Positions 1-44,434 of a stretch of DNA of 44,434 nucleotides are shown here, piece by piece. Under the pieces are notes generated by a model. The model searched no databases, was not told where the DNA came from, and was given only the letters and a program-made list of their open reading frames with translations. The DNA is from Candidatus Kaiserbacteria bacterium (GTDB lineage Bacteria; Patescibacteriota; Minisyncoccia; Phycocordibacterales; UBA2100). A program made the translations under genes and the position numbers. The number at the start of each line of letters is the position of its first letter. Positions within the stretch are counted from its first letter, which is position 1. The DNA lies in NCBI GenBank assembly GCA_016217925.1, contig JACRFK010000004.1, forward strand, positions 1-44,434. Reading direction: 5' to 3'.

Positions 1-1086
<1,086 letters not shown>

Positions 1087-1302
1087 CGCTAGGAATTCTA
1101 AGAACCGCGTATTGCTCGTTGCGTCTAAACAACGAGACTTTGTTTTCTTGCCGCTTTTTTGAAAAGGAACGGCATCCTTTTTTGCTTTGTGTTTTTTCCT
1201 GCATCACGCACCGGAGACTTTAACCGGCACGCAATGTTGTTGATTCGCACAAACCCTACTCGGGTCTGCGCTTTGTTTTTCTTTCTTTTTTTCGCTCTTC
1301 GG

Positions 1303-1314
1303 TTGTCAACGATC
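1303..1314 (-). promoter_or_regulatory. boxA-like rRNA leader motif GATCGTTGACAA
   Basis: Resembles the GATCTTTGAAAA-type boxA of rRNA leaders and lies about 220 nt upstream of the 23S. Confidence 0.45.
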
Positions 1315-1330
1315 TACGTATTTGGTCCCG

Positions 1331-1360
1331 TCCTCCGGAGGAGGATCTGCCTTCGGCAGA
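1331..1360. repeat. 30-nt double-hairpin REP-like element (family A), intergenic copy
   Basis: TCCTCC-GGA-GGAGGA + TCTGCC-TTC-GGCAGA; same layout as 2022-2051 with compensatory changes. Confidence 0.75.
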
Positions 1361-1384
1361 AAAAAAGCCGCTTGAAAGCGGCCT
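1360..1384 (-). terminator. intrinsic terminator-like hairpin in the 23S leader
   Basis: Minus strand AGGCCGC-TTTCAA-GCGGCTT followed by a T run. Confidence 0.55.
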
Positions 1385-1458
1385 GGTCGCAGAGCTGTTA
1401 CACTCGGCTACCTGTGCCACTTCGTGAAGCTTTTAAGCGATAACATATACGTCTGAGG

Positions 1459-1487
1459 AGTATATTCGGGCACGAGGAGCATGTCAA
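1459..1487 (-). promoter_or_regulatory. sigma70-type promoter facing the 23S
   Basis: TTGACA (1487-1482), 17-nt spacer, TATACT (1464-1459). Confidence 0.8.
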
Positions 1488-1567
1488 CCCCGTTAGAGGC
1501 TCCAAAAACTGTGTGTATGTGGAAATCTTGAACCTCGAAACCTTATCGGAGGTTGCCTCTAACGGGG
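1488..1567. mobile_element. MITE-like terminal-inverted-repeat (TIR) element, copy 1 (80 bp)
   Basis: Ends CCCCGTTAGAGGC / GCCTCTAACGGGG; TCAA on both flanks (1484-1487, 1568-1571). Confidence 0.7.
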
Positions 1568-1598
1568 TCAAATATTGCCGTGGACAATGAGGGGACAA

Positions 1599-2333
1599 TC
1601 AGGATTTCTTGGTTTTTTTGAGGATTTCAGCCGCCTTTGTGAGGTCTCCCGGAGCATTTATCTGTATCCAATCGGCCGTGAAAATGGGCTCAAGACGTAT
1701 CCCGAGTGCCTTTGCCGCAGCGATGACCGTCTGCGGTAGGCCGTATTCGAGACTCCCCTCTTGTTTTGGCACAAGCGGTTGAGAGAAAAGTCGTGTGTCG
1801 AGCGCGAACATGTTGGTACTCGCGAGTCCGGGTTCCGTCCCCAAATCGCCTTCAATAATCGCGGTTATGTTCGCGTTTTCGTCGAGCTGCACAGCTCCAG
1901 CACGGTGCATTTCGGGCATTTGTTGGACAAGGAGCTTCCATGAGTTCGACTCTTCGGCGCACTGTTTGAGATCTTCCGAGTCGAAAATATCATCACCGTT
2001 CAGCACCAGGAATCTGTCTTTTCCGCCGGAGGCGGATCCGCCTCCGGCGGACAGAACATCCTTGGCAGCCCACAGGGCACCCGCGGTCCCGTTGAGGTCG
2101 CCCTGCTCCACATACGTAAGCGCGCGACCGCGATACGAACCTTTATATTTCTTCTTAATAACATCAGAGAGGTGCCCGATTATCAACACGACTTCCTGTA
2201 TTTCTTCGGGAAGCGCGTCGAGTTTGTGTTCGAGCAACGTTCTGCTATCCACCACGAGCATCGGCTTGGGAACGGCGGTCGTCAATTCTTCCATGCGCGT
2301 ACCGCGCCCTGCGGCGAGAATGACTGCTTGCAT
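1599..2333 (-). CDS. sugar-phosphate nucleotidyltransferase (NTP_transferase family)
   Basis: N-terminal QAVILAAGRGTRM-KPML motif and NGDD motif. Start set at MQAV, 7 nt after TACAAT. Confidence 0.88.
   Translation of the reverse strand: MQAVILAAGRGTRMEELTTAVPKPMLVVDSRTLLEHKLDALPEEIQEVVLIIGHLSDVIKKKYKGSYRGRALTYVEQGDLNGTAGALWAAKDVLSAGGGSASGGKDRFLVLNGDDIFDSEDLKQCAEESNSWKLLVQQMPEMHRAGAVQLDENANITAIIEGDLGTEPGLASTNMFALDTRLFSQPLVPKQEGSLEYGLPQTVIAAAKALGIRLEPIFTADWIQINAPGDLTKAAEILKKTKKS
2022..2051. repeat. 30-nt perfect palindrome (family A) in frame in the nucleotidyltransferase
   Basis: TCCGCCGGAGGCGGATCCGCCTCCGGCGGA is its own reverse complement; encodes SAGGGSASGG. Confidence 0.85.
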
Positions 2334-2355
2334 GAGCACTATTGTAGCAAACGCA

Positions 2356-2384
2356 AAGCGGCCCCGCCGAAGGCGGGGCCGCTT
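2356..2384. terminator. GC-rich hairpin (13-bp stem) downstream of the MscS-like gene
   Basis: AAGCGGCCCCGCC-GAA-GGCGGGGCCGCTT; the core matches the family A half-site. Confidence 0.55.
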
Positions 2385-2402
2385 GAGAACAAAACCGAAA
2401 AC

Positions 2403-3095
2403 CTAATCCCGGTGATGCGCAATCTCCGAACGGATGCGCTCGATCGTGCGAGAAGCGGCTTCTTTGCCGCCCAAGCCGAATGCGAGACCGAATGCGAGTG
2501 AGAGGGCGATCACGAGCCCCGTGAAGAGTGTCTGGATGAACGTGCTTGCGACCTGGAGCTGATCGAGTGCTGCCATGATGGCGAAGATCCAGATGGCCCA
2601 CTTGGCGACCGCGCCAGCGAGATTTGCCGCGTGCGCACCTGCAGCTCGTGCGGAACCACTCACCAACCCTCTTACTACCTCAGCAACAACGGCACCTAGG
2701 ATAAGAATGAGGACCGCTACGATGACCTGCGGCAAGTACCCCAATACCACCTGCTGCAAGAATATCGTGACACGGTTGAGACCGAGAATGTCGAGTGAGG
2801 CGACCAAAAATACCAAAATCATGAACCACATGACCAAGGTGCCGAGGAAGCGCCCGATGTCGAGCGTGAAGCCCGCCTCCTTTGCGGCGTCGTTGAGGCC
2901 CGCCGCCTTGAGTGCGTCGTCGATTCGAAGCACTTTGACCACCTCAACTACGATGCGATACAGAATTACCCCAACTATCCAACCGATCACGAAAACGATG
3001 ACTGCCGCGAGTATCGCCGGCAGGTACTGTGCGACGGTGAACCACAGGCCCGAGAACGAGCTCTGTACCACATCCGCCGATTGCGCAACTATCAT
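2403..3095 (-). CDS. MscS-associated TM-helix repeat membrane protein (CmpX-like)
   Basis: Repeated YLPxI(L/I)xA(V/L)IxxxxG transmembrane units and C-terminal GLAFGLGGKE. Confidence 0.75.
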   Translation of the reverse strand: MIVAQSADVVQSSFSGLWFTVAQYLPAILAAVIVFVIGWIVGVILYRIVVEVVKVLRIDDALKAAGLNDAAKEAGFTLDIGRFLGTLVMWFMILVFLVASLDILGLNRVTIFLQQVVLGYLPQVIVAVLILILGAVVAEVVRGLVSGSARAAGAHAANLAGAVAKWAIWIFAIMAALDQLQVASTFIQTLFTGLVIALSLAFGLAFGLGGKEAASRTIERIRSEIAHHRD

Positions 3096-3279
3096 AAATA
3101 TATGCGTATATTAAGAATAATGTTTATAAAGGATCTTCGACCCCTGTATGGAAGTAATGATACCACCCAGGCACTTCTGTGAAGGGCCGCGGCGAAGCCC
3201 GTGTGGATACCCGCCGGAGGCGGGCGGGCGGAAAAAAGCTATATTTTGAGGCCTCGTTTGCTTCTCTCTCCCTACGGAG

Positions 3280-3903
3280 CTACAACAATCTGTCTTTATC
3301 GAGCAGCACGAGGTGCGGAAAATCGAGGGTATCCCGCATAAGACGGTCTTGAATGGTGAGACGATAGCGGAATTCCGGACCCGAAAAAGCCGCATACCGT
3401 ATCTCACGGCCAAATTGACGTTCAAGTGCACGGATCGCGGTCTCAAGACGCCCTTCGTTCAAGCCGTCTGCTGCGACCAGGAGATCGGCCGGGCGCGACG
3501 GATCCCCCATGAACGACCCCGAGAGCACCACAGCCACAAATCGCCCCGATCCCTTAAGCCCCTTGAGTATGCTGGAGTAATGCACCGGCGAGACTTCGTG
3601 CACGAATTTCGAGAGAGCTACCGAGTGCTTGAATGTGGGGTCGATTGCCCACGCCTCTTTCTTTTGTTTCCCTTCTATTGTGCGGTTGCTGCTATTTCCG
3701 AGTGTAATTACGAATTTCCCGAGCCTCAGTATCCCCAATTTCTCGAGTGCTTTTATCTCTTTCTGTGCCGCCGGCAGCGACACGCCTGCGCGCTTCGCGG
3801 CCAGAGGCGCTGTGAAGACCCCGGACTGGTCGAGAAAAAAGGCGCGGAGAACCTTGGCCCGATTCGTATTACCCATGAAAGTCGCCAAAAAGTCCCCTGC
3901 CAT
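3280..3903 (-). CDS. conserved hypothetical: winged HTH plus nucleotidyltransferase-like C-terminal domain
   Basis: N-terminal helical HTH-like segment and C-terminal VVLSGSF..ADLLV motif. Confidence 0.55.
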   Translation of the reverse strand: MAGDFLATFMGNTNRAKVLRAFFLDQSGVFTAPLAAKRAGVSLPAAQKEIKALEKLGILRLGKFVITLGNSSNRTIEGKQKKEAWAIDPTFKHSVALSKFVHEVSPVHYSSILKGLKGSGRFVAVVLSGSFMGDPSRPADLLVAADGLNEGRLETAIRALERQFGREIRYAAFSGPEFRYRLTIQDRLMRDTLDFPHLVLLDKDRLL

Positions 3904-3954
3904 AGAGGCTCATTATCCCCGTACAGAGACATCAGTCAACTTCGAAAAAACCGG

Positions 3955-4770
3955 CTATTTCCCGCTCTCCGCTATGGCCCTGAAGGTCACAAGTGCCTGG
4001 TGGAGGGCCCGCACATCATGCGTACGTATGTAGTCGGCACCCTGCGTAGCCGCGAACACCTCCGCCGCAAGTGTGCGGCTTTGGATGTCGATGTCAGGAG
4101 ACGGTGCAATGTTGCGCAGGAACGACTTGCGTGAGACCGATATCATCACCGGCAGTCCGAAGTGCTTTTTTAATTCCGCGACATGCGAGAGGACGGCGAG
4201 CGAAGGCTCCGGATTGCTTGCCAGGAAAAATCCCATGCCGGGGTCAATGATAAGGCGCTCGCGCGCGATACCTGCCGCTTCGAGTGCGGGCAACCGGGTC
4301 CCGAAAAATGAATAGATGGAGTCGAAAACTTCCCGCGTGGTTTTCGGGATGCGCACCGCCTTGTCGAGGTCGGAAATAAAATGCATGACAACCAACTGTG
4401 CCCCGGACGCCGCGAGCTCCGGATACAAAGACTCATCGGGAAATCCGCGGATATCGTTAAGATACGCGATGTGTTTTGCCATCCCAAACCGCAAGACTTC
4501 CGGTTTGGTCGCATCAATCGAAACATCAAGGCCCGGCCTTGATATTGCTTCCAATACGGACCGTATCCGTTCGATTTCAACCTCCGCCGGCACGGGTGCG
4601 GAATGCGGATTGCTCGAGGCGCCGCTTATTTCAACGATATCCGCACCTTCCGCAAGAAGTTTATTTGCGTGCTCTATCGCAGCGCCTGATTCAAGATACT
4701 GTCCGCCGTCGGAAAACGAGTCGGCGGTGATGTTGACGATGCCTACTATTTTCGGTCGATGGGCTTTCAT
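3955..4770 (-). CDS. folP: dihydropteroate synthase, Sul-like
   Basis: GIVNITADSFSDGG, DPGMGFFL, SRKSF and IRTHDV motifs. Confidence 0.93.
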   Translation of the reverse strand: MKAHRPKIVGIVNITADSFSDGGQYLESGAAIEHANKLLAEGADIVEISGASSNPHSAPVPAEVEIERIRSVLEAISRPGLDVSIDATKPEVLRFGMAKHIAYLNDIRGFPDESLYPELAASGAQLVVMHFISDLDKAVRIPKTTREVFDSIYSFFGTRLPALEAAGIARERLIIDPGMGFFLASNPEPSLAVLSHVAELKKHFGLPVMISVSRKSFLRNIAPSPDIDIQSRTLAAEVFAATQGADYIRTHDVRALHQALVTFRAIAESGK

Positions 4771-4835
4771 AGAGATAGGATTTTAGCATGGTACCCGCTT
4801 TTTGAGCTTTGCGGATGCCTCTGCTAGTATGCCGT

Positions 4836-5189
4836 ATGGATTACATTCACATTGACGACCTCAGAGTCTCCGGGAATCACGGAGTCAGAGAGGAGGAGCG
4901 GGCGAAGCCCCAAGAGTTCCTCATCTCGATACGCATCGGCGCCGACACGAAAAAAGCGGCATTGAGCGGACAACTTGCTGATACTATCGACTACCACGAC
5001 ACGCTGAAACTTATCGAACACGTATTTGAGAACACGAGCCACAGCCTCCTCGAGACAATAGCCGAGCATATCGCCGCAGAGATACTGAAGGACAAGCGCG
5101 TGAGCTCGGTCGAACTGACCATAAAAAAAACAGGCGTGTGGCGCAACGGCATCCCCGGCGTCACGATCCGCCGGGAGCAGGCCCGATGA
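4836..5189 (+). CDS. folB: dihydroneopterin aldolase
   Basis: GNHGV-EE..PQEF, DTIDY, LLETIAE and LTIKK motifs. Start at MDYI, after TG-C-TAGTAT. Confidence 0.88.
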   Translation: MDYIHIDDLRVSGNHGVREEERAKPQEFLISIRIGADTKKAALSGQLADTIDYHDTLKLIEHVFENTSHSLLETIAEHIAAEILKDKRVSSVELTIKKTGVWRNGIPGVTIRREQAR

Positions 5190-5649
5190 TGGACAATTTG
5201 TTTGGCGGGAGTTCACCCAGAAGCTGGGAGACCATCTTTTTCGTCACGGGTTCTCGAAGAGCCGGCGCAATTTCATAAAGCGGCCTCAGCACAAAGTCGC
5301 GCTCGCGCAGGCCTGCGTGCGGGACGGTGAGTTCGGGGGTATCGATAATTTCATTTCCATACAAAAGAAAGTCAATATCTATCGCTCGCGGGGCATTGTG
5401 CTCATGCTCCCCTATCTCTTTTTCAACCGACTTTATTTTCTTGAGAACATCCTCCGGAGAAAGTTCCGTCGTCGCCTCGCACACCGCATTGAAAAAGTCC
5501 GGCTGATCCGTGACATACATCGGCTTGGTTTCGTAGGTTGGTGAAATCTTCGTAACAGTAATTTCTGGCGCGAGCGAAGCGAGCGCCCTTTGAATGTTCC
5601 CTGCCCTATCGCCGAGATTTGAACCGAGTCCGAGATATATCGTCTTCAC
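5161..5649 (-). CDS. folK: 6-hydroxymethyl-7,8-dihydropterin pyrophosphokinase
   Basis: YLGLGSNLGDR, YETKP, PRAIDIDFL, LTVPH and ERDFVLRPL motifs. GTG start. Confidence 0.93.
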   Translation of the reverse strand: MKTIYLGLGSNLGDRAGNIQRALASLAPEITVTKISPTYETKPMYVTDQPDFFNAVCEATTELSPEDVLKKIKSVEKEIGEHEHNAPRAIDIDFLLYGNEIIDTPELTVPHAGLRERDFVLRPLYEIAPALREPVTKKMVSQLLGELPPNKLSIIGPAPGGS

Positions 5650-5722
5650 GCCCGCATACTAGCGCGTGCTTTTTGTCTCTGCTAGAGTGCCCTCGGCGGT
5701 ATGCGCCATGAGGAGATTGACC

Positions 5723-5977
5723 ATGAACTTGATTCAGAAGGTCAATGATTGCGGTATTCCTACGGGCGAACATTTCTCTGCGAAAGCGCCCCCAGGAAGA
5801 TTCCGTGTCGTCGTGTTCGACCAAGCGACGGGGGCCCACTATAAGCTACCCGACTTCGGATCCCTGGCCACGGCGGAAGCTGAAGCGAAGGGCCGGGCGT
5901 TCGGTCCTATCATTACCGATATCTATGACTCGGCCGGCAAGAATCTCGGCACGTTCGGGAAAAATCAGGATGAATAA
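5723..5977 (+). CDS. hypothetical protein (84 aa)
   Basis: AGGAG 7 nt before the ATG; protein-like composition; hairpin terminator follows. Confidence 0.6.
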   Translation: MNLIQKVNDCGIPTGEHFSAKAPPGRFRVVVFDQATGAHYKLPDFGSLATAEAEAKGRAFGPIITDIYDSAGKNLGTFGKNQDE

Positions 5978-5993
5978 GTTCTGATCAAACCGC

Positions 5994-6020
5994 AAATGGC
6001 CCGCATTGCGCGGGCCATTT
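5994..6020. terminator. hairpin terminator between convergent genes
   Basis: AAATGGCCCGC-ATTGC-GCGGGCCATTT followed by TGTTTT. Confidence 0.65.
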
Positions 6021-6126
6021 TGTTTTCCAGGAATGAAAAGTTTACTTGAGTGTAACCTGTCACACATCGTTTCCTGCTGGAAACGTGCGCGACCCCGCCT
6101 CGCAGCCAAGCTGCTCCGGCCGAAAG

Positions 6127-6486
6127 TTACTTCAACGTAACTTTCCCGCCTGCCGCTTCTATCTTTGTCTTCCACGCCTCCGCGTCCTCTTTCTTCACGT
6201 CGGCCTTCATGAGGACCGGCGCGCCTTCAACCATGGTCTTCGCTTCCGAGAGACCGAGGCCCAAGACCTCTTTCACGATCTTAATGACCGCGATTTTCTG
6301 TTCACCGAACGAAGTGAGTTCTACGTTGAACTCCGACTTCTCTTCGGCTGCAGGACCTGCTGCAGGACCGGCGACGGCGACTGCCGCTGCCGAGACTCCC
6401 CACTTCTCTTCGATTGCTTTGACGAGTGTGTTGAGCTCGAGCACTGTCATCTTTTCGACTGCTTCGATGATTTGTTCTTGTGTCAT
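6127..6486 (-). CDS. rplL: 50S ribosomal protein L7/L12
   Basis: [29 protein letters not shown] and AGGKVTLK. Confidence 0.97.
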
Positions 6487-6535
6487 AGGAATAGTTAGTT
6501 AGCCACTAGTGGATAGCCACTAGGGCGCTCATAAT

Positions 6536-7033
6536 TTACGAACTCTTAGTCTCTGCGACTTTACTCAACACGACCGCAAAACGCTGACGCGGTGAGTTGA
6601 TGAGTTGTGCGAACATAGCACGCAACGTCGCCATCCCCGGGATCGTTGCGATCTCCTGCATGTGCGCGGCGTCGACGAGCTTGCCCTCGAAGATGCCTCC
6701 CAGGATAGAGAGCTTGTCGGTAAATTTCTTGCCGAATTCGTGCACAAGCCGCGCCGCGACGGTGGCGTCAGTGCCCCCGCCATATGCGATAGCGACTTCG
6801 CCCTCGAGCGGCAATTCGGCATGCGCATGTCCGAGTTGTTCGAGCGCTCGGCGGATGAGCGTCTTCTTCGCGACAAAGTACGAGACACCGTCCGCGCGAA
6901 GAGCACGGCGCATCGCCGACTCGTCAGACACGGAGAATTTCGTAAAGTGCACGAAGACCGACGACGCGCCCGTCTTGAACGCCTCGGCGAGCTTATCGAC
7001 TATTACACCCTTCTCTGCTTTTGTTTTTGCCAT
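6536..7033 (-). CDS. rplJ: 50S ribosomal protein L10
   Basis: KAEK..IV..L, VAKKTLIRRA and upstream position relative to rplL. Confidence 0.95.
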   Translation of the reverse strand: MAKTKAEKGVIVDKLAEAFKTGASSVFVHFTKFSVSDESAMRRALRADGVSYFVAKKTLIRRALEQLGHAHAELPLEGEVAIAYGGGTDATVAARLVHEFGKKFTDKLSILGGIFEGKLVDAAHMQEIATIPGMATLRAMFAQLINSPRQRFAVVLSKVAETKSS

Positions 7034-7138
7034 CTTAGATTTTGTTACGAGCAAAGCGAGTTACTAAATCTTAGATCCCGTGAGATGGCGAAGCCTATCT
7101 CTCTGGGATTGTTCGACCAACAAGGTTGAGGAGTTCGA

Positions 7139-7170
7139 GCCCATTAGAGACGCTACGCGCTCTAACGGGC
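7139..7170. repeat. short hairpin sharing the TIR-family ends
   Basis: GCCCATTAGAG-ACGCTACGCG-CTCTAACGGGC; no flanking duplication. Confidence 0.65.
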
Positions 7171-7171
7171 C

Positions 7172-7248
7172 GTGCCTCGGCAGGCGTCTTACGACTTGAA
7201 TCCCGCTCTTTCACTGGAAAGGGCGGGAACCCGCTTTCTCTGGCCTTG
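7172..7248 (-). promoter_or_regulatory. probable L10 leader (rplJ autoregulatory RNA)
   Basis: Minus strand AGAGAAAGCGGG...TTCAAG...CCTGCCGAGG resembles the kink-turn core of L10 leaders and lies in the expected position. Confidence 0.5.
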
Positions 7249-7256
7249 TGCGGTGC

Positions 7257-7284
7257 ATAGTACAGGATTTAAGCCACGCGTCAA
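7257..7284 (-). promoter_or_regulatory. promoter for rplJ-rplL
   Basis: TTGACG (7284-7279), 16-nt spacer, TACTAT (7262-7257). Confidence 0.6.
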
Positions 7285-7350
7285 CCCCGTTAGAAATTGC
7301 GCCCACGCTTGCGCGCCCTAATGGGCTGGGGCGGGCTATTTCTAACGGAG
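7285..7350. mobile_element. MITE-like TIR element, copy 2 (66 bp)
   Basis: CCCCGTTAGAAAT / ATTTCTAACGGAG; TCAA on both flanks. Confidence 0.7.
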
Positions 7351-7458
7351 TCAAATTGACATATTTGTCAAATATGCTATGGTTTCCGGCGGGAAGGCGT
7401 CAAAATAAGTGGACGGAGCTCCTCAGTTGTGTCAATCACAATTGAGAGGTAATCGACC

Positions 7459-7680
7459 ATGATTCCTGATACACCGGCAAGCGAAGTAATCGAGCACTGC
7501 AAGAGGCGTTACGGGCACGATGCGTTGTTCCAAAAGGTAATGCTCGACCAAGTCGAGCGGCTCCTGAAAGGAAAACGCGCACTGTTCCTCGAGAAGCCCG
7601 AATGCAGGGACCTCGGTGAAGAAGTCTTATGGATCTGCTTCAGCAAGAAGGCAGTCCTCGCTTCGCCATTGCAACGGTGA
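7459..7680 (+). CDS. hypothetical protein (73 aa)
   Basis: GAGGT SD before the ATG; upstream TTGACA (7356) and TATGGT (7378). Confidence 0.5.
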   Translation: MIPDTPASEVIEHCKRRYGHDALFQKVMLDQVERLLKGKRALFLEKPECRDLGEEVLWICFSKKAVLASPLQR

Positions 7681-7768
7681 CGGGAAAGACGTCAAAAACA
7701 GTTCACCATGCGTCGCGCCGGGCCCTTCGGGACCCGGCGCAAGTTCTATTCAAAGGAGCGGCAGGAAA

Positions 7769-8050
7769 ATGGGCGAATGTTTGAAACGTATTGAAGGGAG
7801 GAAACTCCTCGAGGCGTCGAAAAATGACGCAGAAAACGCAAAGGCCGTGATAGAAATCAGAGGTGGCCTGATGAGCAACGCCTTCTGCCGGATTATCGAG
7901 GAGGCGCGTACGTGTACTTTCGAACGACTCGAAAGCCTCGTGGCAAATCTGCATCCGGATAACAAGAAGTTGCTCAGGGGGATAACCCTGGAAACCGGAC
8001 TGGCGTTTTGGAACCCGAAGAAGCGGCGTGAATTCCGGTTCTGGGAATGA
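7769..8050 (+). CDS. hypothetical protein (93 aa)
   Basis: AGGAG/AGGA upstream of the ATG; charged helical composition. Confidence 0.5.
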   Translation: MGECLKRIEGRKLLEASKNDAENAKAVIEIRGGLMSNAFCRIIEEARTCTFERLESLVANLHPDNKKLLRGITLETGLAFWNPKKRREFRFWE

Positions 8051-8098
8051 CTCAAGGGCGGGCGAACCGCGCAGCGCCGGACTTCATTGCCCGGCGTT

Positions 8099-8266
8099 TT
8101 ATTTTACCTGCTTGAGCATTGCTGCGGCCGCAGCGGCCTGTTGCTGTTGTGCGTCCTGCCCCGATGCGTATTTCTGTACCGCGTATGTCACTCCGAAGCT
8201 TATCGAAATGAGCAGCGTAAAGCCGAAGAAAAAGCGTGCAAACGAGTTTACCGGCGACAGAGCCAT
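8099..8266 (-). CDS. small single-TM protein (55 aa), absent from the ORF track
   Basis: Hand translation gives MALSPVNSFARFFFGFTLLISISFGVTYAVQKYASGQDAQQQQAAAAAAMLKQVK; TATAAT 7 nt before the ATG. Confidence 0.7.
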   Translation of the reverse strand: MALSPVNSFARFFFGFTLLISISFGVTYAVQKYASGQDAQQQQAAAAAAMLKQVK

Positions 8267-8391
8267 AACCTATATTATACGCCTTGTATTTAGAAGTACT
8301 TCTTCATCGGTTCCAACGAGGGCATCTTGCCAAGGGTTTGTGTGATGAGGGGGAGAAGGAGAAAGCCCGAGAAGGCTCGGATCATGTACTT

Positions 8392-8604
8392 TTAGAGTGA
8401 GTACCCGAGCAAAGAAAGTAGGATGGAGAATAAATAAGGTGCAGCGAGGTAACCTATAGTGCCAAAAAACACGCTGAGAATCAAAGAGTTGACTGTGTTG
8501 ACTTTGATACCGAACCTAGCTACCAAGAAAACTATAGAGAAGACCACTATAAAACATGCGTATCCAAAATTCACTAAGAATTCCCCCAATCCTATATCAT
8601 CCAT
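8392..8604 (-). CDS. small hydrophobic membrane protein (70 aa)
   Basis: Two TM-like segments; starts 3 nt after the lipase stop. Confidence 0.55.
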   Translation of the reverse strand: MDDIGLGEFLVNFGYACFIVVFSIVFLVARFGIKVNTVNSLILSVFFGTIGYLAAPYLFSILLSLLGYSL

Positions 8605-8607
8605 ATA

Positions 8608-11019
8608 TCAGTGGTTAATTAACCAATTTATATCCGCCGCCAATAATTCATATGCTTGCTGGTTAATAATACCAGTCTTTTTGACGCCGTTGAGTATGCT
8701 GAGCATGGATTTGTATATGCTGTTTTTATTACCTGGTCTTTTTTGCTGCTGCGCCAACGTAAGTAACGTGCTGAGCGACGTTTTGATGCCGGCAGATTTT
8801 ATCCATCCCAGAGAGAATGCGCGATTAATGTCGCTTTGAGTGCTGTTCGCCGTCGCTATCACCTGGATTACCCTCTCTGAAGTCGTGGCGTTATTTACGA
8901 GATCCATTGCATAGGCAGAGATCGTGTGGTTACCGAGTGTTTGAAAGAAAAGGTCGGTCGTAGAGCTTGCCGCAACGGTCGTTGTGTCAAAGGCAACACT
9001 GGATGAAGCAACTCCGGTCGCATCACTAAAGATGGCGCGTATCGGCAGCTTCTCCGAATGCGTGTAAGTCGCTGATGTAGGTTGAACAATGGTGATGGTT
9101 GGAGGAGTCTGGTCAACGGGCGCAATGGTAGTCTGATTTGGTTGGTCTGGATTCACGTCAACGCTAAGCTCGGTTATCAAATCCGGTAGCGTTTGTCCGG
9201 TAAAGAACGTTTCGCTCGAAGTTGCATTGCCGATCACTCCTGTGGCGATTGTATAAGAACCGCCGTTGCCGGTGCCCTGTGTGATGATTTTGTATACACC
9301 GTCGAGTGGATTAGGGATAGTTATGTATTCCTCATCGGTCCCAAAACCGGAGTAAAAAGCGTCGGGAATTTGATTGAACTCGTCTCCGGTGGCAAAGTTC
9401 TTCCCGACCTTCAGACCATCAGGCGCGACGACGACAATGTCAGCCGGAGAAAGGATTTGGAAGATAAGTACATTCTTCAATGTTTCTGCCAACCCGTGAT
9501 TATTGTTAACAAGCGTTGCCGCGTCGTTGCCTGTGAGTTTCTTAAATACCATACCTTCTGTCTTGGTGGGTAATTCGTTATGTTCCGAACTAGTGATTTG
9601 TAGATCGCTGATAACCAAAGCCGCGGAAGACAACGGCACAGTGCCGTCACCGGCTCCGCGCTCTAGCCCCTGATCAGTTGAACTATCGCCAAATCTCTCC
9701 GGCTTGCCGAGTCCCCACAGGGCTACAGGGTTGACGACGGTTGGTGGAACAACACGGATGGTTGTAATTGTTGTGTCATCAGCGGTCTGACCAACGAAGT
9801 TCGAAATCGTTACCCCAGAATTGTAGAGTTCAGTAACATTGTTGTTCAAATCAGAAAGGAAGAGGTTGTTGGGATACCAAGCTGAATTCGGAAACGAAGG
9901 AATGTTAGACGAGCCGACGTGTTTGATATATCCGTAGACGGGTAGTAATTCTTGGACAGAAGGGACGGGAAAGTTACGTTCGTAGTCGAATAGCTTTGAA
10001 TAACCATGTTTACGCGCTTCAATCCTGAGAAAGGTTAATAGCTGTTGATCGCCAGCGTCAGTGTCTGCTTCTCCCCCCTCCCACATCAAATAAGCTTTCG
10101 GTGCACCTAGGTGTGGCGTACCGAGGAATATTAGTTTCCGGACATCGTGCTCATAGTCATTCGACTGAATATATTGTCTTGCGACGAGACCTCCCATCGA
10201 GTGGGCTACTATATCGACTTTGTCACACCCACAAATAGTTTTGACCTCATCTATTTTCTGCTTCAAAAGAAACGCCGTTTCTCTATTGGACACGCGCCAC
10301 TCATAGGGAAACGGGAAAAGCGTTACACCCTTCTCATACCCATTCGCATCGAGAGTATCAATAAGGTTGTCATATGCATGCGTGATAGGGTCGATGAGCC
10401 ACTCCCCGTTGTGCTGAGCAGATCCGAGGATCCCAGGAATAATGACAACGGGTGTGTACGCGGTTGGAGCGCTTGCGTCGGTGACGGTAAAGCGAATGGT
10501 TTCTATGTAGTCTTCGGCAGATTGCGCATACGCGGTCTCACCAAACACAAAATGCAAAAAGGTATTGAAGGGATTCCTATTCACCTGAGATGCTCGTTCT
10601 TGGTACACGTCGAGCTCATAGACTCCCGGCTGCTCCCAGATGAACGTTTGCGCACCGGAAAATCCCCCAATCGGTCCTATGAGTTCTCTTGTTTGCGATT
10701 GCTCTTGTTTGAGTACGCGGTACAAAACACCGCTCACACTGAAAGAAACTCCGGATTCGCTGTGAGCAACGTAGACATCCTTCGAGACGTGGAGTGGAAC
10801 AGGGTACGTTCCGCCATCTTCCATAAATGTGAGTCTGGCCGAAATAAGCTCGCCTGTATTGTCATCAAATATCATGTCGCCCCACACAAGCTGCGAGGTA
10901 TCCGCATTGGATGTCCTGGGTGTCGCGAGAAGGAGGAGTGTGGCGGCCGACGCGGCCAAGAATATTGCCGTGCCGTGCATGTGAGGCGGCCAAACACTCG
11001 ACCTCGGAGCGTTTTGCAT
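8608..11019 (-). CDS. secreted alpha/beta-hydrolase (LCAT/PGAP1-like lipase or acyltransferase) with C-terminal Ig-like/helical domains
   Basis: Signal-like N-terminus, PVVIIPGILGS, FPYEWR, VAHSMGGL nucleophile elbow, LGTPHLGAP and GDGTVP. Confidence 0.85.
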   Translation of the reverse strand: MQNAPRSSVWPPHMHGTAIFLAASAATLLLLATPRTSNADTSQLVWGDMIFDDNTGELISARLTFMEDGGTYPVPLHVSKDVYVAHSESGVSFSVSGVLYRVLKQEQSQTRELIGPIGGFSGAQTFIWEQPGVYELDVYQERASQVNRNPFNTFLHFVFGETAYAQSAEDYIETIRFTVTDASAPTAYTPVVIIPGILGSAQHNGEWLIDPITHAYDNLIDTLDANGYEKGVTLFPFPYEWRVSNRETAFLLKQKIDEVKTICGCDKVDIVAHSMGGLVARQYIQSNDYEHDVRKLIFLGTPHLGAPKAYLMWEGGEADTDAGDQQLLTFLRIEARKHGYSKLFDYERNFPVPSVQELLPVYGYIKHVGSSNIPSFPNSAWYPNNLFLSDLNNNVTELYNSGVTISNFVGQTADDTTITTIRVVPPTVVNPVALWGLGKPERFGDSSTDQGLERGAGDGTVPLSSAALVISDLQITSSEHNELPTKTEGMVFKKLTGNDAATLVNNNHGLAETLKNVLIFQILSPADIVVVAPDGLKVGKNFATGDEFNQIPDAFYSGFGTDEEYITIPNPLDGVYKIITQGTGNGGSYTIATGVIGNATSSETFFTGQTLPDLITELSVDVNPDQPNQTTIAPVDQTPPTITIVQPTSATYTHSEKLPIRAIFSDATGVASSSVAFDTTTVAASSTTDLFFQTLGNHTISAYAMDLVNNATTSERVIQVIATANSTQSDINRAFSLGWIKSAGIKTSLSTLLTLAQQQKRPGNKNSIYKSMLSILNGVKKTGIINQQAYELLAADINWLINH

Positions 11020-11073
11020 ATTCGCGCAATTATCCCACGTGTTTTCGTGCCTGGGTCTCTTTTCCCCATGAGC

Positions 11074-11098
11074 AGAGCCCCGCTGTGGGCGGGGCTCT
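11074..11098. terminator. hairpin downstream of the 11119-11949 gene
   Basis: AGAGCCCCGC-TGTGG-GCGGGGCTCT. Confidence 0.55.
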
Positions 11099-11118
11099 GA
11101 AGAAAACGCTAGTAAAGG

Positions 11119-11949
11119 TTACGGATGCGAATTTACGTATGCTCGCGTCAGGGCTCCGAAGAAGCCAGACGCAGGTTTGATACCCGCGGCCTTCTGGAGC
11201 TTGATGAGCGCTGCTTTCGTCGCTCCACCGAATTTCGATGTCTCGTTGCCCGGCGAGCCTGGGCCGCTTGATGCGACAACGTAGCCGTGAGTATTGAGAT
11301 ACACCTGGAGTGCTTTCACATCAGCGCCCGTGGAGCCGACTTGCAGACTGCGGCTAAAGCCCGCGCCTGTAGCCGGTGCCACCCCACCCTGCAAGGCCTG
11401 CAGCTGTGCCACAAGAGAGGCGAGCAGAGCTTGGAGTGAAGCAATGGTCGGGGTCGCGGGTGTTGCAGGCGTAGCTGGAGTTGCTGGCGTGGCAGGCGTA
11501 GCCGGGGTTGCTGGTGTGGCCGGAGTTGCCGGAGTTGAGCCGCCTCCTCCGCCACCTCCGCCGCCACCTCCGCCGTGTCCGCCGACATCCAAATTACAAA
11601 GCGCACCGTCTGGGGTTACCGTGACAGTTAACGCTCCCGTCGCCGTGTAGGAGAGAGTGGACTGCGCGCTCGTGCAAACGTTTGATGAGTAGGTAGTCGA
11701 ATCGGGACTTAAGATATTCCGGTTGGGTGCCGTCAACGCGATAGAGGAACCGTCTGCGAGCGTGAAGCTAAAAGTGGTCGCCCCCACTGTAATCGATTCT
11801 ACAACCGCGGTTGTGCCCGAGACGTTGATTGTGATGCCGTTGACGCTAATGACCGTGTCGGTCGTCAGGCTGACGTCGTCGGCCGCGGCGAACGTAAGCG
11901 CCGGGACGAGGAACGCGACCGCCGATCCGATTGCAATTAGTTTTCTCAT
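11119..11949 (-). CDS. secreted protein with poly-Gly/(TPA)n linker and C-terminal peptidoglycan-binding domain
   Basis: Signal peptide, G-run, TPA repeats, FSRSLQVGSTGADVKALQVYLN and FGGATKAAL. Confidence 0.8.
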   Translation of the reverse strand: MRKLIAIGSAVAFLVPALTFAAADDVSLTTDTVISVNGITINVSGTTAVVESITVGATTFSFTLADGSSIALTAPNRNILSPDSTTYSSNVCTSAQSTLSYTATGALTVTVTPDGALCNLDVGGHGGGGGGGGGGGGSTPATPATPATPATPATPATPATPATPATPTIASLQALLASLVAQLQALQGGVAPATGAGFSRSLQVGSTGADVKALQVYLNTHGYVVASSGPGSPGNETSKFGGATKAALIKLQKAAGIKPASGFFGALTRAYVNSHP

Positions 11950-11990
11950 GTCATGCGGATGTTAGCTGGTAATTGAACAATCCGCGTCAG

Positions 11991-12602
11991 TTATTTGCAG
12001 ACACCAGCTTCTGTGACCAACGCTCCCGCGCCACTGATGTAGATCCTGTAGTTGACTCCAGCGGGACCTTCCAGCTGAATACACGTGCCCCCGGGCGCAG
12101 CTTTGCTCGTGGAGAGCTGGAGGGTGGTCGTCGCCGTGCCCTCTATTACTGCTTCTGCAACTGCGATCTGCGACGGGGTCGTCGAACCAACAGCGAGGTG
12201 AGTGATCGTGGTAGATGCAAGAGTCGAAGTTGCCGAGACGGAGATCGTGCTACCAGTCGAGAAGGCGCCCGCAGCTGTGGTGGTCGCGTTACCGCCTACC
12301 CACAAGGCCCCTGCCACAGAGACCGCCCCAGTGGTCGAGGCCGTAACGAGCGAGGTATTGCCGACAGCGCTGAGTACACCAGCTGCAGAAAACGTCGATG
12401 TTGCCGTTCCGCCAAAGTACGAGATACCGGTCGCGGAGAATAGTGTAGTTGACGCGGTCCCGCTGACTGTTAAGTTCCCGCCAGTCGAGATGTTCGTGCT
12501 AATAGTCGTCGCGGCACCTACGGTACCGACGACGAGGAAGACGCCGGCAATAACCGAGATCGCCATTGTAACTGCCTGGTCCAAAGTGAACGTTCTTTTC
12601 AT
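11991..12602 (-). CDS. secreted Thr/Ser/Gly-rich surface protein
   Basis: N-terminal hydrophobic segment ending VGA|ATTISTNISTGG and beta-rich repeats. Start set at MKRTF. Confidence 0.7.
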   Translation of the reverse strand: MKRTFTLDQAVTMAISVIAGVFLVVGTVGAATTISTNISTGGNLTVSGTASTTLFSATGISYFGGTATSTFSAAGVLSAVGNTSLVTASTTGAVSVAGALWVGGNATTTAAGAFSTGSTISVSATSTLASTTITHLAVGSTTPSQIAVAEAVIEGTATTTLQLSTSKAAPGGTCIQLEGPAGVNYRIYISGAGALVTEAGVCK

Positions 12603-12796
12603 AATTTGACTTAAAAATAATAATTGCCTACTAATACAGCGAGTTCGACGCTCGTTGTGTAAAACCAAACTGACAAGATTGACGAGGCCCTCATGGGACA
12701 CTCGTATCCATAATCCTACACCTCGTAATTGGATTGCCTTGTGAAGACACCCACAAGAAGTGGATAACTAGGTCCTGGAGGTTTGCCGGTCCAGGC

Positions 12797-15016
12797 CTAT
12801 GCACCGAGACTTTTGAGGAATACGGGGTCTGTTTCGACCAGCCCGGGAGACTTTAACCTCAATTCTTGAACTATTTCGACCGCTCGGTCACGGTTCCCCG
12901 TCAGGAACTCAGCTTTCGCAAGATCGTAGAGCACGGGATAGTCCATAGGGTTGTCCGTTACAATGTCCGTTAGGAAACGCCGCACATTCGGCCAATCTTC
13001 CGCGGCAATGTAGTAGCGAAGGGCTTTGCGAGCGACGTCCGTCCCCCCTCTATAAAGTGGCAGGCCTTCGTCAGCCCACTTTTTGGCAGACACCTTGTCC
13101 CCTACGACGAAATAAAGCGAGGCGATAATGAAGCGCGGCTCGGCAAGGCCGGGTACTTTCGCCGCATACTCTTCGAGCGGGACGAACGCCTCACGATAAT
13201 ACTGCTCCCGTTCTGCCGCTGACTTTGCCTGATCTCCTTTCCGAAGCGCTATGTTGCTCAAAAGGTACCAAGGTTGCGCGCGCTTGGGAGAGAGCAGGGT
13301 GGCGCGGGCGAGGACCGCACGGAGCGTCGCTTCGTCGACAGCCTCTTCTGGAGGGGCGGAATCGAGCACATGGGCAAGGTACACGGCCGTACGCGCGTCA
13401 TACGGGTACCGCTCGTAGTTCGAGGTGAGCGTCTGAAGCGCGTACCGATAGGCAGCGACACGCTGTGCCCCAGCTAGCATCGTCTGCTGATTATCCGTAT
13501 ACATGGTGTATGCCTGATAGCCATACTCTATGTCGGCATATGTATTGAGGGAGAGACCGCGCTGAAAGTCAGATATAGCACGGTCCACATCCGTCACATG
13601 ATAGGTATACCCGTCTGCAAGTAATAGGTTGGCCCGCAAAGGCTGAATGACAATGGGATACAAAAGGACGACTATCACGCCCGCGACACCGTACGAGAGT
13701 AGTCGGGGAGCTTGCATGCGCATGACAGAAGGAGTTTCTTTGTTCGCAGGATCTTGCGCACTTTCGTACGCAAGCGCGGCAGCGAGCGCCGCGAGTAAGA
13801 ACCACAGCGTCACCGCCGTATCAAAGACGAAGAAATTCTGTATCGCGTACGTGCCTGAAAGAAGTAGCAGGAACACACCGAGTGGTTCTTTGCGGCGGAA
13901 TAGAGTGGCTCCCACGTATCCGAGCGATGCGATCAGCCCCGTATAAAGCAGCGTGCCGAGTATGCCGAACTGCACGAAGTAATCGAGGAATGCATTGTGC
14001 GAGCGATCGAACCACTGCTCGAGGATCGCGCCTGGGTCGTAGACGCGATCGAATATCCCTGCTATGTGTTCCGCGCCATAGCCGGTAAGCGGACGTTTCA
14101 TCGCCTCCCCGAAGACATGCTGCCAAATGAAGAGCCGGCTTGATACGGTCGCGTCAGAGAGCGAGATGGAGGCAATGCGGCGTACCGGCTCAAATGGTGC
14201 GTGTCTCAACTGCTCGCGGAACGAGAAAAACAAACCGGCGAATAAGAGAAGCCCCGCAAGACCAACGCGCGCGCTTGTCCGTGTACGTTGTTCCCCTTTC
14301 CATGCAAGGTATAACAGCGTAAGAAAACCAACGACAAAAAGTGCGAGCAGCGTGCCGCGCGTTGCGGCGAGGACGATCGCAACAAACTGGAGCGCGGCAC
14401 CGACGTAATATACCTTGCGCCAAGATCCACGTGACTCTCCCGCGATAGCGAGCGTCGCCCACACCGCCATACCGAGGTATCCGGCGAGAAATGCCGCGTT
14501 GCCAAGTGTGCCACCGAGGCGTCCCCGCGCCTCCGCTACGAGTGTGAAATTAATCCCCGAAATCTCACTCAACCACTGTACGAGGACGTACGCTGAAACG
14601 GCGGTCGCTACCCACGCGACGAGCTTGAAAAGTTGCCACAAGAATTTCCTGTCCGCAGAAAGCAGGACGCTATAGAAAAAGAGAACGGCTATCGTAAGTG
14701 TCAGCAAGCCATCGCCTCGGTCATATACGGACCAAAAACTATGGTAAAAATCTATGCCAATGAGGGATGTTGCGTATGCGACGAAAAGCAGGGCCGCGGG
14801 GAGCCAAGCCAATTTGTTTCGCAGCCTACTCCAATAAAACTCGTGTCCAGAGAGTGCGAGGTACGCGAATGCTGCAAGCGCTATAATGCCGAGTCCGCGA
14901 AAGAGCAACGTCTTCGGAGCGATGAACGGATACAGAAGTCCGTTGATATACACGAGCGAAAGCAGCGCGGGCGCGAGGAGGAGCCAAGTGAACGACCGCG
15001 CCATGTACTTCCCCAT
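12797..15016 (-). CDS. O-antigen ligase family (Wzy_C) membrane protein with TPR-like C-terminus
   Basis: Many TM segments, GTLGNAAFLAGY, TRG, R..IW, GYGAE and RSHN..LD. Start uncertain (15016 or 15004). Confidence 0.85.
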   Translation of the reverse strand: MGKYMARSFTWLLLAPALLSLVYINGLLYPFIAPKTLLFRGLGIIALAAFAYLALSGHEFYWSRLRNKLAWLPAALLFVAYATSLIGIDFYHSFWSVYDRGDGLLTLTIAVLFFYSVLLSADRKFLWQLFKLVAWVATAVSAYVLVQWLSEISGINFTLVAEARGRLGGTLGNAAFLAGYLGMAVWATLAIAGESRGSWRKVYYVGAALQFVAIVLAATRGTLLALFVVGFLTLLYLAWKGEQRTRTSARVGLAGLLLFAGLFFSFREQLRHAPFEPVRRIASISLSDATVSSRLFIWQHVFGEAMKRPLTGYGAEHIAGIFDRVYDPGAILEQWFDRSHNAFLDYFVQFGILGTLLYTGLIASLGYVGATLFRRKEPLGVFLLLLSGTYAIQNFFVFDTAVTLWFLLAALAAALAYESAQDPANKETPSVMRMQAPRLLSYGVAGVIVVLLYPIVIQPLRANLLLADGYTYHVTDVDRAISDFQRGLSLNTYADIEYGYQAYTMYTDNQQTMLAGAQRVAAYRYALQTLTSNYERYPYDARTAVYLAHVLDSAPPEEAVDEATLRAVLARATLLSPKRAQPWYLLSNIALRKGDQAKSAAEREQYYREAFVPLEEYAAKVPGLAEPRFIIASLYFVVGDKVSAKKWADEGLPLYRGGTDVARKALRYYIAAEDWPNVRRFLTDIVTDNPMDYPVLYDLAKAEFLTGNRDRAVEIVQELRLKSPGLVETDPVFLKSLGA

Positions 15017-15029
15017 ACGAGTATGCGCG

Positions 15030-15722
15030 TTACTCCACTGAGGCAGCGAGGTCGGCTTCGGCTTGCTGTATCGCATCGGTGTCCTCAGGCATGTGTGCCT
15101 TGAGGAACTCAAGACGCGCGCGAATGTATTGCGAGGTCGTCTGCGCAGCGATCATGCGGTCGTATGCGACTCGCGCGCTCTTGTAGGCGCCGAGTCGTTC
15201 GAGCAGCTTTCCCATGTTGTGCCACGCAAGCCCGGTCTTCGTAGAATCTATCGCGAGCGCATAATTCAGATAGGTGAATTCTTTTCCACCATCGCCGAGC
15301 AGTTCATATTGATTGGCGATGCTCACGTAGAGCTCGTAGTTGGTGTGCGCTCCGGAATTGATAAGACCTTTCAATCGAGTTATATCCGCGCGCACGCTCG
15401 CCTCAAGCTGTCCGCTGTCTTTATGTGTACCTGCAAAATCCCATGAGGCTACAACGTCTCCCGGCACAAGGGAAAATACCGATGGAAACGCTACGGGCGG
15501 TGTCGCTTTCTGTTTTGTAATGGGAGAGGTCTGTGAAGTGGAGCTGGAAGGGGTCGCGGTTGTCTCTGCCGAGGAAGTTGAGGCCGTTCCCGGTAGAGGC
15601 AGGGACGGTGAGGCACTCTCCTTCGCCCCCAATGTCCCAATAACACCGATGGCGATAAGCACGGCAATACCTGCATAGATTCCATACTCTCTCTTCACCC
15701 CGTTAGAAGCTTCATTCATCAT
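15030..15722 (-). CDS. membrane-anchored protein with TPR-like C-terminus
   Basis: N-terminal TM, S/T-rich linker, AWHNMGKLLERLG TPR-like motif. The start region overlaps TIR copy 3. Confidence 0.7.
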   Translation of the reverse strand: MMNEASNGVKREYGIYAGIAVLIAIGVIGTLGAKESASPSLPLPGTASTSSAETTATPSSSTSQTSPITKQKATPPVAFPSVFSLVPGDVVASWDFAGTHKDSGQLEASVRADITRLKGLINSGAHTNYELYVSIANQYELLGDGGKEFTYLNYALAIDSTKTGLAWHNMGKLLERLGAYKSARVAYDRMIAAQTTSQYIRARLEFLKAHMPEDTDAIQQAEADLAASVE

Positions 15723-15790
15723 AAGAAATATTTATTGTGAGTAACTAAAGAAGTTGCGGCGTGATAATCTCCAGCTGGCTTCTAACGGGG
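15698..15790. mobile_element. MITE-like TIR element, copy 3 (93 bp)
   Basis: CCCCGTTAGAAGC / GCTTCTAACGGGG; TTCA on both flanks. Confidence 0.72.
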
Positions 15791-15810
15791 TTCATATGCG
15801 AAAGAGTGTA

Positions 15811-15870
15811 CCCCATTAGATAACCAAGGTCGAGCTCGTCGTGACAAGCATAAATTTCTACCTCACGGGG
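15811..15870. mobile_element. degenerate TIR element, copy 4 (60 bp)
   Basis: CCCCATTAGA / CCTCACGGGG; TGTA on both flanks. Confidence 0.5.
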
Positions 15871-15942
15871 TGTACTCCATGAGATACCTACAGTCGAGCG
15901 TGACTGTCTACAAAGCGCGTTGCGCTATATACTCATCGGTAT

Positions 15943-16389
15943 ATGACGGAAGCCGACCTCGTCACTGCACCCGACTCCGAGACAAGCCCGTCTTTATTGG
16001 CGATCGGGTCTTCCAGTACGCGTGAATTCATCCGTTATTTTGCCGCATCATGTGTCGCTCTCGCCGTGGATTTCTCCGCGCTCGCATATCTTACGAGCGT
16101 GGTACGCATCGAGTATCTCGTCTCCGCTGCGATCGCATTTTTGCTTGGGCTGGCCAGTATCTATATACTCTCCGTTCTATGGGTATTCGAACGACGGAAC
16201 GCACGGGAGCCACTCGTTGAATTTTTTGTTTTCGCAGCTATAGGGGTTGTTGGTCTTTTCCTCAACGAGGCCGTTTTGTGGCTTTTCACCGGAGTGTTCG
16301 GCATATTCTACCTCGTATCAAAGTGCCTGAGTGTCGTCCTCGTTTTCATGTGGAATTACATCGCACGAAAGTTTCTCCTCTTCCGCTAG
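15943..16389 (+). CDS. GtrA family flippase-like protein
   Basis: EFIRYF..S..AL.VD, YVLS..WVF and WNYIARK.LLF pattern. Confidence 0.88.
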
Positions 16390-16390
16390 T

Positions 16391-17938
16391 ATGCAGCGCG
16401 AAAAGACAGCGGTCATTATCGGCGCTGGACCGGCTGGGTTGACGGCCGCGTACGAACTTCTTTCCCAAGCACAGATGCGTGTCGTCGTGATAGAACGCGA
16501 CCCGCGATACGTCGGCGGCATATCCCGGACCGTTAATTTCAAAGGCAATCGAATCGATATCGGCGGTCACCGCTTCTTTTCAAAATCGGATCGAGTGATG
16601 CGTTGGTGGTCCGAATTCTTGCCCGTAAGCGCACCAGGAGATACGGGCATAACGTATCAACGCACCACGCGCGCGCTCACGAAAGGTATGAAAGTGGCAA
16701 CAGATGCGGACGGCGACAATATTCTCCATGTACGACCGCGAAAGACGCGCATCTTGTACAACGGAAGATTCTTCGATTACCCTATCGGCCTTTCCCTCTT
16801 GACCCTGCGCACACTGGGTGCGCAAAAGGTGCTGCGTGTCGCCGGCACGTACCTCGCGGCGGTATTTTTCCCTATACGGCCTGAAAAGACGCTTGAGGAT
16901 TTCTTTCTGAACCGTTTCGGACGGGAGATGTATGAGACATTTTTCAAGACATACACTGAAAAGGTGTGGGGGGTTCCATGCCGCGAACTCTCGGCACAGT
17001 GGGGTGCACAGCGGATAAAAGGCCTATCCGTCGTCTCAACGATTTCGCATGCCATCCGGAAAGTTGCCGGCGGCACACTGAGTGGCAAGGGCGTTGAAAC
17101 TTCCCTTATCGAGCAATTTCTGTACCCGACGTATGGGCCCGGCCACCTGTGGGAGCGTGTCGCCGAGAACGTGAGCGCGATGGGCGGTGATATCCGGATG
17201 GGAAGTGATGTAACGGCAATAGACATGTCCGGAGGGCGCATAACGGGTATTACCCTGCGGGACGCGCACGGCGAAACCACAATACAGTGCGACTACCTCC
17301 TATCGACGACGGACGTAAAATGTCTTGTCGAGATGTTGCCGCATGTGCCGGCCACGGTACGGAATGTCGCTGAAAAGCTTCAGTACCGCGATTTTATCAC
17401 CGTCGGTCTCTTGCTGGAGAAGATACCCCTCGAAAAAGATGGGACACCGATCACTGATACTTGGATGTACATACATGAAAACAGTGTAAAGGCCGGCCGG
17501 GTACAGTTCTTCCATAACTGGGAACCGCACCTCGTCGCAAAACCGGGTCGTGGATGGATCGGTTTGGAATATTTTTGCAATGAAGGCGACACGCTCTCAG
17601 AACGAAGCGATGTGGAACTTATTTCACTTGCGTCTGAAGAACTGCAAACCATCGGTCTCCGGCAAGGCATTAAAGTCCTCGACGGGACTGTGATCCGCCA
17701 GTCGAAGGCGTATCCCGGCTACTTCGGTGCGTACGAACAATTTCCCGAGGTTCAAAAATACCTTGATTCTATACCGAATATTTTTCCCATCGGCCGGAAC
17801 GGCATGCATCGCTACAACAACCAGGACCATTCAATGCTCACCGCAATGGAGTCAGTGGACATGATCGTGCAGGGTCGTTCCGAGAAATCCGCTTTGTGGA
17901 ATATCAATGCTGAGGAGGAATACCACGAATCAAAGTAG
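16391..17938 (+). CDS. FAD-dependent oxidoreductase (UDP-galactopyranose mutase/protoporphyrinogen oxidase-like superfamily)
   Basis: [23 protein letters not shown] and [15 protein letters not shown]. Confidence 0.88.
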
Positions 17939-17973
17939 GCCGGATCACCCCGATACTTTTCCCCGCACGATTT

Positions 17974-19113
17974 CTAAAGAATGATCTCCCTGGTGTCCGC
18001 GTTGAGAAAAATGACAAGTCGTACGACAGTGACCAACATAATGAAGCATATCAGAGCCCATTCGTAACGGCGCTCCGTTAGCCAATGTGCCCACGAAAGC
18101 GGCCGGTACTGACGCGCAAGGATGAAGAGCCAAAGAGGCAACAGGATGTCCCATGCGAGGTAGAACGGCATAAAATAGCGGATCGGGTGGAACGCGAGCG
18201 GGGCGAGAAGTGCCGTGAACAGAGCCGTCGCCCCCAAAAACCAGAAGTACACATCGAGCGGTACGCGTGCCTCACTGTCTCCAGGCCGGAAGAATTGCCT
18301 GCACACCACGATAAGCGAGACGGCTACCGAGAGAATGGCGAACGGGAACGTGAGCAGGAACGGAATGAGGATTTCTATGCCGACCAACGCTTTATTCGCA
18401 AACATCTGCTCCGGGATGCTGCTGAGGTACGCAACAGGGTCTGTCCACATATACGGGTCGAGCGCAAAAAGTGTGAGCATGGTCGTGAGGAAGAGGACTA
18501 AAACGCGTTGCCTGAACATGTACACTAAAAATGGAAGAGAGGTGGCGAGAAGGAACGCGCCGGTATCGACGCGTGTGGCAAGCAAGAACCCCGAACATAT
18601 ACCCAGATAGAGCATCGGTTTGTAGCCGCCGAGGTGTCGTGTTTTCCCCGCATACAACAGCAAAAGGACGAATACAACGGTCAGAAGAGCGGCCGCAGTT
18701 GAGGGTGGTGTGCCGTGGAGAAGCCGCAAGTCCGGCACGAGTATGAGAGCGGTTGCAAGCCACCATAGACTCTGCGGCCGAAGGATATACGCAAGAGCCG
18801 AGACAATCGCTATACAAATAGCGGCAAACTCGGCCATAACAATGCGCACTGCCGTTCTCGGATTTGCACCCTCGTATATCAACCCGGCCATCGGGTAGAT
18901 AATCGTCGTTCCCGGATGCACATACGTCACATCTTCTGATGTAAGTGGAGTGCCGACAGCTATTTTTGCGGCGTCAGTTGCCCACCAATTCTCATCTGCT
19001 ACAGGAAACGTCAACCAAAACACTATCTGAACAGCAAGTCCGACTCCAAGAACGGCGAAAAAAACTAGAGCGGTACGGGAGGTGGAAAGTACGTGTGTAG
19101 AAACATTCTCCAT
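17974..19113 (-). CDS. multi-pass membrane glycosyltransferase (GT-C fold-like)
   Basis: Many TM segments, early DE motif, YVHPG and RYFMP. Start set at MENV. Confidence 0.65.
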   Translation of the reverse strand: MENVSTHVLSTSRTALVFFAVLGVGLAVQIVFWLTFPVADENWWATDAAKIAVGTPLTSEDVTYVHPGTTIIYPMAGLIYEGANPRTAVRIVMAEFAAICIAIVSALAYILRPQSLWWLATALILVPDLRLLHGTPPSTAAALLTVVFVLLLLYAGKTRHLGGYKPMLYLGICSGFLLATRVDTGAFLLATSLPFLVYMFRQRVLVLFLTTMLTLFALDPYMWTDPVAYLSSIPEQMFANKALVGIEILIPFLLTFPFAILSVAVSLIVVCRQFFRPGDSEARVPLDVYFWFLGATALFTALLAPLAFHPIRYFMPFYLAWDILLPLWLFILARQYRPLSWAHWLTERRYEWALICFIMLVTVVRLVIFLNADTREIIL

Positions 19114-19186
19114 AGTATGACGTCTCACGTTACCTTGAACGTTAGACATTCTAACATAGTTACTTTGGCCGGAACGTCTTGCCTTC

Positions 19187-19220
19187 AAACCAAAACCGCC
19201 CTTGCGGGCGGTTTTGGTTT
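19187..19220. terminator. terminator of the S-layer-like gene
   Basis: 15-bp perfect stem AAACCAAAACCGCCC-TTGC-GGGCGGTTTTGGTTT. Confidence 0.75.
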
Positions 19221-19287
19221 TTGTTGCCGGATCGTTCTCCTCCGGCCGGAGGACGAGCAACGAGTGTTGCTCTTCGATAAGCGCCGC

Positions 19288-22200
19288 TTAGAAGTTGACC
19301 GACTTGTTGCCGATCGTGAGTGGAAGCGTTCTTACCAGGTAATCACCCGTCCAGTCAGAGGTCGAAGCTCCCGTTGCACTCGAAGAGTGATCGGCGAGAT
19401 CAGACCAGTCAGACCATGCGAATGAAGCTGCGGTGCTCACACCTTGCGTACCAGCGGCTGATCCGAAGACAGCAGTCGAAGACGCTGTCGTTTGCGGATT
19501 GGCGATGGATGCACTGATGTTGTTCGCACCGGACGCGATACCGCCGACGGTTCCACGAAGCTCGTATGTCTTCGAGGTGCCTGCGTCAACCGTCTCGACG
19601 GTCGTCGGACGGAAGTGGACCAAACACGTTGTCTGATTCAGACAAGCGTCGAGAGTTCCGAGGTCAGTCGCGACAACTGTCGTTGTTGCCATGGTACCTG
19701 CAATCTGGTTGGCACCACTCCATACTGCGAGAGTGGTTGTCGCACCAACGGTGACAGCTGCAGTCTTGTTGAGGGTGATGACCACAGAGCCCCAATCGAT
19801 CTTACCTGCCGCATCAGCCGTGACGGTGAAGCGTCCGAGGACCTGGTTGGATCCTGCGTTGAGCGTCGCCGCGGCGGAATTGTCAGTCGAGAGGACCGGT
19901 TTGGACTTGCGGACGTACATCGTACCCTTGCCGCTTGTGGCTGCACCGTTGAGGTTCGCGTAGGAAGCCATCGTTGTCGATGCTGTGCCTGCGCTATCCA
20001 CTGCCTTGAAGCCTGTGATCCAGCTGAGGTATGCCGAGATTGCTGTACCGGACGTGGCACCGTTCGCGACTGTCGGAATGTTGACGTAGACATCAATGGT
20101 CTGCGTCTCATTCATCGGAATAGCGAAGGTGAGACCGGTGAAGGTCGCCGTCGAGTACACCTGCGTCCCCGAAGAGAGCGAAAGTGCCTGCGAGACACCT
20201 GCCGTATTGCCCGGCCACTTGAGGGTGACGGACGAGACGGATGTCGCGGCGTTTGCCGGAATAAGGACCGCAAGCTCTTGGACCGTGAAGCCAGAGTTGG
20301 ACGCTGTGAAGTTGAAGGAACCGACTTTTACGTCGTTGCTACCTGCAATGACGTTTGCATTGTCAGGCGATGTTCCTGTCGACTGTGTGAGCGAGCCCGT
20401 ACCGACCGTGATGGTCTGGAGGTTGACATCGTTGCCGGTGTCAGCAGTTCCGTTGGTATCGAGCGTGACCGAGTTGCTCGTCATGATGCCGAGACCGCCC
20501 GTCGTTTCATCCAACGTAGCGATCCACGTACCGATGTTCGAGCCGGACTTGATGTTACCGACAAGGTCGATAGTCTTGGTCGATGAGACCGGGATATCGA
20601 AGTTGACGGAGAACGTGTTGTCCGTCGAAGGCGAAGGCTTCGCCGTTCCGATCTGTGCACCCGTCGCAGAATCAACGAGGCGGAGGTCCGTGATGGATGC
20701 CGCTTCGTCAGCTGAGAGGTTGACAACGATCGTGTTTACGTTCACGCCTTCCGTCGAACCCGACGAGAGAGTGAACGAGCCGAGACGAGCGTTGCTCGTA
20801 CCAGCGATGATGGTCTGATTGCCGTACCCTGAGTACTTCGTCGCTGTGAGTGTCGCAGACGAGATAGTGAGGGTGTTGCCTGCCACATCCGAACCCGGTA
20901 CGCTCACCGAAGTGAGAGAGACCTGGCCGAACGCGTTTGAAGAACCATCGTCAAGCGTGATTGCTACTGTCTGACCGGAGGTCAAAGCTGTACCAGTCGA
21001 GCTCTTCGCATCTGCGTAGATGTCGATGATGTGTACCGCTCCCGCCTTCGCGATGAAGGAAGAACCGAAGGTGAATTCAATGTCCGTACCATCAGTCAAG
21101 TCCTTGGTAGAACCGACCTGTACGCCATCGACGAATACTTTACCGTTGTCGAGACCAGCCTGCGCGCCAGCCGATGTGTCGGCGTTGACGTTGAGGGACT
21201 CGATCTTCACGTCTTCACCCGATGCACGGAGCTCGAAGGACGCGAACTTTTGGTTCGACGCTCCGAGTGTGATGTTCGAGGAAGGCGAGGTGTTCGCTTT
21301 CACGACCGAGACGGCAGCCGAGCCGATCGTCTGTACGCCCGAGGAGCGTGCAGAGAAGGCTGAGCCAGCCGCAGTCGCAAGTATCGGTTGGTTGAGCTCG
21401 GTGTCGATGAAGCGAGCGTCTGCCGCGCGACGAAGCGAGAACTGCATCGTGAGGCTTGAGCCACCGACGACGTCACCGACGACCTTGATGGTTCGTCCGC
21501 CCGATTCGAGGCGTTTTGGTGTTGCCGTGAGGTCCCATGCGACAGAAGTTTCTCCTGCCACGAGGTTCGGTACGGCCTGGCCGACTTGGACACCGTCTAC
21601 GTAGAGACGGAGATTCCTGACGTCGTTAAGACCGATAGAACCGAGGTTGCGGAGCTGGAACGAGGTCAGATTGACCGCGCGCGTGCCGATAGTCGCCACG
21701 TTCTGCCAGACCACGACGTCGTTTGCTGGCGTCAGGTTTGTGTTCGTTCCCGGGGTTGTGCCGGAAGCGAAGTCGACCGTTGCGAGAGTCGCCGAAGAGA
21801 CCAAGAGCGCTGAGCCCGTGATCGGAAGGACGACAGACGAGTCGAGAAGACCGGACGCGCTGACGCTCGTGAGCTGGACGCCGACCTGTTGGCCGTTCGT
21901 CGAGCCTGCGATGTCTGAGCGGACGGAGATCGTGATCATGCCGCCGGCCGGTACCGTGAAGAGACCGGACGGAGCGTTGAAGTTGAACGCCGTGTTGCTG
22001 ACCCCTGCGGAATCAGTAAGACGCGTTGCCCCATTGAAGAGGTAGACGTTGGCGAGCGTCGAATCAGATGACACGCCGATGCGCTTGAACGCAAGGTTCG
22101 TGACAGTGATCGGAGCGCCTGTCGGGTTCGAGAAGGTGAACTTCGCGAGTTCCGCGATGGCCTGTCCTTGGACGAGCGCGCCGTACGTCGGGTTGTCCGC

Positions 22201-22725
22201 AGCGAGCGCGACCTTGAGGCCGTTGCCCGTTACTGGAGTGCCCGGAATTCCGGGTGTACCCGGTGTGCCTGCGCACATCGAGTTCGCCTTTGCTCGGGTC
22301 ATCGGACCCCAGATGCCGACCGGCGAGATGCCGTTGGCAGACTGGAACTTCGAGACCGCAGCACTTGTCTTTGCGCCGAAGTACGACGTTTCATTGCCCG
22401 GAGAGCCAGCGCCTGTTGCGGCAATCTGAGCCCCGTGAGTGTTAAGGAATTTTTGTACCGCCATCACTTCACCTCCAGACTTACCGACTGAAAGGTTCTG
22501 CGTGAAGGTCGCGCAGCTTGCGCCGGCCGTAGACGAGCCGCCCTGCAATGCTGCGATTTGTGCCATCAACGACGCGATCTGTGCTTGGAGATCAGAAAGC
22601 GTGTCCGCTTTTGCCGGAGTGGCAAACGAGAACGCGAATCCGAAGACCAAAGCAACAGCAACGACGATTGCGGCAACATTTTTTGTTGCTAATGCTTTAC
22701 TCATAGTTAATTTTGACTTTTTCAT
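19288..22725 (-). CDS. large secreted S-layer-like surface protein with N-terminal peptidoglycan-binding domain
   Basis: Signal peptide, coiled-coil, FTQNLSVG..GGEVMAVQKFLN, YFGAKTSAAV and long Thr/Ser/Ala-rich beta repeats. Alternative start 22704. Confidence 0.82.
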   Translation of the reverse strand: MKKSKLTMSKALATKNVAAIVVAVALVFGFAFSFATPAKADTLSDLQAQIASLMAQIAALQGGSSTAGASCATFTQNLSVGKSGGEVMAVQKFLNTHGAQIAATGAGSPGNETSYFGAKTSAAVSKFQSANGISPVGIWGPMTRAKANSMCAGTPGTPGIPGTPVTGNGLKVALAADNPTYGALVQGQAIAELAKFTFSNPTGAPITVTNLAFKRIGVSSDSTLANVYLFNGATRLTDSAGVSNTAFNFNAPSGLFTVPAGGMITISVRSDIAGSTNGQQVGVQLTSVSASGLLDSSVVLPITGSALLVSSATLATVDFASGTTPGTNTNLTPANDVVVWQNVATIGTRAVNLTSFQLRNLGSIGLNDVRNLRLYVDGVQVGQAVPNLVAGETSVAWDLTATPKRLESGGRTIKVVGDVVGGSSLTMQFSLRRAADARFIDTELNQPILATAAGSAFSARSSGVQTIGSAAVSVVKANTSPSSNITLGASNQKFASFELRASGEDVKIESLNVNADTSAGAQAGLDNGKVFVDGVQVGSTKDLTDGTDIEFTFGSSFIAKAGAVHIIDIYADAKSSTGTALTSGQTVAITLDDGSSNAFGQVSLTSVSVPGSDVAGNTLTISSATLTATKYSGYGNQTIIAGTSNARLGSFTLSSGSTEGVNVNTIVVNLSADEAASITDLRLVDSATGAQIGTAKPSPSTDNTFSVNFDIPVSSTKTIDLVGNIKSGSNIGTWIATLDETTGGLGIMTSNSVTLDTNGTADTGNDVNLQTITVGTGSLTQSTGTSPDNANVIAGSNDVKVGSFNFTASNSGFTVQELAVLIPANAATSVSSVTLKWPGNTAGVSQALSLSSGTQVYSTATFTGLTFAIPMNETQTIDVYVNIPTVANGATSGTAISAYLSWITGFKAVDSAGTASTTMASYANLNGAATSGKGTMYVRKSKPVLSTDNSAAATLNAGSNQVLGRFTVTADAAGKIDWGSVVITLNKTAAVTVGATTTLAVWSGANQIAGTMATTTVVATDLGTLDACLNQTTCLVHFRPTTVETVDAGTSKTYELRGTVGGIASGANNISASIANPQTTASSTAVFGSAAGTQGVSTAASFAWSDWSDLADHSSSATGASTSDWTGDYLVRTLPLTIGNKSVNF

Positions 22726-23254
22726 CCAGCACCACTTTTGCGCTTCGAACTCTGGTGACTTTGATACGCTGAACGTATGCGTTCAATCATTTCAAAACCC
22801 TAAAGCTCAACCTGCAAAAGTGGTGCTGGACCGTACACTCCACCCTTTCGACGAGGAGTCGTGTACGTTGTGTGCCTTCTGCTAAATAAATAACTGATAA
22901 CTGAAGACAACTAATAATTTGGTCTCTGCCCACCAACGTGGTAGGAAAAACCCCGAACATTTGCTAGCCCTTCCACCGCCAAGATGACGGGACCAGGATT
23001 AGCAGCGAGGAGTGAGTGGAATTTCAGTCATGCAATCGTTACCGGACAAGATCAGGATATTCAGTAACACGTCTCAGAATTTTATGTATCCGAGAAGCGG
23101 GCCATAAACGGCCTGTTATTTTTCTCTATTCAAATGTCAACGAACTGCACAGAGGACACTCGCCCTCATGCGCCTACACGACATCCTATGGGGATGCCGT
23201 CGCACAATTATATACTAGGGACCATGCTGCACATGAATGCACCGCTCCCCCGTT

Positions 23255-23263
23255 TGTGGATAA
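23255..23263 (-). promoter_or_regulatory. DnaA-box consensus TTATCCACA
   Basis: Single perfect 9-mer in a long intergenic region. Confidence 0.35.
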
Positions 23264-23474
23264 CTTGTGGCTACAAAAAGCCTTCGTCTCGCGACGAATG
23301 GGCGTTTTATGAACACTCGCTATCGCCCGCCACAATACCCTAGTGCTCTAAGGGAGTCAATTGAGTAGACGACTCATATGCGCTTATCTTTCAGGTCACA
23401 CCATGCGTGACGGGGCGATGAAGGAATTACGGGGCTTTATCGCGTATTCAAGTGTGGATTAAGACACGAAATCT

Positions 23475-24221
23475 CTAAATGACAATGGAGTACTTACTCC
23501 AACGCTTAAGGCCTGTTTTTCTGACCCTACCGGACCCTACGAGAGTGACGAGATGGCGTTGTATCATTTTTTCACTGTATTCGGGCAAATTAAAGGCGAT
23601 GTCACGAATCCCAAGCTCCCCGCCAGCACGCAATACAGAAACAATGCGCTCCTCTCGGACGTTTGAGCTGCGTCTGTCTGATATCTTATCGGACATTGTT
23701 GGTGTGTCCTTTACGACCATCTTGTCCTTTACGGCAACAATGTCCTTTACAAATTTTTCATCGATATCCAGTGGACCGTCTTTTGAAAGGGCGAATGTCT
23801 CTGACGACGGCGAGCTCTGGGACACGCTCAAGAAGTTACCAAGCTCGTCGAGACCCTCGATCATAGTGTTTGTGTTCTGTAGGGAGAGAAAGCCGCCAAC
23901 GGCAAGCACACGCACAAGGGATATCAAATGTCGTATTGATGCCCGACTTAATACGACTTTTTGCGAGTCGGTCCTCATCTCATCGCGCAAAGCAAGGATG
24001 CTTCCGAGCATTTTGACGGCCTCTTCGCGAACGGAGACCCTGATGGCCTCTCTCGCCTCTATATGGTTTGTTACCAAAAAGAGTGCGGCAACAAGGCGCT
24101 CGGCACGGCTATACGCCCTATCAGCCGACTGGTTAGCCCCAAAAGGACTGGTACGTACCGTCTGTTTATCAAAATAACGAAATAGAGGATTCGACTTCTG
24201 TATGTCTCTTTTGTCGTCCAT
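23475..24221 (-). CDS. conserved hypothetical: helical N-domain plus C-terminal DeoR-like winged HTH
   Basis: C-terminal REERIVSVL..GELGIRDI..YSEKMIQRHL..LV..GRV.KTG.KRWSKY. Confidence 0.7.
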   Translation of the reverse strand: MDDKRDIQKSNPLFRYFDKQTVRTSPFGANQSADRAYSRAERLVAALFLVTNHIEAREAIRVSVREEAVKMLGSILALRDEMRTDSQKVVLSRASIRHLISLVRVLAVGGFLSLQNTNTMIEGLDELGNFLSVSQSSPSSETFALSKDGPLDIDEKFVKDIVAVKDKMVVKDTPTMSDKISDRRSSNVREERIVSVLRAGGELGIRDIAFNLPEYSEKMIQRHLVTLVGSGRVRKTGLKRWSKYSIVI

Positions 24222-24432
24222 TATATGTCCGTAGTATGTACTAGGAGCGTAAAGTACAGGGGACGTCTGTGAGTATATAAAGGACGTAGAAACTTCGCAA
24301 TCCCCACCCACGGTCCATTTCCCAGGCCAACTTCCAGGCCGACTCTCCGAGTGTTTCGAGCATCGGGTGAGTTCCCCTGTCCCCGTAGCATGTAAGTACT
24401 AGTTTGTAACATGTCGCTCCGAAGCGAGATGA

Positions 24433-24511
24433 CCCCGTTAGAAGTTAAGGAATATTCGACTTTGCAGCCGACTAATTTTTTGAAGCATTTTTGTCGTCAC
24501 TTCTAACGGGG
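24433..24511. mobile_element. MITE-like TIR element, copy 5 (79 bp)
   Basis: CCCCGTTAGAAGT / ACTTCTAACGGGG; TGA on both flanks (3 bp only). Confidence 0.65.
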
Positions 24512-24531
24512 TGATATGATGTCACCATGAA

Positions 24532-24643
24532 TCCCGTTAGAAATCGCGGACACGCGAAGTCGAATTTCTCAATAGGGTACGTTATTGGCGATAACCGAAT
24601 GGGGTGGGCCGCTTTGATAGGCCGCGTCCTATTTCTAACGGGA
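24532..24643. mobile_element. MITE-like TIR element, copy 6 (112 bp)
   Basis: TCCCGTTAGAAAT / ATTTCTAACGGGA; TGAA on both flanks. Confidence 0.72.
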
Positions 24644-26880
24644 TGAAAGCAAAGCAGAAACGCGGGAAAGAGAAGGATCCGAATAAGGATGACGACGAAG
24701 TAAAGATCAGTTCCGTGAGCACCGAAGCGATGCGGGGCGTGTTCGCTATATTCTGTGTCGCACTCGCCGGATTTCTTGTACTCGCGGAGCTCGGCGGCGG
24801 AGGCACTATCGGCGGCACACTCCACGAGTGGCTCACGTGGCTCTTGGGCGTGGGGTATCTTCTCCTTCCCCTTTCTCTCATGCTTCTTGCCACTCTTATT
24901 TTCCGCTCATTCGAACGCAACTTTGGATGGGTGCAGTTCATAGCAATGACGATTTTCTTGCTATCCGGACTCGGTCTTATCAACCTCGCCTTCTCCGGCC
25001 GTGGCGGTATTCTCGGCATCAGCATCTCAAATCTCATTGTATCCGGAGTGGATACAACGGCGACCGTTATCTTTCTTATCGCTTTTATCATCGCGGCGCT
25101 CGTCGTTGCGTTCGACATCCATCTCGGTGTGGTAGCGGCGAAGATCGCAGGTCTTTTCCGCAATACTGCCGAGAATAATCCGGAAAATGAGGTATCGGAC
25201 GTGCCTGTCGTCGGGCTCCCGGAAGAAACGCCTCAAGAAGAAGCCGAGGCTAGCGCCGAAGTAGCAGAGGTTCCCGAAAGTAAGTCGGGGGGGTCTGGTA
25301 ATCCCATAGCAAAATTCTTCAGTGGCACAGACGCGACGACAGATGGGTTCCCGATCATCGCGGCAACTGGAAGCACCTATATTCCCCCACCGGTATCGAT
25401 ACTTGCAAAAAATAAGGGCAAACCAGAGGTCGGCGATGTGAAGGCCAATATGAACATCATCAAGCGGACCCTTCAGAATTTCGGCATCCAGGTAGAGATG
25501 GACGAGGCATCCATCGGCCCGACCGTGACGCGCTATTCGATGAAACCTGCCGAGGGCGTGCGCCTCTCGAAGATAATCGCTCTCCAGAGCAATCTCGAGC
25601 TTGCGCTTGCCGTCTCCCCCGTACGCATCGAAGCGCCGATACCTGGAAAATCACTCGTCGGCATCGAGGTTCCCAATATCTCACGCACGACACTAGGCCT
25701 CGCACCACTCATTTCTGATGACGCCTACCTCCAATCCGACAAGCCGCTTTTGCTCGCGCTCGGCCGCTCTATCACCGGAACACCCCATTTTGCGGACCTC
25801 GCACGCATGCCGCACATGCTCGTCGCCGGTACGACTGGCGCGGGCAAGTCCGTCGCCATACACGACTTCATCGTCTCACTCCTCTATCGATGCGGGCCCG
25901 AACGTCTGCGGTTCATCATGGTCGACCCGAAACGGGTCGAGCTCACCGTGTATAATTCTATCCCCCACCTACTGACTCCCGTCATCACCGACGCAAAGAA
26001 AGCGATACTCGCGCTCAAATGGCTCGCAAAGGAAATGGAACGCAGGTACAACATCCTCGAAGCTGAAGCGGTCCGCGATATTGCCTCGTACCATAAAAAC
26101 GTCGTGGCGCCGGCACTCGAGAAGGCTGCGAAGAGAGAGGACGACAAGCCGCTGCCGGAAGCGATGCCGTATATCGTACTTGTTATCGACGAATTGGCCG
26201 ATATCATGTCCACCTATCCGCGAGAGCTTGAAAGCGGCATCGTGCGCCTGGCACAGATGAGCCGCGCAGTCGGCATTCACCTGCTCCTCTCTACTCAGCG
26301 ACCGAGTGTGAAGATCATCACAGGTCTCATCAAAGCAAACATCCCCGCGCGCGTCGCCATGCAAGTCTCCTCGCAAATAGACTCACGCACCATTCTCGAC
26401 GGGGGTGGCGCCGAGAAGCTCCTAGGGGCGGGCGACATGCTCTTCCTCTCGGGCGAAATGTCCAAGCCGCGCCGCATCCAGGCACCGTTCATCTCCGAAG
26501 ACGAAGTCAAAAAAGTCGTCGCGCACATTCTGAGGAACAACGACGGGACACTTCCGAGTGAGATAGATTTCTCGGACTCACGCATGGGCCAAGGTCCCGA
26601 CCCGATATTTTCCTCCTCGATAGGAGACGACAATGAAGAGGACGAGCTCTATGCCGATGCGAAGCGCACGGTCATAGAAGCTGGCAAAGCGTCTACTTCC
26701 TATCTGCAGCGCAAGCTTGGCGTGGGCTACGCGCGCGCGGCAAAACTCATCGACATGCTCGAAGAGCGCGGTGTCGTCGGGCCTCAAGACGGCGCGAAGC
26801 CACGCAGCATCATAGGAGAGGGCAACGCGGACGAGCTTGCACAAGAATCAGAAGAGGGCGAAGAAACACTCGAACGTTAG
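24643..26880 (+). CDS. ftsK: DNA translocase FtsK/SpoIIIE
   Basis: N-terminal TMs, GPTVTRY, MPHMLVAGTTGAGKS, MVDPKRVEL, GAEKLLGAGDML and gamma domain STSYLQRKLGVGYARAAKLID. Confidence 0.96.
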   Translation: MKAKQKRGKEKDPNKDDDEVKISSVSTEAMRGVFAIFCVALAGFLVLAELGGGGTIGGTLHEWLTWLLGVGYLLLPLSLMLLATLIFRSFERNFGWVQFIAMTIFLLSGLGLINLAFSGRGGILGISISNLIVSGVDTTATVIFLIAFIIAALVVAFDIHLGVVAAKIAGLFRNTAENNPENEVSDVPVVGLPEETPQEEAEASAEVAEVPESKSGGSGNPIAKFFSGTDATTDGFPIIAATGSTYIPPPVSILAKNKGKPEVGDVKANMNIIKRTLQNFGIQVEMDEASIGPTVTRYSMKPAEGVRLSKIIALQSNLELALAVSPVRIEAPIPGKSLVGIEVPNISRTTLGLAPLISDDAYLQSDKPLLLALGRSITGTPHFADLARMPHMLVAGTTGAGKSVAIHDFIVSLLYRCGPERLRFIMVDPKRVELTVYNSIPHLLTPVITDAKKAILALKWLAKEMERRYNILEAEAVRDIASYHKNVVAPALEKAAKREDDKPLPEAMPYIVLVIDELADIMSTYPRELESGIVRLAQMSRAVGIHLLLSTQRPSVKIITGLIKANIPARVAMQVSSQIDSRTILDGGGAEKLLGAGDMLFLSGEMSKPRRIQAPFISEDEVKKVVAHILRNNDGTLPSEIDFSDSRMGQGPDPIFSSSIGDDNEEDELYADAKRTVIEAGKASTSYLQRKLGVGYARAAKLIDMLEERGVVGPQDGAKPRSIIGEGNADELAQESEEGEETLER

Positions 26881-26881
26881 T

Positions 26882-27319
26882 ATGTTGCCCTATCGAGACA
26901 GCAGGTTAACGTATATAGCCCTCGGCATTTTTTTTCTCATTGTTCTTAGCTATGCATACTACGAGGCCCGTGGACTGCTTTTCGGGCCAACGATTATCGT
27001 AGCCTCGGGGGTCATAGAGGTGCACGAGCCATTCGTTATGATACAAGGGCGCGCCGAACGGATATCTTCCCTTTCGATGAACGGTAAGACCGTCCCCGTC
27101 ACAGAAAGTGGCGCATTTGAGGAACCGTACCTACTCAACCTCGGATACAATCGCGTCGTACTCGACGCGAGCGATAAATACGGACGTACCCGCCGACAAG
27201 CCATCGAGATCATCTATACCCTCTCGACGACCACGGCACAGACAGCCGCAGGTATCACAACAACAGATTCAACAAGCTCACCGCAAACCGCATCATCCAC
27301 ACAGGGTGTAGCGCAATAG
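26882..27319 (+). CDS. single-TM protein with Ig-like domain
   Basis: N-terminal TM and GAFEEPYLLNLGYNRV..A.DKYG pattern. Confidence 0.7.
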   Translation: MLPYRDSRLTYIALGIFFLIVLSYAYYEARGLLFGPTIIVASGVIEVHEPFVMIQGRAERISSLSMNGKTVPVTESGAFEEPYLLNLGYNRVVLDASDKYGRTRRQAIEIIYTLSTTTAQTAAGITTTDSTSSPQTASSTQGVAQ

Positions 27320-27374
27320 GCGTGCTCCGATATACTGACTACTTACTACCAACCACTAACCAACAACTACCCCT

Positions 27375-28481
27375 ATGGCCGGATTCAAGAAAAAGGAAAA
27401 AGCGCCACCAAAGACGACCGGAAGTGGGAGCGACGCTGATATCGAGCGAGCGATTTCCCAAATAAAGACAAAGTTCGGCGACGAATCCATCATGATGCTC
27501 GGTGCGCAGCCGAAGGTGGATGTGAACGCCATCTCGACCGGCTCCATCGGCGTTGATTGGGCGCTCGGCATCGGCGGATTGCCGCGGGGCCGCATCATCG
27601 AGATATTCGGGCCGGAATCATCCGGCAAGACGACGCTCTCACTGCATGCCATCGCCGAAGCGCAGAAAAAAGGCGGCGTATGTGCGTTCATCGATGCGGA
27701 GCACGCGCTTGATCCGGAATATGCCAAAAAGCTCGGCGTGAGGATCGAAGAACTACTCGTTTCCCAACCCGACACCGGCGAGCAAGCGCTCGAAATCGTC
27801 GAATCGCTCGTTCGCAGCGGCAAAATTGACGTCATCGTTATAGACTCGGTCGCTGCGCTCACGCCCAAAGACGAGATCGAGGGCGATATGGGTGCACAGC
27901 ATGTAGGCAAACAGGCCCGGCTCATGTCGCAGGCACTCCGCAAACTGACCGCAATCGTAAGCAAGACGAAGACCGTCATCATTTTCATCAATCAGATACG
28001 CATGCAAATCGGGGTGATGTTCGGCAACCCCGAGACGACGCCGGGCGGCAAGGCGCTCAAATTCTACACTTCGGTACGCATCGATATCCGCCGCATCGCG
28101 CAGATAAAGAAAGGCGACGAAGTGATGGGTGGTCGGCACCGCGTAAAGATCGTGAAGAACAAGATTGCCGCCCCTTTCCGGCAAACCGAATTCGATATGC
28201 TCTACGGCGAAGGCATCTCAAAAGAGGGAGAGGTGCTTGCCCTCGGCGAGAAACTCGGATTTATCCAGAAATCGTCCGGCGGAGCTTACAGCACAATGGG
28301 CCCCTCCTCCGCCAAGGCTCCGAAGGGCGAGGAAACCAAAATGGGGCGCGGCTATGACGCCGCCCGCACTTTTTTGCGCGAAAACAAACCGATATTGAAT
28401 CAACTGCTGAAGGATATTAAAAAAGGATTGAATGAAGGCGGCGGAGTTCAGGGGAAAAGCGCACAACAAGGAGACGAATAG
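27375..28481 (+). CDS. recA: recombinase RecA
   Basis: [27 protein letters not shown] and [17 protein letters not shown]. Confidence 0.98.
28302..28328 (+). repeat. 27-nt element (family B) in frame in recA
   Basis: CCCTCCTCCGCCAAGGCTCCGAAGGGC encodes PSSAKAPKG; matches the tatD copy. Confidence 0.75.
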
Positions 28482-28528
28482 CGCCGAAAAGGTGGACAAA
28501 CGGGATTTTTTGGCTAGAATGCTCCCAC

Positions 28529-29095
28529 ATGTCCATGCTTGCATATAACGAAGTGCTTCCGAAAAAACTGGTTATCGTCGACGGCGAGCCATACGAAGTG
28601 CTTTCTGCATGGGTATTTCGCAAGCAGCAGCGCAAGCCCGTCAATCAGGTAAAGCTCCGCAATTTGAAGACCGGCTCGATGGCCGAACAGACGTTCCACG
28701 TATCCGACAAAGTGGAGGAAGCCGAAGTCGAGTCGCGTCCCGCCATTTTCATATACGAACGCAACGGCGAGTGGTTCTTCCACGAGGCAAGTGACAAATC
28801 AAAACGATTTGCGCTCGATGCGGACCACATCGGCGACTCCGGAAAGTACCTCAAGGGAAATACGGAGGTCGAGGTGCGATGGTTCGATGAAAAGCCGATA
28901 CAGGTGAAGATCCCGGTCAAGATGGAACTCAAAGTCATTGATGCCCCGCCGAATACCCGCGGCAATACGGCCCAGGGAGGCAGCAAGGTCGTGAAGCTTG
29001 AGACAGGGGCCGTGATGGACGTCCCGATGTTCATCGAAACAGGCGATGTCATCAGAATAAACACCGAGACAGGCGAGTATGTCGAGAGAGTCTAG
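28529..29095 (+). CDS. efp: elongation factor P
   Basis: IVDGEPY, KLRNLKTG, PNTRGNTAQGG, LETGA..VP.FI..GD and INTETGEY.ER. Confidence 0.96.
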   Translation: MSMLAYNEVLPKKLVIVDGEPYEVLSAWVFRKQQRKPVNQVKLRNLKTGSMAEQTFHVSDKVEEAEVESRPAIFIYERNGEWFFHEASDKSKRFALDADHIGDSGKYLKGNTEVEVRWFDEKPIQVKIPVKMELKVIDAPPNTRGNTAQGGSKVVKLETGAVMDVPMFIETGDVIRINTETGEYVERV

Positions 29096-29124
29096 GGGAG
29101 AGTACGCCTGCCCCTAAAGGACTG

Positions 29125-29194
29125 CGATTTGTCGTCGCGCTATGCGCGAACAAATCGGGAGCCCGTAGCCTGCGCGGAGCGCTATGCTACCGGG
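29125..29194. repeat. two adjacent hairpins after efp
   Basis: 29125-29157 CGATTTGT..ACAAATCG and 29162-29194 CCCGTAGC..GCTACCGGG; both contain GCGCTATGC. Confidence 0.5.
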
Positions 29195-29236
29195 GTCGAG
29201 CGGGTCTAAATCACTGCTCAGGCTATAATGGCCACC

Positions 29237-30133
29237 ATGCCGGTAAGTATCGTGGCGGAAGGCGGCTCAATGCGCGCGGCGTACGCCGTCGGAGCGGTGA
29301 ACGCGCTTTTTTCTCACTACGGCCTCAAACGGGTCGACGTCGTTACGGGTACCTCGGGCTCGGCTCCTGCAATGGCATTTTACGCTGCCGGCTCCTTCCC
29401 TTCCTGCTACAACGCATGGCGCGGGGAGGTCCCTTCTCCGCGACTTTTGGGTTTCTCGAACATCCTGCACCGGCGACCGTACTTTGATATTGATTATCTC
29501 GTGGACGTCATTGTGCGTGAACGCGCAGGACTGGACGTCACAGCCCTAAAACGCTCCCCGGTGCGGCTTGTCTTACCTGTTACTTCTTACCGCACCGGTC
29601 ACATAGAATATGTAGATTTCAATACATCGAACCTCAACGTATTCGACGTGATGAGAGCCGCGATGAGCATTCCTATCGCCTACAACAAAACCGTCCGGCT
29701 CGACGACGACACCTACTTCGACAGTCACCTCGGAGACCCGCTCTGCCTCGACAACCCGTACATTGCGGGTACGAGAAAGATAATCATCCTCACATATCCC
29801 CTCGACTATGTGTGGTCGCGCAGGAAAAGGATGCAGACCCGTCTGTTCCGTCCTCTCATCAGCTCCGTCGTGTACCGCGCGCTTTTGGCATCGTTTGATA
29901 AGCGGGCGGAGGCAATGCGGCGATGCCATGAATGCATGCAAACCGGGGATGTGATAATCGCGCCGGTGAAGTTGGAGGGGCGACCGCTCGATAACAGTCG
30001 ACAAAATATAGATTTCCTCATCCGGCAGGGATACGAAGACGCAGTCCAAAATCTCCATCTTCAGGGTTTAATCGGTACGATGCGGACGTCGCCGAGGGCC
30101 GACTTCTATTTCCCGCCCCCAACAACCGTATGA
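29237..30133 (+). CDS. patatin-like phospholipase 1
   Basis: AEGGSMRAAY oxyanion loop, GTSGS nucleophile and RAAMSIP..YN....D..Y.D. Start 7 nt after TATAAT. Confidence 0.82.
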   Translation: MPVSIVAEGGSMRAAYAVGAVNALFSHYGLKRVDVVTGTSGSAPAMAFYAAGSFPSCYNAWRGEVPSPRLLGFSNILHRRPYFDIDYLVDVIVRERAGLDVTALKRSPVRLVLPVTSYRTGHIEYVDFNTSNLNVFDVMRAAMSIPIAYNKTVRLDDDTYFDSHLGDPLCLDNPYIAGTRKIIILTYPLDYVWSRRKRMQTRLFRPLISSVVYRALLASFDKRAEAMRRCHECMQTGDVIIAPVKLEGRPLDNSRQNIDFLIRQGYEDAVQNLHLQGLIGTMRTSPRADFYFPPPTTV

Positions 30134-31059
30134 ATATCAGCATCGTAGCAGAGGGTGGAGGTGTCCGTGGCGCGTATGTGTGTGGGGTTATGTGCGCCCT
30201 GTGGATGGAATACGGCTTGCGGCGGGTAGACGTCGCTACGGGGACATCTGCCTCTGCCGGCACGCTCGCCTACTTTACCGCAGGCCACGGACACCGCGAT
30301 GCCTGGGATGTATGGACCAAGGAGGTCGCCTCTCCGGAATTTATCAGCGTGCGTAATCTACTTCGTCTACGCCCGTTGATGGACCTCGATCATCTCATCG
30401 ACGTCGTATTCAGATACCGTTACCCGCTTGATGTCGCCGCAATAAAGAGATCCTCGATGCGATTATTTATTCCGGTCGAATCAGTCACCACCGGCAAGAT
30501 TGAATACATAGATGCACAGCGTTCTCCGTACGATGTCTTCGAAATATTAAAGGCGTCCAGTGCCGCCCCGATTGCGTACAATAAAACAATTGCACTCGGC
30601 GGAGACCGTTACTGCGACCCCTATTTCAACGAGGCTGTCCCACTCGGTGCCCCCGCCCTGGCCAGAACAAAAAAAATAATCATACTCGCCAAACCCCGTA
30701 CCCACGAACTCGCTGTCGAGAGCAACGTTGCCATACATCTCGGCAGACCTTTTATTTCCTCCGCGGTTTATCGCACGATGCTTCACTCCGGCAAGCACCG
30801 GAATGCGCTTATGGAACAGTGTAAAACGCTCGAAGAAGAGGGGCATATCGTTATCGCCCCCGAACATCTCTACGGTAGCGCATTAGGTAACCGACCGGAA
30901 TCCCTTCGATACATGATCCGGCGGGGCTATCAGGATGCCGTCGCACACGGACCACTGCGAGCACTTGTGGAAGATCTGTGTCGCTCACCAAAAAGGAGTG
31001 CTTACTTCGATAGTGATAATCTCGCTCCTATCCGGCCGAGTTTTATGGACACCGTATGA
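30130..31059 (+). CDS. patatin-like phospholipase 2 (tandem paralog)
   Basis: AEGGGVRGAY, GTSAS and KASSAAP..YN....GG..YCD; overlaps the upstream stop (ATGA). Confidence 0.85.
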   Translation: MNISIVAEGGGVRGAYVCGVMCALWMEYGLRRVDVATGTSASAGTLAYFTAGHGHRDAWDVWTKEVASPEFISVRNLLRLRPLMDLDHLIDVVFRYRYPLDVAAIKRSSMRLFIPVESVTTGKIEYIDAQRSPYDVFEILKASSAAPIAYNKTIALGGDRYCDPYFNEAVPLGAPALARTKKIIILAKPRTHELAVESNVAIHLGRPFISSAVYRTMLHSGKHRNALMEQCKTLEEEGHIVIAPEHLYGSALGNRPESLRYMIRRGYQDAVAHGPLRALVEDLCRSPKRSAYFDSDNLAPIRPSFMDTV

Positions 31060-31358
31060 ACATCGGCATCGACATCGTCCGTATTTCACGCGTTGAAGAA
31101 CTGCTGCGCGACCCGGTGCGCGCGGGAGAGGTGTTCGCGCCTGAGGAAATGACCGCGGATGTACAGACGATGGCCGGGCGGTTTGCCGCGAAAGAAGCGT
31201 ATTTCAAGGCGGCCGGTGAAAAACGCGATTGGAAATCGGTCCTGGTATTGAAACACGAAGGGGGGATGCCGTATCTCGTGTGCCCCGAGGAAAACAGAGC
31301 TAAAGTGAGCATCAGCCATGACGGCGAGTATGCAACTGCTATAGTTCTTATCGAATAG
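31056..31358 (+). CDS. acpS: holo-[acyl-carrier-protein] synthase
   Basis: IGIDIV, AGRFAAKEA..KA and SISHD..YA.A.V. Confidence 0.93.
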   Translation: MNIGIDIVRISRVEELLRDPVRAGEVFAPEEMTADVQTMAGRFAAKEAYFKAAGEKRDWKSVLVLKHEGGMPYLVCPEENRAKVSISHDGEYATAIVLIE

Positions 31359-31359
31359 T

Positions 31360-33852
31360 ATGAAAACCGAGTTACGGACCATCACCGACCTTATTGAGTC
31401 GTTTGACGCAAGACGCGGCGACGCAATCATATACAAGAACGGCTTCAGGACCTTCCGCTATTCATATCCCCAACTCGCCTCTCTCGTCCGTAAGTGTGCG
31501 TCGCTGTACCAAAAACACGGGATACAGGCCGGGGACAAAATCGCGCTCTGGGGACCGAATCGTCCCGAGTGGGTCATTGCACATTTGGGTGCCGTATATT
31601 GCGGCGCGGTAGCGGTCCCGATAGACATACAAGCTCTTCCCGAGGCAGCCGCAAAAATCGTGCAGCATTCAGAGGTGCGACTCATTGTCAAATCCGCGCT
31701 GCGCAAGCCGTATCTCACCGAAGTCCCGACCATTATCTTGGACGACTTGGAATTCGACCTCGACCTTCCGGAAGCCGGCCCCCGGGAAGCGCGCGAGGAT
31801 GAGCCCCTGGATATCGTTTACACATCCGGAACGACCGGCGACCCCAAGGGAGTCGTGCTCACGCACGGCAATATCATGTCAAACGTGCGCGGTATCATCG
31901 AACATCTCCGGGTGGACGAACGGGACTCCATCCTGTCGTTGCTCCCGATAAGTCACATGCTCGGACAAACGTGCGGAGTGCTTGCTCCTCTTGCAGCCGG
32001 AATGTCCGTCGTCTTCTTGGGCTCGATGACCGCGGGCGCGATGTTCGCGGCATTCCGGCAGGAACGCATCACCATCGTGCTCGCGGTACCGCGGATACTC
32101 CAAGGAATACGCTCTGGTGTTGAATCGAAGCTGCAAAGCAGCGGAATCGGGCGTATGCTCTCCCGGCTATCAGTGCGGACCGCAGGCGCACCCCGGACCG
32201 TGAAAAAAATATGTTTCTTCCTCATACATCGTCCCTTCGGTTCTTCACTCCGCTTTTTTGTTTCCGGAGGAGCCGCTATTGACGCCGCGACGGTCTCTTT
32301 TGCGGACCGGTTCGGTTTCAAAATACTCCAGGGATACGGTCTCACCGAATGCTCGCCCATTCTGACCGCTGAACGCGAATCGGAAGCGGGAGGCAAAAGC
32401 GCAGGAGTTGTTATCAGAGATGTGGAGCTCCGCATTGCGCCGGACGGGGAAATCCTCGCCCGCGGGCCGAATATATTCACTGAATACTATAAGGACCCGG
32501 ATCGCACCGCAGAGACTTTCAGAGAAGGCTGGTTCCTGACGGGAGATTTCGGAGAGCTTGATGCCGGCGGACATTTGTCTATTAAGGGCCGGAAGAAGGA
32601 GACCATCGTGACTCCGGCGGGAGTAAATGTATATCCGGACGACGTCGAGCCTATTCTGAACGCCGTGCCCGGCGTGAAGGAATCGTGCGTAGTGGGTATA
32701 CAACGCGACGACGGTGAGGAAGTACACGCCGTCGTTATCCCCTCGGACCCGGCGGTCCCGGCATCCGAGATTATGCACGCCGCAAACGGCCGCCTGAACT
32801 CGAGCCAGCACATCCAGTCGCTGTCATTTTGGACCGGTCCCGAATTCCCCAAGACGACGACACTGAAAATTAAACGCGGGCTTGTTCGTGAAAGTGTCAG
32901 AGAGGCGAGAAAAGGTCATGTCGCAGCCGCCGTCGCACCATCGAAGCTGCGAGGCCTGATATCCCAAGTGACACGGGTGCCGGTGGAGGAGATTGCGGAG
33001 AATTCTCGCCTGTATGCCGACCTGAAGCTTGACTCAATCGGGCGTATCGAGCTTTCTTCGCTCATAACCCAGGAGTACTTCTTTGATTTTGAGGAGGACC
33101 ACATCACCGAAACGACGAACGTCGGAAACCTCGAACGCATCGTCGCATCGCGCGCAAAACTAAACTCGTATTTTAACTTCCCCGGGTGGCCGCACTGGCG
33201 GATCATGGCCATCGCACGCTTCCTGGGGATGGAGCTGATTAACGCTAACATTGCACGCTTCTTTATCCGGGAAACCATCCGCGGCAAGGAAAATCTGCGC
33301 GGACTGCACGGCCCCGTCATTTTCGCCGCCAATCACGTGAGCTTCGGCGACCATGCCCTTATATTTCGAGCCCTGCCGTATCGTTATCGCTACATGTTCG
33401 CTTCCCCCGCATTCGCCGAATTCTTTTTCTTGGACAAGAGCAGACCCCCCTGGGAACGCGCGTGGAAAAAGTTCTCGTATTATTACGGGGCAGCAACTAT
33501 GGCGCTTTTCCCCACATCGGAGGTCTACAGCTCAAAGCGCGCGCTCGAACACACCGGCGGCCTCATCGACAGCGGTGAAAGTATTCTCATCTTTCCTGAA
33601 GCCGAGCGCACGCGCACGCGTGAAATGCTTCCGTTCAGAAAGGGCACCGCAATATTACTGAAAAACATACGCGTACCGGTCGTCCCTATCGGTCACCGTG
33701 GGATGGAATATATTTATCCGCGCGATGCCGCATTCCCGCACTTCGGAAAGGCGACGGTCAACATCGGAAAACCGATAACGTTCGGGAAGGAGTCAATAGA
33801 GGAAATTACCACCCGACTCCAGGCAGAGATTGAAAAACTCAGACATCTTTAA
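31360..33852 (+). CDS. fusion of long-chain acyl-adenylate ligase, ACP (PP-binding) and PlsC-type acyltransferase
   Basis: YTSGTTGDPKG, GYGLTECSP and TGDFG; DLKLDSIGRIEL Ppant site; ANHVSFGD (HX4D) and IFPEAERT. Confidence 0.9.
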   Translation: MKTELRTITDLIESFDARRGDAIIYKNGFRTFRYSYPQLASLVRKCASLYQKHGIQAGDKIALWGPNRPEWVIAHLGAVYCGAVAVPIDIQALPEAAAKIVQHSEVRLIVKSALRKPYLTEVPTIILDDLEFDLDLPEAGPREAREDEPLDIVYTSGTTGDPKGVVLTHGNIMSNVRGIIEHLRVDERDSILSLLPISHMLGQTCGVLAPLAAGMSVVFLGSMTAGAMFAAFRQERITIVLAVPRILQGIRSGVESKLQSSGIGRMLSRLSVRTAGAPRTVKKICFFLIHRPFGSSLRFFVSGGAAIDAATVSFADRFGFKILQGYGLTECSPILTAERESEAGGKSAGVVIRDVELRIAPDGEILARGPNIFTEYYKDPDRTAETFREGWFLTGDFGELDAGGHLSIKGRKKETIVTPAGVNVYPDDVEPILNAVPGVKESCVVGIQRDDGEEVHAVVIPSDPAVPASEIMHAANGRLNSSQHIQSLSFWTGPEFPKTTTLKIKRGLVRESVREARKGHVAAAVAPSKLRGLISQVTRVPVEEIAENSRLYADLKLDSIGRIELSSLITQEYFFDFEEDHITETTNVGNLERIVASRAKLNSYFNFPGWPHWRIMAIARFLGMELINANIARFFIRETIRGKENLRGLHGPVIFAANHVSFGDHALIFRALPYRYRYMFASPAFAEFFFLDKSRPPWERAWKKFSYYYGAATMALFPTSEVYSSKRALEHTGGLIDSGESILIFPEAERTRTREMLPFRKGTAILLKNIRVPVVPIGHRGMEYIYPRDAAFPHFGKATVNIGKPITFGKESIEEITTRLQAEIEKLRHL

Positions 33853-33874
33853 AATGCATGCTACGCTTCCCGTC

Positions 33875-35005
33875 ATGAAGTCTCGAGAGCGTGCGGCGGC
33901 GTTGCTGGCGCAAGCCGGCATCACTCCCGACGGGAGCAACCCTTGGGACCCGCAGATACATAACGAACATCTCTTTGACCGCCTGTTCGCCGGGGGTACG
34001 CTGGCACTTGGAGAAAGTTATATGGACGGCTGGTGGGATGTGGAGGACTTATCCGGATTTATTTTCCGGCTATTTCGATCTGACAGCGTGCAACAAATGC
34101 TTCGCATAGGCATGGTCCCCCAGATTATTAAGTCGAAACTATTCAACTTACAAAATCGGAGCCGGGCACGGAAAGTCGGGGAGGACGTCTACGACATCGG
34201 CAACGACCTCTACGAGGCTATGCTTGGTCCGAGCATGGCGTACACTTGCGGCTATTGGAAAAACGCGTCGAATTTGGACGAGGCGCAAGACGCCAAGTTT
34301 GATTTCATTTGCCGCAAGCTCGGCCTTAAATCCGGCGACAATATACTCGACATAGGTTGCGGGTGGGGAAACTTCCTCGCATACGCCGCTAGAAAGTACG
34401 GTGTCTCTGGTGTCGGTATTACTATATCGAAAGAGCAAATCACCTTTGCCCGCGAAGTCGTGCGCGGGCTGGATGTTGAGATACGCTTCGAGGACTACCG
34501 CGATACGCTAGGAAAGTTCGACCATATAGTTTCAATCGGCATGTTTGAACACGTCGGACCAAAGAATTACCGCGTATTTATGAAAAAGGTGCGTAGTCTG
34601 CTGTCCGACGACGGCCTATTTTTACTCCATACGATCGGACACAGCAAAGTATCGCGAAGCCTTGAGCGTTGGTTCAACAAGTATATCTTCCCGAACGGTC
34701 ATTTGCCGTCGATAACACACATAGCCAAAGCGACGGACCGGCGAAATCTCTTCGACAAACCCGTCCTGACGATGGAAGACTGGCATAACTTCGGTGCTGA
34801 TTATGACAAGACTTTGACGGCGTGGTACGCCAATTTTGAACATTCGTGGCCGAAATTAAAGGGAAAATATGACGAGCGTTTCTATCGTATGTGGAAATAT
34901 TACCTACTTGTGTCTGCAGGGATGTTCAGAGCCCGATACCTGCATTTGTGGCAAATCGTGTATTCAAAAAATGGCGTCGTGGGAGGATATACATCTATCA
35001 GATAA
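33875..35005 (+). CDS. cfa: cyclopropane-fatty-acyl-phospholipid synthase
   Basis: LGESYMDGWW, YDIGNDLY, MAYTCGYW, LDIGCGWG, SIGMFEHVG and KYIFPNG. Start chosen 7 nt after TG-C-TACGCT. Confidence 0.95.
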   Translation: MKSRERAAALLAQAGITPDGSNPWDPQIHNEHLFDRLFAGGTLALGESYMDGWWDVEDLSGFIFRLFRSDSVQQMLRIGMVPQIIKSKLFNLQNRSRARKVGEDVYDIGNDLYEAMLGPSMAYTCGYWKNASNLDEAQDAKFDFICRKLGLKSGDNILDIGCGWGNFLAYAARKYGVSGVGITISKEQITFAREVVRGLDVEIRFEDYRDTLGKFDHIVSIGMFEHVGPKNYRVFMKKVRSLLSDDGLFLLHTIGHSKVSRSLERWFNKYIFPNGHLPSITHIAKATDRRNLFDKPVLTMEDWHNFGADYDKTLTAWYANFEHSWPKLKGKYDERFYRMWKYYLLVSAGMFRARYLHLWQIVYSKNGVVGGYTSIR

Positions 35006-35037
35006 AGAAAAAACCCTTGTCGGGGATTTTTCTTTTT
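35004..35037. terminator. bidirectional terminator-like hairpin between cfa and rpsR
   Basis: A-run, CCC-TTGTC-GGG, T-run. Confidence 0.5.
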
Positions 35038-35044
35038 CGATAGT

Positions 35045-35245
35045 TTACTTTTGGATGAACGGGAGGAGACCCATGAAGCGCGCGCGCTTTATCGCCGCTT
35101 CCACTGCTCGTTGCTGCTTGGCGGTGAGACCGCTCTTCCCGCGGCCTACGATGCGGCCGTGCGGGTTGATGAATTGCTTCAAGAGGTCCACGTCTTTGTA
35201 GTCAACGTGCTGAATATCATTCTGTGTGAGGATGTTGTTGCTCAT
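35045..35245 (-). CDS. rpsR: 30S ribosomal protein S18
   Basis: [13 protein letters not shown] and [17 protein letters not shown]. Confidence 0.96.
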
Positions 35246-35246
35246 A

Positions 35247-35705
35247 TTAAAATGGGATGTCGTCCGGATTTATATCATCTTTCGGGTAATCAATGCCTGC
35301 TCCTCCACCTGAAGACACATCGTCGGGTGGTGTCTGGTCATCGCCTCCTGCGCCTCCGCTTGTCGAACGGGCGCCTCCGCTACCCTTGGGGCCGAACTGT
35401 ACGCGGTCTGCGACGACTTCGGTGCGGTACTTCTTCTCACCGTCCTTTTCCCAGCTGCGCGTCTGCAAGCGGCCCTCTACATAGACCGAGCTTCCCTTTT
35501 TGAGGTACTGGTTGACGGTGTCTGCTTGGCGACCGAAGACGACGACGTTGTGGAATTCCGTCTGCTCCTGCTTTTTGCCGTCGCGGTCCTTATAGGTGCG
35601 ATTGGTAGCAACGGAAAAGTTGACGACGTTCATGCCGCTTGGCAGCGCCCGGAGCTCGGGATCACGGGTCAAATTACCGAACAGCATCACTTTGTTGATA
35701 TACAT
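35247..35705 (-). CDS. ssb: single-stranded DNA-binding protein
   Basis: [25 protein letters not shown] and C-terminal DDIPF. Confidence 0.97.
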
Positions 35706-35723
35706 ATGAAAACAAGTGTAACA

Positions 35724-36239
35724 CTACTCGGTCGTAATGTCCTGGAGCGCCTTCTCAAGGTCCTCTTCGGAAACGGGGGCTGAGACTTCCTCGACGCGTC
35801 GCGGCGCTTGCTTGATGACATCGGTGCGCTTCACTTCGCGGAGCTGTGGAGCTTTCATCTTGGCACGCGTATCCTCGCGCACCGTTTGGAACAAGAGAAA
35901 GCGGAAAAAACTCTTGTTTTGCTTGAGGAACGCCTCGATGGTCTGCGCTGCCGCGATAGGAGCTTCAAATTTTATCCATCCAAAGTATCCGCGATCGTAT
36001 TCAACGCTCTTTTCTCCTTCACGTAGAGAAATGGGATATGTGAGCTTCATCAAGGATGGTGCACCCTCGGCGATGAAAGAACCGCTCGTCTTCTCGATCG
36101 CCTCGCGAAGAGTGGAGACGACTTTGTCCAAGTCCTCTTCTTTTGTATCAGGATTGATGTGGTAGCCGACTTCGTATATGCGAAGAGCCGTCTCCGGTGC
36201 GTCGGTTTCGTTCATTTCTATCACTGCATCATCTGCCAT
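35724..36239 (-). CDS. rpsF: 30S ribosomal protein S6 with C-terminal extension
   Basis: YEVGYHINP, LTYPI, GYFGW and RFLL; rpsF-ssb-rpsR synteny. Confidence 0.9.
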   Translation of the reverse strand: MADDAVIEMNETDAPETALRIYEVGYHINPDTKEEDLDKVVSTLREAIEKTSGSFIAEGAPSLMKLTYPISLREGEKSVEYDRGYFGWIKFEAPIAAAQTIEAFLKQNKSFFRFLLFQTVREDTRAKMKAPQLREVKRTDVIKQAPRRVEEVSAPVSEEDLEKALQDITTE

Positions 36240-36288
36240 ATGTCCGAAGACTCTATCACAAGCCCCATAGCCCCGCAACAAAAGAATT

Positions 36289-36316
36289 GGCCCCGCGGCG
36301 CTTGCGCGTCGCGGGG
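36289..36316. repeat. GC-rich hairpin upstream of rpsF
   Basis: GCCCCGCGGCGC-TTGC-GCGTCGCGGGGC. Confidence 0.5.
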
Positions 36317-36341
36317 CTTCAAGGACTTTCGGTGTCGGACG

Positions 36342-36881
36342 CTACTGCTTTCCCACCCTGGGAGGCGGCAGTTCGTTCAACAGCAGCAGCGAAACGTCAA
36401 CGCAGTCGACTAAGAATTGCGCCAGGTTGGTCGCAATCATCCGCATAATTGCATCCGATGCGAAGATGCCAATGAGGTCCCGCTCGAATCGCATGACATA
36501 CATGACGCTGCACGTCAGCGTGTCGCCACTTTTGATTGACCACGTCTTGCTGACGCTGCCGCCGTTCGCGTGGACGATATCGAGCACCCGTCGCGCATCG
36601 TCCTCGTTAGCCGAGGTTTCCATGGCGAAAGTGTGCGCGAAGCCTATTGAGCGAGAGGGTTCATCCCACTGCGCGGAGAAATGCGACCCTTTCGGAAGCC
36701 TGCCCTTCATTGCTCGCAGAATTTGTGCCGATCGTTCGTCGAACGTCTGTGCCGGATCGATACTGACGTCACAGGAGTAGAAGCCAGAAAACTTTTGATT
36801 CTCTGTGACCTTTCCGATGATGAAGGGACCGAGCACGCCTTGTTGATTCAGGGCCGATAGCACCACGTCGAGCTTAATCAT
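36342..36881 (-). CDS. hypothetical protein (179 aa)
   Basis: AGGAG SD upstream of the MIKL start; no recognised motif. Confidence 0.6.
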   Translation of the reverse strand: MIKLDVVLSALNQQGVLGPFIIGKVTENQKFSGFYSCDVSIDPAQTFDERSAQILRAMKGRLPKGSHFSAQWDEPSRSIGFAHTFAMETSANEDDARRVLDIVHANGGSVSKTWSIKSGDTLTCSVMYVMRFERDLIGIFASDAIMRMIATNLAQFLVDCVDVSLLLLNELPPPRVGKQ

Positions 36882-36954
36882 GACCTTCTCCTTGTTGGGT
36901 GGTTCCGCAGGTAGAAAGAACGTGTGAGAGTCGAAGAACAGCAAACACTGGTCG

Positions 36955-38943
36955 TCACGGACTCTTTTCGAGTATGGTGACTACACCGGCGTTTGCATCA
37001 ACTTGAACTAGGTCCCCGTCTCGGAGGAGTTGCGTAGCCACTTTTGTTCCTACGATGCAGGGTATTTTCCACTCTCTTGAAATGATCGCGGCGTGGCACG
37101 TGAGACCCCCTTCATCGGTCACGATCGCAGCTGCGTTCTTTACGTACGGGATCATTTGCGGATTCGTCATGCCGGTGACAAGAATGGCTCCTTTTGGAAT
37201 TTCTTTGACCGCGGTCCAAGATAAATGCATGACGACGTGTCCGGTCGCCTTGCCTTGGTATGCAACCGTCCCGACAATGTCTTTCGGCTGGTCTTTCTCA
37301 ATTAGCTCTTTCCATTTCATGAATTCGTCGCCCGTAACACACCGCCAAGAGTCGTCTTTGCGAATGAACGCACATCCCCGTAAACGGGCGCGGGCATTCT
37401 CTATGGGGGGCTTCTTCCCTTTCAACGCTTCTTGCACCTCATCGGGAGACAGCGCATAGAACTCCTCACGCGTGACGTGGAACTTCTGTTCGAGTAACTC
37501 TGCAAAGGTATCGAAACCGTTCGTAAGTATATTTTCCGCACTTGCGTGCAGCTCAAGCTTTATTTTTCCCATGAACTCCAAAACGTGCCGTGCATAGTCG
37601 TGCCCGGATTCTTTCTTGAGAACGATGTCTTCAAGAGCGCTTTGCATGGGTTGGTCGCAATAGAAATAGACCGCCATCGTCCTTTTCCATATGGCGAGGA
37701 GCCGCTTCCACTCCTCTAGGGCGACCGCGCCCGCAGCAGGCCTCTGATATTCCACGAGTGTGGTATGTACCTCGGCAGCTCGCTTGGTGATTTCCTCAAA
37801 AAAATCTTTGTCGAGCAGTTTCTTCCCCCGCTCGCGAGCCTCTTCCATCCCTTCATCGGTCAGGTAGGCGCGGACCACGCCATCTTCGACCAGTGTCCGA
37901 TACTCAAGCGTCCCATAGCTATCAGGGGCAAGAATAATGTAATGATGTAATATACCGAGATCGGTCTGCGTATAATGTAAATGGTGTTTCTCTTTTTTGT
38001 GGAGAGAAGTGATAGGTCTCGCCTGCAGAATATAAAATTTCCCATCTTCGAGTGCCCATTCGATGTCGCACGGAAAACCATAGTGCTTTTCAATAACGAC
38101 GACAAGGTCCGCCAGCTCTAGTATCTGGGCGTTGTTGAGGACCTGTTCATACGCTTTCGGCACCTCGACCGTGATTAGTTCGTTGCCCTCCATGTCGGCA
38201 GAACGTACGAGGGCCTGACTTTTCTCGGCAATATTGATCTGAATAATTCGGCGCGGGTCCTTTCCGACCAGGTAAGAATCCGGCGTGATTGAGCCTGAAA
38301 CGATGGGTTCGCCGAGGCCGAACGCCGCCTCGGCGAGTAGTTGATTCATATCTTCCGTAACCGGATGGACGGAGAACGCGACGCCGGCAGAGTCGCTTGC
38401 AATCATCTTTTGGACAACTACCGCCACGGATATTTTCTTTTCGTTGAGGCCTTTCTTATGCCTGTATGCGATGGCCCGAGGCGTAAATAATGACGCCCAG
38501 CATCTGCGCATGTGTTTCAGAAGCGTTTGCTCGGTCGTATTGAGGTAACTCTCGAGCTGCCCTGCCCATGAAGCACCTATTGAATCTTCACTTGTTGCAC
38601 TGGAGCGAACGGCCACATGCGGAGCTTCGAGCAGTATGAAATTTTTGACGACTTCAAATAGAAGGTCGTCGGGGATGGGGGCGCTTTCGATCATCGACCG
38701 GATTTCCCGTGATACGGACTCAAGAGATGTAGCGTCCGCGGGATGCACCCGCCGCAACAGGGCGTCGATCTTCGAGTCGAGGCCATTCTGGGACAGGAAG
38801 TGTTCGTATGCCGAGCTGAGTATCACAAATCCGGGCGGTACGGGTACACCGCTTTTTGTCATTTCACCGAGCGACGCGCCTTTGCCACCGGCACTCGGCG
38901 CATCCTGATTATTTATATGCTGTAGTTGTTTTACGAATTTCAT
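36955..38943 (-). CDS. PEP-utilizing dikinase, PPDK_N plus C-terminal phospho-His swivel domain
   Basis: AGGKGASLGEM, VAVRSSATSED..ASWAGQLESYLN, QARPIT and C-terminal TDEGGLTCHAAIISRE. Start set at MKFVK. Confidence 0.88.
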   Translation of the reverse strand: MKFVKQLQHINNQDAPSAGGKGASLGEMTKSGVPVPPGFVILSSAYEHFLSQNGLDSKIDALLRRVHPADATSLESVSREIRSMIESAPIPDDLLFEVVKNFILLEAPHVAVRSSATSEDSIGASWAGQLESYLNTTEQTLLKHMRRCWASLFTPRAIAYRHKKGLNEKKISVAVVVQKMIASDSAGVAFSVHPVTEDMNQLLAEAAFGLGEPIVSGSITPDSYLVGKDPRRIIQINIAEKSQALVRSADMEGNELITVEVPKAYEQVLNNAQILELADLVVVIEKHYGFPCDIEWALEDGKFYILQARPITSLHKKEKHHLHYTQTDLGILHHYIILAPDSYGTLEYRTLVEDGVVRAYLTDEGMEEARERGKKLLDKDFFEEITKRAAEVHTTLVEYQRPAAGAVALEEWKRLLAIWKRTMAVYFYCDQPMQSALEDIVLKKESGHDYARHVLEFMGKIKLELHASAENILTNGFDTFAELLEQKFHVTREEFYALSPDEVQEALKGKKPPIENARARLRGCAFIRKDDSWRCVTGDEFMKWKELIEKDQPKDIVGTVAYQGKATGHVVMHLSWTAVKEIPKGAILVTGMTNPQMIPYVKNAAAIVTDEGGLTCHAAIISREWKIPCIVGTKVATQLLRDGDLVQVDANAGVVTILEKSP

Positions 38944-39005
38944 ATGTCTGTAAGAGATACCAGGCCCCGGCTCGCGCCGGAGCCTGGTATGTATTTCGCG
39001 AAAGA

Positions 39006-39605
39006 TCACGCCGGGATGGGCAGATAGTAGAACTCCACCAGGCGACTCGCATCGAAGCAAAACACGCCGATATCGCCCTTCTTGAAGTTGTATCGAGGTC
39101 CCCACTCGCCGGTGAGTTCCGCAATGCAGCTTTCGCAAAGCGGACCGTGTGAGTTCAAGAGGACGTTTTCGCCAGACGAGAGCGAGAGACCGCGGCTCGT
39201 CACGTAGTCGCCAAGCCTCTTGCCCTCGGCGCGAAGAATGTCGGGCGCGGTCTCCCAGCATGCCTGGGCGCTCGTCCCCTTCGCCTTCGCCATCTCCGGG
39301 TACCACCCCCACTCGTCGAGATTACGGGGATGGATTTCGGGAGCGACGATGAACGTCGTGCGGTCAACATGAGGCGGCGCGTTGAGGTCAAGACTCTGGC
39401 GCGTCCGCTTCATACCGGAGTAGATGTAGTCCTTGAAGACGACACCCTTGAGATGGAACTCGCGGACTTTCGCCGCAACTTCCAGTGCTTCAACTGCAAG
39501 CGAGGCGTCCGTGTCCCAGCCACAGTGCGTGGGATTGATCGGATTCACTTGCAGGTAGTGACGCTGAAGCCAGACCCGCCGAAGCGGGGACTTGATAAGG
39601 GGCAT
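39006..39605 (-). CDS. hypothetical protein (199 aa) with CxxC motif
   Basis: GAGGAG SD upstream; HGPLCESC motif. Confidence 0.6.
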   Translation of the reverse strand: MPLIKSPLRRVWLQRHYLQVNPINPTHCGWDTDASLAVEALEVAAKVREFHLKGVVFKDYIYSGMKRTRQSLDLNAPPHVDRTTFIVAPEIHPRNLDEWGWYPEMAKAKGTSAQACWETAPDILRAEGKRLGDYVTSRGLSLSSGENVLLNSHGPLCESCIAELTGEWGPRYNFKKGDIGVFCFDASRLVEFYYLPIPA

Positions 39606-39777
39606 TGTGCTCTCCTCGTGTTGGGCCGCTCAATATCTACACAAGCTGATTGCCTGCTGACTGAGCGACTGGGCAACAGTTTGGGTGTAACGTCAATTAA
39701 TGTCAATGATTTTAGGACAAAAATGGGCTTATTTGAGTGACTTTTATATGTTTCTAAGAGAGTAGATGTCAGGATAG

Positions 39778-39805
39778 TTGACATTATCCAAATCATGCAT
39801 ATACT
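39778..39805 (+). promoter_or_regulatory. promoter for trmB, probably leaderless
   Basis: TTGACA, 16-nt spacer, TATACT, then ATG 7 nt later. Confidence 0.75.
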
Positions 39806-39812
39806 GGGCCCC

Positions 39813-40571
39813 ATGAACATAACAGAGGCGCTCAAACAATTGGGGCTTGATGATAAGGAGGTTTCGGTCTATACAGGGCTTCTTGAATTGGGAGAGGCTT
39901 CGGTTCTGACGATCTCGAAGAAAACAGGTGTAAAACGCCCGACCGCTTACCTGGTACTTAACGCCCTCGAAGGGCGGGGCCTCGTTTCGCGCACGATAAA
40001 AGCGGGTAAGACACTATTTACTGCGCAGCATCCAAAAACAATTCTCACCGAAGCGGAGTTGCGCGTTAAACAGCTGCAAGACGTTATTCCTCAATTTGAG
40101 GCGATGATGCACCGCTCGGATGATCGTCCCCGGGTGAAGATCTACGAGGGAAAAGAAGCGCTTGATCGCGCGTACGATGACTCTTTTGTTATCAAGGGCG
40201 AGCAACTTTTCATGAGCAACATGGATATCGTACATGACGTCTTTCCACGTACATTGCAAAAAATTGACTATGCGACACTCTCACCGGCATACCGCGTGCG
40301 GGAATTGCTGGCTGACGGTGCGACGTCGCGAAAATATGCGGCACGAGTGAGCGGGGCCTATCGTCAAACACGATTCATACCCGCGGCGTTTTCGCCCTTT
40401 GCGACTGACATCGGAATATTCGGCAACAACACCATCATCACAAGCGGCAAAAAAGAATTCTTCAGTGTGCGTATTGAGAGTGAGGAAGTTACCAGCGCGT
40501 TTCGTATGATGTTTGAGGCTATGTGGCAAATTTCAGGAGATCCCAAAAATCCGCCGGGCGTTGCCCAGTAA
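39813..40571 (+). CDS. TrmB family transcriptional regulator
   Basis: LKQLGL..KE..VY..LLELG, ISKKTGVKRPTAY.VL..L...GLV and PRVKIYEGKE. Confidence 0.88.
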   Translation: MNITEALKQLGLDDKEVSVYTGLLELGEASVLTISKKTGVKRPTAYLVLNALEGRGLVSRTIKAGKTLFTAQHPKTILTEAELRVKQLQDVIPQFEAMMHRSDDRPRVKIYEGKEALDRAYDDSFVIKGEQLFMSNMDIVHDVFPRTLQKIDYATLSPAYRVRELLADGATSRKYAARVSGAYRQTRFIPAAFSPFATDIGIFGNNTIITSGKKEFFSVRIESEEVTSAFRMMFEAMWQISGDPKNPPGVAQ

Positions 40572-41396
40572 CTGTTCCCTCACCTTCTCAAAATCCTCGC
40601 CGCGGATTGCGGCTATTTGGCGGACGACGAGTTCGACGTAGGCCGGTTCGTTGCGTTTGCCCCGGTGCGGTGCGGGGGTCACGTACGGCGCGTCGGTTTC
40701 AGAGAGGAGCATATCGAGCGGAGTGTTTTTTATGACTTCGTCGTAGTCGTGGGTGAAAGTAACTACTCCGGTGAACGAGAGCGTGAAGCCGAAATCGAGG
40801 TACTTCTTTGCGGTCTCCCAATTGCCGGCAAAGAAATGTGTATCCCCCTTTACCTTGGCGTGAGCCTTTAATATCTGGAGTGCATCGTCATACGCATCTC
40901 CGGAGGTTAAACCTCCGGAGATTGAAGGGCGGATGTGGAGCATGAGAGGCTTCCCGAGCTTGTTCGCGAGTTCAATCTGCTGGATGAATACCTCCTTTTG
41001 AATATCTTTGGTACTTTCGTTCGCGCGGTAGTAATCAAGCCCGCATTCCCCCACCGCAATCACTCGCGGACTTTTGCCAAGCGCTTCATACGCCGCCATA
41101 TCAAATACTTCTCCTCGTGACGTAAAGCCTTCCTTGCCCTCCGAAGCCTCGGCGAAGGAGGGACCGAGCTCCTGCGCGTCGTGATACGACTTCGAAGTGT
41201 GGATGGGGTGCAATCCGATGGTCGCAAACACGTTGTCATATTTCTCGGCGAGTTCCACTGCACTCTTAGAAGTATCGAATTGCGTCCCGACTACATTCAT
41301 CCCCACTCCGGCGTCTTTTGCTCGCAGGATAGTCGCTTCGCGGTCGCTGTCGTATGCGACAAAATTCGTATGGGTATGTGCGTCGAAGTATTTCAT
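40533..41396 (-). CDS. tatD: TatD family hydrolase
   Basis: FDAHTH, IGLHP, VGECGLDY, LMLHIR, HFF and LSETDAPY. Confidence 0.93.
   Translation of the reverse strand: MKYFDAHTHTNFVAYDSDREATILRAKDAGVGMNVVGTQFDTSKSAVELAEKYDNVFATIGLHPIHTSKSYHDAQELGPSFAEASEGKEGFTSRGEVFDMAAYEALGKSPRVIAVGECGLDYYRANESTKDIQKEVFIQQIELANKLGKPLMLHIRPSISGGLTSGDAYDDALQILKAHAKVKGDTHFFAGNWETAKKYLDFGFTLSFTGVVTFTHDYDEVIKNTPLDMLLSETDAPYVTPAPHRGKRNEPAYVELVVRQIAAIRGEDFEKVREQLLGNARRIFGIS
41136..41162 (-). repeat. 27-nt hairpin element (family B) in frame in tatD
   Basis: CCCTCCTTCGCCGAGGCTTCGGAGGGC encodes PSFAEASEG; CCCTCC/GGAGGG stem. Confidence 0.75.
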
Positions 41397-42268
41397 GCTG
41401 AATATAATAACGTAATAGCGAGAGACGACACCACGACCGCGGCAAGTTTCCGTAGGTTGATGTGGTCCTTATACCACCAAACAGAAAGAATGATCGGGAT
41501 GATGATGTAGTGCGCTTGAATTACGTACACAAGACTGACGAGGCCGACGCTTAGAGCTTGATACAACGAATACGCTGAAATGAGTCCGAAGAAGGCGGAA
41601 GCCGCCCCGAGCAATACATCTCTCTTATCTGCATGCGCCAACATCGACTTGCCGGCTCCATGTTGCTTCAAAAGTATAGCAGCAGATGCGCAGGTGCCGG
41701 CGATTTGAGATGTGCCCAACATGAGCAATACTGCGGGACCATAATGAAATCCTTGCTTGCTAAGAAGCAGGGAGCCAGCTGAAAGAACCGTTGATGCAAC
41801 GAGAAGTTTCAGTCCCAGAAATAGATTCTTTTGTCGACTGTGCTCGACGGAAGACACAAGGAGGAGCGGCACCGTCAAACTCAATCCTATGCCGACGTAT
41901 TGTATGACGTTTAATGGATCGGCAAAGAAAATCACGCCGCCTATTACGACGAGCAACGGGCCAAGCATTTTGTTGATGGGAAAAAACAGAACGCTGTCTA
42001 TGTACTTTAACGATTCTATCCGTATGAAGTTACCGAGGCCGTGCACTCCCCCGGCGGCAAGTCCGAAGGCCGCTATCACCAACCACTGGGACGGGAGTTC
42101 CTGCAGTCCGACAAGGAAAAATATCGCCACAACGCCCGACAGGCCATACATGAGGAATCCGTTGAACGCGGAACTACGACCTTCTTCGGCTACGATTTTC
42201 TGCACAAAAAGCGCCAATCCCGCGAAGAGGGTTGACGCAAGAGTCCAGAGAAACGTCGCCTGGTCCAT
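41393..42268 (-). CDS. EamA/DMT family transporter
   Basis: About 10 TM segments in two similar halves. Confidence 0.78.
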   Translation of the reverse strand: MDQATFLWTLASTLFAGLALFVQKIVAEEGRSSAFNGFLMYGLSGVVAIFFLVGLQELPSQWLVIAAFGLAAGGVHGLGNFIRIESLKYIDSVLFFPINKMLGPLLVVIGGVIFFADPLNVIQYVGIGLSLTVPLLLVSSVEHSRQKNLFLGLKLLVASTVLSAGSLLLSKQGFHYGPAVLLMLGTSQIAGTCASAAILLKQHGAGKSMLAHADKRDVLLGAASAFFGLISAYSLYQALSVGLVSLVYVIQAHYIIIPIILSVWWYKDHINLRKLAAVVVSSLAITLLYSA

Positions 42269-42269
42269 G

Positions 42270-43718
42270 TTATTCCTTGCGCGGGAACAAATTCTCCGGC
42301 TTTTTGTTCGCGAACACTGCCTCCAGGATCTTCCTGCTCGTCTCGGGCATGAAGGGCTCTATCGCTTTCGCTATCCATGCGAGCTGCTTGACCAAATCGG
42401 TTATCATTTCCGCACCGCGTTTTTTATCTTCCTTCACGATCTTAAAAGGCTGGTCTTTTTGGATAGCCTCATCTATTCCAGAGACTGCGCCCCAGATGTT
42501 GTTCGTTACAGTATTGAGGTCGTATCCGCGCATTGCTTCCTCGACCACAGGTGAGTACTTGAAAACGAACATTGCCTTGTCCGTAAAGACCGGCTTATCG
42601 AGATTTGTCTCGGCAAGTTGCATTACGCGGGCCGCAAGATTGCCGAGCCCGTTGGCAAGATTGGCATTGTATATCTCCTTGAATTTCTCCATTGTAAAAT
42701 CAGAATCCTCAAATGGATGTACATGGCGCGCGAGGAAATAGCGTAGCGCGTCGGTGCCATACTCTTTTACGATCGCGAGCGGATCGATGACGTTGCCGAC
42801 GGATTTGCTCATTTTCTGTCCCCCACTTGTGATGAAGCCGTGATACAAGACCTGCTTCGTGGTCGGAAGCTCCGCGGACATGAGCATTGCCTGCCACATG
42901 ATGGATTGGAACCGTACCTGGTCTTTGCCGGCCAATTGGAGAGTCGTCCCGTTCGTCCAGAATTTCGCGAAATTACCGTCCGTATCTTCAGGCCATCCCA
43001 AGGTCGATACATAATTCGTAAGCGCGTCGAACCATACATACATCACCTGCGTGTCATCGCCGGGGACCGGAATGCCCCACGACATTTTTTCTTTCACGCG
43101 CGAGACGCTGAAATCTTCAAGCCCCTGCTTCACAAAGTTGAGCGCTTCAAATCTCCGCCACTCGGGTATGACGACACCTTCTGTGCCGAGGTATGTCAAA
43201 AGCTTGTCTTGATACCTGCTGAGTTTGAAGAAGTAATTCTCTTCTTCGATTTCGACGAGGTCCATCGTCGGATGGTTCGGGCACTTACCGTCTACGAGCT
43301 CCGTCTCCTTGACGAACGCCTCGTCACCGACGCAGTAGAGGCCCTTGTATTTCTTTTTGTAAATATCGCCCGCGTTTTCACACCGACGCCAGAGCTCTTG
43401 CGCAGCCGCCACATGATGCACATCGGTGGTTCGGATGAACGCATCGTACGAGAGGTCGAGCGCGCCGCGCAGTTTTTTGAACTCTCCCGCAAAATGGTCG
43501 ACATACTCCTGCACGTCGCGCCCCTCTTCTTTCGCTTTTTGGAATATCTTTTGGCCGTGCTCATCGGTACCTGTGTTGAAAAACACATCATCTCCCACAA
43601 GGCGCCGGTAGCGCGCAACGATATCGGCCTGCACCATCTCCAACGCAAAACCGATGTGCGGCTCGGCATTGACGTATGGTAGCGTCGTGGTTAGGTAGAA
43701 CGACCTGCGAGCATTCAT
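42270..43718 (-). CDS. metG: methionine--tRNA ligase (short form)
   Basis: YLTTTLPYVN..PHIG, TGTDEHGQKI, YVWFDAL.NY and KMSKSVGN. Confidence 0.96.
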   Translation of the reverse strand: MNARRSFYLTTTLPYVNAEPHIGFALEMVQADIVARYRRLVGDDVFFNTGTDEHGQKIFQKAKEEGRDVQEYVDHFAGEFKKLRGALDLSYDAFIRTTDVHHVAAAQELWRRCENAGDIYKKKYKGLYCVGDEAFVKETELVDGKCPNHPTMDLVEIEEENYFFKLSRYQDKLLTYLGTEGVVIPEWRRFEALNFVKQGLEDFSVSRVKEKMSWGIPVPGDDTQVMYVWFDALTNYVSTLGWPEDTDGNFAKFWTNGTTLQLAGKDQVRFQSIMWQAMLMSAELPTTKQVLYHGFITSGGQKMSKSVGNVIDPLAIVKEYGTDALRYFLARHVHPFEDSDFTMEKFKEIYNANLANGLGNLAARVMQLAETNLDKPVFTDKAMFVFKYSPVVEEAMRGYDLNTVTNNIWGAVSGIDEAIQKDQPFKIVKEDKKRGAEMITDLVKQLAWIAKAIEPFMPETSRKILEAVFANKKPENLFPRKE

Positions 43719-43724
43719 AGATCG

Positions 43725-44434
43725 TCAGGCGCTCGTGTGCTCCTGCAAACGGCCAGTCTCGATGTCACGCGCAAGCTCTTGTATCACCGCAGCCGCCGGT
43801 ACCGAGAGGAGGATGCCCAGAAATCCCGCGAGTTCCGCCCCGACGATGAGGGCTAGAATGACTAGGAACGGTGCCACTCCGACGACACGAGTGACGACGA
43901 GCGGATAGATGAGGTGATTCTCGAATTGTTGGAAAATAATGTAGAGCACAGTGACCGCGATGCCCATACCAAGTCCGCCGCCCGCGAAGGCGATGAGGAC
44001 CGCCGGAACCGCAGCCAAAGTCGGCCCAAAGACCGGAATTATCTCGAACACCGCCGCAAACACCGCAAGCAGGAGCGCGTGTTTGACGCCGAGAATAGTG
44101 AGTCCGAGATAGACCAAGACTCCCATGATGACCGCGAGGATAAGCTGTCCCTGCATCCAGAGACCGATCTTGTGCTGTGAGCGGCGCCACAGATCGATCA
44201 CGTATTTCTGGTATCTCTTGGGCGAGATGACATGCAGGAAATCGTCAACACCCGTCTCGATGACCGCAAAGTAAAATGAAAATATTATAATAAGAACGAA
44301 CGAGAACACGCCACCAAAGACCCTGGCGACCGCGCTGAATGCGTTGCCGAACGTACCACTGATATCGAACGCGCTTCTGATGCCCGCCATGATGTCGTCG
44401 GCGGAGATGGCTGAGGGAGACGGGATGCCCAATA
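43725..44434 (-). CDS. AI-2E family transporter, 3' part (truncated by window end)
   Basis: W..GQLIL, IIPVFGP, QQFENHLIYPLV and GILLSVPAAAV. Confidence 0.88.
   Translation of the reverse strand, partial: LGIPSPSAISADDIMAGIRSAFDISGTFGNAFSAVARVFGGVFSFVLIIIFSFYFAVIETGVDDFLHVISPKRYQKYVIDLWRRSQHKIGLWMQGQLILAVIMGVLVYLGLTILGVKHALLLAVFAAVFEIIPVFGPTLAAVPAVLIAFAGGGLGMGIAVTVLYIIFQQFENHLIYPLVVTRVVGVAPFLVILALIVGAELAGFLGILLSVPAAAVIQELARDIETGRLQEHTSA

What the first reader, a model, noticed from the sequence alone, without database searches (positions are those of the whole stretch)
1331..2051. 30-nt palindrome encoding SAGGGSASGG inside an enzyme, with a covarying intergenic twin
Seen: 2022-2051 is a perfect 30-bp palindrome of two 15-nt hairpins adding exactly 10 codons (KDVL-SAGGGSASGG-KDRFLVL). 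1331-1360 has the same double-hairpin plan with compensatory substitutions; both are preceded by G and followed by AAA in one orientation. Half-sites or relatives occur at 2363-2377, 3210-3224 and 19238-19253. Inference: a REP/BIME-like family tolerated in genes because it encodes a flexible linker.
Basis: partly seen in the sequence, partly recalled or inferred. Interest (0 to 1): 0.68.

Follow-up and report, generated by a model that had tools for sequence, protein, structure and literature searches.

The report
Tiny double-hairpin mobile DNA in genes
The 30-base palindrome is one copy of a very short repeated DNA element made of two hairpins; it is scattered through the genomes of many uncultivated bacterial phyla, has been inserted cleanly into genes (even essential ones), and is read there as a floppy Ser/Ala/Gly loop. 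How it moves is unknown.

Summary
The core observation holds. Window 2022-2051 is a perfect 30-bp palindrome that adds exactly 10 codons (SAGGGSASGG) to a Kaiserbacteria nucleotidyltransferase. 1331-1360 is a second copy with compensated stem changes. The closest ortholog (91% identity) has a clean empty site, with no target duplication.

The 30-mer belongs to a large family: [tTt] TCCGCC-nnA-GGCGGA TCCGCC-Tnn-GGCGGA [aAa]. A capped genome scan gave 118 copies in CPR, Omnitrophota, PVC, Ignavibacteria and other phyla. In groundwater metagenomes the depth over the 30-mer rises about 400-fold.

Deep inside long ORFs, 47 of 51 copies use the one frame that gives SAxGGSAxGG. Hosts include RpoC, DnaE, DnaG, PheT, RNR and PurA. 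Stem changes covary within each 15-mer.

The same site is filled patchily in orthologs: NTP-transferase 6/120 (at least 5 events), DnaG 11/120 (at least 9).

Best reading: a non-autonomous selfish element, like an intragenic REP dimer, moved in trans by an unidentified enzyme. It lacks the GTAG or CGTC tags. RAYT-like and Ssn genes found nearby have their own, different hairpins.

The three "half-sites" are ordinary local hairpins.

The parts
2022..2051 (.). Element copy 1: TCCGCC-GGA-GGCGGA | TCCGCC-TCC-GGCGGA. A perfect 30-bp palindrome, translated on the minus strand as SAGGGSASGG.
   Evidence: sequence. (exact 30-bp insertion against L009; identical 30-mer in four other lineages while flanking third-codon positions differ). 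(about 400-fold depth jump over exactly this stretch in metagenomes).
1331..1360 (.). Element copy 2, the variant 'twin': TCCTCC-GGA-GGAGGA | TCTGCC-TTC-GGCAGA. It is intergenic, in the spacer between a small conserved RNA-like unit and the 23S rRNA gene.
   Evidence: fits the family pattern far beyond chance. Both variant stems also occur in family copies elsewhere. (folds as two hairpins); relatives have a segment of the same length with two other hairpins, so arrival by insertion is not shown.
1599..2339 (-). Host gene: sugar-phosphate nucleotidyltransferase (NTP_transferase family). The insert lies in the loop between helix 93-97 and strand 109-114, just before the LVLNGDD motif.
   Evidence: Pfam PF00483. 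(966 homologs, named Kaiserbacteria/Patescibacteria). (pLDDT 88 overall, below 50 only at residues 100-106).
2016..2021 (.). Left flank of the insertion site on the + strand (TGTCTT|T...). On the coding strand the site is GTT CTG | AAA GAC. T at -2 and A at +2 are already present in the empty site.
   Evidence: empty site in L009. (family-wide: T at -2 in 83%, A at +2 in 78%, both in 78/118 copies).
2052..2057 (.). Right flank of the insertion site on the + strand (CAGAAC), which is the Leu-Val codons on the coding strand.
1361..1383 (-). Intrinsic-terminator-like hairpin GCCGCTTTCAAGCGGC plus a T run. Copy 2 abuts it directly. This is context, not part of the element.
   Evidence: hairpin and T run conserved in L009 and L007.

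Best explanation
The 30-mer is a copy of a non-autonomous, selfish, hairpin-forming DNA element.

Shown:
- It belongs to a family with near-invariant stems (TCCGCC/GGCGGA twice), free loops (nnA and Tnn) and a GGATCC centre.
- Copies are dispersed at tens per genome in many uncultivated bacterial phyla.
- Filled and empty alleles differ by exactly 30 bp, with no target duplication or loss, at sites of the form nTn|nAn.
- Copies inside genes are translated, and survive almost only in the frame that gives SAxGGSAxGG. This frame is the same on either strand because of the symmetry.
- With the GGA/TCC loops the unit is stop-free in all six frames.
- Each 15-mer keeps its own base-pairing through compensated changes.

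Inferred: the unit moves as a double hairpin on single-stranded DNA. It is cut out or copied and pasted in trans by a structure- and sequence-specific enzyme encoded elsewhere, which must be horizontally shared among phyla. Both strands present the same two hairpins (5'-TCCGCC-loop-GGCGGA-3'). This fits enzymes that bind two hairpins as a dimer and insert without duplication, such as HUH Y1 transposases of the IS200/RAYT type, or a hairpin-specific ssDNA nuclease of the Ssn type working with host repair.

Selection then keeps only insertions in permissive surface loops. That filter, together with a real site preference, explains why the same loop is hit or retained again and again in orthologs.

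My probabilities: dispersed mobile or selfish family about 0.85; the ssDNA-hairpin enzyme step about 0.35.
For: Depth over 2022-2051 rises from 17 to 7180 (run X1) and to 12706 (run X8), with hundreds of contigs diverging right at the borders. Extra copies occur at about 2.2 per 100 kb near index copies.

Clean insertions: window against L009 and L010 against L132 in dnaG.

Youth or DNA-level constraint: the 30-mer is identical 30/30 in lineages whose flanking third-codon positions match in only 13-26 of 40.

Patchy phylogeny: NTP-transferase 6/120 filled, at least 5 changes; DnaG 11/120 filled, at least 9 changes. The nearest neighbours of filled alleles are mostly empty. Decayed copies (L002, P0130, P0142, P0152) and a 48-51-nt three-hairpin variant at both sites (L007, L133) also occur.

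Translation filter: frames 47:2:2 deep in ORFs of 200 aa or more, against 4:11:6 outside ORFs. Hosts are RpoC, DnaE, DnaG, PheT, class II RNR, PurA and Ctp. The insert is disordered in the model.

Hairpins: 16 compensated against 12 single changes within 15-mers; across-arm pairing gives 4 compensated against 36 mismatched.

Target: T(-2) and A(+2) are both present in 78/118 copies, against a background of about 27% each. Conservation is strongest at position 2 rather than at the junction, which argues for protein recognition rather than microhomology.

Precedent: REP dimers inside genes (PMC3733652); hairpin repeats shared across phyla together with a small cognate nuclease (PMC11893778).
Against: No mobilising enzyme was found. 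No gene family recurs next to the 112 loci. The window has no transposase among its large ORFs. RAYT-like Y1 genes in relatives carry other hairpins. The one metagenome scan for hairpin plus a RAYT N-terminus found only a RAYT-like gene that itself carries an in-frame copy (L138). If a cognate RAYT were flanked by copies as in REPtrons, several of 112 loci should have shown it.

The target preference is two-sided and symmetric. That is not what one-sided IS200/IS605 target choice predicts.

A 30-nt unit leaves no room for the guide sequences known in IS608.

No excision or insertion event was seen directly. Only assembled contigs were available, and no empty allele was seen in the source metagenome.

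Recurrence at one site, with identical loops in four lineages, could also mean old insertions plus precise losses.

The intergenic twin cannot be shown to be an insertion.
Confidence: 0.6

Rival explanations
1. It is a bona fide REP/BIME (REPIN) family, mobilised by a cognate RAYT (HUH Y1 transposase).
For: The plan is two small palindromes in inverted order with zero spacer, like the tight REP dimers reported in Opitutus and Wolbachia. Intragenic REP dimers in replication and repair genes are documented. There is no target duplication. RAYT-like Y1 genes exist in CPR relatives: L132 scores 29.3 bits on Pfam Y1_Tnp and 36 bits on NCBIfam REP_Tyr_transpos, and L063 has another.
Against: There is no GTAG/GTGG tag. 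The same sequence occurs in more than 10 phyla, whereas REPs are lineage-specific. The two RAYT-like genes seen are flanked by their own different hairpins (TAGTGGTTTACGAAACCACTA; TGAGCAATGGGAATCTTTGCTCA). No RAYT lies beside the element in 112 loci. The metagenome scan found none flanked by it.
Confidence: 0.15
2. Enzyme-free spread. Copies are made by replication template switching or hairpin-induced copy choice between an existing copy and a new TTT|AAA-like site, using only host replication and repair. This would allow the element to persist in any phylum once it has been introduced.
For: No mobiliser was found. The flanks of copies resemble each other (tTt...aAa), as microhomology-guided switching would produce. 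There is no duplication or deletion. Compensated stem changes are what quasipalindrome-templated correction produces. The mobility of mitochondrial double-hairpin elements and GC clusters is likewise without a known enzyme (own knowledge; PMC2800124 and PMC4478555 are listed).
Against: Conservation is strongest at -2/+2 and weaker at the junction bases -1/+1 (83% against 59%); microhomology should be strongest at the junction. Three bases of homology is very little. It does not explain how near-identical stems are kept across phyla, nor the strong excess of one dimer arrangement.
Confidence: 0.1
3. The 30-mers are recombination scars or attachment sites. On this view they are lox/FRT-like sites, with 12-bp inverted arms around GGATCC, left in genes after precise excision of a larger element that interrupts genes.
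For: The size and symmetry are like a tyrosine- or serine-recombinase core site. Joining the two ends recreates the centre sequence GGCGGA|TCCGCC. One PheT copy sits at the edge of an inserted NlpC/P60 domain.
Against: Empty alleles lack the site completely, so it is not a pre-existing attB. No split form (half-site ... long insert ... half-site) was seen in 112 loci; solo hairpins are mostly decayed dimers. The covariation supports two separate hairpins, not arm-spacer-arm.
Confidence: 0.07
4. It is a conserved functional site, vertically inherited and often lost: a protein-binding palindrome, or an RNA structure used for regulation or processing.
For: Stems are near-invariant and pairing is maintained. 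One copy lies in an rRNA leader next to a terminator, where relatives also have two hairpins. REP-type repeats are known to act as RNA stabilisers or terminators.
Against: Host sites are unrelated genes in all kinds of positions. The closest relatives lack the copy. Copies decay freely. The flanks (T run before, A run after) are the opposite of a terminator on both strands. The frame bias shows that selection acts on the peptide, not on a shared regulatory context.
Confidence: 0.05
5. It is convergent selection for a Gly/Ser/Ala linker peptide, or an assembly or library artefact.
For: The peptide resembles engineered GGGGS linkers and the DNA contains a BamHI site (one search returned only cloning primers for the central 12-mer).
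Against: The DNA is identical at all ten four-fold degenerate positions. Intergenic copies and copies in other frames exist. There is hairpin covariation. The same element appears in assemblies from many groups and assemblers, and in long-read megabase contigs. Flanks are exact, and decayed copies exist.
Confidence: 0.02

Closest known systems
REP / BIME / REPIN repeats with RAYT transposases, including intragenic REP dimers (Di Nocera et al. 2013, PMC3733652)
   Same: Short GC-rich palindromic units, mostly arranged as inverted dimers. Tens to hundreds of copies. No target duplication. Subfamilies have compensated stem changes. Some copies sit in-frame inside genes, notably DNA replication and repair genes, and are read as extra loops.
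   Different: It has no GTAG or CGTC tag. The units are only 15 nt with 3-nt loops and no spacer (30 bp in all, against 20-30 aa for described intragenic dimers). Most copies are intragenic. The same sequence is shared by more than 10 phyla. No cognate RAYT was found, and RAYT-like genes in the same lineages serve other hairpins.
CGTC-tagged REPs = NTS/SRM hairpin repeats with the GIY-YIG ssDNA nuclease Ssn (Chenal et al. 2025, PMC11893778)
   Same: A hairpin repeat whose sequence is conserved across distant phyla, explained there by a small co-travelling hairpin-specific ssDNA nuclease. SRM repeats and ssn genes occur in the same genomes as this element (L011, L048, L115). One copy of the element is inserted inside an SRM-like repeat (L016).
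   Different: SRM has a CGTC tag, an 8-9-bp stem, a 4-5-nt loop and an asymmetric tail, and it is mostly intergenic. The ssn genes seen here are flanked by SRM, not by the 30-mer. No role of Ssn in moving repeats has been shown.
Rickettsia palindromic elements (RPE; 'selfish DNA in protein-coding genes', Ogata et al. 2000; from my own knowledge, and cited in PMC3733652)
   Same: Palindromic repeats inserted in-frame into many unrelated genes, including essential ones, and tolerated as surface loops.
   Different: RPEs are 100-150 bp (30-50 aa) and restricted to Rickettsia. This element is 30 bp and found in many phyla.
Mitochondrial double-hairpin elements, repetitive hairpin elements and yeast GC clusters (PMC2800124 and PMC4478555, listed; Paquin et al. 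2000 from my own knowledge)
   Same: Very short GC-rich elements that fold into two hairpins. They are scattered in intergenic DNA, rRNA spacers and coding regions. They show presence/absence between close relatives. No enzyme is known.
   Different: Those are organellar and their sequences are lineage-specific. Many insert with short duplications at AT-rich sites.
PARCEL palindromic amphipathic repeat coding elements (PMC2996958)
   Same: Palindromic coding repeats that give a similar peptide from either strand, distributed horizontally among distant microbes.
   Different: PARCELs are much longer, occur in tandem within surface proteins and encode amphipathic helices. They are not single 10-aa loop insertions in housekeeping enzymes.
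MITEs, and IS200/IS605-derived PATEs
   Same: Non-autonomous elements with inverted ends, mobilised in trans. PATEs, like this element, insert without duplication and rely on hairpins.
   Different: MITEs make target duplications and are 50-500 bp. PATEs have asymmetric ends, guide sequences and a one-sided target tetranucleotide.

Membership tests
REP/BIME/REPIN-RAYT | Conserved GTAG (GTRG) tetranucleotide at one end of each palindromic unit | tested here: not met
   The flank and stem profile of 116 copies shows tTt before TCCGCC and aAa after GGCGGA, with no GTAG or GTGG. By contrast, the hairpins flanking the CPR RAYT-like genes do start with GTGG or GTGA.
REP/BIME/REPIN-RAYT | A RAYT (Y1 HUH) gene in the genome, typically flanked by the same REP units | tested here: not met
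   No Y1 gene lies next to the element in 112 loci. L132 and L063 RAYT-like genes are flanked by other hairpins. The metagenome scan found none flanked by the element. Whole genomes could not be searched.
REP/BIME/REPIN-RAYT | Units mostly paired in inverted orientation, able to fold separately or together | tested here: met
   The scan pattern required two adjacent units, so how common pairing is was not measured. Among the paired copies found, about 93% have the nnA/Tnn loop order. Covariation favours separate folding. The perfect-palindrome copy can also form one long hairpin.
REP/BIME/REPIN-RAYT | Extragenic location and lineage-specific sequence | tested here: not met
   At least 62 of 118 copies lie in ORFs of 200 aa or more. 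Identical stems occur in more than 10 phyla.
CGTC-REP / SRM-Ssn | CGTC tag, 8-9-bp stem starting with AT, 4-5-nt loop (CGTCATTCCCGCGMAVGCGGGAATCYRG) | tested here: not met
   The element has 6-bp stems, 3-nt loops and no CGTC. The SRM consensus is from PMC11893778.
CGTC-REP / SRM-Ssn | An ssn (cd10448 GIY-YIG) gene flanked by the repeat | tested here: not met
   Five ssn-like genes were found in 112 loci. Those inspected (L011, L048, L115) are flanked by SRM-like repeats, not by the 30-mer. GIY-YIG was confirmed by Pfam for L011.
MITE (DDE transposon derivative) | Terminal inverted repeats plus a target-site duplication | tested here: not met
   Inverted ends are present, but two filled/empty DNA pairs show no duplication and no loss. 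The flanks are inverted-complementary, not direct.
IS200/IS605-type (PATE) ssDNA elements | Subterminal hairpins at both ends, no duplication, insertion 3' of a fixed one-sided target tetra- or pentanucleotide, asymmetric ends | tested here: inconclusive
   Two identical-stem hairpins on each strand and no duplication are met. The target is two-sided (T-2 and A+2 together in 66% of copies) and the ends are symmetric, which was not expected. No TnpA was found.
Rickettsia palindromic elements | 100-150-bp palindromic unit, in-frame in Rickettsia genes | tested here: not met
   The in-frame intragenic habit is met. Length (30 bp) and taxon are not.
Double-hairpin elements / GC clusters (organellar) | A short GC-rich unit folding into two adjacent hairpins, with presence/absence between close relatives, in mitochondrial DNA | tested here: inconclusive
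   The two-hairpin fold and the presence/absence pattern are met. The setting is bacterial chromosomes, and no sequence relation was tested. This is an analogy, not membership.

The most novel reading that the evidence does not exclude
This may be a 30-nt 'nano-transposon', the smallest dispersed mobile unit known in bacteria, shared almost unchanged by more than ten phyla of mostly uncultivated bacteria. It would be driven by a so far unrecognised, horizontally shared hairpin-specific enzyme, or by host replication alone. It would insert bluntly at nTn|nAn sites and repeatedly colonise the same surface loops of essential proteins (RpoC, DnaE, DnaG, aminoacyl-tRNA synthetases). That would make it a natural, orientation-independent generator of Gly/Ser linkers, and possibly of domain-insertion points.
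Probability: 0.35. Interest if true: 0.85.

Novelty: new variant of a known kind. Interest (0 to 1): 0.75.

Why it matters
If this reading is right, a single 30-base sequence has spread through a large part of the uncultivated bacterial world and sits inside core replication, transcription and translation genes.

- It would be the most compact example of selfish DNA in protein-coding genes.
- It would be a clean natural experiment on where proteins tolerate 10-residue loops.
- It would be a useful marker of gene flow between CPR, Omnitrophota, PVC and other groundwater lineages.
- It points to an unknown hairpin-specific DNA enzyme or mechanism. The recent link between CGTC repeats and Ssn ssDNA nucleases shows that such hunts can yield new enzymes and tools.

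There are also practical consequences. The repeat breaks de Bruijn-graph assemblies at k=31. It adds spurious length variation to marker proteins. It could mislead homology-based annotation of MAGs.

Tried and rejected
**Rfam.** Searched at gathering and permissive thresholds. Only the 23S rRNA matched; nothing matched the element.

**tRNA/tmRNA scan.** None found.

**Literature.** Searches for the central 12-mer, for CPR palindromic in-frame repeats and for double-hairpin elements found only cloning primers and organellar analogues. The supplements of Di Nocera 2013 contain no TCCGCC or GGSA strings. The hairpin census paper does not mention the element.

**Neighbour-gene clustering of 112 loci.** No recurrent partner emerged. 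The only large cluster was an unrelated orthologous actinomycete gene that happens to match the degenerate pattern (L013, L018, L049, L054, L099, L109, L124), which I excluded. I also excluded L090 (Verrucomicrobia UBA5540) because its matched sequence resembles that type.

**Ssn/GIY-YIG lead.** Genes lie near the element in 3-5 loci, but they are flanked by their own SRM repeats.

**RAYT lead.**
- L132 and L063 have other cognate hairpins.
- The combined hairpin + RAYT-motif scan of metagenomes gave 7 hits. One was a RAYT-like gene with an in-frame copy (L138). One was a chance match in a RAYT N-terminal coding sequence (L140). The rest were noise.

**Viruses, phages and plasmids.** Two viral contigs only, no phages, and only weak Streptomyces plasmid matches.

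**Genes between paired copies.** L015 gave a xylose-isomerase-like TIM barrel plus an unknown protein. L029 has the pgk-tpiA-secG operon. No enzyme candidate emerged.

**Reads.** Only assembled contigs were available, so excision polymorphism could not be tested.

**The intergenic twin.** I first read it as an insertion. A realignment with the 30-mer removed showed the relatives' spacer has the same length, so I withdrew that claim.
Full report
**1. What is in the window**

The window is from a Candidatus Kaiserbacteria (Patescibacteria/CPR) genome. The best protein matches are named Kaiserbacteria. The 5' 1039 positions of a 23S rRNA lie on the minus strand at 1-1086.

Positions 2022-2051 read TCCGCCGGAGGCGGATCCGCCTCCGGCGGA. 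This is identical to its reverse complement and is made of two 15-nt units, each with a 6-bp stem and a 3-nt loop. It lies in ORF 1599-2339(-), a sugar-phosphate nucleotidyltransferase (Pfam NTP_transferase). There it is read as SAGGGSASGG between KDVL and KDRFLVL.

Positions 1331-1360 read TCCTCCGGAGGAGGATCTGCCTTCGGCAGA. The plan is the same, and the four stem differences form two compensated pairs.

The 44-kb window has only 20 perfect 6+3+6 hairpins, and the only tandem pairs are these two. With up to 7 mismatches allowed in the 24 stem positions nothing else is found; shuffles give none at 5 or fewer mismatches. The core observation is real and not chance.

**2. It is an insertion**

Of 120 orthologs, most are 233 aa. 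Only six carry extra residues at this point.
- Four have exactly SAGGGSASGG: the window, P0002, P0003 and P0020.
- One has a decayed copy, CGRGGSAPGG (P0021).
- One has a 17-residue form (P0043).

The closest relative is P0004, at 91% identity over aligned positions, from a RIFCSP Kaiserbacteria genome. It reads GTT CTG|AAA GAC where the window reads GTT CTG [30 bp] AAA GAC. Nothing is duplicated and nothing is lost.

In the window, L001, L004, L005 and L006 the 30 bp are identical at all 30 positions. In the 120 nt around them, third codon positions agree in only 13-26 of 40 between different lineages. One of these lineages is only 67% identical in protein.

On a neighbour-joining tree the six filled alleles need at least five gains or losses, and their nearest neighbours are empty.

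In an AlphaFold model (pLDDT 88) the insert is the only stretch below 50. It forms a loop between helix 93-97 and strand 109-114, just ahead of the LVLNGDD motif.

**3. It belongs to a large family**

I scanned one genome per species (GTDB) with TCYKCCNNNGGMRGATCYKCCNNNGGMRGA.

I set aside eight loci. Seven are Micromonospora or Streptomyces and belong to one unrelated orthologous gene. The eighth, L090 (Verrucomicrobia UBA5540), has a matched sequence of the same type. About 118 copies remain.

Their consensus is [tTt] TCCGCC-nnA-GGCGGA TCCGCC-Tnn-GGCGGA [aAa].
- Stems are near-invariant and the centre is always GGATCC.
- The first loop ends in A and the second starts with T.
- The other loop bases vary. 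Taking both strands together, the counts are AAA 49, AGA 43, GGA 39 and GAA 24, then CAA, TGA, CGA and others.
- The two loops vary independently, so a perfect palindrome such as the window's copy is expected in about 13% of copies and is seen in about 14%.

The carriers are many CPR lineages (Kaiser-, Saccharibacteria, Doudna-, Lipton-, Uhr-, Moranbacteria and others), Omnitrophota, Kiritimatiellae, Lentisphaerae, Verrucomicrobiota, Planctomycetes, Ignavibacteria, Elusimicrobia, Zixibacteria, KSB1, Firestonebacteria, Chloroflexota, a Desulfotomaculaceae MAG and MAGs labelled Gammaproteobacteria. They include megabase contigs from long-read assemblies.

The window was laid on groundwater metagenomes that contain it. 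Contig depth over 1999-2045 jumps from 17 to 7180 in one run and to 12706 in another. Hundreds of contigs share only the 30-mer (plus the TTT) and diverge at its borders.

Near index copies, further copies occur at about 2.2 per 100 kb, which means tens per genome.

The element is almost absent from viral contigs (2 hits). It is absent from phage records, and plasmids gave only two weak partial Streptomyces matches.

**4. It is translated and filtered by selection**

Deep inside ORFs of 200 aa or more, 47 copies are in the frame that gives SAxGGSAxGG, against 2 and 2 in the other frames. Outside ORFs the split is 4:11:6.

Because of the symmetry, either orientation gives the same peptide in that frame. 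With GGA/TCC loops no frame on either strand has a stop codon (direct reading of the sequence).

The hosts are unrelated and often essential:
- RNA polymerase beta' (L097)
- DNA polymerase III alpha (L083)
- primase (L010)
- PheT, twice (L033)
- class II ribonucleotide reductase (L027)
- adenylosuccinate synthetase (L024)
- a Ctp protease, twice (L087)

**5. A second host shows the same behaviour**

In Kaiserbacteria DnaG the site DPADLIL|KEG is filled in 11 of 120 orthologs by the count used for the tree; two more rows show only 2-3 residue remnants. The states seen are:
- intact forms: SAEGGSASGG, SAGGGSSSGG, SAKGGSVSGG, SAGGGSAPGG;
- decayed forms: SAASPSASRK, SAGGGSP, SAEDGS-SGE;
- a 16-residue form: SAGRLPAGRQGSSSGG.

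At least nine changes are needed on the tree.

At the DNA level, L010 (filled) and L132 (88% identical, empty) differ by exactly 30 bp at ATA TTG|AAA.

A second DnaG site, YLKxK|, is filled in two sequences.

The long form has a central palindrome, CTGCCTGCCGGCAGGCAG, between the outer hairpins. It occurs both in DnaG (L133) and at the nucleotidyltransferase site (L007). It is therefore a subfamily in its own right.

**6. Structure**

Variant stems (TCTGCC/GGCAGA, TCCTCC/GGAGGA) are compensated within a 15-mer in 16 cases, against 12 single changes. Pairing across the two units would give 4 compensated against 36 mismatched. The conserved fold is therefore two separate hairpins.

The window's perfect palindrome can also form one long hairpin (-19 kcal/mol as DNA). 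The twin folds only as two hairpins.

On either strand both hairpins read 5'-TCCGCC-loop-GGCGGA-3'.

**7. Target**

T at -2 occurs in 83% of copies and A at +2 in 78%. Both occur together in 78 of 118 copies, against a base frequency of about 27%. The junction bases -1 and +1 are less conserved.

The preference also holds for copies outside the coding frame, and both bases pre-exist in the two empty sites. It is therefore a symmetric target preference (nTn|nAn, most often TTT|AAA). It is not part of the element and not a protein-level effect.

**8. How it most likely works**

*Shown:* it is a dispersed family; it makes clean insertions; it is patchily distributed among close relatives; it decays; it is translated; and hairpin pairing is maintained.

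*Inferred:* it is a non-autonomous selfish element moved in trans as a double hairpin on single-stranded DNA. The enzyme would recognise the stem sequence and insert without duplication.
- HUH Y1 (IS200/RAYT-type) enzymes fit the two-hairpin, no-duplication logic.
- The precedent of CGTC repeats and Ssn nucleases (PMC11893778) shows that a hairpin repeat can be conserved across phyla together with a small cognate ssDNA enzyme.

The main loop variants (GGA to AGA, GAA and AAA; TCC to TCT, TTC and TTT) are transitions from GGA/TCC. This is compatible with a GGA/TCC founder and deamination of exposed loop cytosines, or simply with AT pressure. This is inference only. If it is right, the window's copy has the founder sequence and is young.

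I could not find the enzyme.
- No gene recurs beside the 112 loci.
- None is in the window.
- RAYT-like genes in relatives (L132 next to dnaG; L063) are flanked by other hairpins, and each carries one copy of that hairpin inside the gene.
- A metagenome scan for hairpin plus a RAYT N-terminus found only a RAYT-like gene that itself carries an in-frame copy.
- ssn genes near the element have their own SRM repeats.

**9. Rivals**

- A true REP-RAYT system (0.15).
- Enzyme-free template switching (0.10). The stronger conservation at positions -2/+2 than at the junction argues against it.
- A recombinase scar or attachment site (0.07). Empty sites lack it, and no split form was seen.
- A conserved functional site (0.05).
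- A selected linker peptide, or an artefact (0.02).

**10. The twin and the 'half-sites'**

The twin fits the family far beyond chance, and both of its variant stems occur elsewhere in the family. However, relatives have, in the same spacer between a conserved terminator and GATCGTTGA, 46-47 nt with two other hairpins. One of these is TCCTGC-14 nt-GCAGGA, or TCCTTC-14 nt-GAAGGA. Insertion plus deletion cannot be told apart from divergence in place.

The hairpin at 2363-2377 is a positionally conserved, covarying terminator-like hairpin. The one at 3210-3224 has an ortholog in L009. Neither is shown to be a family copy.

**11. Comparison with what is known, and novelty**

Intragenic REP singles and dimers, including in DnaE and uvrA, are described (PMC3733652). 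So are Rickettsia RPEs, PARCELs (PMC2996958) and organellar double-hairpin elements. The kind is therefore known.

This family differs in several ways:
- it has no GTAG or CGTC tag;
- it is only 30 bp with no spacer;
- it is mainly intragenic;
- it has a symmetric nTn|nAn target;
- it is shared almost unchanged by more than ten phyla.

I found no description of it in the accessible literature. I rate it a new variant of a known kind, with interest 0.75.

Noticed in passing
window 1361-1470 (minus strand): A promoter-like TTGACA...TATACT is followed by a unit of about 100 nt that ends in the terminator GCCGCTTTCAAGCGGC-T7. It is conserved in sequence and position in two other Kaiserbacteria loci (L009, L007), just upstream of the 23S rRNA. 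It has no Rfam match and looks like an undescribed small RNA gene.
   Followed up: partly
window 1-1598: The 23S rRNA gene (5' end at 1086, minus strand) is preceded by a nucleotidyltransferase gene and the small RNA-like unit, not by a 16S rRNA or tRNA genes. The rRNA genes appear to be unlinked.
   Followed up: no
window 2352-2386: The hairpin GCGGCCCCGCC-GAA-GGCGGGGCCGC, between the MscS-like gene and the nucleotidyltransferase gene, is conserved in position with covarying stems in L004 and L007. It is an ordinary terminator- or attenuator-like hairpin, not an element copy.
   Followed up: yes
L132:245-975 and L063:380-1100: CPR genomes encode RAYT-like Y1 (HUH) proteins of about 220 aa. 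Each is flanked on both sides by its own hairpin (TAGTGGTTTACGAAACCACTA; TGAGCAATGGGAATCTTTGCTCA), and each has one more copy of that hairpin inside the coding sequence.
   Followed up: partly
L138:780-844: A RAYT-like gene from a metagenome carries an in-frame copy of the 30-mer near its N-terminus (MRKTKF-SAQGGSASGR-QNEYYYHICNRG).
   Followed up: partly
L011:4690-5124, L048:3418-3900, L115:1003-1380: Small GIY-YIG (Ssn-type) nuclease genes are flanked by SRM/NTS-like hairpin repeats (GTCATTCC...GGAATC) in Kiritimatiellae, a 'Gammaproteobacteria' MAG and a Patescibacteria MAG. They lie within 0.2-0.8 kb of a copy of the 30-mer.
   Followed up: partly
L016:1388-1441: One copy of the element is inserted inside another repeat of the SRM type (cgtcattgcg^agcgaagcgaag), so the two repeat families are nested.
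   Followed up: no
L033:4444-6930 (minus strand): A PheT (phenylalanyl-tRNA synthetase beta) has an NlpC/P60 domain inserted into its B5 domain, directly after a copy of the element. A second copy lies near the N-terminus.
   Followed up: no
L015:4569-4752 and 6390-6572; L081:7325: In a Kiritimatiellae MAG the 30-mer is embedded in a longer repeat. In L015 this is a repeat of about 185 nt present twice, 1.8 kb apart. L081 shares the immediate flanks (ggaattt...caatccgtcttt) in the opposite orientation.
   Followed up: partly
L004:1005-1265 and L004/L009 upstream of the nucleotidyltransferase gene: The L004 spacer has a solo hairpin TCTGCCTTCGGCAGA identical to the second hairpin of the window's twin. 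L004 and L009 also share another short repeat, CGTCGAGACTTTCGCACA..TCTCC.
   Followed up: no
L013, L018, L049, L054, L099, L109, L124: Micromonospora and Streptomyces share an orthologous gene that contains a TCTGCC-nnn-GGCAGA double hairpin matching the degenerate search pattern. The context and flanks are unrelated to the family.
   Followed up: partly
window 19195-19253: A terminator (AAAACCGCCC-TTGC-GGGCGGTTTT + T run) is followed 15 nt later by the 16-bp palindrome TCCTCCGGCCGGAGGA. This shares the TCCTCC/GGAGGA arms with the twin, but it has no loop and no partner.
   Followed up: no

Follow-up and report, generated by a model that had tools for sequence, protein, structure and literature searches.

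The six short repeats that we consider here, which lie in a 44,434-nt stretch of a Candidatus Kaiserbacteria genome (the window), are real miniature transposons. Their insertion duplicates 4 bp, as the flanking duplications and the empty sites in relatives demonstrate, and they belong to an apparently undescribed family that is spread over several bacterial phyla; we found no publication on this element family. The elements are probably non-autonomous DNA transposons moved in trans by a putative DDE transposase, with selection in very compact genomes as the main filter on which copies survive.

We begin by considering the window itself. A first-pass annotation had listed six elements with the ends (C/T)CCCGTTAGA…TCTAACGGG(G/A), and all six are found where it placed them (Table 1), with flanking duplications of 4 bp in five and of 3 bp in element 5, as it described. 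The paired pattern CCGTTAGA-N30-60-TCTAACGG has three occurrences in the window and 0.00 in 100 shuffles, and the 9-mer with at most one mismatch occurs 18 times where 8.5 are expected, a count that no shuffle reached. The right arm of element 2 carries one mismatch (…ACGGAG), while the arms of element 4 match at about 9 of 13 positions. Consensus scans and gene starts agree with the signals that had been assigned to the elements (the -35 boxes of 23S and rplJL, an extended -10 and the ATGAA starts). In the scans, a minus-strand promoter TTGACA-17-TATACT (1487..1459) abuts element 1, a promoter TTGACG-16-TACTAT (7284..7257) abuts element 2, and a TG-extended TATGAT ending at 24520 stands shortly past element 5. 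The start of the 229-aa gene next to element 3 is rebuilt as GTG (15698..15696). Two further short hairpins in the rplJ leader, both with degenerate ends, are a probable mini copy, in which a clean duplication is absent, and a possible old degenerate copy; copies of 29-40 nt similar to the former do have duplications elsewhere (e.g., L029 2207-2236 and L121 3962-3990).

Table 1. Elements, candidate copies and neighbouring features in the window.
Feature	Position	Strand	Description	Site
Element 1	1488..1567		80 bp; ends CCCCGTTAGAGGC…GCCTCTAACGGGG; TCAA duplication 1484-1487 and 1568-1571	TTGA of the -35 box of the minus-strand 23S rRNA promoter
rplL	6127..6486	-		
rplJ	6536..7054	-		
Possible old degenerate copy	7068..7102		ATCCCGTGAGAT…ATCTCTCTGGGAT hairpin; resemblance only	rplJ leader
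Probable mini copy	7139..7170		32 nt, GCCCATTAGAG…CTCTAACGGGC	rplJ leader
Element 2	7285..7350		66 bp; ends CCCCGTTAGAAAT…ATTTCTAACGGAG; TCAA duplication 7281-7284 and 7351-7354	TTGA of the -35 box of the minus-strand rplJL promoter
Element 3	15698..15790		93 bp; TTCA duplication 15694-15697 and 15791-15794 (minus strand: TGAA)	After the ATGAA start of the minus-strand 229-aa gene
Element 4	15811..15870		60 bp; degenerate arms CCCCATTAGATAA…CTACCTCACGGGG; TGTA duplication (minus strand: TACA)	TACACT -10 box in the promoter of the minus-strand 229-aa gene
Element 5	24433..24511		79 bp; TGA duplication, 3 bp only	TG(A) of the extended -10 (TGATATGAT) of the leaderless ftsK promoter
ftsK core promoter and leaderless start	24512..24529	+	TGATATGAT, 6 nt, ATG	
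Element 6	24532..24643		112 bp; T…A outer bases; TGAA duplication 24528-24531 and 24644-24647	After the ATGAA of ftsK; ATG rebuilt at 24643-24645

The next question is "did these sequences move?" The annotation had named the search for empty sites as a check on its proposal, and in related Kaiserbacteria the duplicated bases are indeed single-copy at sites lacking the element, for six of six. The site of element 1 is empty, with a single TTGA, in the related locus L124, that of element 2 in L123 and L124, and that of element 3 in L123, where it reads ATGAAGAAAG; exactly 64 bp are missing in L123 at the place of element 4, with a single TACA there. The site of element 5 is empty in L133, reading GAGATGATATGAT, as well as in L136, L138 and L140. 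Element 6 is missing in the same four loci, and L134 and L135 carry it at the identical site. No copy at all is present in about 100 kb of sequence from related genomes. The ftsK arrangement TG-n-TATGAT-GTC(A/T)(C/T)C-ATGAAAGC is kept in five other Kaiserbacteria; in the window the old ftsK ATG (24527) now starts a 39-codon frame whose TGA overlaps the new ATG. This frame, ending in ATGA, is intact in both of the two species between which element 6 is 96% identical, their ftsK genes being 84% identical, and such conservation is odd for a neutral passenger. The species nearest to the window by ftsK identity (85%) has no element 6 at the site.

Outside the window, identical ends are found in at least 119 genome loci, against about 17 expected by chance, and the hosts (Patescibacteria, Planctomycetota, Omnitrophota, Deltaproteobacteria-type and Nitrospirae MAGs) represent at least six phylum-level groups. 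The ends, the 4-bp duplications and the landing positions are alike in many of these unrelated genomes, which together with the six empty sites bears out the earlier proposal of a non-autonomous mobile element. A perfect 4-bp duplication (chance, 1 in 256) flanks 80 of 146 copies; it has the form T-N-N-A in 66 of the 80 and is never TTAA. Both orientations are represented among the copies, their contexts differ greatly, and one copy lies within another in L005. One Jorgensenbacteria genome has near-identical copies (L011, L080), and L009 and L044 also have similar copies within one genome; the six of the window are mutually unrelated. The elements show several of the features by which a MITE is recognised: they are short, have no transposase coding capacity, end in inverted repeats, and show a fixed-length duplication and empty orthologous sites.

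The terminal inverted repeat is 13 bp long, and its first 10 bp, CCCCGTTAGA, are invariant. Arm positions 11-13 vary between copies, even inside one genome, yet are complementary within a copy in 99%, 94% and 79% of 80 copies from many genomes, which extends what had been noticed in the window; from position 14 onward about 25% are complementary. Sizes range from 29 to 141 bp, the smallest copies being two arms and a 3-10-nt loop. Interiors are mostly unrelated. The claim of unrelated interiors stands within the window but not beyond it for element 2, a member of a 65-71-nt subfamily with clear relatives in six other genomes; likewise, the contrast drawn with a classic MITE is right in that unrelated interiors are the rule for the family, and too strong in that ordinary multi-copy subfamilies exist too. 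A 65-nt subclass consists of a 13-bp stem and two perfect hairpins, with a constant design, unrelated stem sequences and interior folding z of -4 to -6, and some interiors keep a Y-shaped fold despite different sequences. For most interiors, and for five of the six in the window, folding is no stronger than in shuffled sequences (median z -0.6, only 19% below -2). Neither the covarying positions 11-13 nor the Y-shaped folds are required by a purely double-stranded mechanism. GC-rich perfect hairpins abut promoters, and no T-run follows the stems.

We turn our attention to where the copies sit. Across phyla, the same positions recur: -35 boxes (TTGA|CA), start codons (A|TGAA, with GTG or ATG restored), stop codons, ATGA overlaps and the prepilin G|FT site. 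Of 12 sites with a TTGA duplication, 9 are real promoters, whereas the share among other non-coding TTGA sites is 14.9% (p = 5e-6), and the next base is C after 10 of 12 TTGA duplications and after 20 of 32 TTTA duplications. Sixteen copies lie at start codons (originally ATG in 14 and GTG in 2), with few open codons upstream. Stop codons of ORFs of at least 80 codons hold 10 copies, compared with 3.8% for control sites, and half of the ten are at ATGA-type (ATGA/GTGA) stop/start overlaps. Five in-frame copies occupy the prepilin site, reading …LTG|FTLIEL, and eight are in-frame open coding insertions. In 72 of 146 copies, adding 4 to the length gives a multiple of three (p = 5e-5). About 35-45 of the 80 copies fall outside every classified signal, a figure that was 46 before stop codons and in-frame sites were counted. 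The target class of the annotation, expression signals, is retained with more signal classes added, and its "start codon" sites are largely the transcription starts of leaderless genes. Because of this, all six window copies lie in core promoters, within -35 to +5 and spread over four promoters, an observation that counts against the explanation that we prefer.

In that explanation, a short, largely unconstrained interior between 13-bp inverted repeats is moved by a putative transposase supplied in trans. The staggered cutting of the target over 4 bp, most often at T-N-N-A, and the resulting 4-bp duplication are shown by the flanking duplications and the empty sites. Duplicating TTGA(CA), (A)TGAA, TAAA or GG|TTTA|C would leave one intact signal beside its gene, and the terminal G of the element may also serve as the first base of GTG or the third base of a Gly codon. 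An insertion at any other place in such a gene-dense genome would break something and be lost, and inside reading frames the retained copies would be those that are stop-free and have a length plus 4 that is a multiple of three. The presence of copies on -35 and -10 boxes, start and stop codons and the prepilin G|FT site would thus be due mainly to survivorship. The annotation had left the choice between target bias and selection open; the landing positions do recur elsewhere, and because stop codons, ATGA overlaps, prepilin sites and in-frame insertions belong to the same pattern, selection is favoured as the main cause.

Alternatively, the bias may already exist at insertion, with the transposase, or a protein that partners it, recruited to core-promoter or gene-boundary DNA by cues such as RNA-polymerase-bound, melted or bent DNA or the motifs TTGAC, TTTAC or ATGAA. 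The promoter excess at TTGA sites is not obviously predicted by pure survivorship, because insertion into inert spacer should be tolerated equally well or better, and it argues for such targeting together with the C that follows TTGA and TTTA and the placement of all six window copies. So do the two separate insertions in the ftsK promoter, and the near-same 112-nt copy at the same ATGAA in a second species while the closest species by ftsK is empty. However, stop codons, in-frame coding sites and prepilin sites are not promoters and follow the same "signal kept" logic, many copies lie outside all classified signals, the length bias to multiples of three is a signature of selection, and no protein candidate was found, so that we hold active targeting to be possible but doubtful as the main cause. 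Another possibility is that the element is recognised and mobilised in single-stranded form, as DNA (or RNA) folded into a hairpin or a three-way junction, like attC or the ends of IS200/IS605. If only the stem base and the fold matter, free interiors and matched arms would be explained, and the complementary positions 11-13, the constant design of the 65-nt subclass and the minimal copies would fall into place. A constant 4-bp duplication of variable sequence is, however, the mark of a staggered double-strand target cut, and the known attC, IS200/IS605 and IS91 reactions yield no such duplication; most interiors fold like shuffles, and the order GTTAGA…TCTAAC is reversed relative to attC (RYYYAAC…GTTRRRY). 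We therefore regard this mechanism as improbable.

It is also conceivable that copies are retained for a host function, e.g., insulation of promoters from read-through, tuning of leaderless translation via the upstream frame, or lengthening of signal peptides. The conservation of element 6 beyond that of the adjoining ftsK, with its frame intact in both species, and the perfect GC-rich hairpins adjoining promoters point this way. Close relatives manage without any of the six, however, the copies lie in both orientations and very different contexts, their interiors have nothing in common, and their stems are followed by no T-run, which makes host use very improbable indeed. A more speculative idea, which we think unlikely, is a "signal-sparing" mobile hairpin that passes through a folded single-strand stage. 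Such an element would be guided to core promoters and gene boundaries, or else its ends (…CGGGG with the 4-bp T-N-N-A duplication) would have a shape that rebuilds -35 boxes, start and stop codons and prepilin cleavage sites.

How do the elements compare with known systems? Like IS-derived MITEs of bacteria, they are tens to about 140 bp long and non-coding, with inverted repeats, a fixed-length duplication and no transposase of their own, they vary in presence among relatives, and in some genomes they form nested and multi-copy subfamilies. They differ in having ten invariant terminal bases over at least six phylum-level groups, interiors that are mostly unrelated even in one genome, sizes down to 29 nt, and no known parent IS. 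In the Correia elements of Neisseria and in IS hybrid promoters, the end of a small inverted-repeat element and the duplicated target form or preserve promoter hexamers, and the present elements share this preservation; Correia elements, though, duplicate TA and carry their own promoter parts, whereas the present elements have unrelated ends and preserve the native -35 box by duplicating it. We know of no regular 4-bp duplication in Rickettsia palindromic elements, which are likewise small palindromic repeats in compact genomes. These form sequence families of about 100-150 bp, are confined to Rickettsia and lack the present end sequence, whereas our family occurs in many phyla and also on promoter boxes and start/stop codons. 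The Rickettsia elements invade protein-coding genes as well as non-coding DNA, and the reading frames survive (PMC1166351).

Three other candidates were rejected. Integron attC sites, roughly 57-141 nt in size, resemble the elements in size range, imperfect palindrome, conserved stem foot, free and sometimes branched interior, and GTTRRR and YYYAAC motifs; here the motif order is reversed, the copies are solitary among housekeeping genes with variable 4-bp duplications, and no integrase gene is nearby. REP/REPIN (RAYT) or IS200/IS605-type elements, marked by a GTAG-type conserved head, an HUH Y1 transposase and the lack of a target duplication, disagree with the regular 4-bp duplication, and no Y1 transposase was seen in the flanks of copies. 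A known structured RNA family is rejected because Rfam covariance models gave no match, at gathering or E<=1, in the window and eight loci with the best-folding copies.

The mobilising enzyme was sought with the same ends as a guide. The annotation saw no transposase in the window, and there is none there or beside any of about 140 copies. The search it suggested for an IS with these ends was negative: no end pair 0.14-4.5 kb apart encloses a transposase in the 119 genome loci, a search far from exhaustive, and CCCCGTTAGA ends none of 80 metagenomic IS1380-family loci, a sample biased toward ISEcp1-like and IS1247-like seeds. Among the 61 metagenomic IS1380-family loci with a flanking inverted repeat scoring at least 13/18 matches, about 27 of the repeats have a clear CC(C/T)(G/A) start, in most cases CCCG, and short A/T-rich duplications are suggested by some of the flanks. 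IS1380, whose target duplication is 4-5 bp in the ISfinder tables, serves as the prokaryotic outgroup of piggyBac. The ends of piggyBac begin CCC, with a duplication of TTAA or variants such as TAAA and TCAA (PMC10813416). IS1380 and piggyBac share with our elements ends of the form CC(C)(G)…GGG-3' (mostly CCCG in IS1380, CCCTT or CCCTC in piggyBac; PMC10813416), a 4-bp duplication flanked by T and A, and a short inverted repeat of about 13 bp. The elements begin (C/T)CCCG and have a mostly T-N-N-A duplication of 4 bp, in line with the 4-5 bp, A/T-rich duplications of that group, and from this analogy we infer that, among DDE transposases, the IS1380/piggyBac branch is the best match for the CCCG…/…CGGG-3' ends and the A/T-flanked duplication. 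The CCCG likeness spans 4-5 bases only, the ends match no examined IS1380 member beyond CCCG, and TTAA, the piggyBac target, is absent among the 80 duplications. Precise excision in the style of piggyBac would be compatible with the patchy distribution of element 6.

Candidate-phyla-radiation bacteria have tiny, tightly packed genomes and are usually thought to be poor in mobile DNA. The Kaiserbacteria window nevertheless holds six copies of a mobile family within 25 kb, some of them within the 23S rRNA, rplJL and ftsK promoters and some at places where genes overlap. In metagenome-assembled genomes, gene callers and promoter predictions can be misled by such copies, which move the starts of genes and lengthen N termini or signal peptides. 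The copies also provide a natural "filled versus empty" set of promoters and leaderless starts in uncultured bacteria, and show a route by which a 4-bp duplication makes insertion into a signal harmless. The family points to a transposase, possibly a prokaryotic relative of piggyBac, with unusually conserved end specificity. If the "signal-sparing" hairpin were true, a single type of element could establish itself in the most compact genomes of bacteria from at least six phyla, by a mode of transposition and targeting that has no described counterpart.

We begin by considering the six elements themselves (elements 1 to 6, short insertions with inverted-repeat arms), which lie exactly at the coordinates read by the first-pass annotation and carry the flanking duplications that it claimed, 4 bp in five (TCAA, TCAA, TTCA, TGTA, TGAA) and 3 bp in one (TGA). 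The paired-end pattern has 0 occurrences in shuffled sequence. Element 2 has a single mismatch in its right arm, the arms of element 4 are degenerate, and the outermost pair of element 6 is T…A, not C…G. An independent Logan assembly gives the same sequence at 100% identity and a record of the identical ftsK product sits on a 217-kb contig, so that assembly artefacts are ruled out for the elements. With the overlapping assemblies, ~65 kb of the source genome is covered, the other genomes being available as fragments.

Are these elements insertions? A related species (GCA_964592945.1, ERZ27247837; 81% amino acid identity in the lipase, 85% nucleotide identity in ftsK) is syntenic with the window and lacks all six elements, and at each of its empty sites the duplicated bases are present just once. 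The ftsK site is also empty in three further Kaiserbacteria (L136, L138, L140), and no copy is found in ~100 kb of these relatives. The elements have thus been inserted, or they excise precisely. Single-copy empty alleles, on whose existence the earlier reading had been staked, are found for all six, and the copies are mobile DNA whose insertion duplicates 4 bp of the target.

Features of the window, with the empty sites found in relatives (L-numbers are loci from other Kaiserbacteria)
Feature	Position	Strand	Empty site (locus)
Element 1	1488-1567		…AAAATTTGACATAGGG… (L124)
Element 2	7285-7350		…GTCAATTTGACGCGTGGC… (L123 and L124)
Elements 3 and 4	15698-15790; 15811-15870		…GGGGTACACTCTTTCGCATATGAAGAAAG… (L123)
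Elements 5 and 6	24433-24511; 24532-24643		…GTGAGATGATATGATGTCATCATGAAAGC… (L133)
23S rRNA gene, partial (window begins inside)	1-1086	minus	
rplL	6127-6486	minus	
rplJ	6536-7054	minus	
Two more short hairpins with degenerate ends, in rplJ leader	7139-7170; 7068-7102		
Divergent promoter TTGACA-16-TG-TATGGT	7356-7383	plus	
Large secreted/cell-surface-type proteins	11119-11949; 19288-22725	minus	
ftsK	24643-26880		

The genomic setting has several features of its own. Two window proteins have named relatives that are nearly all Candidatus Kaiserbacteria (Patescibacteria/CPR), and one of the surface-type proteins combines a Gly run, (PAT)n repeats and a peptidoglycan-binding-like C-terminus, typical of the CPR surface proteome. 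Within window 1-1600, the 23S rRNA gene comes directly after a nucleotidyl-transferase gene and is served by a promoter of its own ~390 nt upstream; with no 16S gene upstream, the rRNA genes are unlinked. No tRNA gene is detected in the window. The rplJ leader (7055-7280) is long, its extra hairpins relative to a relative's leader resemble decayed mini copies of the element, and the Rfam L10 leader does not match it at E<=1. The strong divergent promoter begins two bases past the right duplication of element 2, which therefore lies between two back-to-back promoters.

We turn our attention to the family. The genome-wide search for end pairs that the first-pass annotation had called for, run as CCCCGTTAGA-N45-75-TCTAACGGGG with one genome per species and selecting perfect CCCC…GGGG ends, matches at least 119 loci against a chance expectation of ~17 (596 Gb x 31 spacings / 4^20). 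Among the 80 matches listed, 36 loci are from Patescibacteria of many classes, 14 from Planctomycetota, 12 Deltaproteobacteria-type, 4 Omnitrophota, 2 Nitrospirae-type, 2 Gammaproteobacteria and 1 KSB1, the rest being unclassified "bacterium". Among viral contigs the pattern occurs in 2 only, a plasmid collection has no match to one 95-nt copy, and no Rfam family matches the copies, either at the gathering threshold (window copies) or at E<=1.

Relaxing the ends gives 146 copies of 29-141 bp, 80 of them with perfect 4-bp duplications, most commonly TAAA/TTTA (32), TGAA/TTCA (14) and TCAA/TTGA (12); 66 of these 80 follow T-N-N-A. The inverted repeat is 13 bp. Its positions 11-13 vary between copies (AAT, AGT, AAG, GAA, GAC and others) yet stay complementary within a copy, as noticed earlier in the window, in 99%, 94% and 79% of copies, and complementarity past position 13 is at chance level. 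A set of 147 copies falls into 117 interior clusters, so unrelated interiors are the norm. This holds in pairwise comparison among the six window elements, as first proposed, but element 2 clusters with six copies of 65-71 nt found elsewhere, in other genomes. Ordinary multi-copy subfamilies occur in some genomes (e.g., L011 with L080, L009 with L044), the MAGs MFKK01 (Jorgensenbacteria) and JAJYUJ01 show recent bursts, and one copy can be inserted in another (L005). Copies are also seen head-to-tail 4 nt apart or nested in another copy's arm (GTTAG-A), at L011 2942-3105, L005 2596-2760 and L049 2334-2438.

The expression-signal positions of the window copies recur in unrelated genomes, as judged by simple rules for genes (ORF of at least 80 codons) and promoters (at least 4/6 matches per hexamer). 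Nine of the 12 copies with a TTGA duplication have TTGAC(A/C/G), then 16-18 nt, then a TAnnnT hexamer, a layout found at 14.9% of other non-coding TTGA sites (p = 5e-6); a consensus promoter scan concurs on the -35 boxes for elements 1 and 2. In sixteen cases the copy comes after what was originally an ATG (14) or a GTG (2), the upstream frame being open for a few codons only. The start is rebuilt as GTG from the last base of the element plus TG, or as ATG in the T…A-ended copies (element 6 and L083), and opens ORFs of 80 to more than 500 codons. A universal rule coupling the upstream frame to the new start is rejected: the frame reaches the element end in 7/16 only, which is not significant. 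In several of these genes (L033, L087, L103), as in ftsK of six Kaiserbacteria, a -10 box precedes the ATG by 6-9 nt, so that they look leaderless. In the window, the "start codon" sites are then transcription starts too, and all six copies lie within -35 to +5 of four promoters. The Kaiserbacteria ftsK, apparently leaderless, has a conserved TG-n-TATGAT, 6 nt and then ATGAAAGC (window 24512-24529; L133, L134, L136, L138, L140).

Other copies land on coding signals. Ten duplicate TAA-A, TGA-A or TGA-G at the end of an ORF of at least 80 codons, against 3.8% of control sites on such stop codons, and five of the ten are in an ATGA-type (ATGA/GTGA) stop/start overlap, where the stop survives in the left copy of the duplication and the start is restored by the right one. 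In four genomes, a total of five copies are inserted in type IV pilin-like genes at GG-TTTA-C, in frame and with no stops, so that the Gly-Phe cleavage site is rebuilt beside the hydrophobic helix; the products read leader-G-FTPLE…(22-35 aa)…LTG-FT(L/I/M)(I/V)EL. After the insert the N-methylation motif is detected, though weakly (E = 0.001, below the Pfam cut-off), and PilB and PilC genes adjoin these copies. Eight copies are in frame and open within long ORFs, and length + 4 is divisible by three in 72/146 copies (p = 5e-5).

The earlier alternatives of target bias or selection can now be weighed. The positional pattern is best explained by survivorship: a T-N-N-A-seeking element would mostly be tolerated at sites where, after duplication, one intact copy of the signal still adjoins the gene, in genomes with ~11% non-coding DNA, abutting genes and leaderless promoters. 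The stop codons, the ATGA overlaps, the prepilin site and the multiple-of-three lengths all favor this reading and are hard to explain otherwise. A genuine preference for promoter DNA, or for TTGAC/TTTAC, may operate to some degree as well, given the five-fold over-representation of TTGA sites in promoters compared with the remaining non-coding TTGA sites and the location of the window copies, in core promoters in 6/6 cases.

The variable but matched arm positions suggest, in addition, a folded single-strand stage. So does a subclass of 65 nt in which a 13-bp stem and two perfect hairpins recur although the sequences are unrelated (interior z from -4 to -6). Most interiors, however, show no unusual structure (median z -0.6), and this is true of 5/6 in the window. 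For the 65-nt class, a single fixed secondary structure is rejected, the hairpin registers differing on a MAFFT alignment.

Two window copies deserve separate consideration. Element 6 is present at the same site in L134 and L135 (ftsK 84% nucleotide identity) and is 108/112 identical (96%) between window 24532-24643 and L134 9890-10001, while the species nearest to the window by ftsK identity (85%) is empty there. Its four substitutions leave open a 39-codon upstream frame, which starts at the old ATG and ends in a TGA that overlaps the new one. Recent spread, repeated insertion, precise loss and constraint would each account for this pattern. In element 4 (region 15811-15905, minus), the right half, …GTCACGACGAGCTCGACCTTGGTTATCTAATGGGG-TACA, resembles on direct reading the native promoter just upstream, …GTCACGCTCGACTGTAGGTATCTCATGGAG-TACA, and the empty allele in L123 likewise ends TIR-like, ATCTCATGGGG-TACA. 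Copying of interiors from flanking DNA is rejected for the family (own-flank similarity 19.3 vs 17.9 in controls), element 4 being the exception.

An IS or transposase with the same ends, the third check proposed at the outset, was not found in the loci and relatives searched. In the 119 loci collected, the genes between long end pairs are ordinary ones (MFS transporter, glycosidase, OmpA, thioredoxin, ComF-like, sigma factor), solo ends and intermediate-size end pairs give no parent element, and the proteins recurring near copies are PilB, PilC, ABC ATPases and tRNA synthetases, with no transposases. At L009, a ~325-bp inverted intergenic duplication (2046-2369 and 4832-5155) with one 94-nt copy per arm flanks a 686-aa secreted-protein gene; as it encloses that gene, it is rejected as parent. 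The viral contig L121 (IMG/VR) has a Mu-like transposable prophage at 6739-10077, with a MuA-type transposase and an AAA+ MuB/TniB-like ATPase, and holds several copies and half-sites, including a 29-nt mini copy; its transposase is rejected for its wrong end type and 5-bp duplication.

Judging from the ends, (C)CCCG…CGGG(G)-3', and from the T…A duplication of 4 bp, the likeliest mobilizer is a DDE transposase of the IS1380/piggyBac group, which would act in trans and make the 4-bp staggered cut. The prokaryotic outgroup of piggyBac is IS1380; piggyBac ends start CCC and its target is TTAA, with known variants including TAAA and TCAA (PMC10813416). With ISEcp1, an IS1247-like element and Lactobacillus IS1380 (annotated IS1380 members) as seeds, 80 metagenomic relatives were collected. 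In this material, 61 loci have flanking inverted repeats scoring at least 13/18 matches. About 27 of the repeats clearly start CC(C/T)(G/A), CCCG being the commonest form, and there are hints of short A/T-rich duplications in some flanks. CCCCGTTAGA ends occur in 0/80 metagenomic loci, so that the mobilizing enzyme is still a putative one.

The first-pass annotation had set the element apart from a classic MITE. Unrelated interiors do set it apart, but in most tests for that class it behaves as a MITE does, no autonomous parent with the same ends having been found in the loci searched. It is not an attC site, having the reverse motif order, solitary copies and duplications, and identity with REP/REPIN is likewise rejected. 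Its interplay with promoters recalls that of Correia elements, and its tolerance inside genes is comparable to that of Rickettsia palindromic elements (PMC1166351). Literature searches for the end motif with transposition, for MITEs with IS1380 and for MITEs in CPR/Patescibacteria returned, within the library searched, incidental matches only. What emerges is a MITE family that crosses phyla, invariant at its ends and free in its interiors, with insertion sites that rebuild the signal they interrupt.

What the first reader, a model, noticed from the sequence alone, without database searches (positions are those of the whole stretch)
3955..4770. Chromosomal FolP with the Sul-type signature, resembling Sul3
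Seen: DPGMGFFLASNPE, NDIRGFPD and ASSNP. Established: mobile sulfonamide-insensitive Sul1-3 have DPGMGFFL with a two-residue insertion relative to E. coli FolP (DPGFGFGK). From memory Sul3 starts KIFGIVNITTDSFSDGG and has GFFLGSNPE, very close to this protein. Here it sits with folB/folK and no integron or IS. Inference: natively sulfonamide-insensitive DHPS in a CPR genome, a possible environmental relative of sul genes.
Basis: partly seen in the sequence, partly recalled or inferred. Interest (0 to 1): 0.72.

Follow-up and report, generated by a model that had tools for sequence, protein, structure and literature searches.

The report
Sul-type folate enzyme in CPR chromosome
A tiny uncultured groundwater-type bacterium (Kaiserbacteria, CPR) carries as its own chromosomal folate gene a dihydropteroate synthase built like the plasmid-borne Sul enzymes that make pathogens resistant to sulfa drugs, so it is probably naturally drug-insensitive, but it is an old relative of those genes, not their source.

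Summary
Window 3955-4770 (-) is an intact 271-aa dihydropteroate synthase (DHPS) containing DPGMGFFLASNPE, NDIRGFPD and ASSNP. Against solved structures and NCBIfam it scores far better with Sul2, Sul3 and Sul1 than with ordinary FolP. Identity is 50/47/42% to Sul2/3/1 and 33-34% to E. coli FolP.

It has the two-residue insertion and all three residues shown experimentally to matter in Sul enzymes: M179, F181 and L183. An AlphaFold model (pLDDT 92.7) superposes best on Sul3 and Sul2 (TM 0.92-0.95).

In neighbour-joining trees the Sul-type versus ordinary split has 99% bootstrap, even with the motif columns removed. The window protein sits in its own clade (95-98%) and is never sister to Sul3.

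The gene is chromosomal. It lies with folK and folB next to rplJ/rplL, its GC is typical of the window, and no IS or integron is present. RecA is 86-92% identical to Kaiserbacteria/Paceibacterota RecA. The same gene order recurs in five relatives whose DHPS is 55-72% identical, so the gene is vertically inherited.

Verdict: a new member, in a new lineage, of the known Sul-type/FolP* kind. Drug insensitivity is predicted, not shown. It is not a progenitor of any mobile sul gene.

The parts
3955..4770 (-). folP: Sul-type dihydropteroate synthase, 271 aa, intact ORF
   Evidence: Pfam PF00809 scores 194 bits over residues 10-251, and TIGR01496 scores 233 bits against a cutoff of 162.6. The best PDB hits are Sul2 (1.8e-78), Sul3 (5e-74) and Sul1 (1e-59); ordinary FolPs reach at best about 1e-45. 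The AF2 model has pLDDT 92.7 and its top Foldseek hits are Sul3 8scd and Sul2 7s2k.
4207..4245 (-). alpha6 / pABA-site motif DPGMGFFLASNPE, with the two-residue insertion; M179, F181 (codon 4228-4230) and L183
   Evidence: Alignments A1 and the 228-sequence set. These residues are equivalent to Sul2 M177/F179/L181. In PMC10328974 the Phe is essential for pan-sulfonamide resistance, and changing the Leu compromised resistance. DSSP on the model gives a helical turn at residues 180-182.
4606..4620 (-). loop-2 ASSNP (ordinary DHPS has ESTRPG here)
   Evidence: A51 is a Sul-type signature column: Ala in 80% of Sul-type sequences and in 0 of 70 ordinary FolPs.
4435..4458 (-). NDIRGFPD segment; P111 here and Y116 just downstream (nt 4423-4425) are Sul-type signature residues
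5161..5649 (-). folK (HPPK), the step before DHPS
   Evidence: Pfam PF01288, 1.2e-37. It is 58% identical to the folK that precedes folP in Ca. Kaiserbacteria.
4809..5189 (+). folB (dihydroneopterin aldolase). It lies between folK and folP on the opposite strand. The likely true start is the ATG at 4836. Its 3' end overlaps the folK 3' end by 29 nt.
   Evidence: Pfam PF02152, 5.3e-27. It is not present at this position in the relatives.
3280..3903 (-). conserved 207-aa protein of unknown function immediately downstream of folP; part of the conserved gene order
   Evidence: It is 63% identical to the gene after folP in Ca. Kaiserbacteria GCA_001781125.1, and a gene occupies this position in every syntenic locus examined. 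There is no Pfam hit; the counterpart in L090 has a weak HTH_20 hit.
6127..7054 (-). rplL and rplJ (ribosomal proteins L7/L12 and L10): housekeeping anchors of the conserved neighbourhood
   Evidence: ORFs; Pfam labels on the identical Logan contig L086; same position in all syntenic relatives.

Best explanation
This is the native chromosomal folP of a Kaiserbacteria-like Parcubacterium (CPR/Patescibacteria). It has been inherited vertically within that lineage. It encodes a working DHPS that condenses DHPP, made by the adjacent FolB and FolK, with pABA. Its pABA pocket has the Sul architecture, an alpha6 turn M179-G180-F181-F182-L183 carrying the extra residues. [quoted passage not shown] The enzyme is therefore predicted to be intrinsically insensitive to sulfonamides. 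Shown here: family membership, motif, fold, chromosomal location, lineage and vertical inheritance. Inferred: catalytic activity, pABA use and drug insensitivity. The gene belongs to the same ancient Sul-type/FolP* family as sul1-3 but forms a separate branch and is not their progenitor.
For: Family and fold. Sul2, Sul3 and Sul1 are the top hits by sequence and by structure, with TM 0.92-0.95 and rmsd 1.4-1.7 A.

Catalytic residues: columns invariant between the window, Sul1-3, EcFolP and relatives include N13, D86, N105/D106, D176, K215, R249 and H251.

Sul determinants: the insertion plus M179, F181 and L183 are present. The window carries 11 of the 19 residues that Sul1-3 share and fewer than 10% of ordinary FolPs have. 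PMC10328974 reports that Phe-to-Gly makes Sul1-3 drug-sensitive, that a Phe-Gly insertion makes EcDHPS resistant, and that Leu-to-Glu compromises resistance. PMC6335563 reports that even more distant chromosomal FolP* proteins, from Parvibaculum and Leptospira, confer sulfamethoxazole resistance in E. coli.

Phylogeny: the Sul-type versus ordinary split has 99% bootstrap, and the window clade 95-98%, with or without the motif columns.

Chromosomal and vertical: a 23S rRNA gene, rplJ/rplL, ftsK, recA, efp, rpsF and metG lie on the same piece of DNA. The gene's GC is 55.8% and GC3 62.9%, against 54.1+-2.7 and 62.1+-5.1 for 30 window genes. The order L10-L12-(folK)-folP-~207aa-MscS-like-NTP transferase is conserved in five independent assemblies whose DHPS is 55-72% identical. 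A FolK-FolP fusion occurs in a 72%-identical relative, P0012.

Lineage: RecA.

No close mobile copy: no plasmid record holds a relative above 60% identity.
Against: There is no biochemical or MIC measurement. Eight of the 19 Sul1-3 signature columns differ in the window. The window matches only 37 of 43 positions of the published PROSITE Sul pattern. The key Phe is not fixed in the clade: two members have Leu and three have Tyr (P0003 and P0004 are 73-75% identical by BLASTP), so selection on that side chain may be loose. The trees are neighbour-joining on Kimura distances and the deep nodes are unresolved. Only 44 kb was visible, so a second folP, or missing folE, folC, folA or pab genes, cannot be excluded. 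folB lies on the opposite strand between folK and folP, so these genes are not a simple operon.
Confidence: 0.8

Rival explanations
1. It is an ordinary, sulfonamide-sensitive housekeeping FolP that happens to have a Sul-like sequence. The motif is a neutral lineage feature and gives no drug insensitivity in this background.
For: No phenotype has been measured. The key position varies between F, L and Y among close relatives. Eight of the 19 Sul1-3 signature columns are not shared.
Against: All three experimentally validated determinants (Met, Phe, Leu) and the insertion are present. Inserting Phe-Gly alone raised resistance in EcDHPS, and FolP* proteins more divergent than this one confer resistance (PMC10328974, PMC6335563). 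The model superposes on ligand-bound Sul3 and Sul2 at 1.4-1.7 A.
Confidence: 0.12
2. It is a recently acquired mobile sul gene, or a plasmid or contaminant fragment mis-assembled into a CPR contig.
For: Sul-type genes are highly mobile elsewhere. One syntenic relative has an rve-family integrase about 2.4 kb downstream of folP (L090/L091).
Against: Identity to Sul2/3/1 is only 50/47/42%, and all NCBIfam Sul scores are far below their cutoffs. No plasmid relative exceeds 60% identity. GC and GC3 are typical of the window. None of the ORFs of 150 aa or more that I took as genes is a transposase or integrase, and no flanking repeats were found. The same neighbourhood appears in five independent assemblies and in an independent Logan assembly of the same sequence.
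Confidence: 0.02
3. It is the direct environmental progenitor, or the closest chromosomal relative, of sul3 or of another mobile sul gene.
For: The tblastn E-value against plasmids and the top Foldseek hit marginally favour Sul3. The window (47%) is closer to Sul3 than the Leptospira MAG FolP found here (41%).
Against: A grouping of WINDOW, or its whole clade, with Sul3 has 0% bootstrap. Other proteins in the set are closer to each mobile gene: Lewinella sp. W8 at 59% and Streptomyces P0113 at 56-57% to Sul3, P0097 at 62-64% to Sul2, and P0125 at 58-59% to Sul1. Identity of 47-50% is far too low for a recent mobilisation.
Confidence: 0.02
4. It is a DHPS-fold enzyme that uses a different aryl substrate from pABA, or is a decaying remnant in a genome that salvages folate.
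For: CPR genomes are often described as lacking folate synthesis (bioRxiv 10.64898/2026.07.13.738296, citing Razzouk 2025). No pab, folE, folC or folA gene lies in the 44-kb window. One clade member lacks the adjacent folK.
Against: The ORF is intact and the pterin and pyrophosphate residues are conserved. folK and folB are adjacent and a FolK-FolP fusion exists in a relative. The gene is conserved across a clade spanning 55-76% identity, which indicates purifying selection. Sul enzymes with the same pocket use pABA with normal affinity (PMC10328974).
Confidence: 0.04

Closest known systems
Sul2 (plasmid-borne sulfonamide-resistant DHPS; PDB 7S2J/7S2K; NCBIfam NF000295)
   Same: It is the best sequence match: phmmer 1.8e-78, 50% identity over 262 aa. 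Both have DPGMGFFL with M/F/L at Sul2 positions 177/179/181, ASSNP in loop 2 and YLNDIRGFPD. The model superposes with TM 0.94 and rmsd 1.7 A.
   Different: The window scores 286 bits against a 575-bit cutoff, so it is not Sul2. It is chromosomal, next to folK, folB and rplJL, rather than on plasmids with strA/strB or IS elements. It sits in a separate, well-supported clade.
Sul3 (PDB 7S2L/7S2M/8SCD; NF000296)
   Same: Identity is 47%. Sul3 is the top Foldseek hit (TM 0.92/0.95, rmsd 1.4 A).
   Different: The window scores 259 bits against a 475-bit cutoff. It is never sister to Sul3 in the trees (0% bootstrap). Lewinella sp. W8 (59%) and other proteins are closer to Sul3.
Sul1 (class 1 integron 3'-CS; PDB 7S2I; NF000294)
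   Same: Same insertion and same M/F/L residues; 42% identity.
   Different: It is the most distant of the three. There is no qacEdelta1 or intI1 context. The window scores 214 bits against a 600-bit cutoff.
Chromosomal FolP* of Rhodobiaceae (Parvibaculum lavamentivorans) and Leptospiraceae (Leptospira interrogans), Sanchez-Osuna et al. 2019, PMC6335563
   Same: This is the closest concept: an ancient, chromosomally encoded, compositionally ameliorated folP carrying the Sul two-residue insertion. Those genes confer sulfamethoxazole resistance in E. coli.
   Different: The phylum differs (CPR) and so does the neighbourhood (rplJL-folK-folP, not glmM or the Leptospira arrangement). Identity to a Leptospira MAG FolP is only 37-39%. 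That paper reported no Sul motif in any other chromosomal folP; this lineage shows the distribution is wider.
Ordinary FolP/DHPS (E. coli K-12 b3177; PDB 1AJ0)
   Same: Same reaction, TIM-barrel fold and catalytic residues. TIGR01496 is passed.
   Different: Identity is 33-34%. EcFolP has DPGFGFGK without the insertion and ESTRPG in loop 2. The two groups are separated by a 99%-bootstrap split.
Sul4 (NF033502) and soil folP-SMZ_B27 (PDB 5VIS)
   Same: Both are sulfonamide-resistant DHPS variants of environmental origin.
   Different: Sul4 lacks the insertion (PMC6335563), and the window scores only 106 bits against its 600-bit cutoff. folP-SMZ_B27 scores like an ordinary FolP: 1.3e-45 and 34-36% identity.

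Membership tests
Dihydropteroate synthase (EC 2.5.1.15; Pfam PF00809, TIGR01496) | Full-length match to the family models above their curated cutoffs | tested here: met
   PF00809 scores 194.1 bits (cutoff 25.5) over residues 10-251. TIGR01496 scores 233.3 bits (cutoff 162.6).
Dihydropteroate synthase (EC 2.5.1.15; Pfam PF00809, TIGR01496) | Conserved pterin and pyrophosphate site residues (Ec Asn22, Asp96, Asn115, Asp185, Lys221, Arg255, His257) | tested here: met
   N13, D86, N105, D176, K215, R249 and H251 are invariant columns in alignment A1, which includes EcFolP. Mapping to the E. coli numbers rests on my knowledge of the DHPS literature.
Dihydropteroate synthase (EC 2.5.1.15; Pfam PF00809, TIGR01496) | (beta/alpha)8 barrel fold | tested here: met
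   The AF2 model has pLDDT 92.7 and pTM 0.91, with eight strand-helix units. All 50 top Foldseek PDB hits are DHPS or Sul structures.
Dihydropteroate synthase (EC 2.5.1.15; Pfam PF00809, TIGR01496) | Catalyses DHPP + pABA -> 7,8-dihydropteroate | not testable with these tools
   This needs an enzyme assay or delta-folP complementation.
Sul-type DHPS (Sul1-3 plus chromosomal FolP*) | Two-residue insertion in the alpha6 region relative to ordinary FolP | tested here: met
   GFFL in the window against GF--GK in EcFolP in A1. All 70 ordinary FolPs in the 228-sequence alignment have gaps at both inserted columns.
Sul-type DHPS (Sul1-3 plus chromosomal FolP*) | Phe at Sul1-178 / Sul2-179 / Sul3-177, essential for resistance (PMC10328974) | tested here: met
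   F181, codon 4228-4230.
Sul-type DHPS (Sul1-3 plus chromosomal FolP*) | Leu (180/181/179) and Met (176/177/175) flanking the Phe | tested here: met
   L183 and M179. Ordinary FolPs have Phe aligned at the Leu column and mostly Ile at the Met column.
Sul-type DHPS (Sul1-3 plus chromosomal FolP*) | Groups with Sul1-3 to the exclusion of ordinary FolP on sequence outside the motif | tested here: met
   42-taxon NJ tree with 500 bootstraps gives 99% with the motif columns removed. In the 228-taxon tree the split is approximate (Jaccard 0.93-0.95, bootstrap 22-35) because of a few intermediate sequences.
Sul-type DHPS (Sul1-3 plus chromosomal FolP*) | Exact match to the 43-position PROSITE 'Sul motif' of Sanchez-Osuna et al. 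(Supplementary Data 2) | tested here: not met
   The window matches 37/43 positions; the mismatches are I175, A184, P189, H196, V197 and A198. Apart from three proteins whose relation to Sul1/Sul2 I did not check (P0038, P0221, P0242), the only exact matches in 294 sequences are Sul1-3 and near-identical Sul1/Sul2 copies. A Leptospira MAG FolP matches only 28/43. This is therefore a search seed rather than a family definition.
Sul-type DHPS (Sul1-3 plus chromosomal FolP*) | Confers sulfonamide resistance / enzyme not inhibited by sulfamethoxazole | not testable with these tools
   This is a prediction only.
Named mobile alleles Sul1, Sul2, Sul3, Sul4 (NCBIfam exception models) | Score at or above the curated cutoff of the allele model | tested here: not met
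   Sul2 286.5/575, Sul3 258.8/475, Sul1 214.3/600, Sul4 105.9/600.
Named mobile alleles Sul1, Sul2, Sul3, Sul4 (NCBIfam exception models) | Carried on a plasmid, integron or IS-associated element | tested here: not met
   The gene lies in a housekeeping chromosomal context that is conserved across relatives, with no transposase or integrase in the window. The plasmid database holds no relative above 60% identity.

The most novel reading that the evidence does not exclude
A whole Kaiserbacteria-like lineage of CPR bacteria uses a Sul-type enzyme as its only, vertically inherited DHPS. CPR would then be a large, ancient and so far undiscussed chromosomal reservoir of sulfonamide-insensitive DHPS. 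The published model, in which the Sul architecture arose in Leptospiraceae and exists chromosomally only there and in Rhodobiaceae, would be incomplete, and the recent claim that CPR lack DHPS altogether would be wrong for this lineage.
Probability: 0.5. Interest if true: 0.6.

Novelty: new member of a known kind. Interest (0 to 1): 0.42.

Why it matters
Sul-type DHPS enzymes are the main cause of clinical sulfonamide resistance, and their direct ancestor is still unidentified. This gene shows that the Sul pocket architecture is the native, syntenically conserved folP of a CPR lineage. That extends the chromosomal reservoir beyond the two families named in 2019. It also supports the view that insensitivity to a synthetic drug long pre-dates the drug. 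It is a concrete counter-example to the statement that CPR lack DHPS.

It does not identify the source of sul1, sul2 or sul3, because 42-50% identity is far too distant. The existence of many GFF-motif DHPS sequences in databases was already noted in 2023, and JGI pipelines already label these relatives 'dihydropteroate synthase type 2'. The finding therefore adds to what is known rather than changing it.

Tried and rejected
- **Genome census.** One of them, N[ILV]TxDSFSDG, also fits ordinary FolP. It is not a census and says nothing about how common the gene is in CPR. It did supply named outgroups plus Lewinella, Leptospira, Planctomycetales and Alphaproteobacteria Sul-type sequences.
- **Taxon names.** The listing of cluster members gave no taxon names for 10 key relatives. 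Lineage was established instead through RecA and gene order.
- **Large tree.** In the 228-taxon NJ tree, relations among Sul1/2, Sul3 and the window clade have bootstrap near 0. I make no claim about which Sul-type branch is basal or about the direction of transfer.
- **PROSITE pattern.** The strict published Sul pattern is not matched, but I rejected it as a membership criterion because, apart from three proteins whose identity to Sul1/Sul2 I did not check (P0038, P0221, P0242), it matched only Sul1-3 and their near-identical copies.
- **folB in relatives.** I tested whether the 124-aa ORF upstream of folK in Kaiserbacteria is the displaced folB. It shows no similarity.
- **Razzouk et al. 2025.** The paper on missing DHPS in CPR is not in the library and is cited only second-hand.
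- **Literature searches.** None found a paper reporting Sul-type DHPS in CPR, Parcubacteria or Patescibacteria.

Full report
**Observation.** Window 3955-4770 on the minus strand is a complete ORF (ATG to TAG) of 271 aa. The reference strings recalled from memory are also correct. I translated sul3, sul2 and sul1 from annotated plasmids and folP from E. coli K-12. Sul3 begins MSKIFGIVNITTDSFSDGG and has DPGMGFFLGSNPE. EcFolP has DPGFGFGK. In the alignment the window and Sul1-3 carry two residues that EcFolP lacks.

**What the protein is.**
- It is a full-length DHPS: Pfam Pterin_bind scores 194 bits, and TIGR01496 scores 233 bits against a cutoff of 162.6.
- Against all PDB sequences the best matches are Sul2 (1.8e-78), Sul3 (5e-74) and Sul1 (1e-59). 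Ordinary DHPS enzymes start at about 1e-45.
- NCBIfam gives the same order: Sul2 286 bits, Sul3 259, Sul1 214 and Sul4 106. All are far below the allele cutoffs of 475-600, so it is none of the named mobile alleles.
- Identity is 50% to Sul2, 47% to Sul3, 42% to Sul1 and 33-34% to EcFolP.
- The catalytic columns are invariant across the window, Sul1-3 and EcFolP: N13, D86, N105/D106, D176, K215, R249 and H251.
- An AlphaFold2 model built from 40 homologues without templates has pLDDT 92.7 and pTM 0.91. Foldseek ranks Sul3 8scd (TM 0.92/0.95, rmsd 1.4 A) and Sul2 7s2k (TM 0.94, rmsd 1.7 A) first, then Sul1, then the soil enzyme folP-SMZ_B27, then ordinary DHPS.
- DSSP on the model gives a short helical turn at residues 180-182. 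Venkatesan et al. describe the same conformation for the equivalent Sul residues (PMC10328974).

**Sul determinants.** Venkatesan et al. 2023 reported the following:
- The alpha6 Phe (Sul1 F178, Sul2 F179, Sul3 F177) is essential for pan-sulfonamide resistance.
- The adjacent Leu contributes to resistance and packs against a conserved Met.
- A Phe-Gly insertion evolved in E. coli DHPS reproduces the effect.

The window has all three as M179, F181 and L183. I also listed the 19 alignment columns where Sul1-3 agree and fewer than 10% of 70 ordinary FolPs share the residue. The window matches 11 of them, including loop-2 A51, P111, Y116, A138, V193, E237 and L256.

The strict 43-position PROSITE pattern of Sanchez-Osuna et al. 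is not matched (37/43). Apart from three proteins whose relation to Sul1/Sul2 I did not check (P0038, P0221, P0242), its only exact matches are Sul1-3 and near-identical Sul1/Sul2 copies. A Leptospira MAG FolP, from the family those authors count as Sul-type, matches only 28/43. This probably helps explain why their search did not recover sequences like this one.

**Phylogeny.** I combined 120 close homologues, the 150 best representatives at 50% clustering, named genomic sequences and the references.
- In a 228-taxon NJ tree the window falls in a 65-member clade with bootstrap 75-79. That clade contains the proteins named Ca. Kaiserbacteria and Ca. Parcubacteria. Relations between this clade, Sul1/Sul2 and Sul3 are unresolved.
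- In a cleaner 42-taxon set with 500 bootstraps, the split between Sul-type and ordinary FolP has 99% support, with or without the motif columns. The window clade has 95-98%. WINDOW+Sul3, or clade+Sul3, has 0%.
- Other proteins in the set are closer to each mobile gene than the window is. For Sul3 these are Lewinella sp. W8 (59%) and Streptomyces P0113 (56-57%). For Sul2 it is P0097 (62-64%), and for Sul1 it is P0125 (58-59%).

The refuting condition 'groups with ordinary FolP' therefore fails, but the specific Sul3 affinity in the title is not borne out.

**Genomic setting and lineage.**
- The window carries the 5' part of a 23S rRNA gene, rplJ/rplL, ftsK, recA, efp, rpsF, metG and tatD. None of the ORFs of 150 aa or more that I took as genes is a transposase or integrase. 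No repeats bracket the gene.
- folK (5161-5649, -) and folB (4809-5189, +) flank it.
- The gene's GC (55.8%) and GC3 (62.9%) sit at the mean of 30 window genes (54.1+-2.7 and 62.1+-5.1).
- RecA is 86-92% identical to proteins named Candidatus Kaiserbacteria, Paceibacterota, Parcubacteria or Patescibacteria.
- The order LCAT-like lipase ... L10 - L7/L12 - (folK) - folP - ~207-aa protein - MscS-like protein - NTP transferase recurs in five other places. These are Ca. Kaiserbacteria RIFCSPLOWO2_12_FULL_53_8 (GCA_001781125.1; DHPS 69-72% identical), a Ca. Parcubacteria MAG (GCA_041168925.1; 66%), and three metagenome contigs with DHPS at 55-60% identity. Those five span the whole NJ clade.
- Sul-type homologues just outside the clade (56-58% identical) sit alone in metabolically rich contexts that do not look like CPR.
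- No plasmid in PLSDB holds a relative above 60% identity.

The gene is therefore native to, and vertically inherited in, a Kaiserbacteria-like lineage.

**Mechanism.** Shown here: a DHPS fold with an intact active site, adjacent HPPK and aldolase genes, and a Sul-type pABA pocket. Inferred: the enzyme makes dihydropteroate from DHPP and pABA, and F181, buttressed by M179 and L183, sterically excludes the sulfonamide moiety while still allowing pABA to bind, as in Sul1-3. This inference is strengthened by the report that FolP* proteins from Parvibaculum and Leptospira confer sulfamethoxazole resistance in E. coli (PMC6335563); the Leptospira-family FolP sampled here is more divergent from Sul1-3 than the window protein is. 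I put the probability of drug insensitivity at about 0.8. The main doubt is that the Phe position is Leu or Tyr in some close relatives.

**Relation to what is known.** The kind is known. Chromosomal Sul-motif folP was described in Rhodobiaceae and Leptospiraceae in 2019, and that paper stated the motif was absent from other chromosomal folP genes. In 2023 the GFF motif was noted in 'hundreds' of NCBI DHPS entries, without taxonomy. JGI pipelines already call many of these relatives 'dihydropteroate synthase type 2'. From my own knowledge this corresponds to the KEGG sul2-type orthologue. I found no paper placing Sul-type DHPS in CPR. A 2026 preprint, citing Razzouk et al. 2025, attributes CPR sulfonamide resistance to an absence of DHPS. 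This window is a counter-example for one lineage.

**Verdict.** This is a new member, in a new lineage, of a known kind. Interest is moderate.

Noticed in passing
window 4809-5189 (+) versus 5161-5649 (-): folB is wedged between folK and folP on the opposite strand, and its 3' end overlaps the 3' end of folK by 29 nt. In the syntenic relatives that have folK, it abuts or overlaps folP, and none has folB at this position; one relative (L095) lacks the adjacent folK as well. The 124-aa ORF upstream of folK in Kaiserbacteria is unrelated to FolB.
   Followed up: partly
window 1-1086 (-) and 1087-1598: The 5' 1039 model positions of a 23S rRNA gene lie directly downstream of a protein gene (NTP transferase, 1599-2339 -). 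There is no 16S or spacer tRNA upstream, and no tRNA anywhere in the 44 kb. The rRNA genes appear to be unlinked.
   Followed up: no
window 29228-35005 (+): A run of lipid-handling genes: two patatin-like phospholipases, an 830-aa AMP-binding/PP-binding/acyltransferase fusion (Aas-like) and a cyclopropane-fatty-acid-synthase homologue. It looks like a lipid scavenging and remodelling cluster in a reduced CPR genome.
   Followed up: no
L007 (Lewinella sp. W8, NZ_SNAQ03000007.1) 6001-11379: The Sul-type DHPS closest to Sul3 among those collected here (59% identity) lies beside a hexapeptide acetyltransferase, a glyoxalase/bleomycin-resistance-fold protein, a FAD-binding monooxygenase and a 317-aa DHFR-domain protein. 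This neighbourhood resembles a resistance island in a Bacteroidota chromosome.
   Followed up: partly
P0103, P0113 (Streptomyces spp.) and L023: Some Streptomyces encode a Sul-type DHPS with Tyr at the key Phe position (DPGLGYFL), 53-55% identical to the window protein. Another Streptomyces genome shows an ordinary FolP (DPGLGFSK). These may be accessory second copies.
   Followed up: no
L097 4001-6844 and L098 4001-6801: Two proteobacteria-like contigs share a mini-synteny: a standalone Sul-type DHPS, a convergent ferredoxin/FAD reductase and a LysR regulator, next to TRAP transporter genes and not next to folK.
   Followed up: no
L090 / L091 9141-10157: In a syntenic Parcubacteria MAG an rve-family integrase (IS) follows the NTP-transferase gene, at the position where the window has its 23S rRNA gene.
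   Followed up: no
P0012 (423 aa): A relative 72% identical to the window DHPS is a FolK-FolP fusion (PF01288 + PF00809). This supports the functional coupling of the two genes in this lineage.
   Followed up: no
window 5994-6020: A perfect 11-bp palindromic hairpin lies between rplL and a small opposite-strand ORF (5666-5977). It is probably a bidirectional terminator separating the ribosomal protein genes from the fol genes.
   Followed up: no
window 3280-3903 (-): A 207-aa protein with no Pfam match is conserved immediately downstream of folP in every syntenic relative (63% identity to the Kaiserbacteria copy; a weak HTH_20 hit in one relative). Its function is unknown, and it may be co-regulated with folP.
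   Followed up: partly

What the first reader, a model, noticed from the sequence alone, without database searches (positions are those of the whole stretch)
24429..24647. Double insertion at the ftsK promoter and start codon
Seen: removing both elements gives TGA-TATGAT-GTCACC-ATGAAAGCAAAG, an extended -10 six nt before an ATG encoding MKAKQK. With the elements in place, the last A of copy 6 plus the duplicated TG recreates ATG at 24643. Inference: a leaderless ftsK mRNA gained a roughly 115-nt structured 5' UTR whose terminal stem includes the start base, which should change translation of a key division gene.
Basis: partly seen in the sequence, partly recalled or inferred. Interest (0 to 1): 0.65.

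Follow-up and report, generated by a model that had tools for sequence, protein, structure and literature searches.

The report
Mobile hairpins on ftsK promoter and start
Two small mobile hairpin elements have landed on the promoter and on the start codon of the cell-division gene ftsK in an ultra-small (Kaiserbacteria) bacterium; the same element family sits, always in one orientation, on the start codons of about 30 other genes in this genome, many of them essential.

Summary
E5 (24433-24511, duplicated TGA) lies directly upstream of the extended -10 box TGATATGAT. E6 (24532-24643, duplicated TGAA) splits the old ATG, and its last base rebuilds ATG at 24643. Relatives show the predicted empty site: one reads TGATATGATGTCACCATGAAAGCAAAGCAG exactly. 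All 27 same-genus ftsK genes have TGnTAnnAT, about 22 of them 6-7 nt before the start codon, so an ancestral leaderless ftsK is well supported.

The case is not specific to ftsK. This 0.98-Mb genome holds about 50 copies with ends CCCGTTAGA/TCTAACGGG. 32 sit exactly on start codons (def, dnaX, nusG, rplB, infC, smc and others), in fixed orientation (23:0). Five sit on -35 boxes and six abut -10 boxes. One 277-bp copy encodes a 94-aa GIY-YIG nuclease that is read from the host gene's old ATG.

It stops at a TGA overlapping the new ATG (ATGA). I infer that ftsK is translated by termination-reinitiation. This is untested, because no RNA data exist.

E5 is old: a matching copy at the same site in a distant relative, footprint-like remnants in closer ones. 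E6 is young. I found no published description; earlier notes of this scan already record the family.

The parts
24430..24432 (+). Upstream copy of the 3-bp target duplication (TGA) of E5
   Evidence: TGA directly flanks both ends of E5.
24433..24511 (+). E5: 79-nt non-coding hairpin element (ends CCCCGTTAGAAGT / ACTTCTAACGGGG), inserted directly upstream of the extended -10 box
   Evidence: A copy with about 75% identical interior sits at the same site, with the same TGA duplication, in metagenome locus L043. No copy in the other 102 ftsK loci examined.
24491..24496 (+). TTGTCG, a -35-like hexamer supplied by E5, 18 nt upstream of TATGAT
   Evidence: Promoter scan, (9 of 12 matches, TG before the -10). 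A consensus match only.
24512..24520 (+). Extended -10 promoter element TGATATGAT (its TGA is the downstream copy of the E5 duplication)
   Evidence: TGnTAnnAT is conserved upstream of ftsK in all 27 same-genus relatives.
24527..24646 (+). Old ftsK start codon (ATG 24527, 6 nt after the -10), now opening a 39-codon ORF (MNPVRN...VLFLTG) through E6; its TGA stop (24644-24646) overlaps the new ATG
   Evidence: translation. The first codons (MxPVR) and last codons (LTG*) correspond to those of the 94-aa nuclease ORF of the full-length copy.
24528..24531 (+). Upstream copy of the 4-bp target duplication (TGAA) of E6
24532..24643 (+). E6: 112-nt hairpin element (TCCCGTTAGAAAT...TCCTATTTCTAACGGGA), in the same orientation relative to ftsK as the nuclease ORF of the full-length copy is to its host gene; its last A is the first base of the new ATG
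   Evidence: orientation marker CCT bulge. The RNA fold closes a 12-14 bp stem that includes A24643 and U24644. Absent from the closest relatives.
24644..24647 (+). Downstream copy of the TGAA duplication
24643..26880 (+). ftsK coding sequence (745 aa) starting at the rebuilt ATG
   Evidence: FtsK_alpha, FtsK_SpoIIIE, FtsK_gamma. The N-terminus MKAKQKRGK matches relatives whose ATG follows the -10 by 6 nt.
15698..15790 (-). Second start-codon copy in the window (TSD TGAA on the minus strand, rebuilds GTG of a 222-codon ORF)
15811..15870 (-). Variant copy (CCCCGTGAGG...CTAATGGGG on the minus strand) with TACA duplication, inserted inside the -10 box TACACT of the same gene: a second '-10 plus ATG' double insertion
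1488..1567 (-). Copy with TTGA duplication sitting on the -35 box of a TTGACA-17-TATACT promoter (minus strand)
7285..7350 (-). Copy with TTGA duplication on the -35 box of a TTGACG-16-TACTAT promoter (minus strand)

Best explanation
Shown by sequence comparison. The region holds two members of a family of small mobile hairpin elements. The family has 13-14 bp inverted ends, N-CCCGTTAGA...TCTAACGGG-N', and makes a 3-4 bp target duplication. Its only coding member in this genome (277 bp) encodes a 94-aa GIY-YIG nuclease. E6 inserted between the A and the TG of the ftsK start codon, duplicated TGAA, and rebuilt the ATG with its own last base. E5 inserted directly 5' of the extended -10 box, duplicated TGA, and left the box intact.

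Inferred from relatives. Before the insertions ftsK was transcribed from TGATATGAT with the A of ATG as +1, that is, as a leaderless mRNA.

Inferred, not shown. Transcription still starts at the old A (24527). Ribosomes load on that 5'-terminal AUG, translate the 39-codon remnant ORF through E6 and so melt the hairpin that buries the new AUG. They terminate at the UGA of AUGA and reinitiate on the ftsK AUG at 24643. On this reading the insertion is largely tolerated, not a dedicated regulator.

The ftsK case is one instance of a genome-wide habit. In this genome the family lands on start codons in one orientation, and also on -35 and -10 boxes.
For: Anatomy and duplications.

Empty sites in relatives, and conserved TGnTAnnAT, in about 22 of the 27 relatives 6-7 nt before the start codon.

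Leaderless layout genome-wide. TANNNT lies 6 nt before 12.9% of longest-ORF starts against 0.8% of internal ATGs. Shine-Dalgarno-like motifs precede only 11%.

Family. About 50 copies longer than 50 nt, 32 exactly on ATG start codons with a TGNN duplication. Orientation markers read 23 sense to 0 antisense. The two arms covary, and 0 of 500 shuffles reach the observed score.

Full-length copy at C8:58824-59100. It has the same ends and a TGAT duplication. Its ORF starts at the host's old ATG, matches GIY-YIG (PF01541, E=2e-15), and stops at a TGA overlapping the rebuilt ATG.

Recurrent targeting of this very site. Independent copies sit on the ftsK ATG in L026, L044 and L074 among the 103 other ftsK loci examined.

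Relay ORF. The old ATG is kept in 29 of the 33 start-codon copies first listed. The ORF from it reaches the element's end in 18 of 31 copies, against 9 of 31 if the elements are flipped in silico. Typical endings are TAA 4 nt before the start, or ATGA/GTGA overlaps.

Essential genes carry the same arrangement: def, dnaX, nusG, rplB, infC, smc.

No canonical -10 (TANNNT) lies at leaderless distance inside the conserved right end (read from the sequence). The promoter scan finds only the old promoter.
Against: - No transcript or protein data exist for this organism, so the transcription start and the relay are untested.
- 13 of 31 start-codon copies have an internal stop in the relay frame. Read-through to the element's end is therefore not obligatory for the family, and the sense-versus-flipped contrast (18 vs 9) is modest and confounded by relatedness of copies.
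- The E6 ORF is open in both orientations, so its openness alone is weak evidence.
- The nuclease has not been shown to move the elements. Three other free-standing GIY-YIG genes exist in the genome.
Confidence: 0.72

Rival explanations
1. A new transcription start inside or at the end of E6 restores a short or leaderless ftsK mRNA, so the hairpin and the old ATG are not part of the message.
For: The right end reads TATTTC-7 nt-ATG, which has the right spacing for this genome's leaderless promoters. 13 of 31 copies have stops in the relay frame, yet their host genes must still be expressed.
Against: TATTTC lacks the conserved last T of TANNNT, and the promoter scan finds nothing there. Copies of the C...G type have GCTTCTAACGGGG with no -10-like hexamer at all. 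The old ATG is retained in 29 of 33 copies.
Confidence: 0.12
2. The long hairpin in the leader is cut by a double-strand-specific RNase (RNase III type), giving an mRNA whose 5' end lies at or near the new AUG, which is then translated as a leaderless message.
For: The closing stem is 12-14 bp and extends to about 20 bp with a bulge in related copies. The arms are kept complementary across the family.
Against: There is no evidence of processing. Complementary arms are equally expected for DNA-level recognition by a structure-specific nuclease. Cleavage would have to be exact to yield a 5'-terminal AUG.
Confidence: 0.08
3. The two elements were recruited as a dedicated regulatory leader for ftsK, for example a thermosensor or a translational attenuator of cell division.
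For: The start codon is sequestered in a stable stem. E5 is conserved at this site in a distant relative.
Against: The same arrangement occurs at about 32 unrelated genes. E6 is absent from all the closest relatives. No Rfam family matches. The interiors of the copies are unrelated to each other.
Confidence: 0.05
4. Placement at start codons and promoter boxes reflects only a weak sequence preference (T-N-N-A in AT-rich DNA) plus survival of harmless insertions, not real targeting.
For: Most duplications have the form TNNA (TGAA, TTGA, TGGA, TACA). In every class the duplication regenerates the functional motif. The genome is about 85-90% coding, so few neutral sites exist.
Against: 43 of about 50 copies sit on one of three exact landmark positions, and almost none lie in other intergenic DNA. 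Orientation relative to the host gene is 23:0, which survival alone predicts at about 2:1. The ftsK ATG was hit independently in 4 lineages.
Confidence: 0.15

Closest known systems
Bacterial MITEs co-transcribed with genes, e.g. Correia/NEMIS elements of Neisseria (own knowledge)
   Same: Short non-coding elements with terminal inverted repeats and a short target duplication. Many copies per genome. They sit next to genes, fold as hairpins in the mRNA, and can supply promoter-like hexamers.
   Different: Correia elements duplicate TA and are not tied to start codons. Here the cut falls between the A and TG of the start codon (or on -35/-10 boxes), orientation is fixed, and the only coding relative carries a GIY-YIG nuclease, not a DDE transposase.
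Mycobacterial interspersed repetitive units (MIRUs; Supply et al. 1997, own knowledge)
   Same: Small intercistronic repeats that carry short ORFs whose ends overlap the stop and start codons of the flanking genes, read as translational coupling devices.
   Different: MIRUs are tandem direct repeats without inverted ends or target duplications, and have no associated nuclease gene.
Ssn nucleases with NTS/SRM hairpin repeats (Chenal et al. 2025, PMC11893778)
   Same: A single-domain GIY-YIG protein of about 94 aa flanked by inverted-repeat sequence that is also scattered through the genome in many copies. The authors note the IS-like architecture.
   Different: The published SRM search motif is absent from all 49 copies here. 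Ssn repeats are self-contained 20-50 nt hairpins on each side of the gene and are not reported at start codons. Ssn is described as a modulator of transformation, not as a transposase.
IS200/IS605 and REP/RAYT systems (own knowledge; discussed in PMC11893778)
   Same: Hairpin-ended elements handled by a small structure-recognising nuclease. Insertion is orientation-specific next to a short target.
   Different: Those use HUH/Y1 enzymes and single-strand 'peel and paste' without target duplication. Here there is a 3-4 bp duplication and a GIY-YIG enzyme.
GIY-YIG homing endonuclease genes, e.g. I-TevI (own knowledge)
   Same: A GIY-YIG nuclease linked to repeated invasion of one cognate site. 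E6 with its short flanks is nearly identical in a relative whose ftsK is only about 82% identical, as co-conversion in homing would give.
   Different: There is no intron or intein context. Targets are hundreds of different genes that share only a start codon. The elements have inverted ends and target duplications.

Membership tests
MITE / TIR-TSD transposable element | Terminal inverted repeats | tested here: met
   14 bp at 100% for E6 and 17 bp at 94% for E5. 93% of cells paired over 14 positions in 48 copies.
MITE / TIR-TSD transposable element | Target-site duplication that differs between copies | tested here: met
   TGAA, TGGA, TGCG, TGAG, TGAT, TTGA, TACA and TGA directly flank individual copies.
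MITE / TIR-TSD transposable element | Empty sites in related genomes | tested here: met
   L008 and L007 are empty for E5 and E6. L011 is the empty partner of the filled L044.
MITE / TIR-TSD transposable element | Longer autonomous relative with the same ends that encodes a known (DDE-type) transposase | tested here: not met
   The only longer copy (277 bp) encodes a 94-aa GIY-YIG nuclease and no transposase domain.
Ssn / SRM system (PMC11893778) | Small single-domain GIY-YIG nuclease flanked by the repeat | tested here: met
   PF01541, E=2e-15, 94 aa, between the two inverted ends. Closest solved structure is the UPF0213 protein 1zg2.
Ssn / SRM system (PMC11893778) | Repeats match the published SRM degenerate motif | tested here: not met
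   0 of 49 copies match. 2 matches in the whole genome against 5-12 in shuffled genomes.
Ssn / SRM system (PMC11893778) | Nuclease belongs to CDD family cd10448 and cuts single-stranded DNA next to its hairpin | not testable with these tools
   No CDD library is available here, and biochemistry is required.
Leaderless mRNA gene | -10 box at about 6-7 nt before the start codon, no Shine-Dalgarno sequence | tested here: met
   TATGAT-GTCACC-ATG in the reconstructed site and in L008. About 22 of 27 relatives have a 6-7 nt spacer. There is a genome-wide peak at 6 nt.
Leaderless mRNA gene | Mapped transcript 5' end at the A of the start codon | not testable with these tools
   No RNA runs hold this sequence.
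MIRU-like translational coupling element | Short ORF whose start and stop overlap or abut the neighbouring start/stop codons | tested here: met
   The 39-codon ORF runs from the old ATG to the TGA of ATGA. 18 of 31 copies read through to within 9 nt of the element's end.
MIRU-like translational coupling element | Tandem direct-repeat structure | tested here: not met
   Copies are single inverted-repeat units.

The most novel reading that the evidence does not exclude
The family may be a nuclease-driven mobile element that recognises promoter landmarks as such, not a DNA word. In this genome its copies sit on the 5' edge of -35 boxes (5 of 5 with a TTGA duplication and a proper -10 16-17 nt downstream). 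They also sit on the 5' edge of, or inside, -10 boxes (6 copies). Most sit between +1 and +2 of leaderless genes, in fixed orientation.

This pattern would fit targeting of RNA-polymerase-bound or melted promoter DNA by a structure-specific GIY-YIG (Slx1/UPF0213-like) nuclease. Three further observations bear on how it moves:
- Footprint-like remnants (TGA-CGGGG-TGA) at the E5 site in relatives suggest excision.
- A nearly identical E6 in an 82%-identical relative suggests homing-like spread of filled alleles between species.
- Three of six -10 copies share a gene with a start-codon copy, which suggests that a resident copy attracts a second one.
Probability: 0.25. Interest if true: 0.85.

Novelty: new variant of a known kind. 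Interest (0 to 1): 0.6.

Why it matters
The finding shows how a reduced genome with leaderless genes tolerates a mobile element placed inside the start codons of essential genes such as ftsK, dnaX, nusG, rplB and infC.

It gives a concrete, testable case for translation relay: leaderless initiation on the old AUG, a short ORF through a hairpin, then reinitiation at an AUGA overlap.

It also points to a possibly new way for DNA elements to move and choose targets: a 94-aa GIY-YIG nuclease, fixed orientation, and landing on promoter and start landmarks.

For annotation, these insertions can mislead gene callers about start codons and promoters in CPR genomes.

Tried and rejected
- RNA evidence. 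No RNA run holds the ftsK sequence, so the transcription start could not be tested.
- Known RNA families. Rfam finds nothing in 24300-24800 at E up to 1.
- Clustering the interiors of the copies by BLAST. Almost no two copies share 30 nt or more beyond the ends, so subfamily trees were not possible. Orientation was instead read from short asymmetric markers.
- Genome-wide search for excision footprints (duplication, then a few terminal bases, then the duplication again). It gave 2738 hits against 2160 for a reversed control, dominated by chance 3-nt middles. It is uninformative, so the footprint claim rests only on the ftsK promoter alignment.
- Ssn/SRM membership. The published motif is not met.
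- Literature. 'miniature inverted-repeat + leaderless + start codon' and 'Patescibacteria + leaderless + promoter' gave no papers. 'GIY-YIG + inverted repeat + start codon + mobile element' gave only unrelated organelle and phage papers.
- Other GIY-YIG genes as element-borne copies. The three other small GIY-YIG genes lack the inverted ends.
- Alternative upstream start GTG 24604. It lies inside E6, has no counterpart in relatives and no ribosome-binding motif, and is not favoured.
- Assembly artefact. Rejected by the independent contig.
Full report
**1. The observation**

Reading 24100-24900 shows two inverted-repeat units.

- E5 runs from 24433 to 24511 (C-CCCGTTAGAAGT ... ACTTCTAACGGG-G) and is flanked on both sides by TGA.
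- E6 runs from 24532 to 24643 (T-CCCGTTAGAAAT ... ATTTCTAACGGG-A) and is flanked on both sides by TGAA.

The repeat finder reports arms of 17 nt (94% complementary) and 14 nt (100%). The 10-mer CCCGTTAGAA with up to one mismatch occurs 11 times in the window against 2.2 expected, and 0 of 100 shuffles reach that number.

The ATG at 24643 is made of the last A of E6 plus the duplicated TG. It opens a 745-codon ORF with the three FtsK domains. A contig assembled independently from the probable source run matches 24200-24900 without a single difference.

**2. Relatives confirm the empty site and a leaderless ancestor**

I fetched the ftsK loci of 27 same-genus genomes.

- The two closest species representatives lack both elements. 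They read TGATATGATGTCACC-ATGAAAGCAAAGCAG (L008) and TGATATGATGTCTCC-ATGAAAGCAAAG (L007).
- Every one of the 27 has an extended -10 box (TGnTAnnAT). In about 22 it lies 6-7 nt before the ATG or GTG.
- No Shine-Dalgarno sequence is visible before these starts.

Genome-wide, TANNNT lies exactly 6 nt before 12.9% of longest-ORF starts, against 0.8% of internal in-frame ATGs. Shine-Dalgarno-like motifs precede only 11% of ORFs. The inference that ftsK was a leaderless gene is therefore well supported by comparison. No transcript data exist to show it directly.

**3. It is a genome-wide family, not an ftsK event**

The window is contig C2 of a 980,822-bp, 17-contig genome. Earlier notes of this scan call it Kaiserbacteria. 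A scan for the two ends finds 59 pairs, about 50 of them longer than 50 nt.

Start-codon copies:
- 32 lie exactly on the ATG of a long ORF (78 to 738 codons downstream).
- The duplication is always TGNN, the base before the upstream copy is A, and the element's last base (A or G) rebuilds ATG or GTG.
- Host genes include def, dnaX, recO, nusG, rplB, infC, smc, purE and a cytidylate-kinase-like gene.

Most of the remaining copies also sit on landmarks:
- Five have a TTGA duplication and sit on the first four bases of a -35 box (TTGACA, TTGACG or TTGACT), with a TANNNT 16-17 nt downstream.
- Six abut or split a -10 box: E5 (TGA|TATGAT), C3:58407 (TGA|TATAAT), C2:15811 (TACA|CT), C8:25546 (|TATACT), C2:104743 (|TACAAT) and C1:25151 (|TATATT).

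Three of these six share their gene with a start-codon copy: ftsK, the gene at 15698 in this window, and def on C1. With about 3.5% of genes carrying a start-codon copy, that coincidence has a probability near 1e-3 by my own binomial estimate.

**4. Orientation and ends**

The two arms covary. The terminal pair is C-G in 33 copies and T-A in 14. Positions 11-13 switch together, giving 83 double-sided changes against 31 in shuffles, and 0 of 500 shuffles reach the observed score.

Two short asymmetric markers define orientation:
- a CCT bulge before the right arm, shared with the 3' end of the nuclease gene;
- TATGGC before the right arm of the 80-nt subfamily.

Relative to the host gene they read 16:0 and 7:0, that is 23 sense and 0 antisense. 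E6 is sense.

**5. The coding member**

C8:58824-59100 (minus strand) is a 277-bp copy with the same ends and a TGAT duplication on the ATG of a NUDIX gene. Its 94-codon ORF starts at the host's old ATG, matches GIY-YIG (PF01541, E=2e-15), and ends in a TGA overlapping the rebuilt ATG. The nearest solved structures are UPF0213 proteins (1zg2, E=1e-7), with a weak match to Slx1.

The E6 ORF has the same first codons (M-x-P-V-R), the same last codons (L-T-G-stop), and the same length class modulo 3. E6 therefore looks like an internally deleted or replaced derivative in the same orientation. Three other small GIY-YIG genes in the genome lack the inverted ends. That the nuclease moves the elements is an inference.

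**6. What the insertions do to ftsK**

E5 leaves TGATATGAT intact and places TTGTCG 18 nt upstream. The promoter scan still calls this promoter and no other on the plus strand.

If transcription still starts at 24527, the message gains 116 nt. The predicted fold is -47.7 kcal/mol (z = -2.0), and its closing stem pairs the A and U of the new AUG.

The old AUG remains at the 5' end and opens a 39-codon ORF that runs through E6 to the UGA of AUGA. Across the family:
- The old ATG is retained in 29 of the 33 start-codon copies first listed.
- The ORF from it reaches the end of the element in 18 of 31 copies, against 9 of 31 when the elements are flipped in silico.
- The usual endings are TAA four bases before the start (length class 1), an ATGA or GTGA overlap (class 2), or an in-frame fusion (class 0).

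I therefore favour leaderless initiation on the old AUG, translation through the hairpin, and reinitiation on the ftsK AUG. This step is inferred. The statistics are modest and the copies are not independent. Thirteen copies have internal stops, so other routes must exist for them.

The conserved right end has no TANNNT at leaderless distance. TATTTC-7 nt-ATG lacks the final T, which argues against an internal promoter but does not exclude one.

**7. Age and mobility**

Among the 103 other ftsK loci (27 species genomes, 76 metagenome contigs), independent copies with different interiors sit on the ftsK ATG in L026 and L044 (TGAA) and in L074 (TGGC). L011 is the empty partner of L044.

An element about 75% identical to E5 throughout lies at the same TGA|TGATATGAT position in L043, whose FtsK is only 74% identical.

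The closest relatives have short G-rich remnants between two copies of TGA at that position:
- TGA-CGGGG-TGATATGAT in L008;
- TGA-GGGG-TGA in L038 and L039;
- TGA-GGGA-TGA in L007;
- TGA-GG-TGA (or TGC) in L037 and L036.

I read these as remnants of a lost E5: both copies of the duplication plus the last bases of the element. This is one locus in related genomes, so it counts as one or two events. A genome-wide footprint scan was uninformative.

E6 is young by contrast. It is absent from the eight closest relatives. Yet a contig from a different groundwater sample (run X3) carries the promoter, E6 and the first 33 nt of ftsK with 2 differences in 168 nt, followed by 83 differences in the next 470 nt. 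That fits recent insertion or transfer of the filled allele.

The exact pattern ATGNNY-CCCGTTAGA-N50-80-TCTAACGGG-RTG occurs:
- 14 times in this genome;
- in 12 of 41 genus genomes;
- in 20 of 301 genomes of the order (18 of 190 genera);
- never when the pattern is read backwards.

This genome is the most colonised in the sample.

**8. Comparison with what is known**

The elements behave like MITEs in having inverted ends, variable duplications, empty sites and many copies. They lack a DDE partner.

The nearest published system I found is the Ssn family: a 94-aa GIY-YIG single-strand nuclease flanked by hairpin repeats, with an IS-like layout noted by the authors (PMC11893778). The published SRM motif is absent from all 49 copies here, and that paper reports no start-codon association.

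MIRUs share the coupling-ORF idea, but they are tandem direct repeats. Literature searches for start-codon-seeking MITEs or for leaderless promoters in Patescibacteria found nothing.

Earlier notes of this scan already describe the family in many CPR genomes. I had found the start-codon pattern before reading them. I took from them the lead to test the 277-bp copy for GIY-YIG, and the pointer to the second double insertion at 15.7 kb; I checked both here.

**9. Verdict**

It is incomplete about the cause (a genome-wide mobile family) and about the consequence (a retained old AUG with a relay ORF).

- the -35 and -10 landing classes;
- the strict 23:0 orientation;
- recurrent independent hits on the ftsK ATG;
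- an old copy of E5 at the same site in a distant relative, with footprint-like remnants in closer ones;
- a near-identical E6 in a diverged relative.

Noticed in passing
window 22725-22830 (minus strand): A different inverted-repeat unit (TCCAGCACCACTTTTGC ... GCAAAAGTGGTGCTGGA) ends on the A of the ATG of the 1145-aa peptidoglycan-binding-domain gene (19288-22725). I see no target duplication on its upstream side. It may be a second, unrelated family that rebuilds a start codon.
   Followed up: partly
G000 contig C9:415-3981 (minus strand): A second ftsK-like ORF of 1241 aa. Its two halves match FtsK residues 5-410 (62% identity) and 401-743 (81%) and are separated by an insert of roughly 440 aa (intein-like?). 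G029 has the same layout as its only ftsK, so C9 may be a mis-binned contig from a related species.
   Followed up: no
window 7139-7170; also C1:157662, C1:307686, C2:95836, C2:183466: Minimal hairpins of 27-32 nt made of little more than the two family ends (for example CCCATTAGAGACGCTACGCGCTCTAACGGG). They may be collapsed copies of the same family.
   Followed up: no
L008, L007, L038, L039, L036, L037, L041: 10-20 nt upstream of TGATATGAT: Footprint-like remnants at the E5 site: TGA, then 2-5 G-rich bases identical to the end of E5, then TGA. They suggest loss of the element that left both copies of the duplication.
   Followed up: partly
run X3, contig laid on window 24508-25145: The promoter, E6 and the first 33 nt of ftsK have 2 differences in 168 nt. 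The following 470 nt of ftsK have 83 differences. The same contig matches 24200-24285 but is about 48 nt shorter in between, so it probably lacks E5.
   Followed up: partly
window 24270-24290 and all relatives' ftsK upstream regions: The motif AGTATATAAAGGAC is conserved about 200-250 nt upstream of ftsK in nearly all same-genus genomes. On the minus strand it contains the TATACT -10 box called for the divergent winged-helix-like gene.
   Followed up: no
G000 whole genome against 340 relatives: This genome has 14 exact matches to the start-codon insertion pattern. The next highest counts among 301 genomes of the order are 7 and 5, which points to a lineage-specific expansion.
   Followed up: partly
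C1:264986-265198 and C6:39164-39364: Two free-standing small GIY-YIG genes lie directly upstream of tRNA genes, without the family's inverted ends.
   Followed up: no

Follow-up and report, generated by a model that had tools for sequence, protein, structure and literature searches.

A 30-nt hairpin repeat read in frame in recA and tatD of a Kaiserbacteria contig and present at many further bacterial loci

Why do the unrelated proteins RecA and TatD, encoded in one stretch of Kaiserbacteria DNA, carry nearly the same piece of DNA in the same reading frame? A sequence-only reading of the window (the whole stretch that was analyzed, 44,434 nt) had reported this likeness, and we confirmed it. The 33-mers at 28302-28334 (plus strand, recA) and 41130-41162 (minus strand, tatD) are identical at 28 of 33 nt. 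Each occurs once in the window and is read in its host gene's frame, giving 11 residues in RecA and PSFAEASEGKE in TatD. We found that the five differences are all transitions at codon position 1 or 2, that all five change the amino acid, and that the third codon positions are identical in 11 of 11 codons. Thus, the likeness lies at the level of DNA. The inserts and their host genes are as follows.

27375..28481, plus strand: recA, host gene, 368 aa; the insert is residues 308-320
28302..28331, plus strand: recA copy of the 30-nt unit, core CCCTCCTCCGCCAAGGCTCCGAAGGG plus tail CGAG
40533..41396, minus strand: tatD, host gene, 287 aa; the inserts are residues 79-88 and 157-166
41133..41162, minus strand: tatD site-1 copy of the 30-nt unit, core CCCTCCTTCGCCGAGGCTTCGGAGGG plus tail CAAG
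40899..40928, minus strand: tatD site-2 insert, 30 nt, in frame, reading PSISGGLTSG and containing the perfect palindrome TCTCCGGAGGTTTAACCTCCGGAGA

The match of 28/33 is the top inverted 33-mer match in the window, level with one other pair (1330/2020). Five mononucleotide shuffles of the window gave maximum 33-mer matches of 24 to 26, and a binomial estimate puts the expected number of 28/33 pairs at about 0.003. An exact-seed repeat finder misses the pair because the two copies have no 9-nt exact seed in common. Degenerate 33-mer and 21-mer searches (≤3 mismatches) and the family covariance model returned no further copy in the 44 kb.

The shared insert had been described as a 27-nt element. 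We found that its size is different: the discrete unit is 30 nt long and consists of a 26-nt quasi-palindrome, CCCTCCTTCGCCAAGGCTTCGGAGGG, followed by a CA(A/G)G tail. The recA core differs from the pan-bacterial consensus at 3 positions (covariance model, 44.1 bits) and the tatD site-1 core at 1 (49.5 bits). The recA copy encodes 10 residues and is accompanied by an extra ATG codon (28296-28298), which brings the addition to 11 codons; the tatD site-1 copy reads PSFAEASEGK. The core folds into a 6-bp stem, a 3x3 internal loop, 2 to 3 bp, and a tight loop, and one strand of the consensus as RNA is CCCUCC-GAA-GC[CUUG]GC-GAA-GGAGGG. The calculated RNA fold is -12.9 kcal/mol for the consensus and -12.7 kcal/mol for the tatD site-1 copy. 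In contrast, the recA copy reaches only -6 kcal/mol, which is not better than shuffles, in agreement with the earlier suggestion that it has lost part of its stem. The unit lacks stop codons in all six frames, and the inserted variants that we observed (21, 30, 33, 60, or 63 nt) are all multiples of three, in frame, and stop-free. We rejected an intein, an intron, or translational bypass as candidates; judged from these sequences, the variants would simply be translated, and 30 nt would not accommodate an intein or a self-splicing intron.

The residues could have been ancestral, so orthologs were checked. The closest ones, on the syntenic contigs L001 and L002 (RecA 93% identical), lack the insert in both recA and tatD. 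RecA proteins P0001 to P0005 (92 to 94% identical) read YST-GETKMGRG, the empty recA site in L001 and L002 is TAC AGC ACG|GGC GAA ACT, and at exactly the insert position E. coli RecA shows a gap of 11 residues. The window recA allele is also present in L008 (32/33 nt). For TatD, P0123, P0126, and L001 to L004 read ELG-EGGKEF, and the empty site 1 (L001 to L004 and L007) is CTC GGC|GAA GGC GGC AAA GAA TTT. Sequences L134 and L005 carry exactly 30 additional nt at GGC|GAA. Exactly 30 additional nt were also found at tatD site 2 in L006 and in an aminoacyl-tRNA synthetase (aaRS) between TGG and CCN. Empty and filled sites differ by the exact 30-nt unit, with no target-site duplication, and apart from the hairpin, we found no terminal inverted repeats. 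An indel of 9 to 11 residues had been predicted for both proteins. This holds for RecA, which gained 11 aa (one Met codon and the 10-codon unit), but not for TatD, where the net gain is 7 aa because three codons immediately downstream were lost along with the gain of the 10-codon unit. The shortest tatD orthologs encode 269 to 270 aa.

These comparisons bear on whether the insert is an ancestral, variable, low-complexity loop, or a peptide motif that arose by separate selection in each of the two proteins, with the nucleotide likeness due to chance or codon bias. Both sites are indeed variable-length loops in orthologs, and Ala, Ser, Gly, Lys, and Glu are abundant in the peptides. However, the empty form is common to distant relatives, including E. 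coli RecA, and identical third positions combined with five amino acid differences are the opposite of what selection on the peptide would leave. In addition, the same DNA is read elsewhere in different frames and from the opposite strand, 28/33 exceeds the shuffles, and the core is present at no fewer than 119 other loci, where 0.03 would be expected. We consider this explanation highly improbable.

Both inserts fall in predicted protein loops, as had been proposed. The RecA insert lies at a β-hairpin turn of the C-terminal domain, the domain to which it had been assigned. In the AlphaFold2 model, it has a pLDDT below 50 and sits between strands 304-307 and 321-325, although the model is of low quality overall (mean pLDDT, 58.9). 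The TatD model is better (mean pLDDT, 84.4) and shows both inserts as low-confidence loops, the second coming after strand 151-156 (LMLHIR). The Pfam RecA_C domain is uncalled in the longer RecAs. Inserts of this kind split Pfam domain calls and can mislead marker-gene alignments and phylogenies.

Site 2 of tatD is a hot spot. The window insert there belongs to a sequence family other than that of the 30-nt unit; its RNA fold is -20.9 kcal/mol (z = -6.5), and no further copy of it was found in about 950 kb of Kaiserbacteria DNA. Kaiserbacteria relatives carry the 30-nt unit at this site, forward or reverse: L006 and L005 have the complete unit with its tail at one and the same R|N junction, in forward orientation in L006 and in reverse in L005. 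A third version is offset by 2 nt and falls in another frame. Similarly, in Kaiserbacteria IleRS, we found the unit in both orientations between the same two Cys codons. Flipping of the loop in situ was rejected as the source of the two orientations, since the 4-nt tail switches side too. In recA, at least two junction types exist (GGC|CCC in the window and ATC|CCC in L007). Second units of different sequence are nested in tatD and recA copies, always after position 12, the apex, and the inner copy of L006 is read in a different frame. The junctions of five Kaiserbacteria events share C|(G)AA (GGC|GAAGGC, GGC|GAAAC, CGY|AATGC, and GCC|AAGGC twice), but this target motif is unproven because 96 pan-bacterial flanks show no such preference. 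Across 120 TatD orthologs, 71 lack an insert at site 1 and 50 have one there, and 60 lack an insert at site 2. The states of site 1 require at least 23 changes on a noisy neighbor-joining tree. All filled site-1 alleles, however, carry the same altered downstream flank (..EGF versus ..KEF), which suggests that the patchy distribution at this site may reflect one old insertion spread by homologous recombination and not repeated insertion.

The existence of other copies had been left as a test of the proposal, and we found many. Further Kaiserbacteria copies lie in IleRS, another aaRS, and FtsK, and the copy number in this group is modest (2 in the 44 kb and, not counting tatD, about 15 in about 950 kb). 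When species-representative genomes were scanned, the core was present at a minimum of 119 loci, whereas chance alone would give about 0.03. The copies are spread over at least nine phyla and lie in unrelated genes, in RNase P RNA, and between genes. These loci have a sharp 5' boundary, with unrelated flanks in about 85 to 96 of them. The 26-mer is near-invariant from Kaiserbacteria to Bradyrhizobium, Opitutaceae (which hold many of the matches), Acidobacteriota, and Nitrospirota. In-frame hosts include LeuRS, RpoC, another class I aaRS, an ATP-grasp enzyme, Cu-ATPases, CoxII, a DUF255 protein, and trigger factor, and three RNase P RNA genes carry the core at two different helices. One core locus (L090) is labeled "uncultured Rickettsiales."

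We put the probability at roughly 0.6 that the recA and tatD sequences are copies of a tiny, non-autonomous REP/RPE-like hairpin repeat, inserted at many genomic sites and tolerated in protein loops. This model draws on the filled and empty orthologous sites, the discrete 30-nt unit, the two orientations at one position, the nesting, the DNA-level identity, the preserved hairpin, the wide distribution, and the variety of hosts. The modest copy number and the downstream flank common to all filled tatD site-1 alleles speak against it. According to this model, the unit would insert at many places in the genome. With a length divisible by three and no stop codon in six frames, the unit adds about 10 residues wherever in a gene it inserts, and those insertions that fall in surface loops, as in RecA and TatD, would survive. 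Spread may occur by transposition-like or templated copy-and-paste acting on the hairpin, with an enzyme probably supplied in trans from a gene that is not nearby. The sequence-only reading had called the element a mobile mini-repeat. The repeat is borne out, and its mobility is something that we infer, because neither a mobilizing enzyme nor a target-site duplication was found. No transposase was found in the window or by neighbor-gene clustering around 122 copies, and no recurrent RAYT-type neighbor was found in the window or within 2.5 kb of those copies. The only recurrent neighbors are Cu-ATPases (5 loci) and an 80-aa GIY-YIG gene, which lies downstream of the core in 17 mostly alphaproteobacterial loci (order: tRNA, hairpin, core, gene). 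GIY-YIG was rejected as the mobilizer; it recurs in one syntenic context, is absent from the window, and has only weak or distant matches elsewhere. No vector is evident, since the core is rare in viral contigs (5 stretches) and a 35-mer BLAST search against plasmids, phages, and E. coli gave no match, with a low-complexity filter that could hide matches.

A merely tolerated selfish repeat should decay, and the conservation that we observed counts against this part of the model. Third-codon identity among orthologs is 75 to 86% within the insert versus 45% in flanking codons, and this synonymous-site conservation holds for both orientations. The preserved hairpin, in contrast, speaks for the model: stem pairing is kept in 90.9% of cells, with compensatory changes at four pairs; 0 of 500 shuffles reached this pairing score, and slid controls were far below it. 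The center of the stem alignment, CGCCAAGGCT, is near-invariant. The third-position and cross-phylum conservation suggests either constraint or very recent spread, and our data separate neither of them from mobility. Under the REP/RPE-like model, nucleotide conservation would reflect a recognition need of the spreading process or of some host factor.

The same conservation could instead mean that the hairpin is mainly a functional nucleic-acid module, such as a DNA or RNA binding site for a widely conserved factor or a hairpin that controls RNA stability or translation, kept by selection and passed on by gene transfer and homologous recombination, with the protein inserts as by-products. Such a role, which is compatible with mobility, would account for the synonymous-site conservation, the compensatory stem changes with their almost invariant center, and the near-invariance across phyla. 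It also fits the structural helix that the core forms in RNase P RNA and an RNA form with a purine-rich 3x3 loop and a CUUG tetraloop, both stable RNA motifs. In the alphaproteobacterial context, the GGAGGG arm lies 6 to 9 nt upstream of the GIY-YIG start codon and, judging by its position, would act as a sequestered ribosome-binding site. However, the copies lack a common context (coding in either sense, RNA genes, and intergenic DNA), the recA stem is degraded, and calculated stability is only about 2 standard deviations above shuffles. Rfam searches matched only tRNAs and RNase P, with no family for the hairpin, and no candidate binding factor was found. We regard a mainly functional role as rather doubtful.

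Another way to account for near-identity is that the unit was written from a fixed template (small circular or tandem, copied by a reverse transcriptase or by a repair polymerase at breaks) and not from a genomic donor copy. A logo of 96 flanks has no conserved base 5' of position 1 and reads C-A-N-G-C-C on the 3' side. The sharp left boundary without target duplication and the almost identical sequence in unrelated genomes are consistent with such writing. So is the CC enriched 3' of the CAAG tail, which is the unit's own start, as if copying ran into a second round. CPR relatives also carry reverse transcriptases, for example a bAvd and RVT_1 pair in L005. This evidence is purely circumstantial, however, and we found neither a template locus nor an enzyme. 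The existence of subfamilies whose stems changed in a coordinated way fits diverging genomic donors better, and the DGR-like locus of L005 is not common to other loci. Writing from a fixed template is thus an unlikely origin.

More broadly, and as a tentative proposal, the 26-nt hairpin could be a near-universal, constrained "word" recognized or written by a widely distributed enzyme system, spread over at least nine phyla, and kept at synonymous sites in essential genes and in RNase P RNA. If this is true, the hairpin defines a new class of minimal elements, mobile or functional, and is not another lineage-specific REP. Neither simple selfish-DNA decay nor vertical descent explains a near-invariant 26-mer conserved at synonymous sites. 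Repeated targeting of positions, in both orientations and with nesting at the apex, makes the mechanism testable in culturable carriers, among them Brevundimonas, Caulobacter, and Mesorhizobium. CPR/Patescibacteria have tiny genomes with almost no intergenic space, so a stop-free, always-in-frame repeat may be the sole kind able to persist there. CPR proteins often have lineage-specific loops, and the unit provides a concrete source of such loops.

Full-text literature searches gave no published description of the 30-nt element. In-frame palindromic repeats are textbook knowledge in the case of Rickettsia, and REPs of this type have been recorded in a few species. Rickettsia palindromic elements (RPEs) are about 150 bp long, form ten families, and were described in Rickettsia (Ogata et al. 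2000, 2002; PMC10969869). The analogy to RPEs drawn earlier holds for behavior: both are palindromic repeats in frame in unrelated conserved genes, absent from orthologs, with fold-compatible peptides, also present in noncoding DNA, and with no transposase known. It fails for size and lineage restriction, since the unit here is a single 30-nt hairpin with a Kaiserbacteria host and a range of nine phyla or more; the two are set apart by description and not by consensus sequences.

REPs of the GTAG and CGTC superfamilies are 20- to 40-bp stem-loops with families across several species and phyla (Di Nocera et al. 2013, PMC3733652). Intragenic REPs occur notably in DNA repair and replication genes and tRNA synthetase genes, most of them in Opitutus terrae and R. 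conorii, and CGTC REPs lack a dedicated transposase (PMC3733652). By definition, a REP of these superfamilies has an unpaired GTAG or CGTC (TGTC/CCTC) tag at one end, with a CCA-like tail in the CGTC type (PMC3733652). We found neither the core nor its six-frame peptides in five supplementary files of that paper. The unit resembles REPs as an imperfect, stem-loop-forming palindrome of 20 to 40 bp, in its hosts (recA, a DNase-family gene, and several aaRS), and in its many Opitutaceae matches. It differs from them in lacking both the terminal GTAG or CGTC tag and the CCA tail, in its stem of 6 bp plus an internal loop (8 to 9 bp starting with AT in REPs), and in the two window copies, which are single and do not form head-to-head or tail-to-tail dimers. 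A MITE was rejected, as there are no terminal inverted repeats with target-site duplication and sites differ by the exact unit.

Organelle hairpin elements (yeast GC clusters, fungal double-hairpin elements, and sponge repetitive hairpin-forming elements, PMC2800124) are short and GC-rich. They spread into intergenic DNA, into variable regions of rRNA, and occasionally into coding sequence; distant hosts carry similar ones, with no established means of movement. They share with the unit short GC-rich hairpins in varied contexts and differ in being mitochondrial, of other sequence, and usually not in frame. Beyond known in-frame repeats, the 30-nt unit adds a CPR host, near-invariance across phyla, and repeatedly targeted positions with nesting.

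The sequence-only reading had claimed a 27-nt in-frame element common to RecA and TatD. We found that each of the two 33-mers occurs once in the window and is read in its gene's own frame. By their closest database relatives, which belong to Candidatus Kaiserbacteria (Paceibacterota, CPR), the host genes encode RecA and a TatD-family hydrolase.

27375..28481, + strand: recA host ORF
28302-28334, + strand: recA 33-mer
40533..41396, - strand: tatD host ORF
41130-41162, - strand: tatD 33-mer, reading PSFAEASEGKE in its own frame

The 33-mers are identical at 28 of 33 nt. The five differences, transitions without exception, are confined to first or second codon positions; the third positions are identical (11/11), which is the opposite of the trace of selection on the peptide. 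This was the top inverted 33-mer match in the window, equalled by one other pair (1330/2020); the best matches in five shuffles of the window reached 24 to 26. With a covariance model of 33 distinct copies, the matches in the window were the tatD and recA copies alone (49.5 and 44.1 bits), and the next best scored 15 bits. The shared in-frame repeat was thus confirmed, and its length was revised: the repeat unit spans 30 nt and consists of a 26-nt quasi-palindrome (the core) followed by CA(A/G)G.

Aligned with its 120 best relatives, window RecA carries 11 additional residues at the GGAYST-GETKMGRG point. Most of these relatives are 354 to 357 aa long and read ...GGAYST-GETKMGRG..., as do, without insert, the five closest database RecA proteins (P0001-P0005; 92 to 94% identity to window RecA). 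E. coli RecA has the identical 11-residue gap. The shortest TatD orthologs (269 to 270 aa) read ELG-EGGKEF-TSRG, and the window protein reads ELG-PSFAEASEGKEG-F-TSRG. Two Kaiserbacteria contigs, L001 and L002, share the gene order of the window (ftsK, recA, efp, patatin genes, acyl-AMP ligase, ssb, rpsF, tatD), and both sites are empty in both contigs. The empty recA site reads TAC AGC ACG|GGC GAA ACT, and window recA reads ACA ATG GGC [CCC TCC TCC GCC AAG GCT CCG AAG GGC GAG] GAA ACC. The empty tatD site reads CTC GGC|GAA GGC GGC AAA GAA TTT; two other tatD genes (L134 and L005) have exactly 30 more bases 3' of GGC, and the window allele has the same 30 bases, and 9 further bases just downstream of them are missing. 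The window recA allele, odd extra ATG included, is also present in L008 (32/33 nt), which is only 78% identical to the window over recA; L001, without the allele, is closer at 84%. The inserts are absent from close and syntenic relatives. Ancestral loop sequence, or convergence of the peptides, is contradicted.

In AlphaFold2 (AF2) models, the RecA insert and both TatD inserts fall in predicted low-confidence loops, in line with the earlier proposal of added loops. The RecA model is poor overall (mean pLDDT 58.9), with an acceptable C-terminal domain in which residues 310-318 (pLDDT <50) lie between strands 304-307 and 321-325. This position corresponds to the YSY-KGE-KIGQG hairpin turn of E. 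coli RecA. The TatD model is good (mean pLDDT 84.4), and residues 79-88 and 157-166 form low-confidence loops. Since residues 157-166 directly follow strand LMLHIR, the second TatD insert is placed by the model on the barrel face where strands end. Separately, Pfam RecA_C (PF21096) is absent from the precomputed domain calls of RecA proteins that carry an insert; the repeat thus disturbs automatic domain annotation.

The consensus of all copies of the unit is CCCTCCTTCGCCAAGGCTTCGGAGGG-CAAG. It folds into a 6-bp stem, a 3x3 internal loop, an inner helix of 2 to 3 bp and a tight loop. The RNA energies of its two senses are -12.9 and -13.4 kcal/mol, which beats shuffled sequences by about 2 sd. 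By direct reading, all six frames of the unit are free of stop codons. The tatD copy departs from the consensus at one position. The recA copy departs at three, and most of its folding energy is gone (-6 kcal/mol), as expected from the suggestion that it lacks part of its stem. In the alignment of the 33 distinct copies, 90.9% of cells conform to the proposed pairing, with compensatory changes at four pairs (1-26 CG/GC, 4-23 UA/GC, 5-22 CG/GC and 12-15 CG/UA). The covariation score was reached by none of 500 shuffles and collapsed when partners were slid by 1 to 3 columns; because the copies are related, this is support for the fold, not proof.

We compared 88 related Kaiserbacteria loci, about 950 kb in total; L133-L212 derive from groundwater metagenomes. 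At tatD site 1, where the window has its unit, third-codon identity among 13 distinct unit-bearing orthologs averages 86% inside the unit versus 45% in the flanking 99 codons. At tatD site 2, a second hot spot between LHIR and N-AYDD that is empty in half of the orthologs, reversed inserts show 75% versus 45.5% in the flanks, and positions 9-18 are near invariant. There are two ways to read these patterns: selection acts on the nucleotide sequence whichever way the unit points, or a conserved source renews the copies. The unit might be a DNA or RNA module useful to the host and maintained by selection, an explanation that we consider possible though rather unlikely and that is compatible with copy-and-paste spread. 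Insert lengths vary (21, 30, 33, 60 and 63 nt); since all are multiples of three and all are open, the inserts are almost certainly translated rather than removed.

The unit enters the same junctions in both orientations. At tatD site 2, L006 has it forward, AGA [CCC TCC GTC GCC AAT GCT ATG GCG GGC AAG] AAT, and L005 has the whole unit and tail reversed at the identical junction, AGA [CCT GGC CTT CGA AGC CTT GGC GAA GTA GGC] AAT. A third version, in L003, lies 2 nt further on in a different frame. In IleRS, the unit stands between the same two Cys codons of the zinc knuckle, forward in L098 and L182 and reversed in L006. In some genomes, the class I aaRS gene adjoining tatD has it between the W and P codons of the LGWP motif, where further genomes have other palindromes and the remainder are empty. 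recA has at least two junction types and also double inserts. Double inserts consist of an outer unit interrupted 3' of position 12, at the hairpin apex, by an inner unit of another sequence (tatD of L006, L154, L155, L184 and L200; recA of L007). The inner copy of L006 is read in a different frame, PPSHKASEGH. On a noisy neighbor-joining tree of 120 TatD proteins, the minimum number of presence/absence changes is 23 at site 1 and 24 at site 2. All filled site-1 alleles share a downstream change, ..EGF for ..KEF, which makes the spread of one old allele by recombination a fair alternative at this site. About 5 kb from tatD, the related contig L005 carries a bAvd-like gene and a reverse transcriptase gene (RVT_1) at 3887-5268, probably a diversity-generating retroelement.

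Other repeats and segments of the window are as follows.

40899-40928, - strand: tatD site-2 insert PSISGGLTSG, in frame, 30 nt, containing the perfect palindrome TCTCCGGAGGTTTAACCTCCGGAGA, unlike the 30-nt unit
1327-1362: CCGGAGG-type palindrome, TCCTCCGGAGGA then a CTGCCTTCGGCAG hairpin at about 1331
2015-2058: CCGGAGG-type palindrome, TCCGCCGGAGGCGGA|TCCGCCTCCGGCGGA
1479-1500, 1556-1572, 7280-7296, 7339-7355, 15693-15709, 15778-15799, 24428-24444, 24500-24516 and 24632-24648, both strands: TCTAACGGGGT(C/G)A motif
11450-11530: tandem array of 9-nt period (GGN GTN GCN), inside ORF 11119..11949 (- strand), peptidoglycan-binding domain
36955..39312, - strand: PEP-utilising enzyme (PPDK_N + mobile domain)
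39795..40571, + strand: TrmB-family regulator

The site-2 palindrome has an RNA fold of -20.9 kcal/mol (z = -6.5), and we found no further copies in the roughly 950 kb of related DNA. The 1330/2020 palindromes (28/33 inverted match, level with the recA/tatD pair) share the CCGGAGG motif with it, and the CCGGAGG-type palindromes may thus be the other mini-repeat to which the sequence-only reading alluded. The TCTAACGGGGT(C/G)A motif occurs at least seven times, against an expectation of 0.08, and most occurrences fall where long ORFs are separated by short gaps. It might act as a promoter or operator, or it might be a further small repeat. The last two genes lie in a segment of about 4.3 kb between rpsF and tatD (about 36260-40554) that is missing from L001 and L002.

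The core is found far beyond Kaiserbacteria. Scanning with the pattern CCYTCCTYCGCCRARGCTYCGRARGG, one genome per species, we found at least 119 stretches, where chance alone would give about 0.03 (1.2e12 positions x 4^-19 x 2^-7); further copies of the element thus exist. Taxa were assigned by record title. Among the matches listed are many Patescibacteria classes, Alphaproteobacteria including isolates (Mesorhizobium, Bradyrhizobium, Brevundimonas, Maricaulis and Taklimakanibacter), Verrucomicrobiota (many Opitutaceae), Planctomycetota, Acidobacteriota, Nitrospirota, Bacteroidota, Omnitrophota and Tectomicrobia. Viral contigs have it rarely (5 stretches), and BLAST did not find it in plasmid, phage and E. 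coli collections. In 96 copies, each of the seven degenerate positions has one dominant base (80-95 copies), with zero conservation upstream of position 1 and a C-A-N-G-C-C signal that fades on the 3' side. That the 26-mer varies so little, both between phyla and at synonymous sites, is the larger point of the finding.

About 31 of the matches listed represent one alphaproteobacterial context, and the flanks of the remainder are unrelated. In that context, a tRNA gene is followed by a CATCCTGCTTCGCGC...GCGCGAAGCAGGATG hairpin, the core and, after 6 to 9 nt, the start of an 80-aa GIY-YIG nuclease gene (L018, L028, L043, L052, L053, L071, L089, L107 and about nine more loci, mostly alphaproteobacterial). 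The GGAGGG arm of the core is positioned there like a ribosome-binding site. Pfam-confirmed in-frame hosts include LeuRS, the RNA polymerase beta' subunit, another class I aaRS, a PurP-like ATP-grasp enzyme, trigger factor, two copper P-type ATPases and CoxII (the latter three in the LLRQGxGGQA frame), and, in reverse sense, a DUF255 protein (PSEALAKEG). At five loci, belonging to unrelated phyla (L029, L063, L069, L078 and L080), a copper P-type ATPase gene contains or adjoins the core, and the position of the core in this gene differs between L069 and L078. It also forms a peripheral hairpin in three RNase P RNA genes (L039 5079-5104, L077 154-179 and L066 2689-2714), close to the 3' end where the host is an alphaproteobacterium (two genes) and at the P12 tip in the acidobacterial gene, always in the sense CCCUCCGAAGCCUYGGCGAAGGAGGG. 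A MITE-like element of about 150 nt with the core at its center is common to Nitrospirota, a planctomycete and a CPR Harrisonbacteria genome (L021, L065, L121, L050 and L080; the L021 element has a further hairpin nested inside).

Insertion, discrete length, two orientations, apex nesting, exact re-use of positions, a kept hairpin and wide distribution are established for the unit, and the interpretation made from the sequence alone is supported overall. We found no target-site duplication, no transposase in the 44,434-nt window and no gene recurring beside copies in the neighborhood comparison. Because junctions are re-used exactly and in both orientations, and because units nest at the apex, the data point to an activity with a degree of preference for structure or sequence. 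They speak against insertion at random sites with selection as the filter, since selection is blind between adjacent in-frame positions of one loop. We prefer a mechanism, with a probability of roughly 0.6, in which a trans-acting process would recognize the hairpin and copy and paste the unit into new sites. That the unit is instead written from a fixed small template seems improbable.

We found no description of the element in the open full-text literature, and neither the core nor its peptides occur in five supplementary files of PMC3733652. In that study, which covered REPs from more than 80 species, Di Nocera et al. distinguished GTAG- and CGTC-tagged superfamilies and found no transposase for the CGTC REPs. 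Many intragenic REPs were in repair genes and tRNA synthetases, and they were commonest in Opitutus terrae and R. conorii (PMC3733652). The unit behaves similarly, but it has neither tag and its stem architecture is different. RPEs, as described in PMC10969869, are inserted in frame in Rickettsia genes and are about 150 bp long; the unit is likewise inserted in frame but measures 30 nt. Its anatomy is that of a REP/RPE-like repeat cut down to one hairpin.
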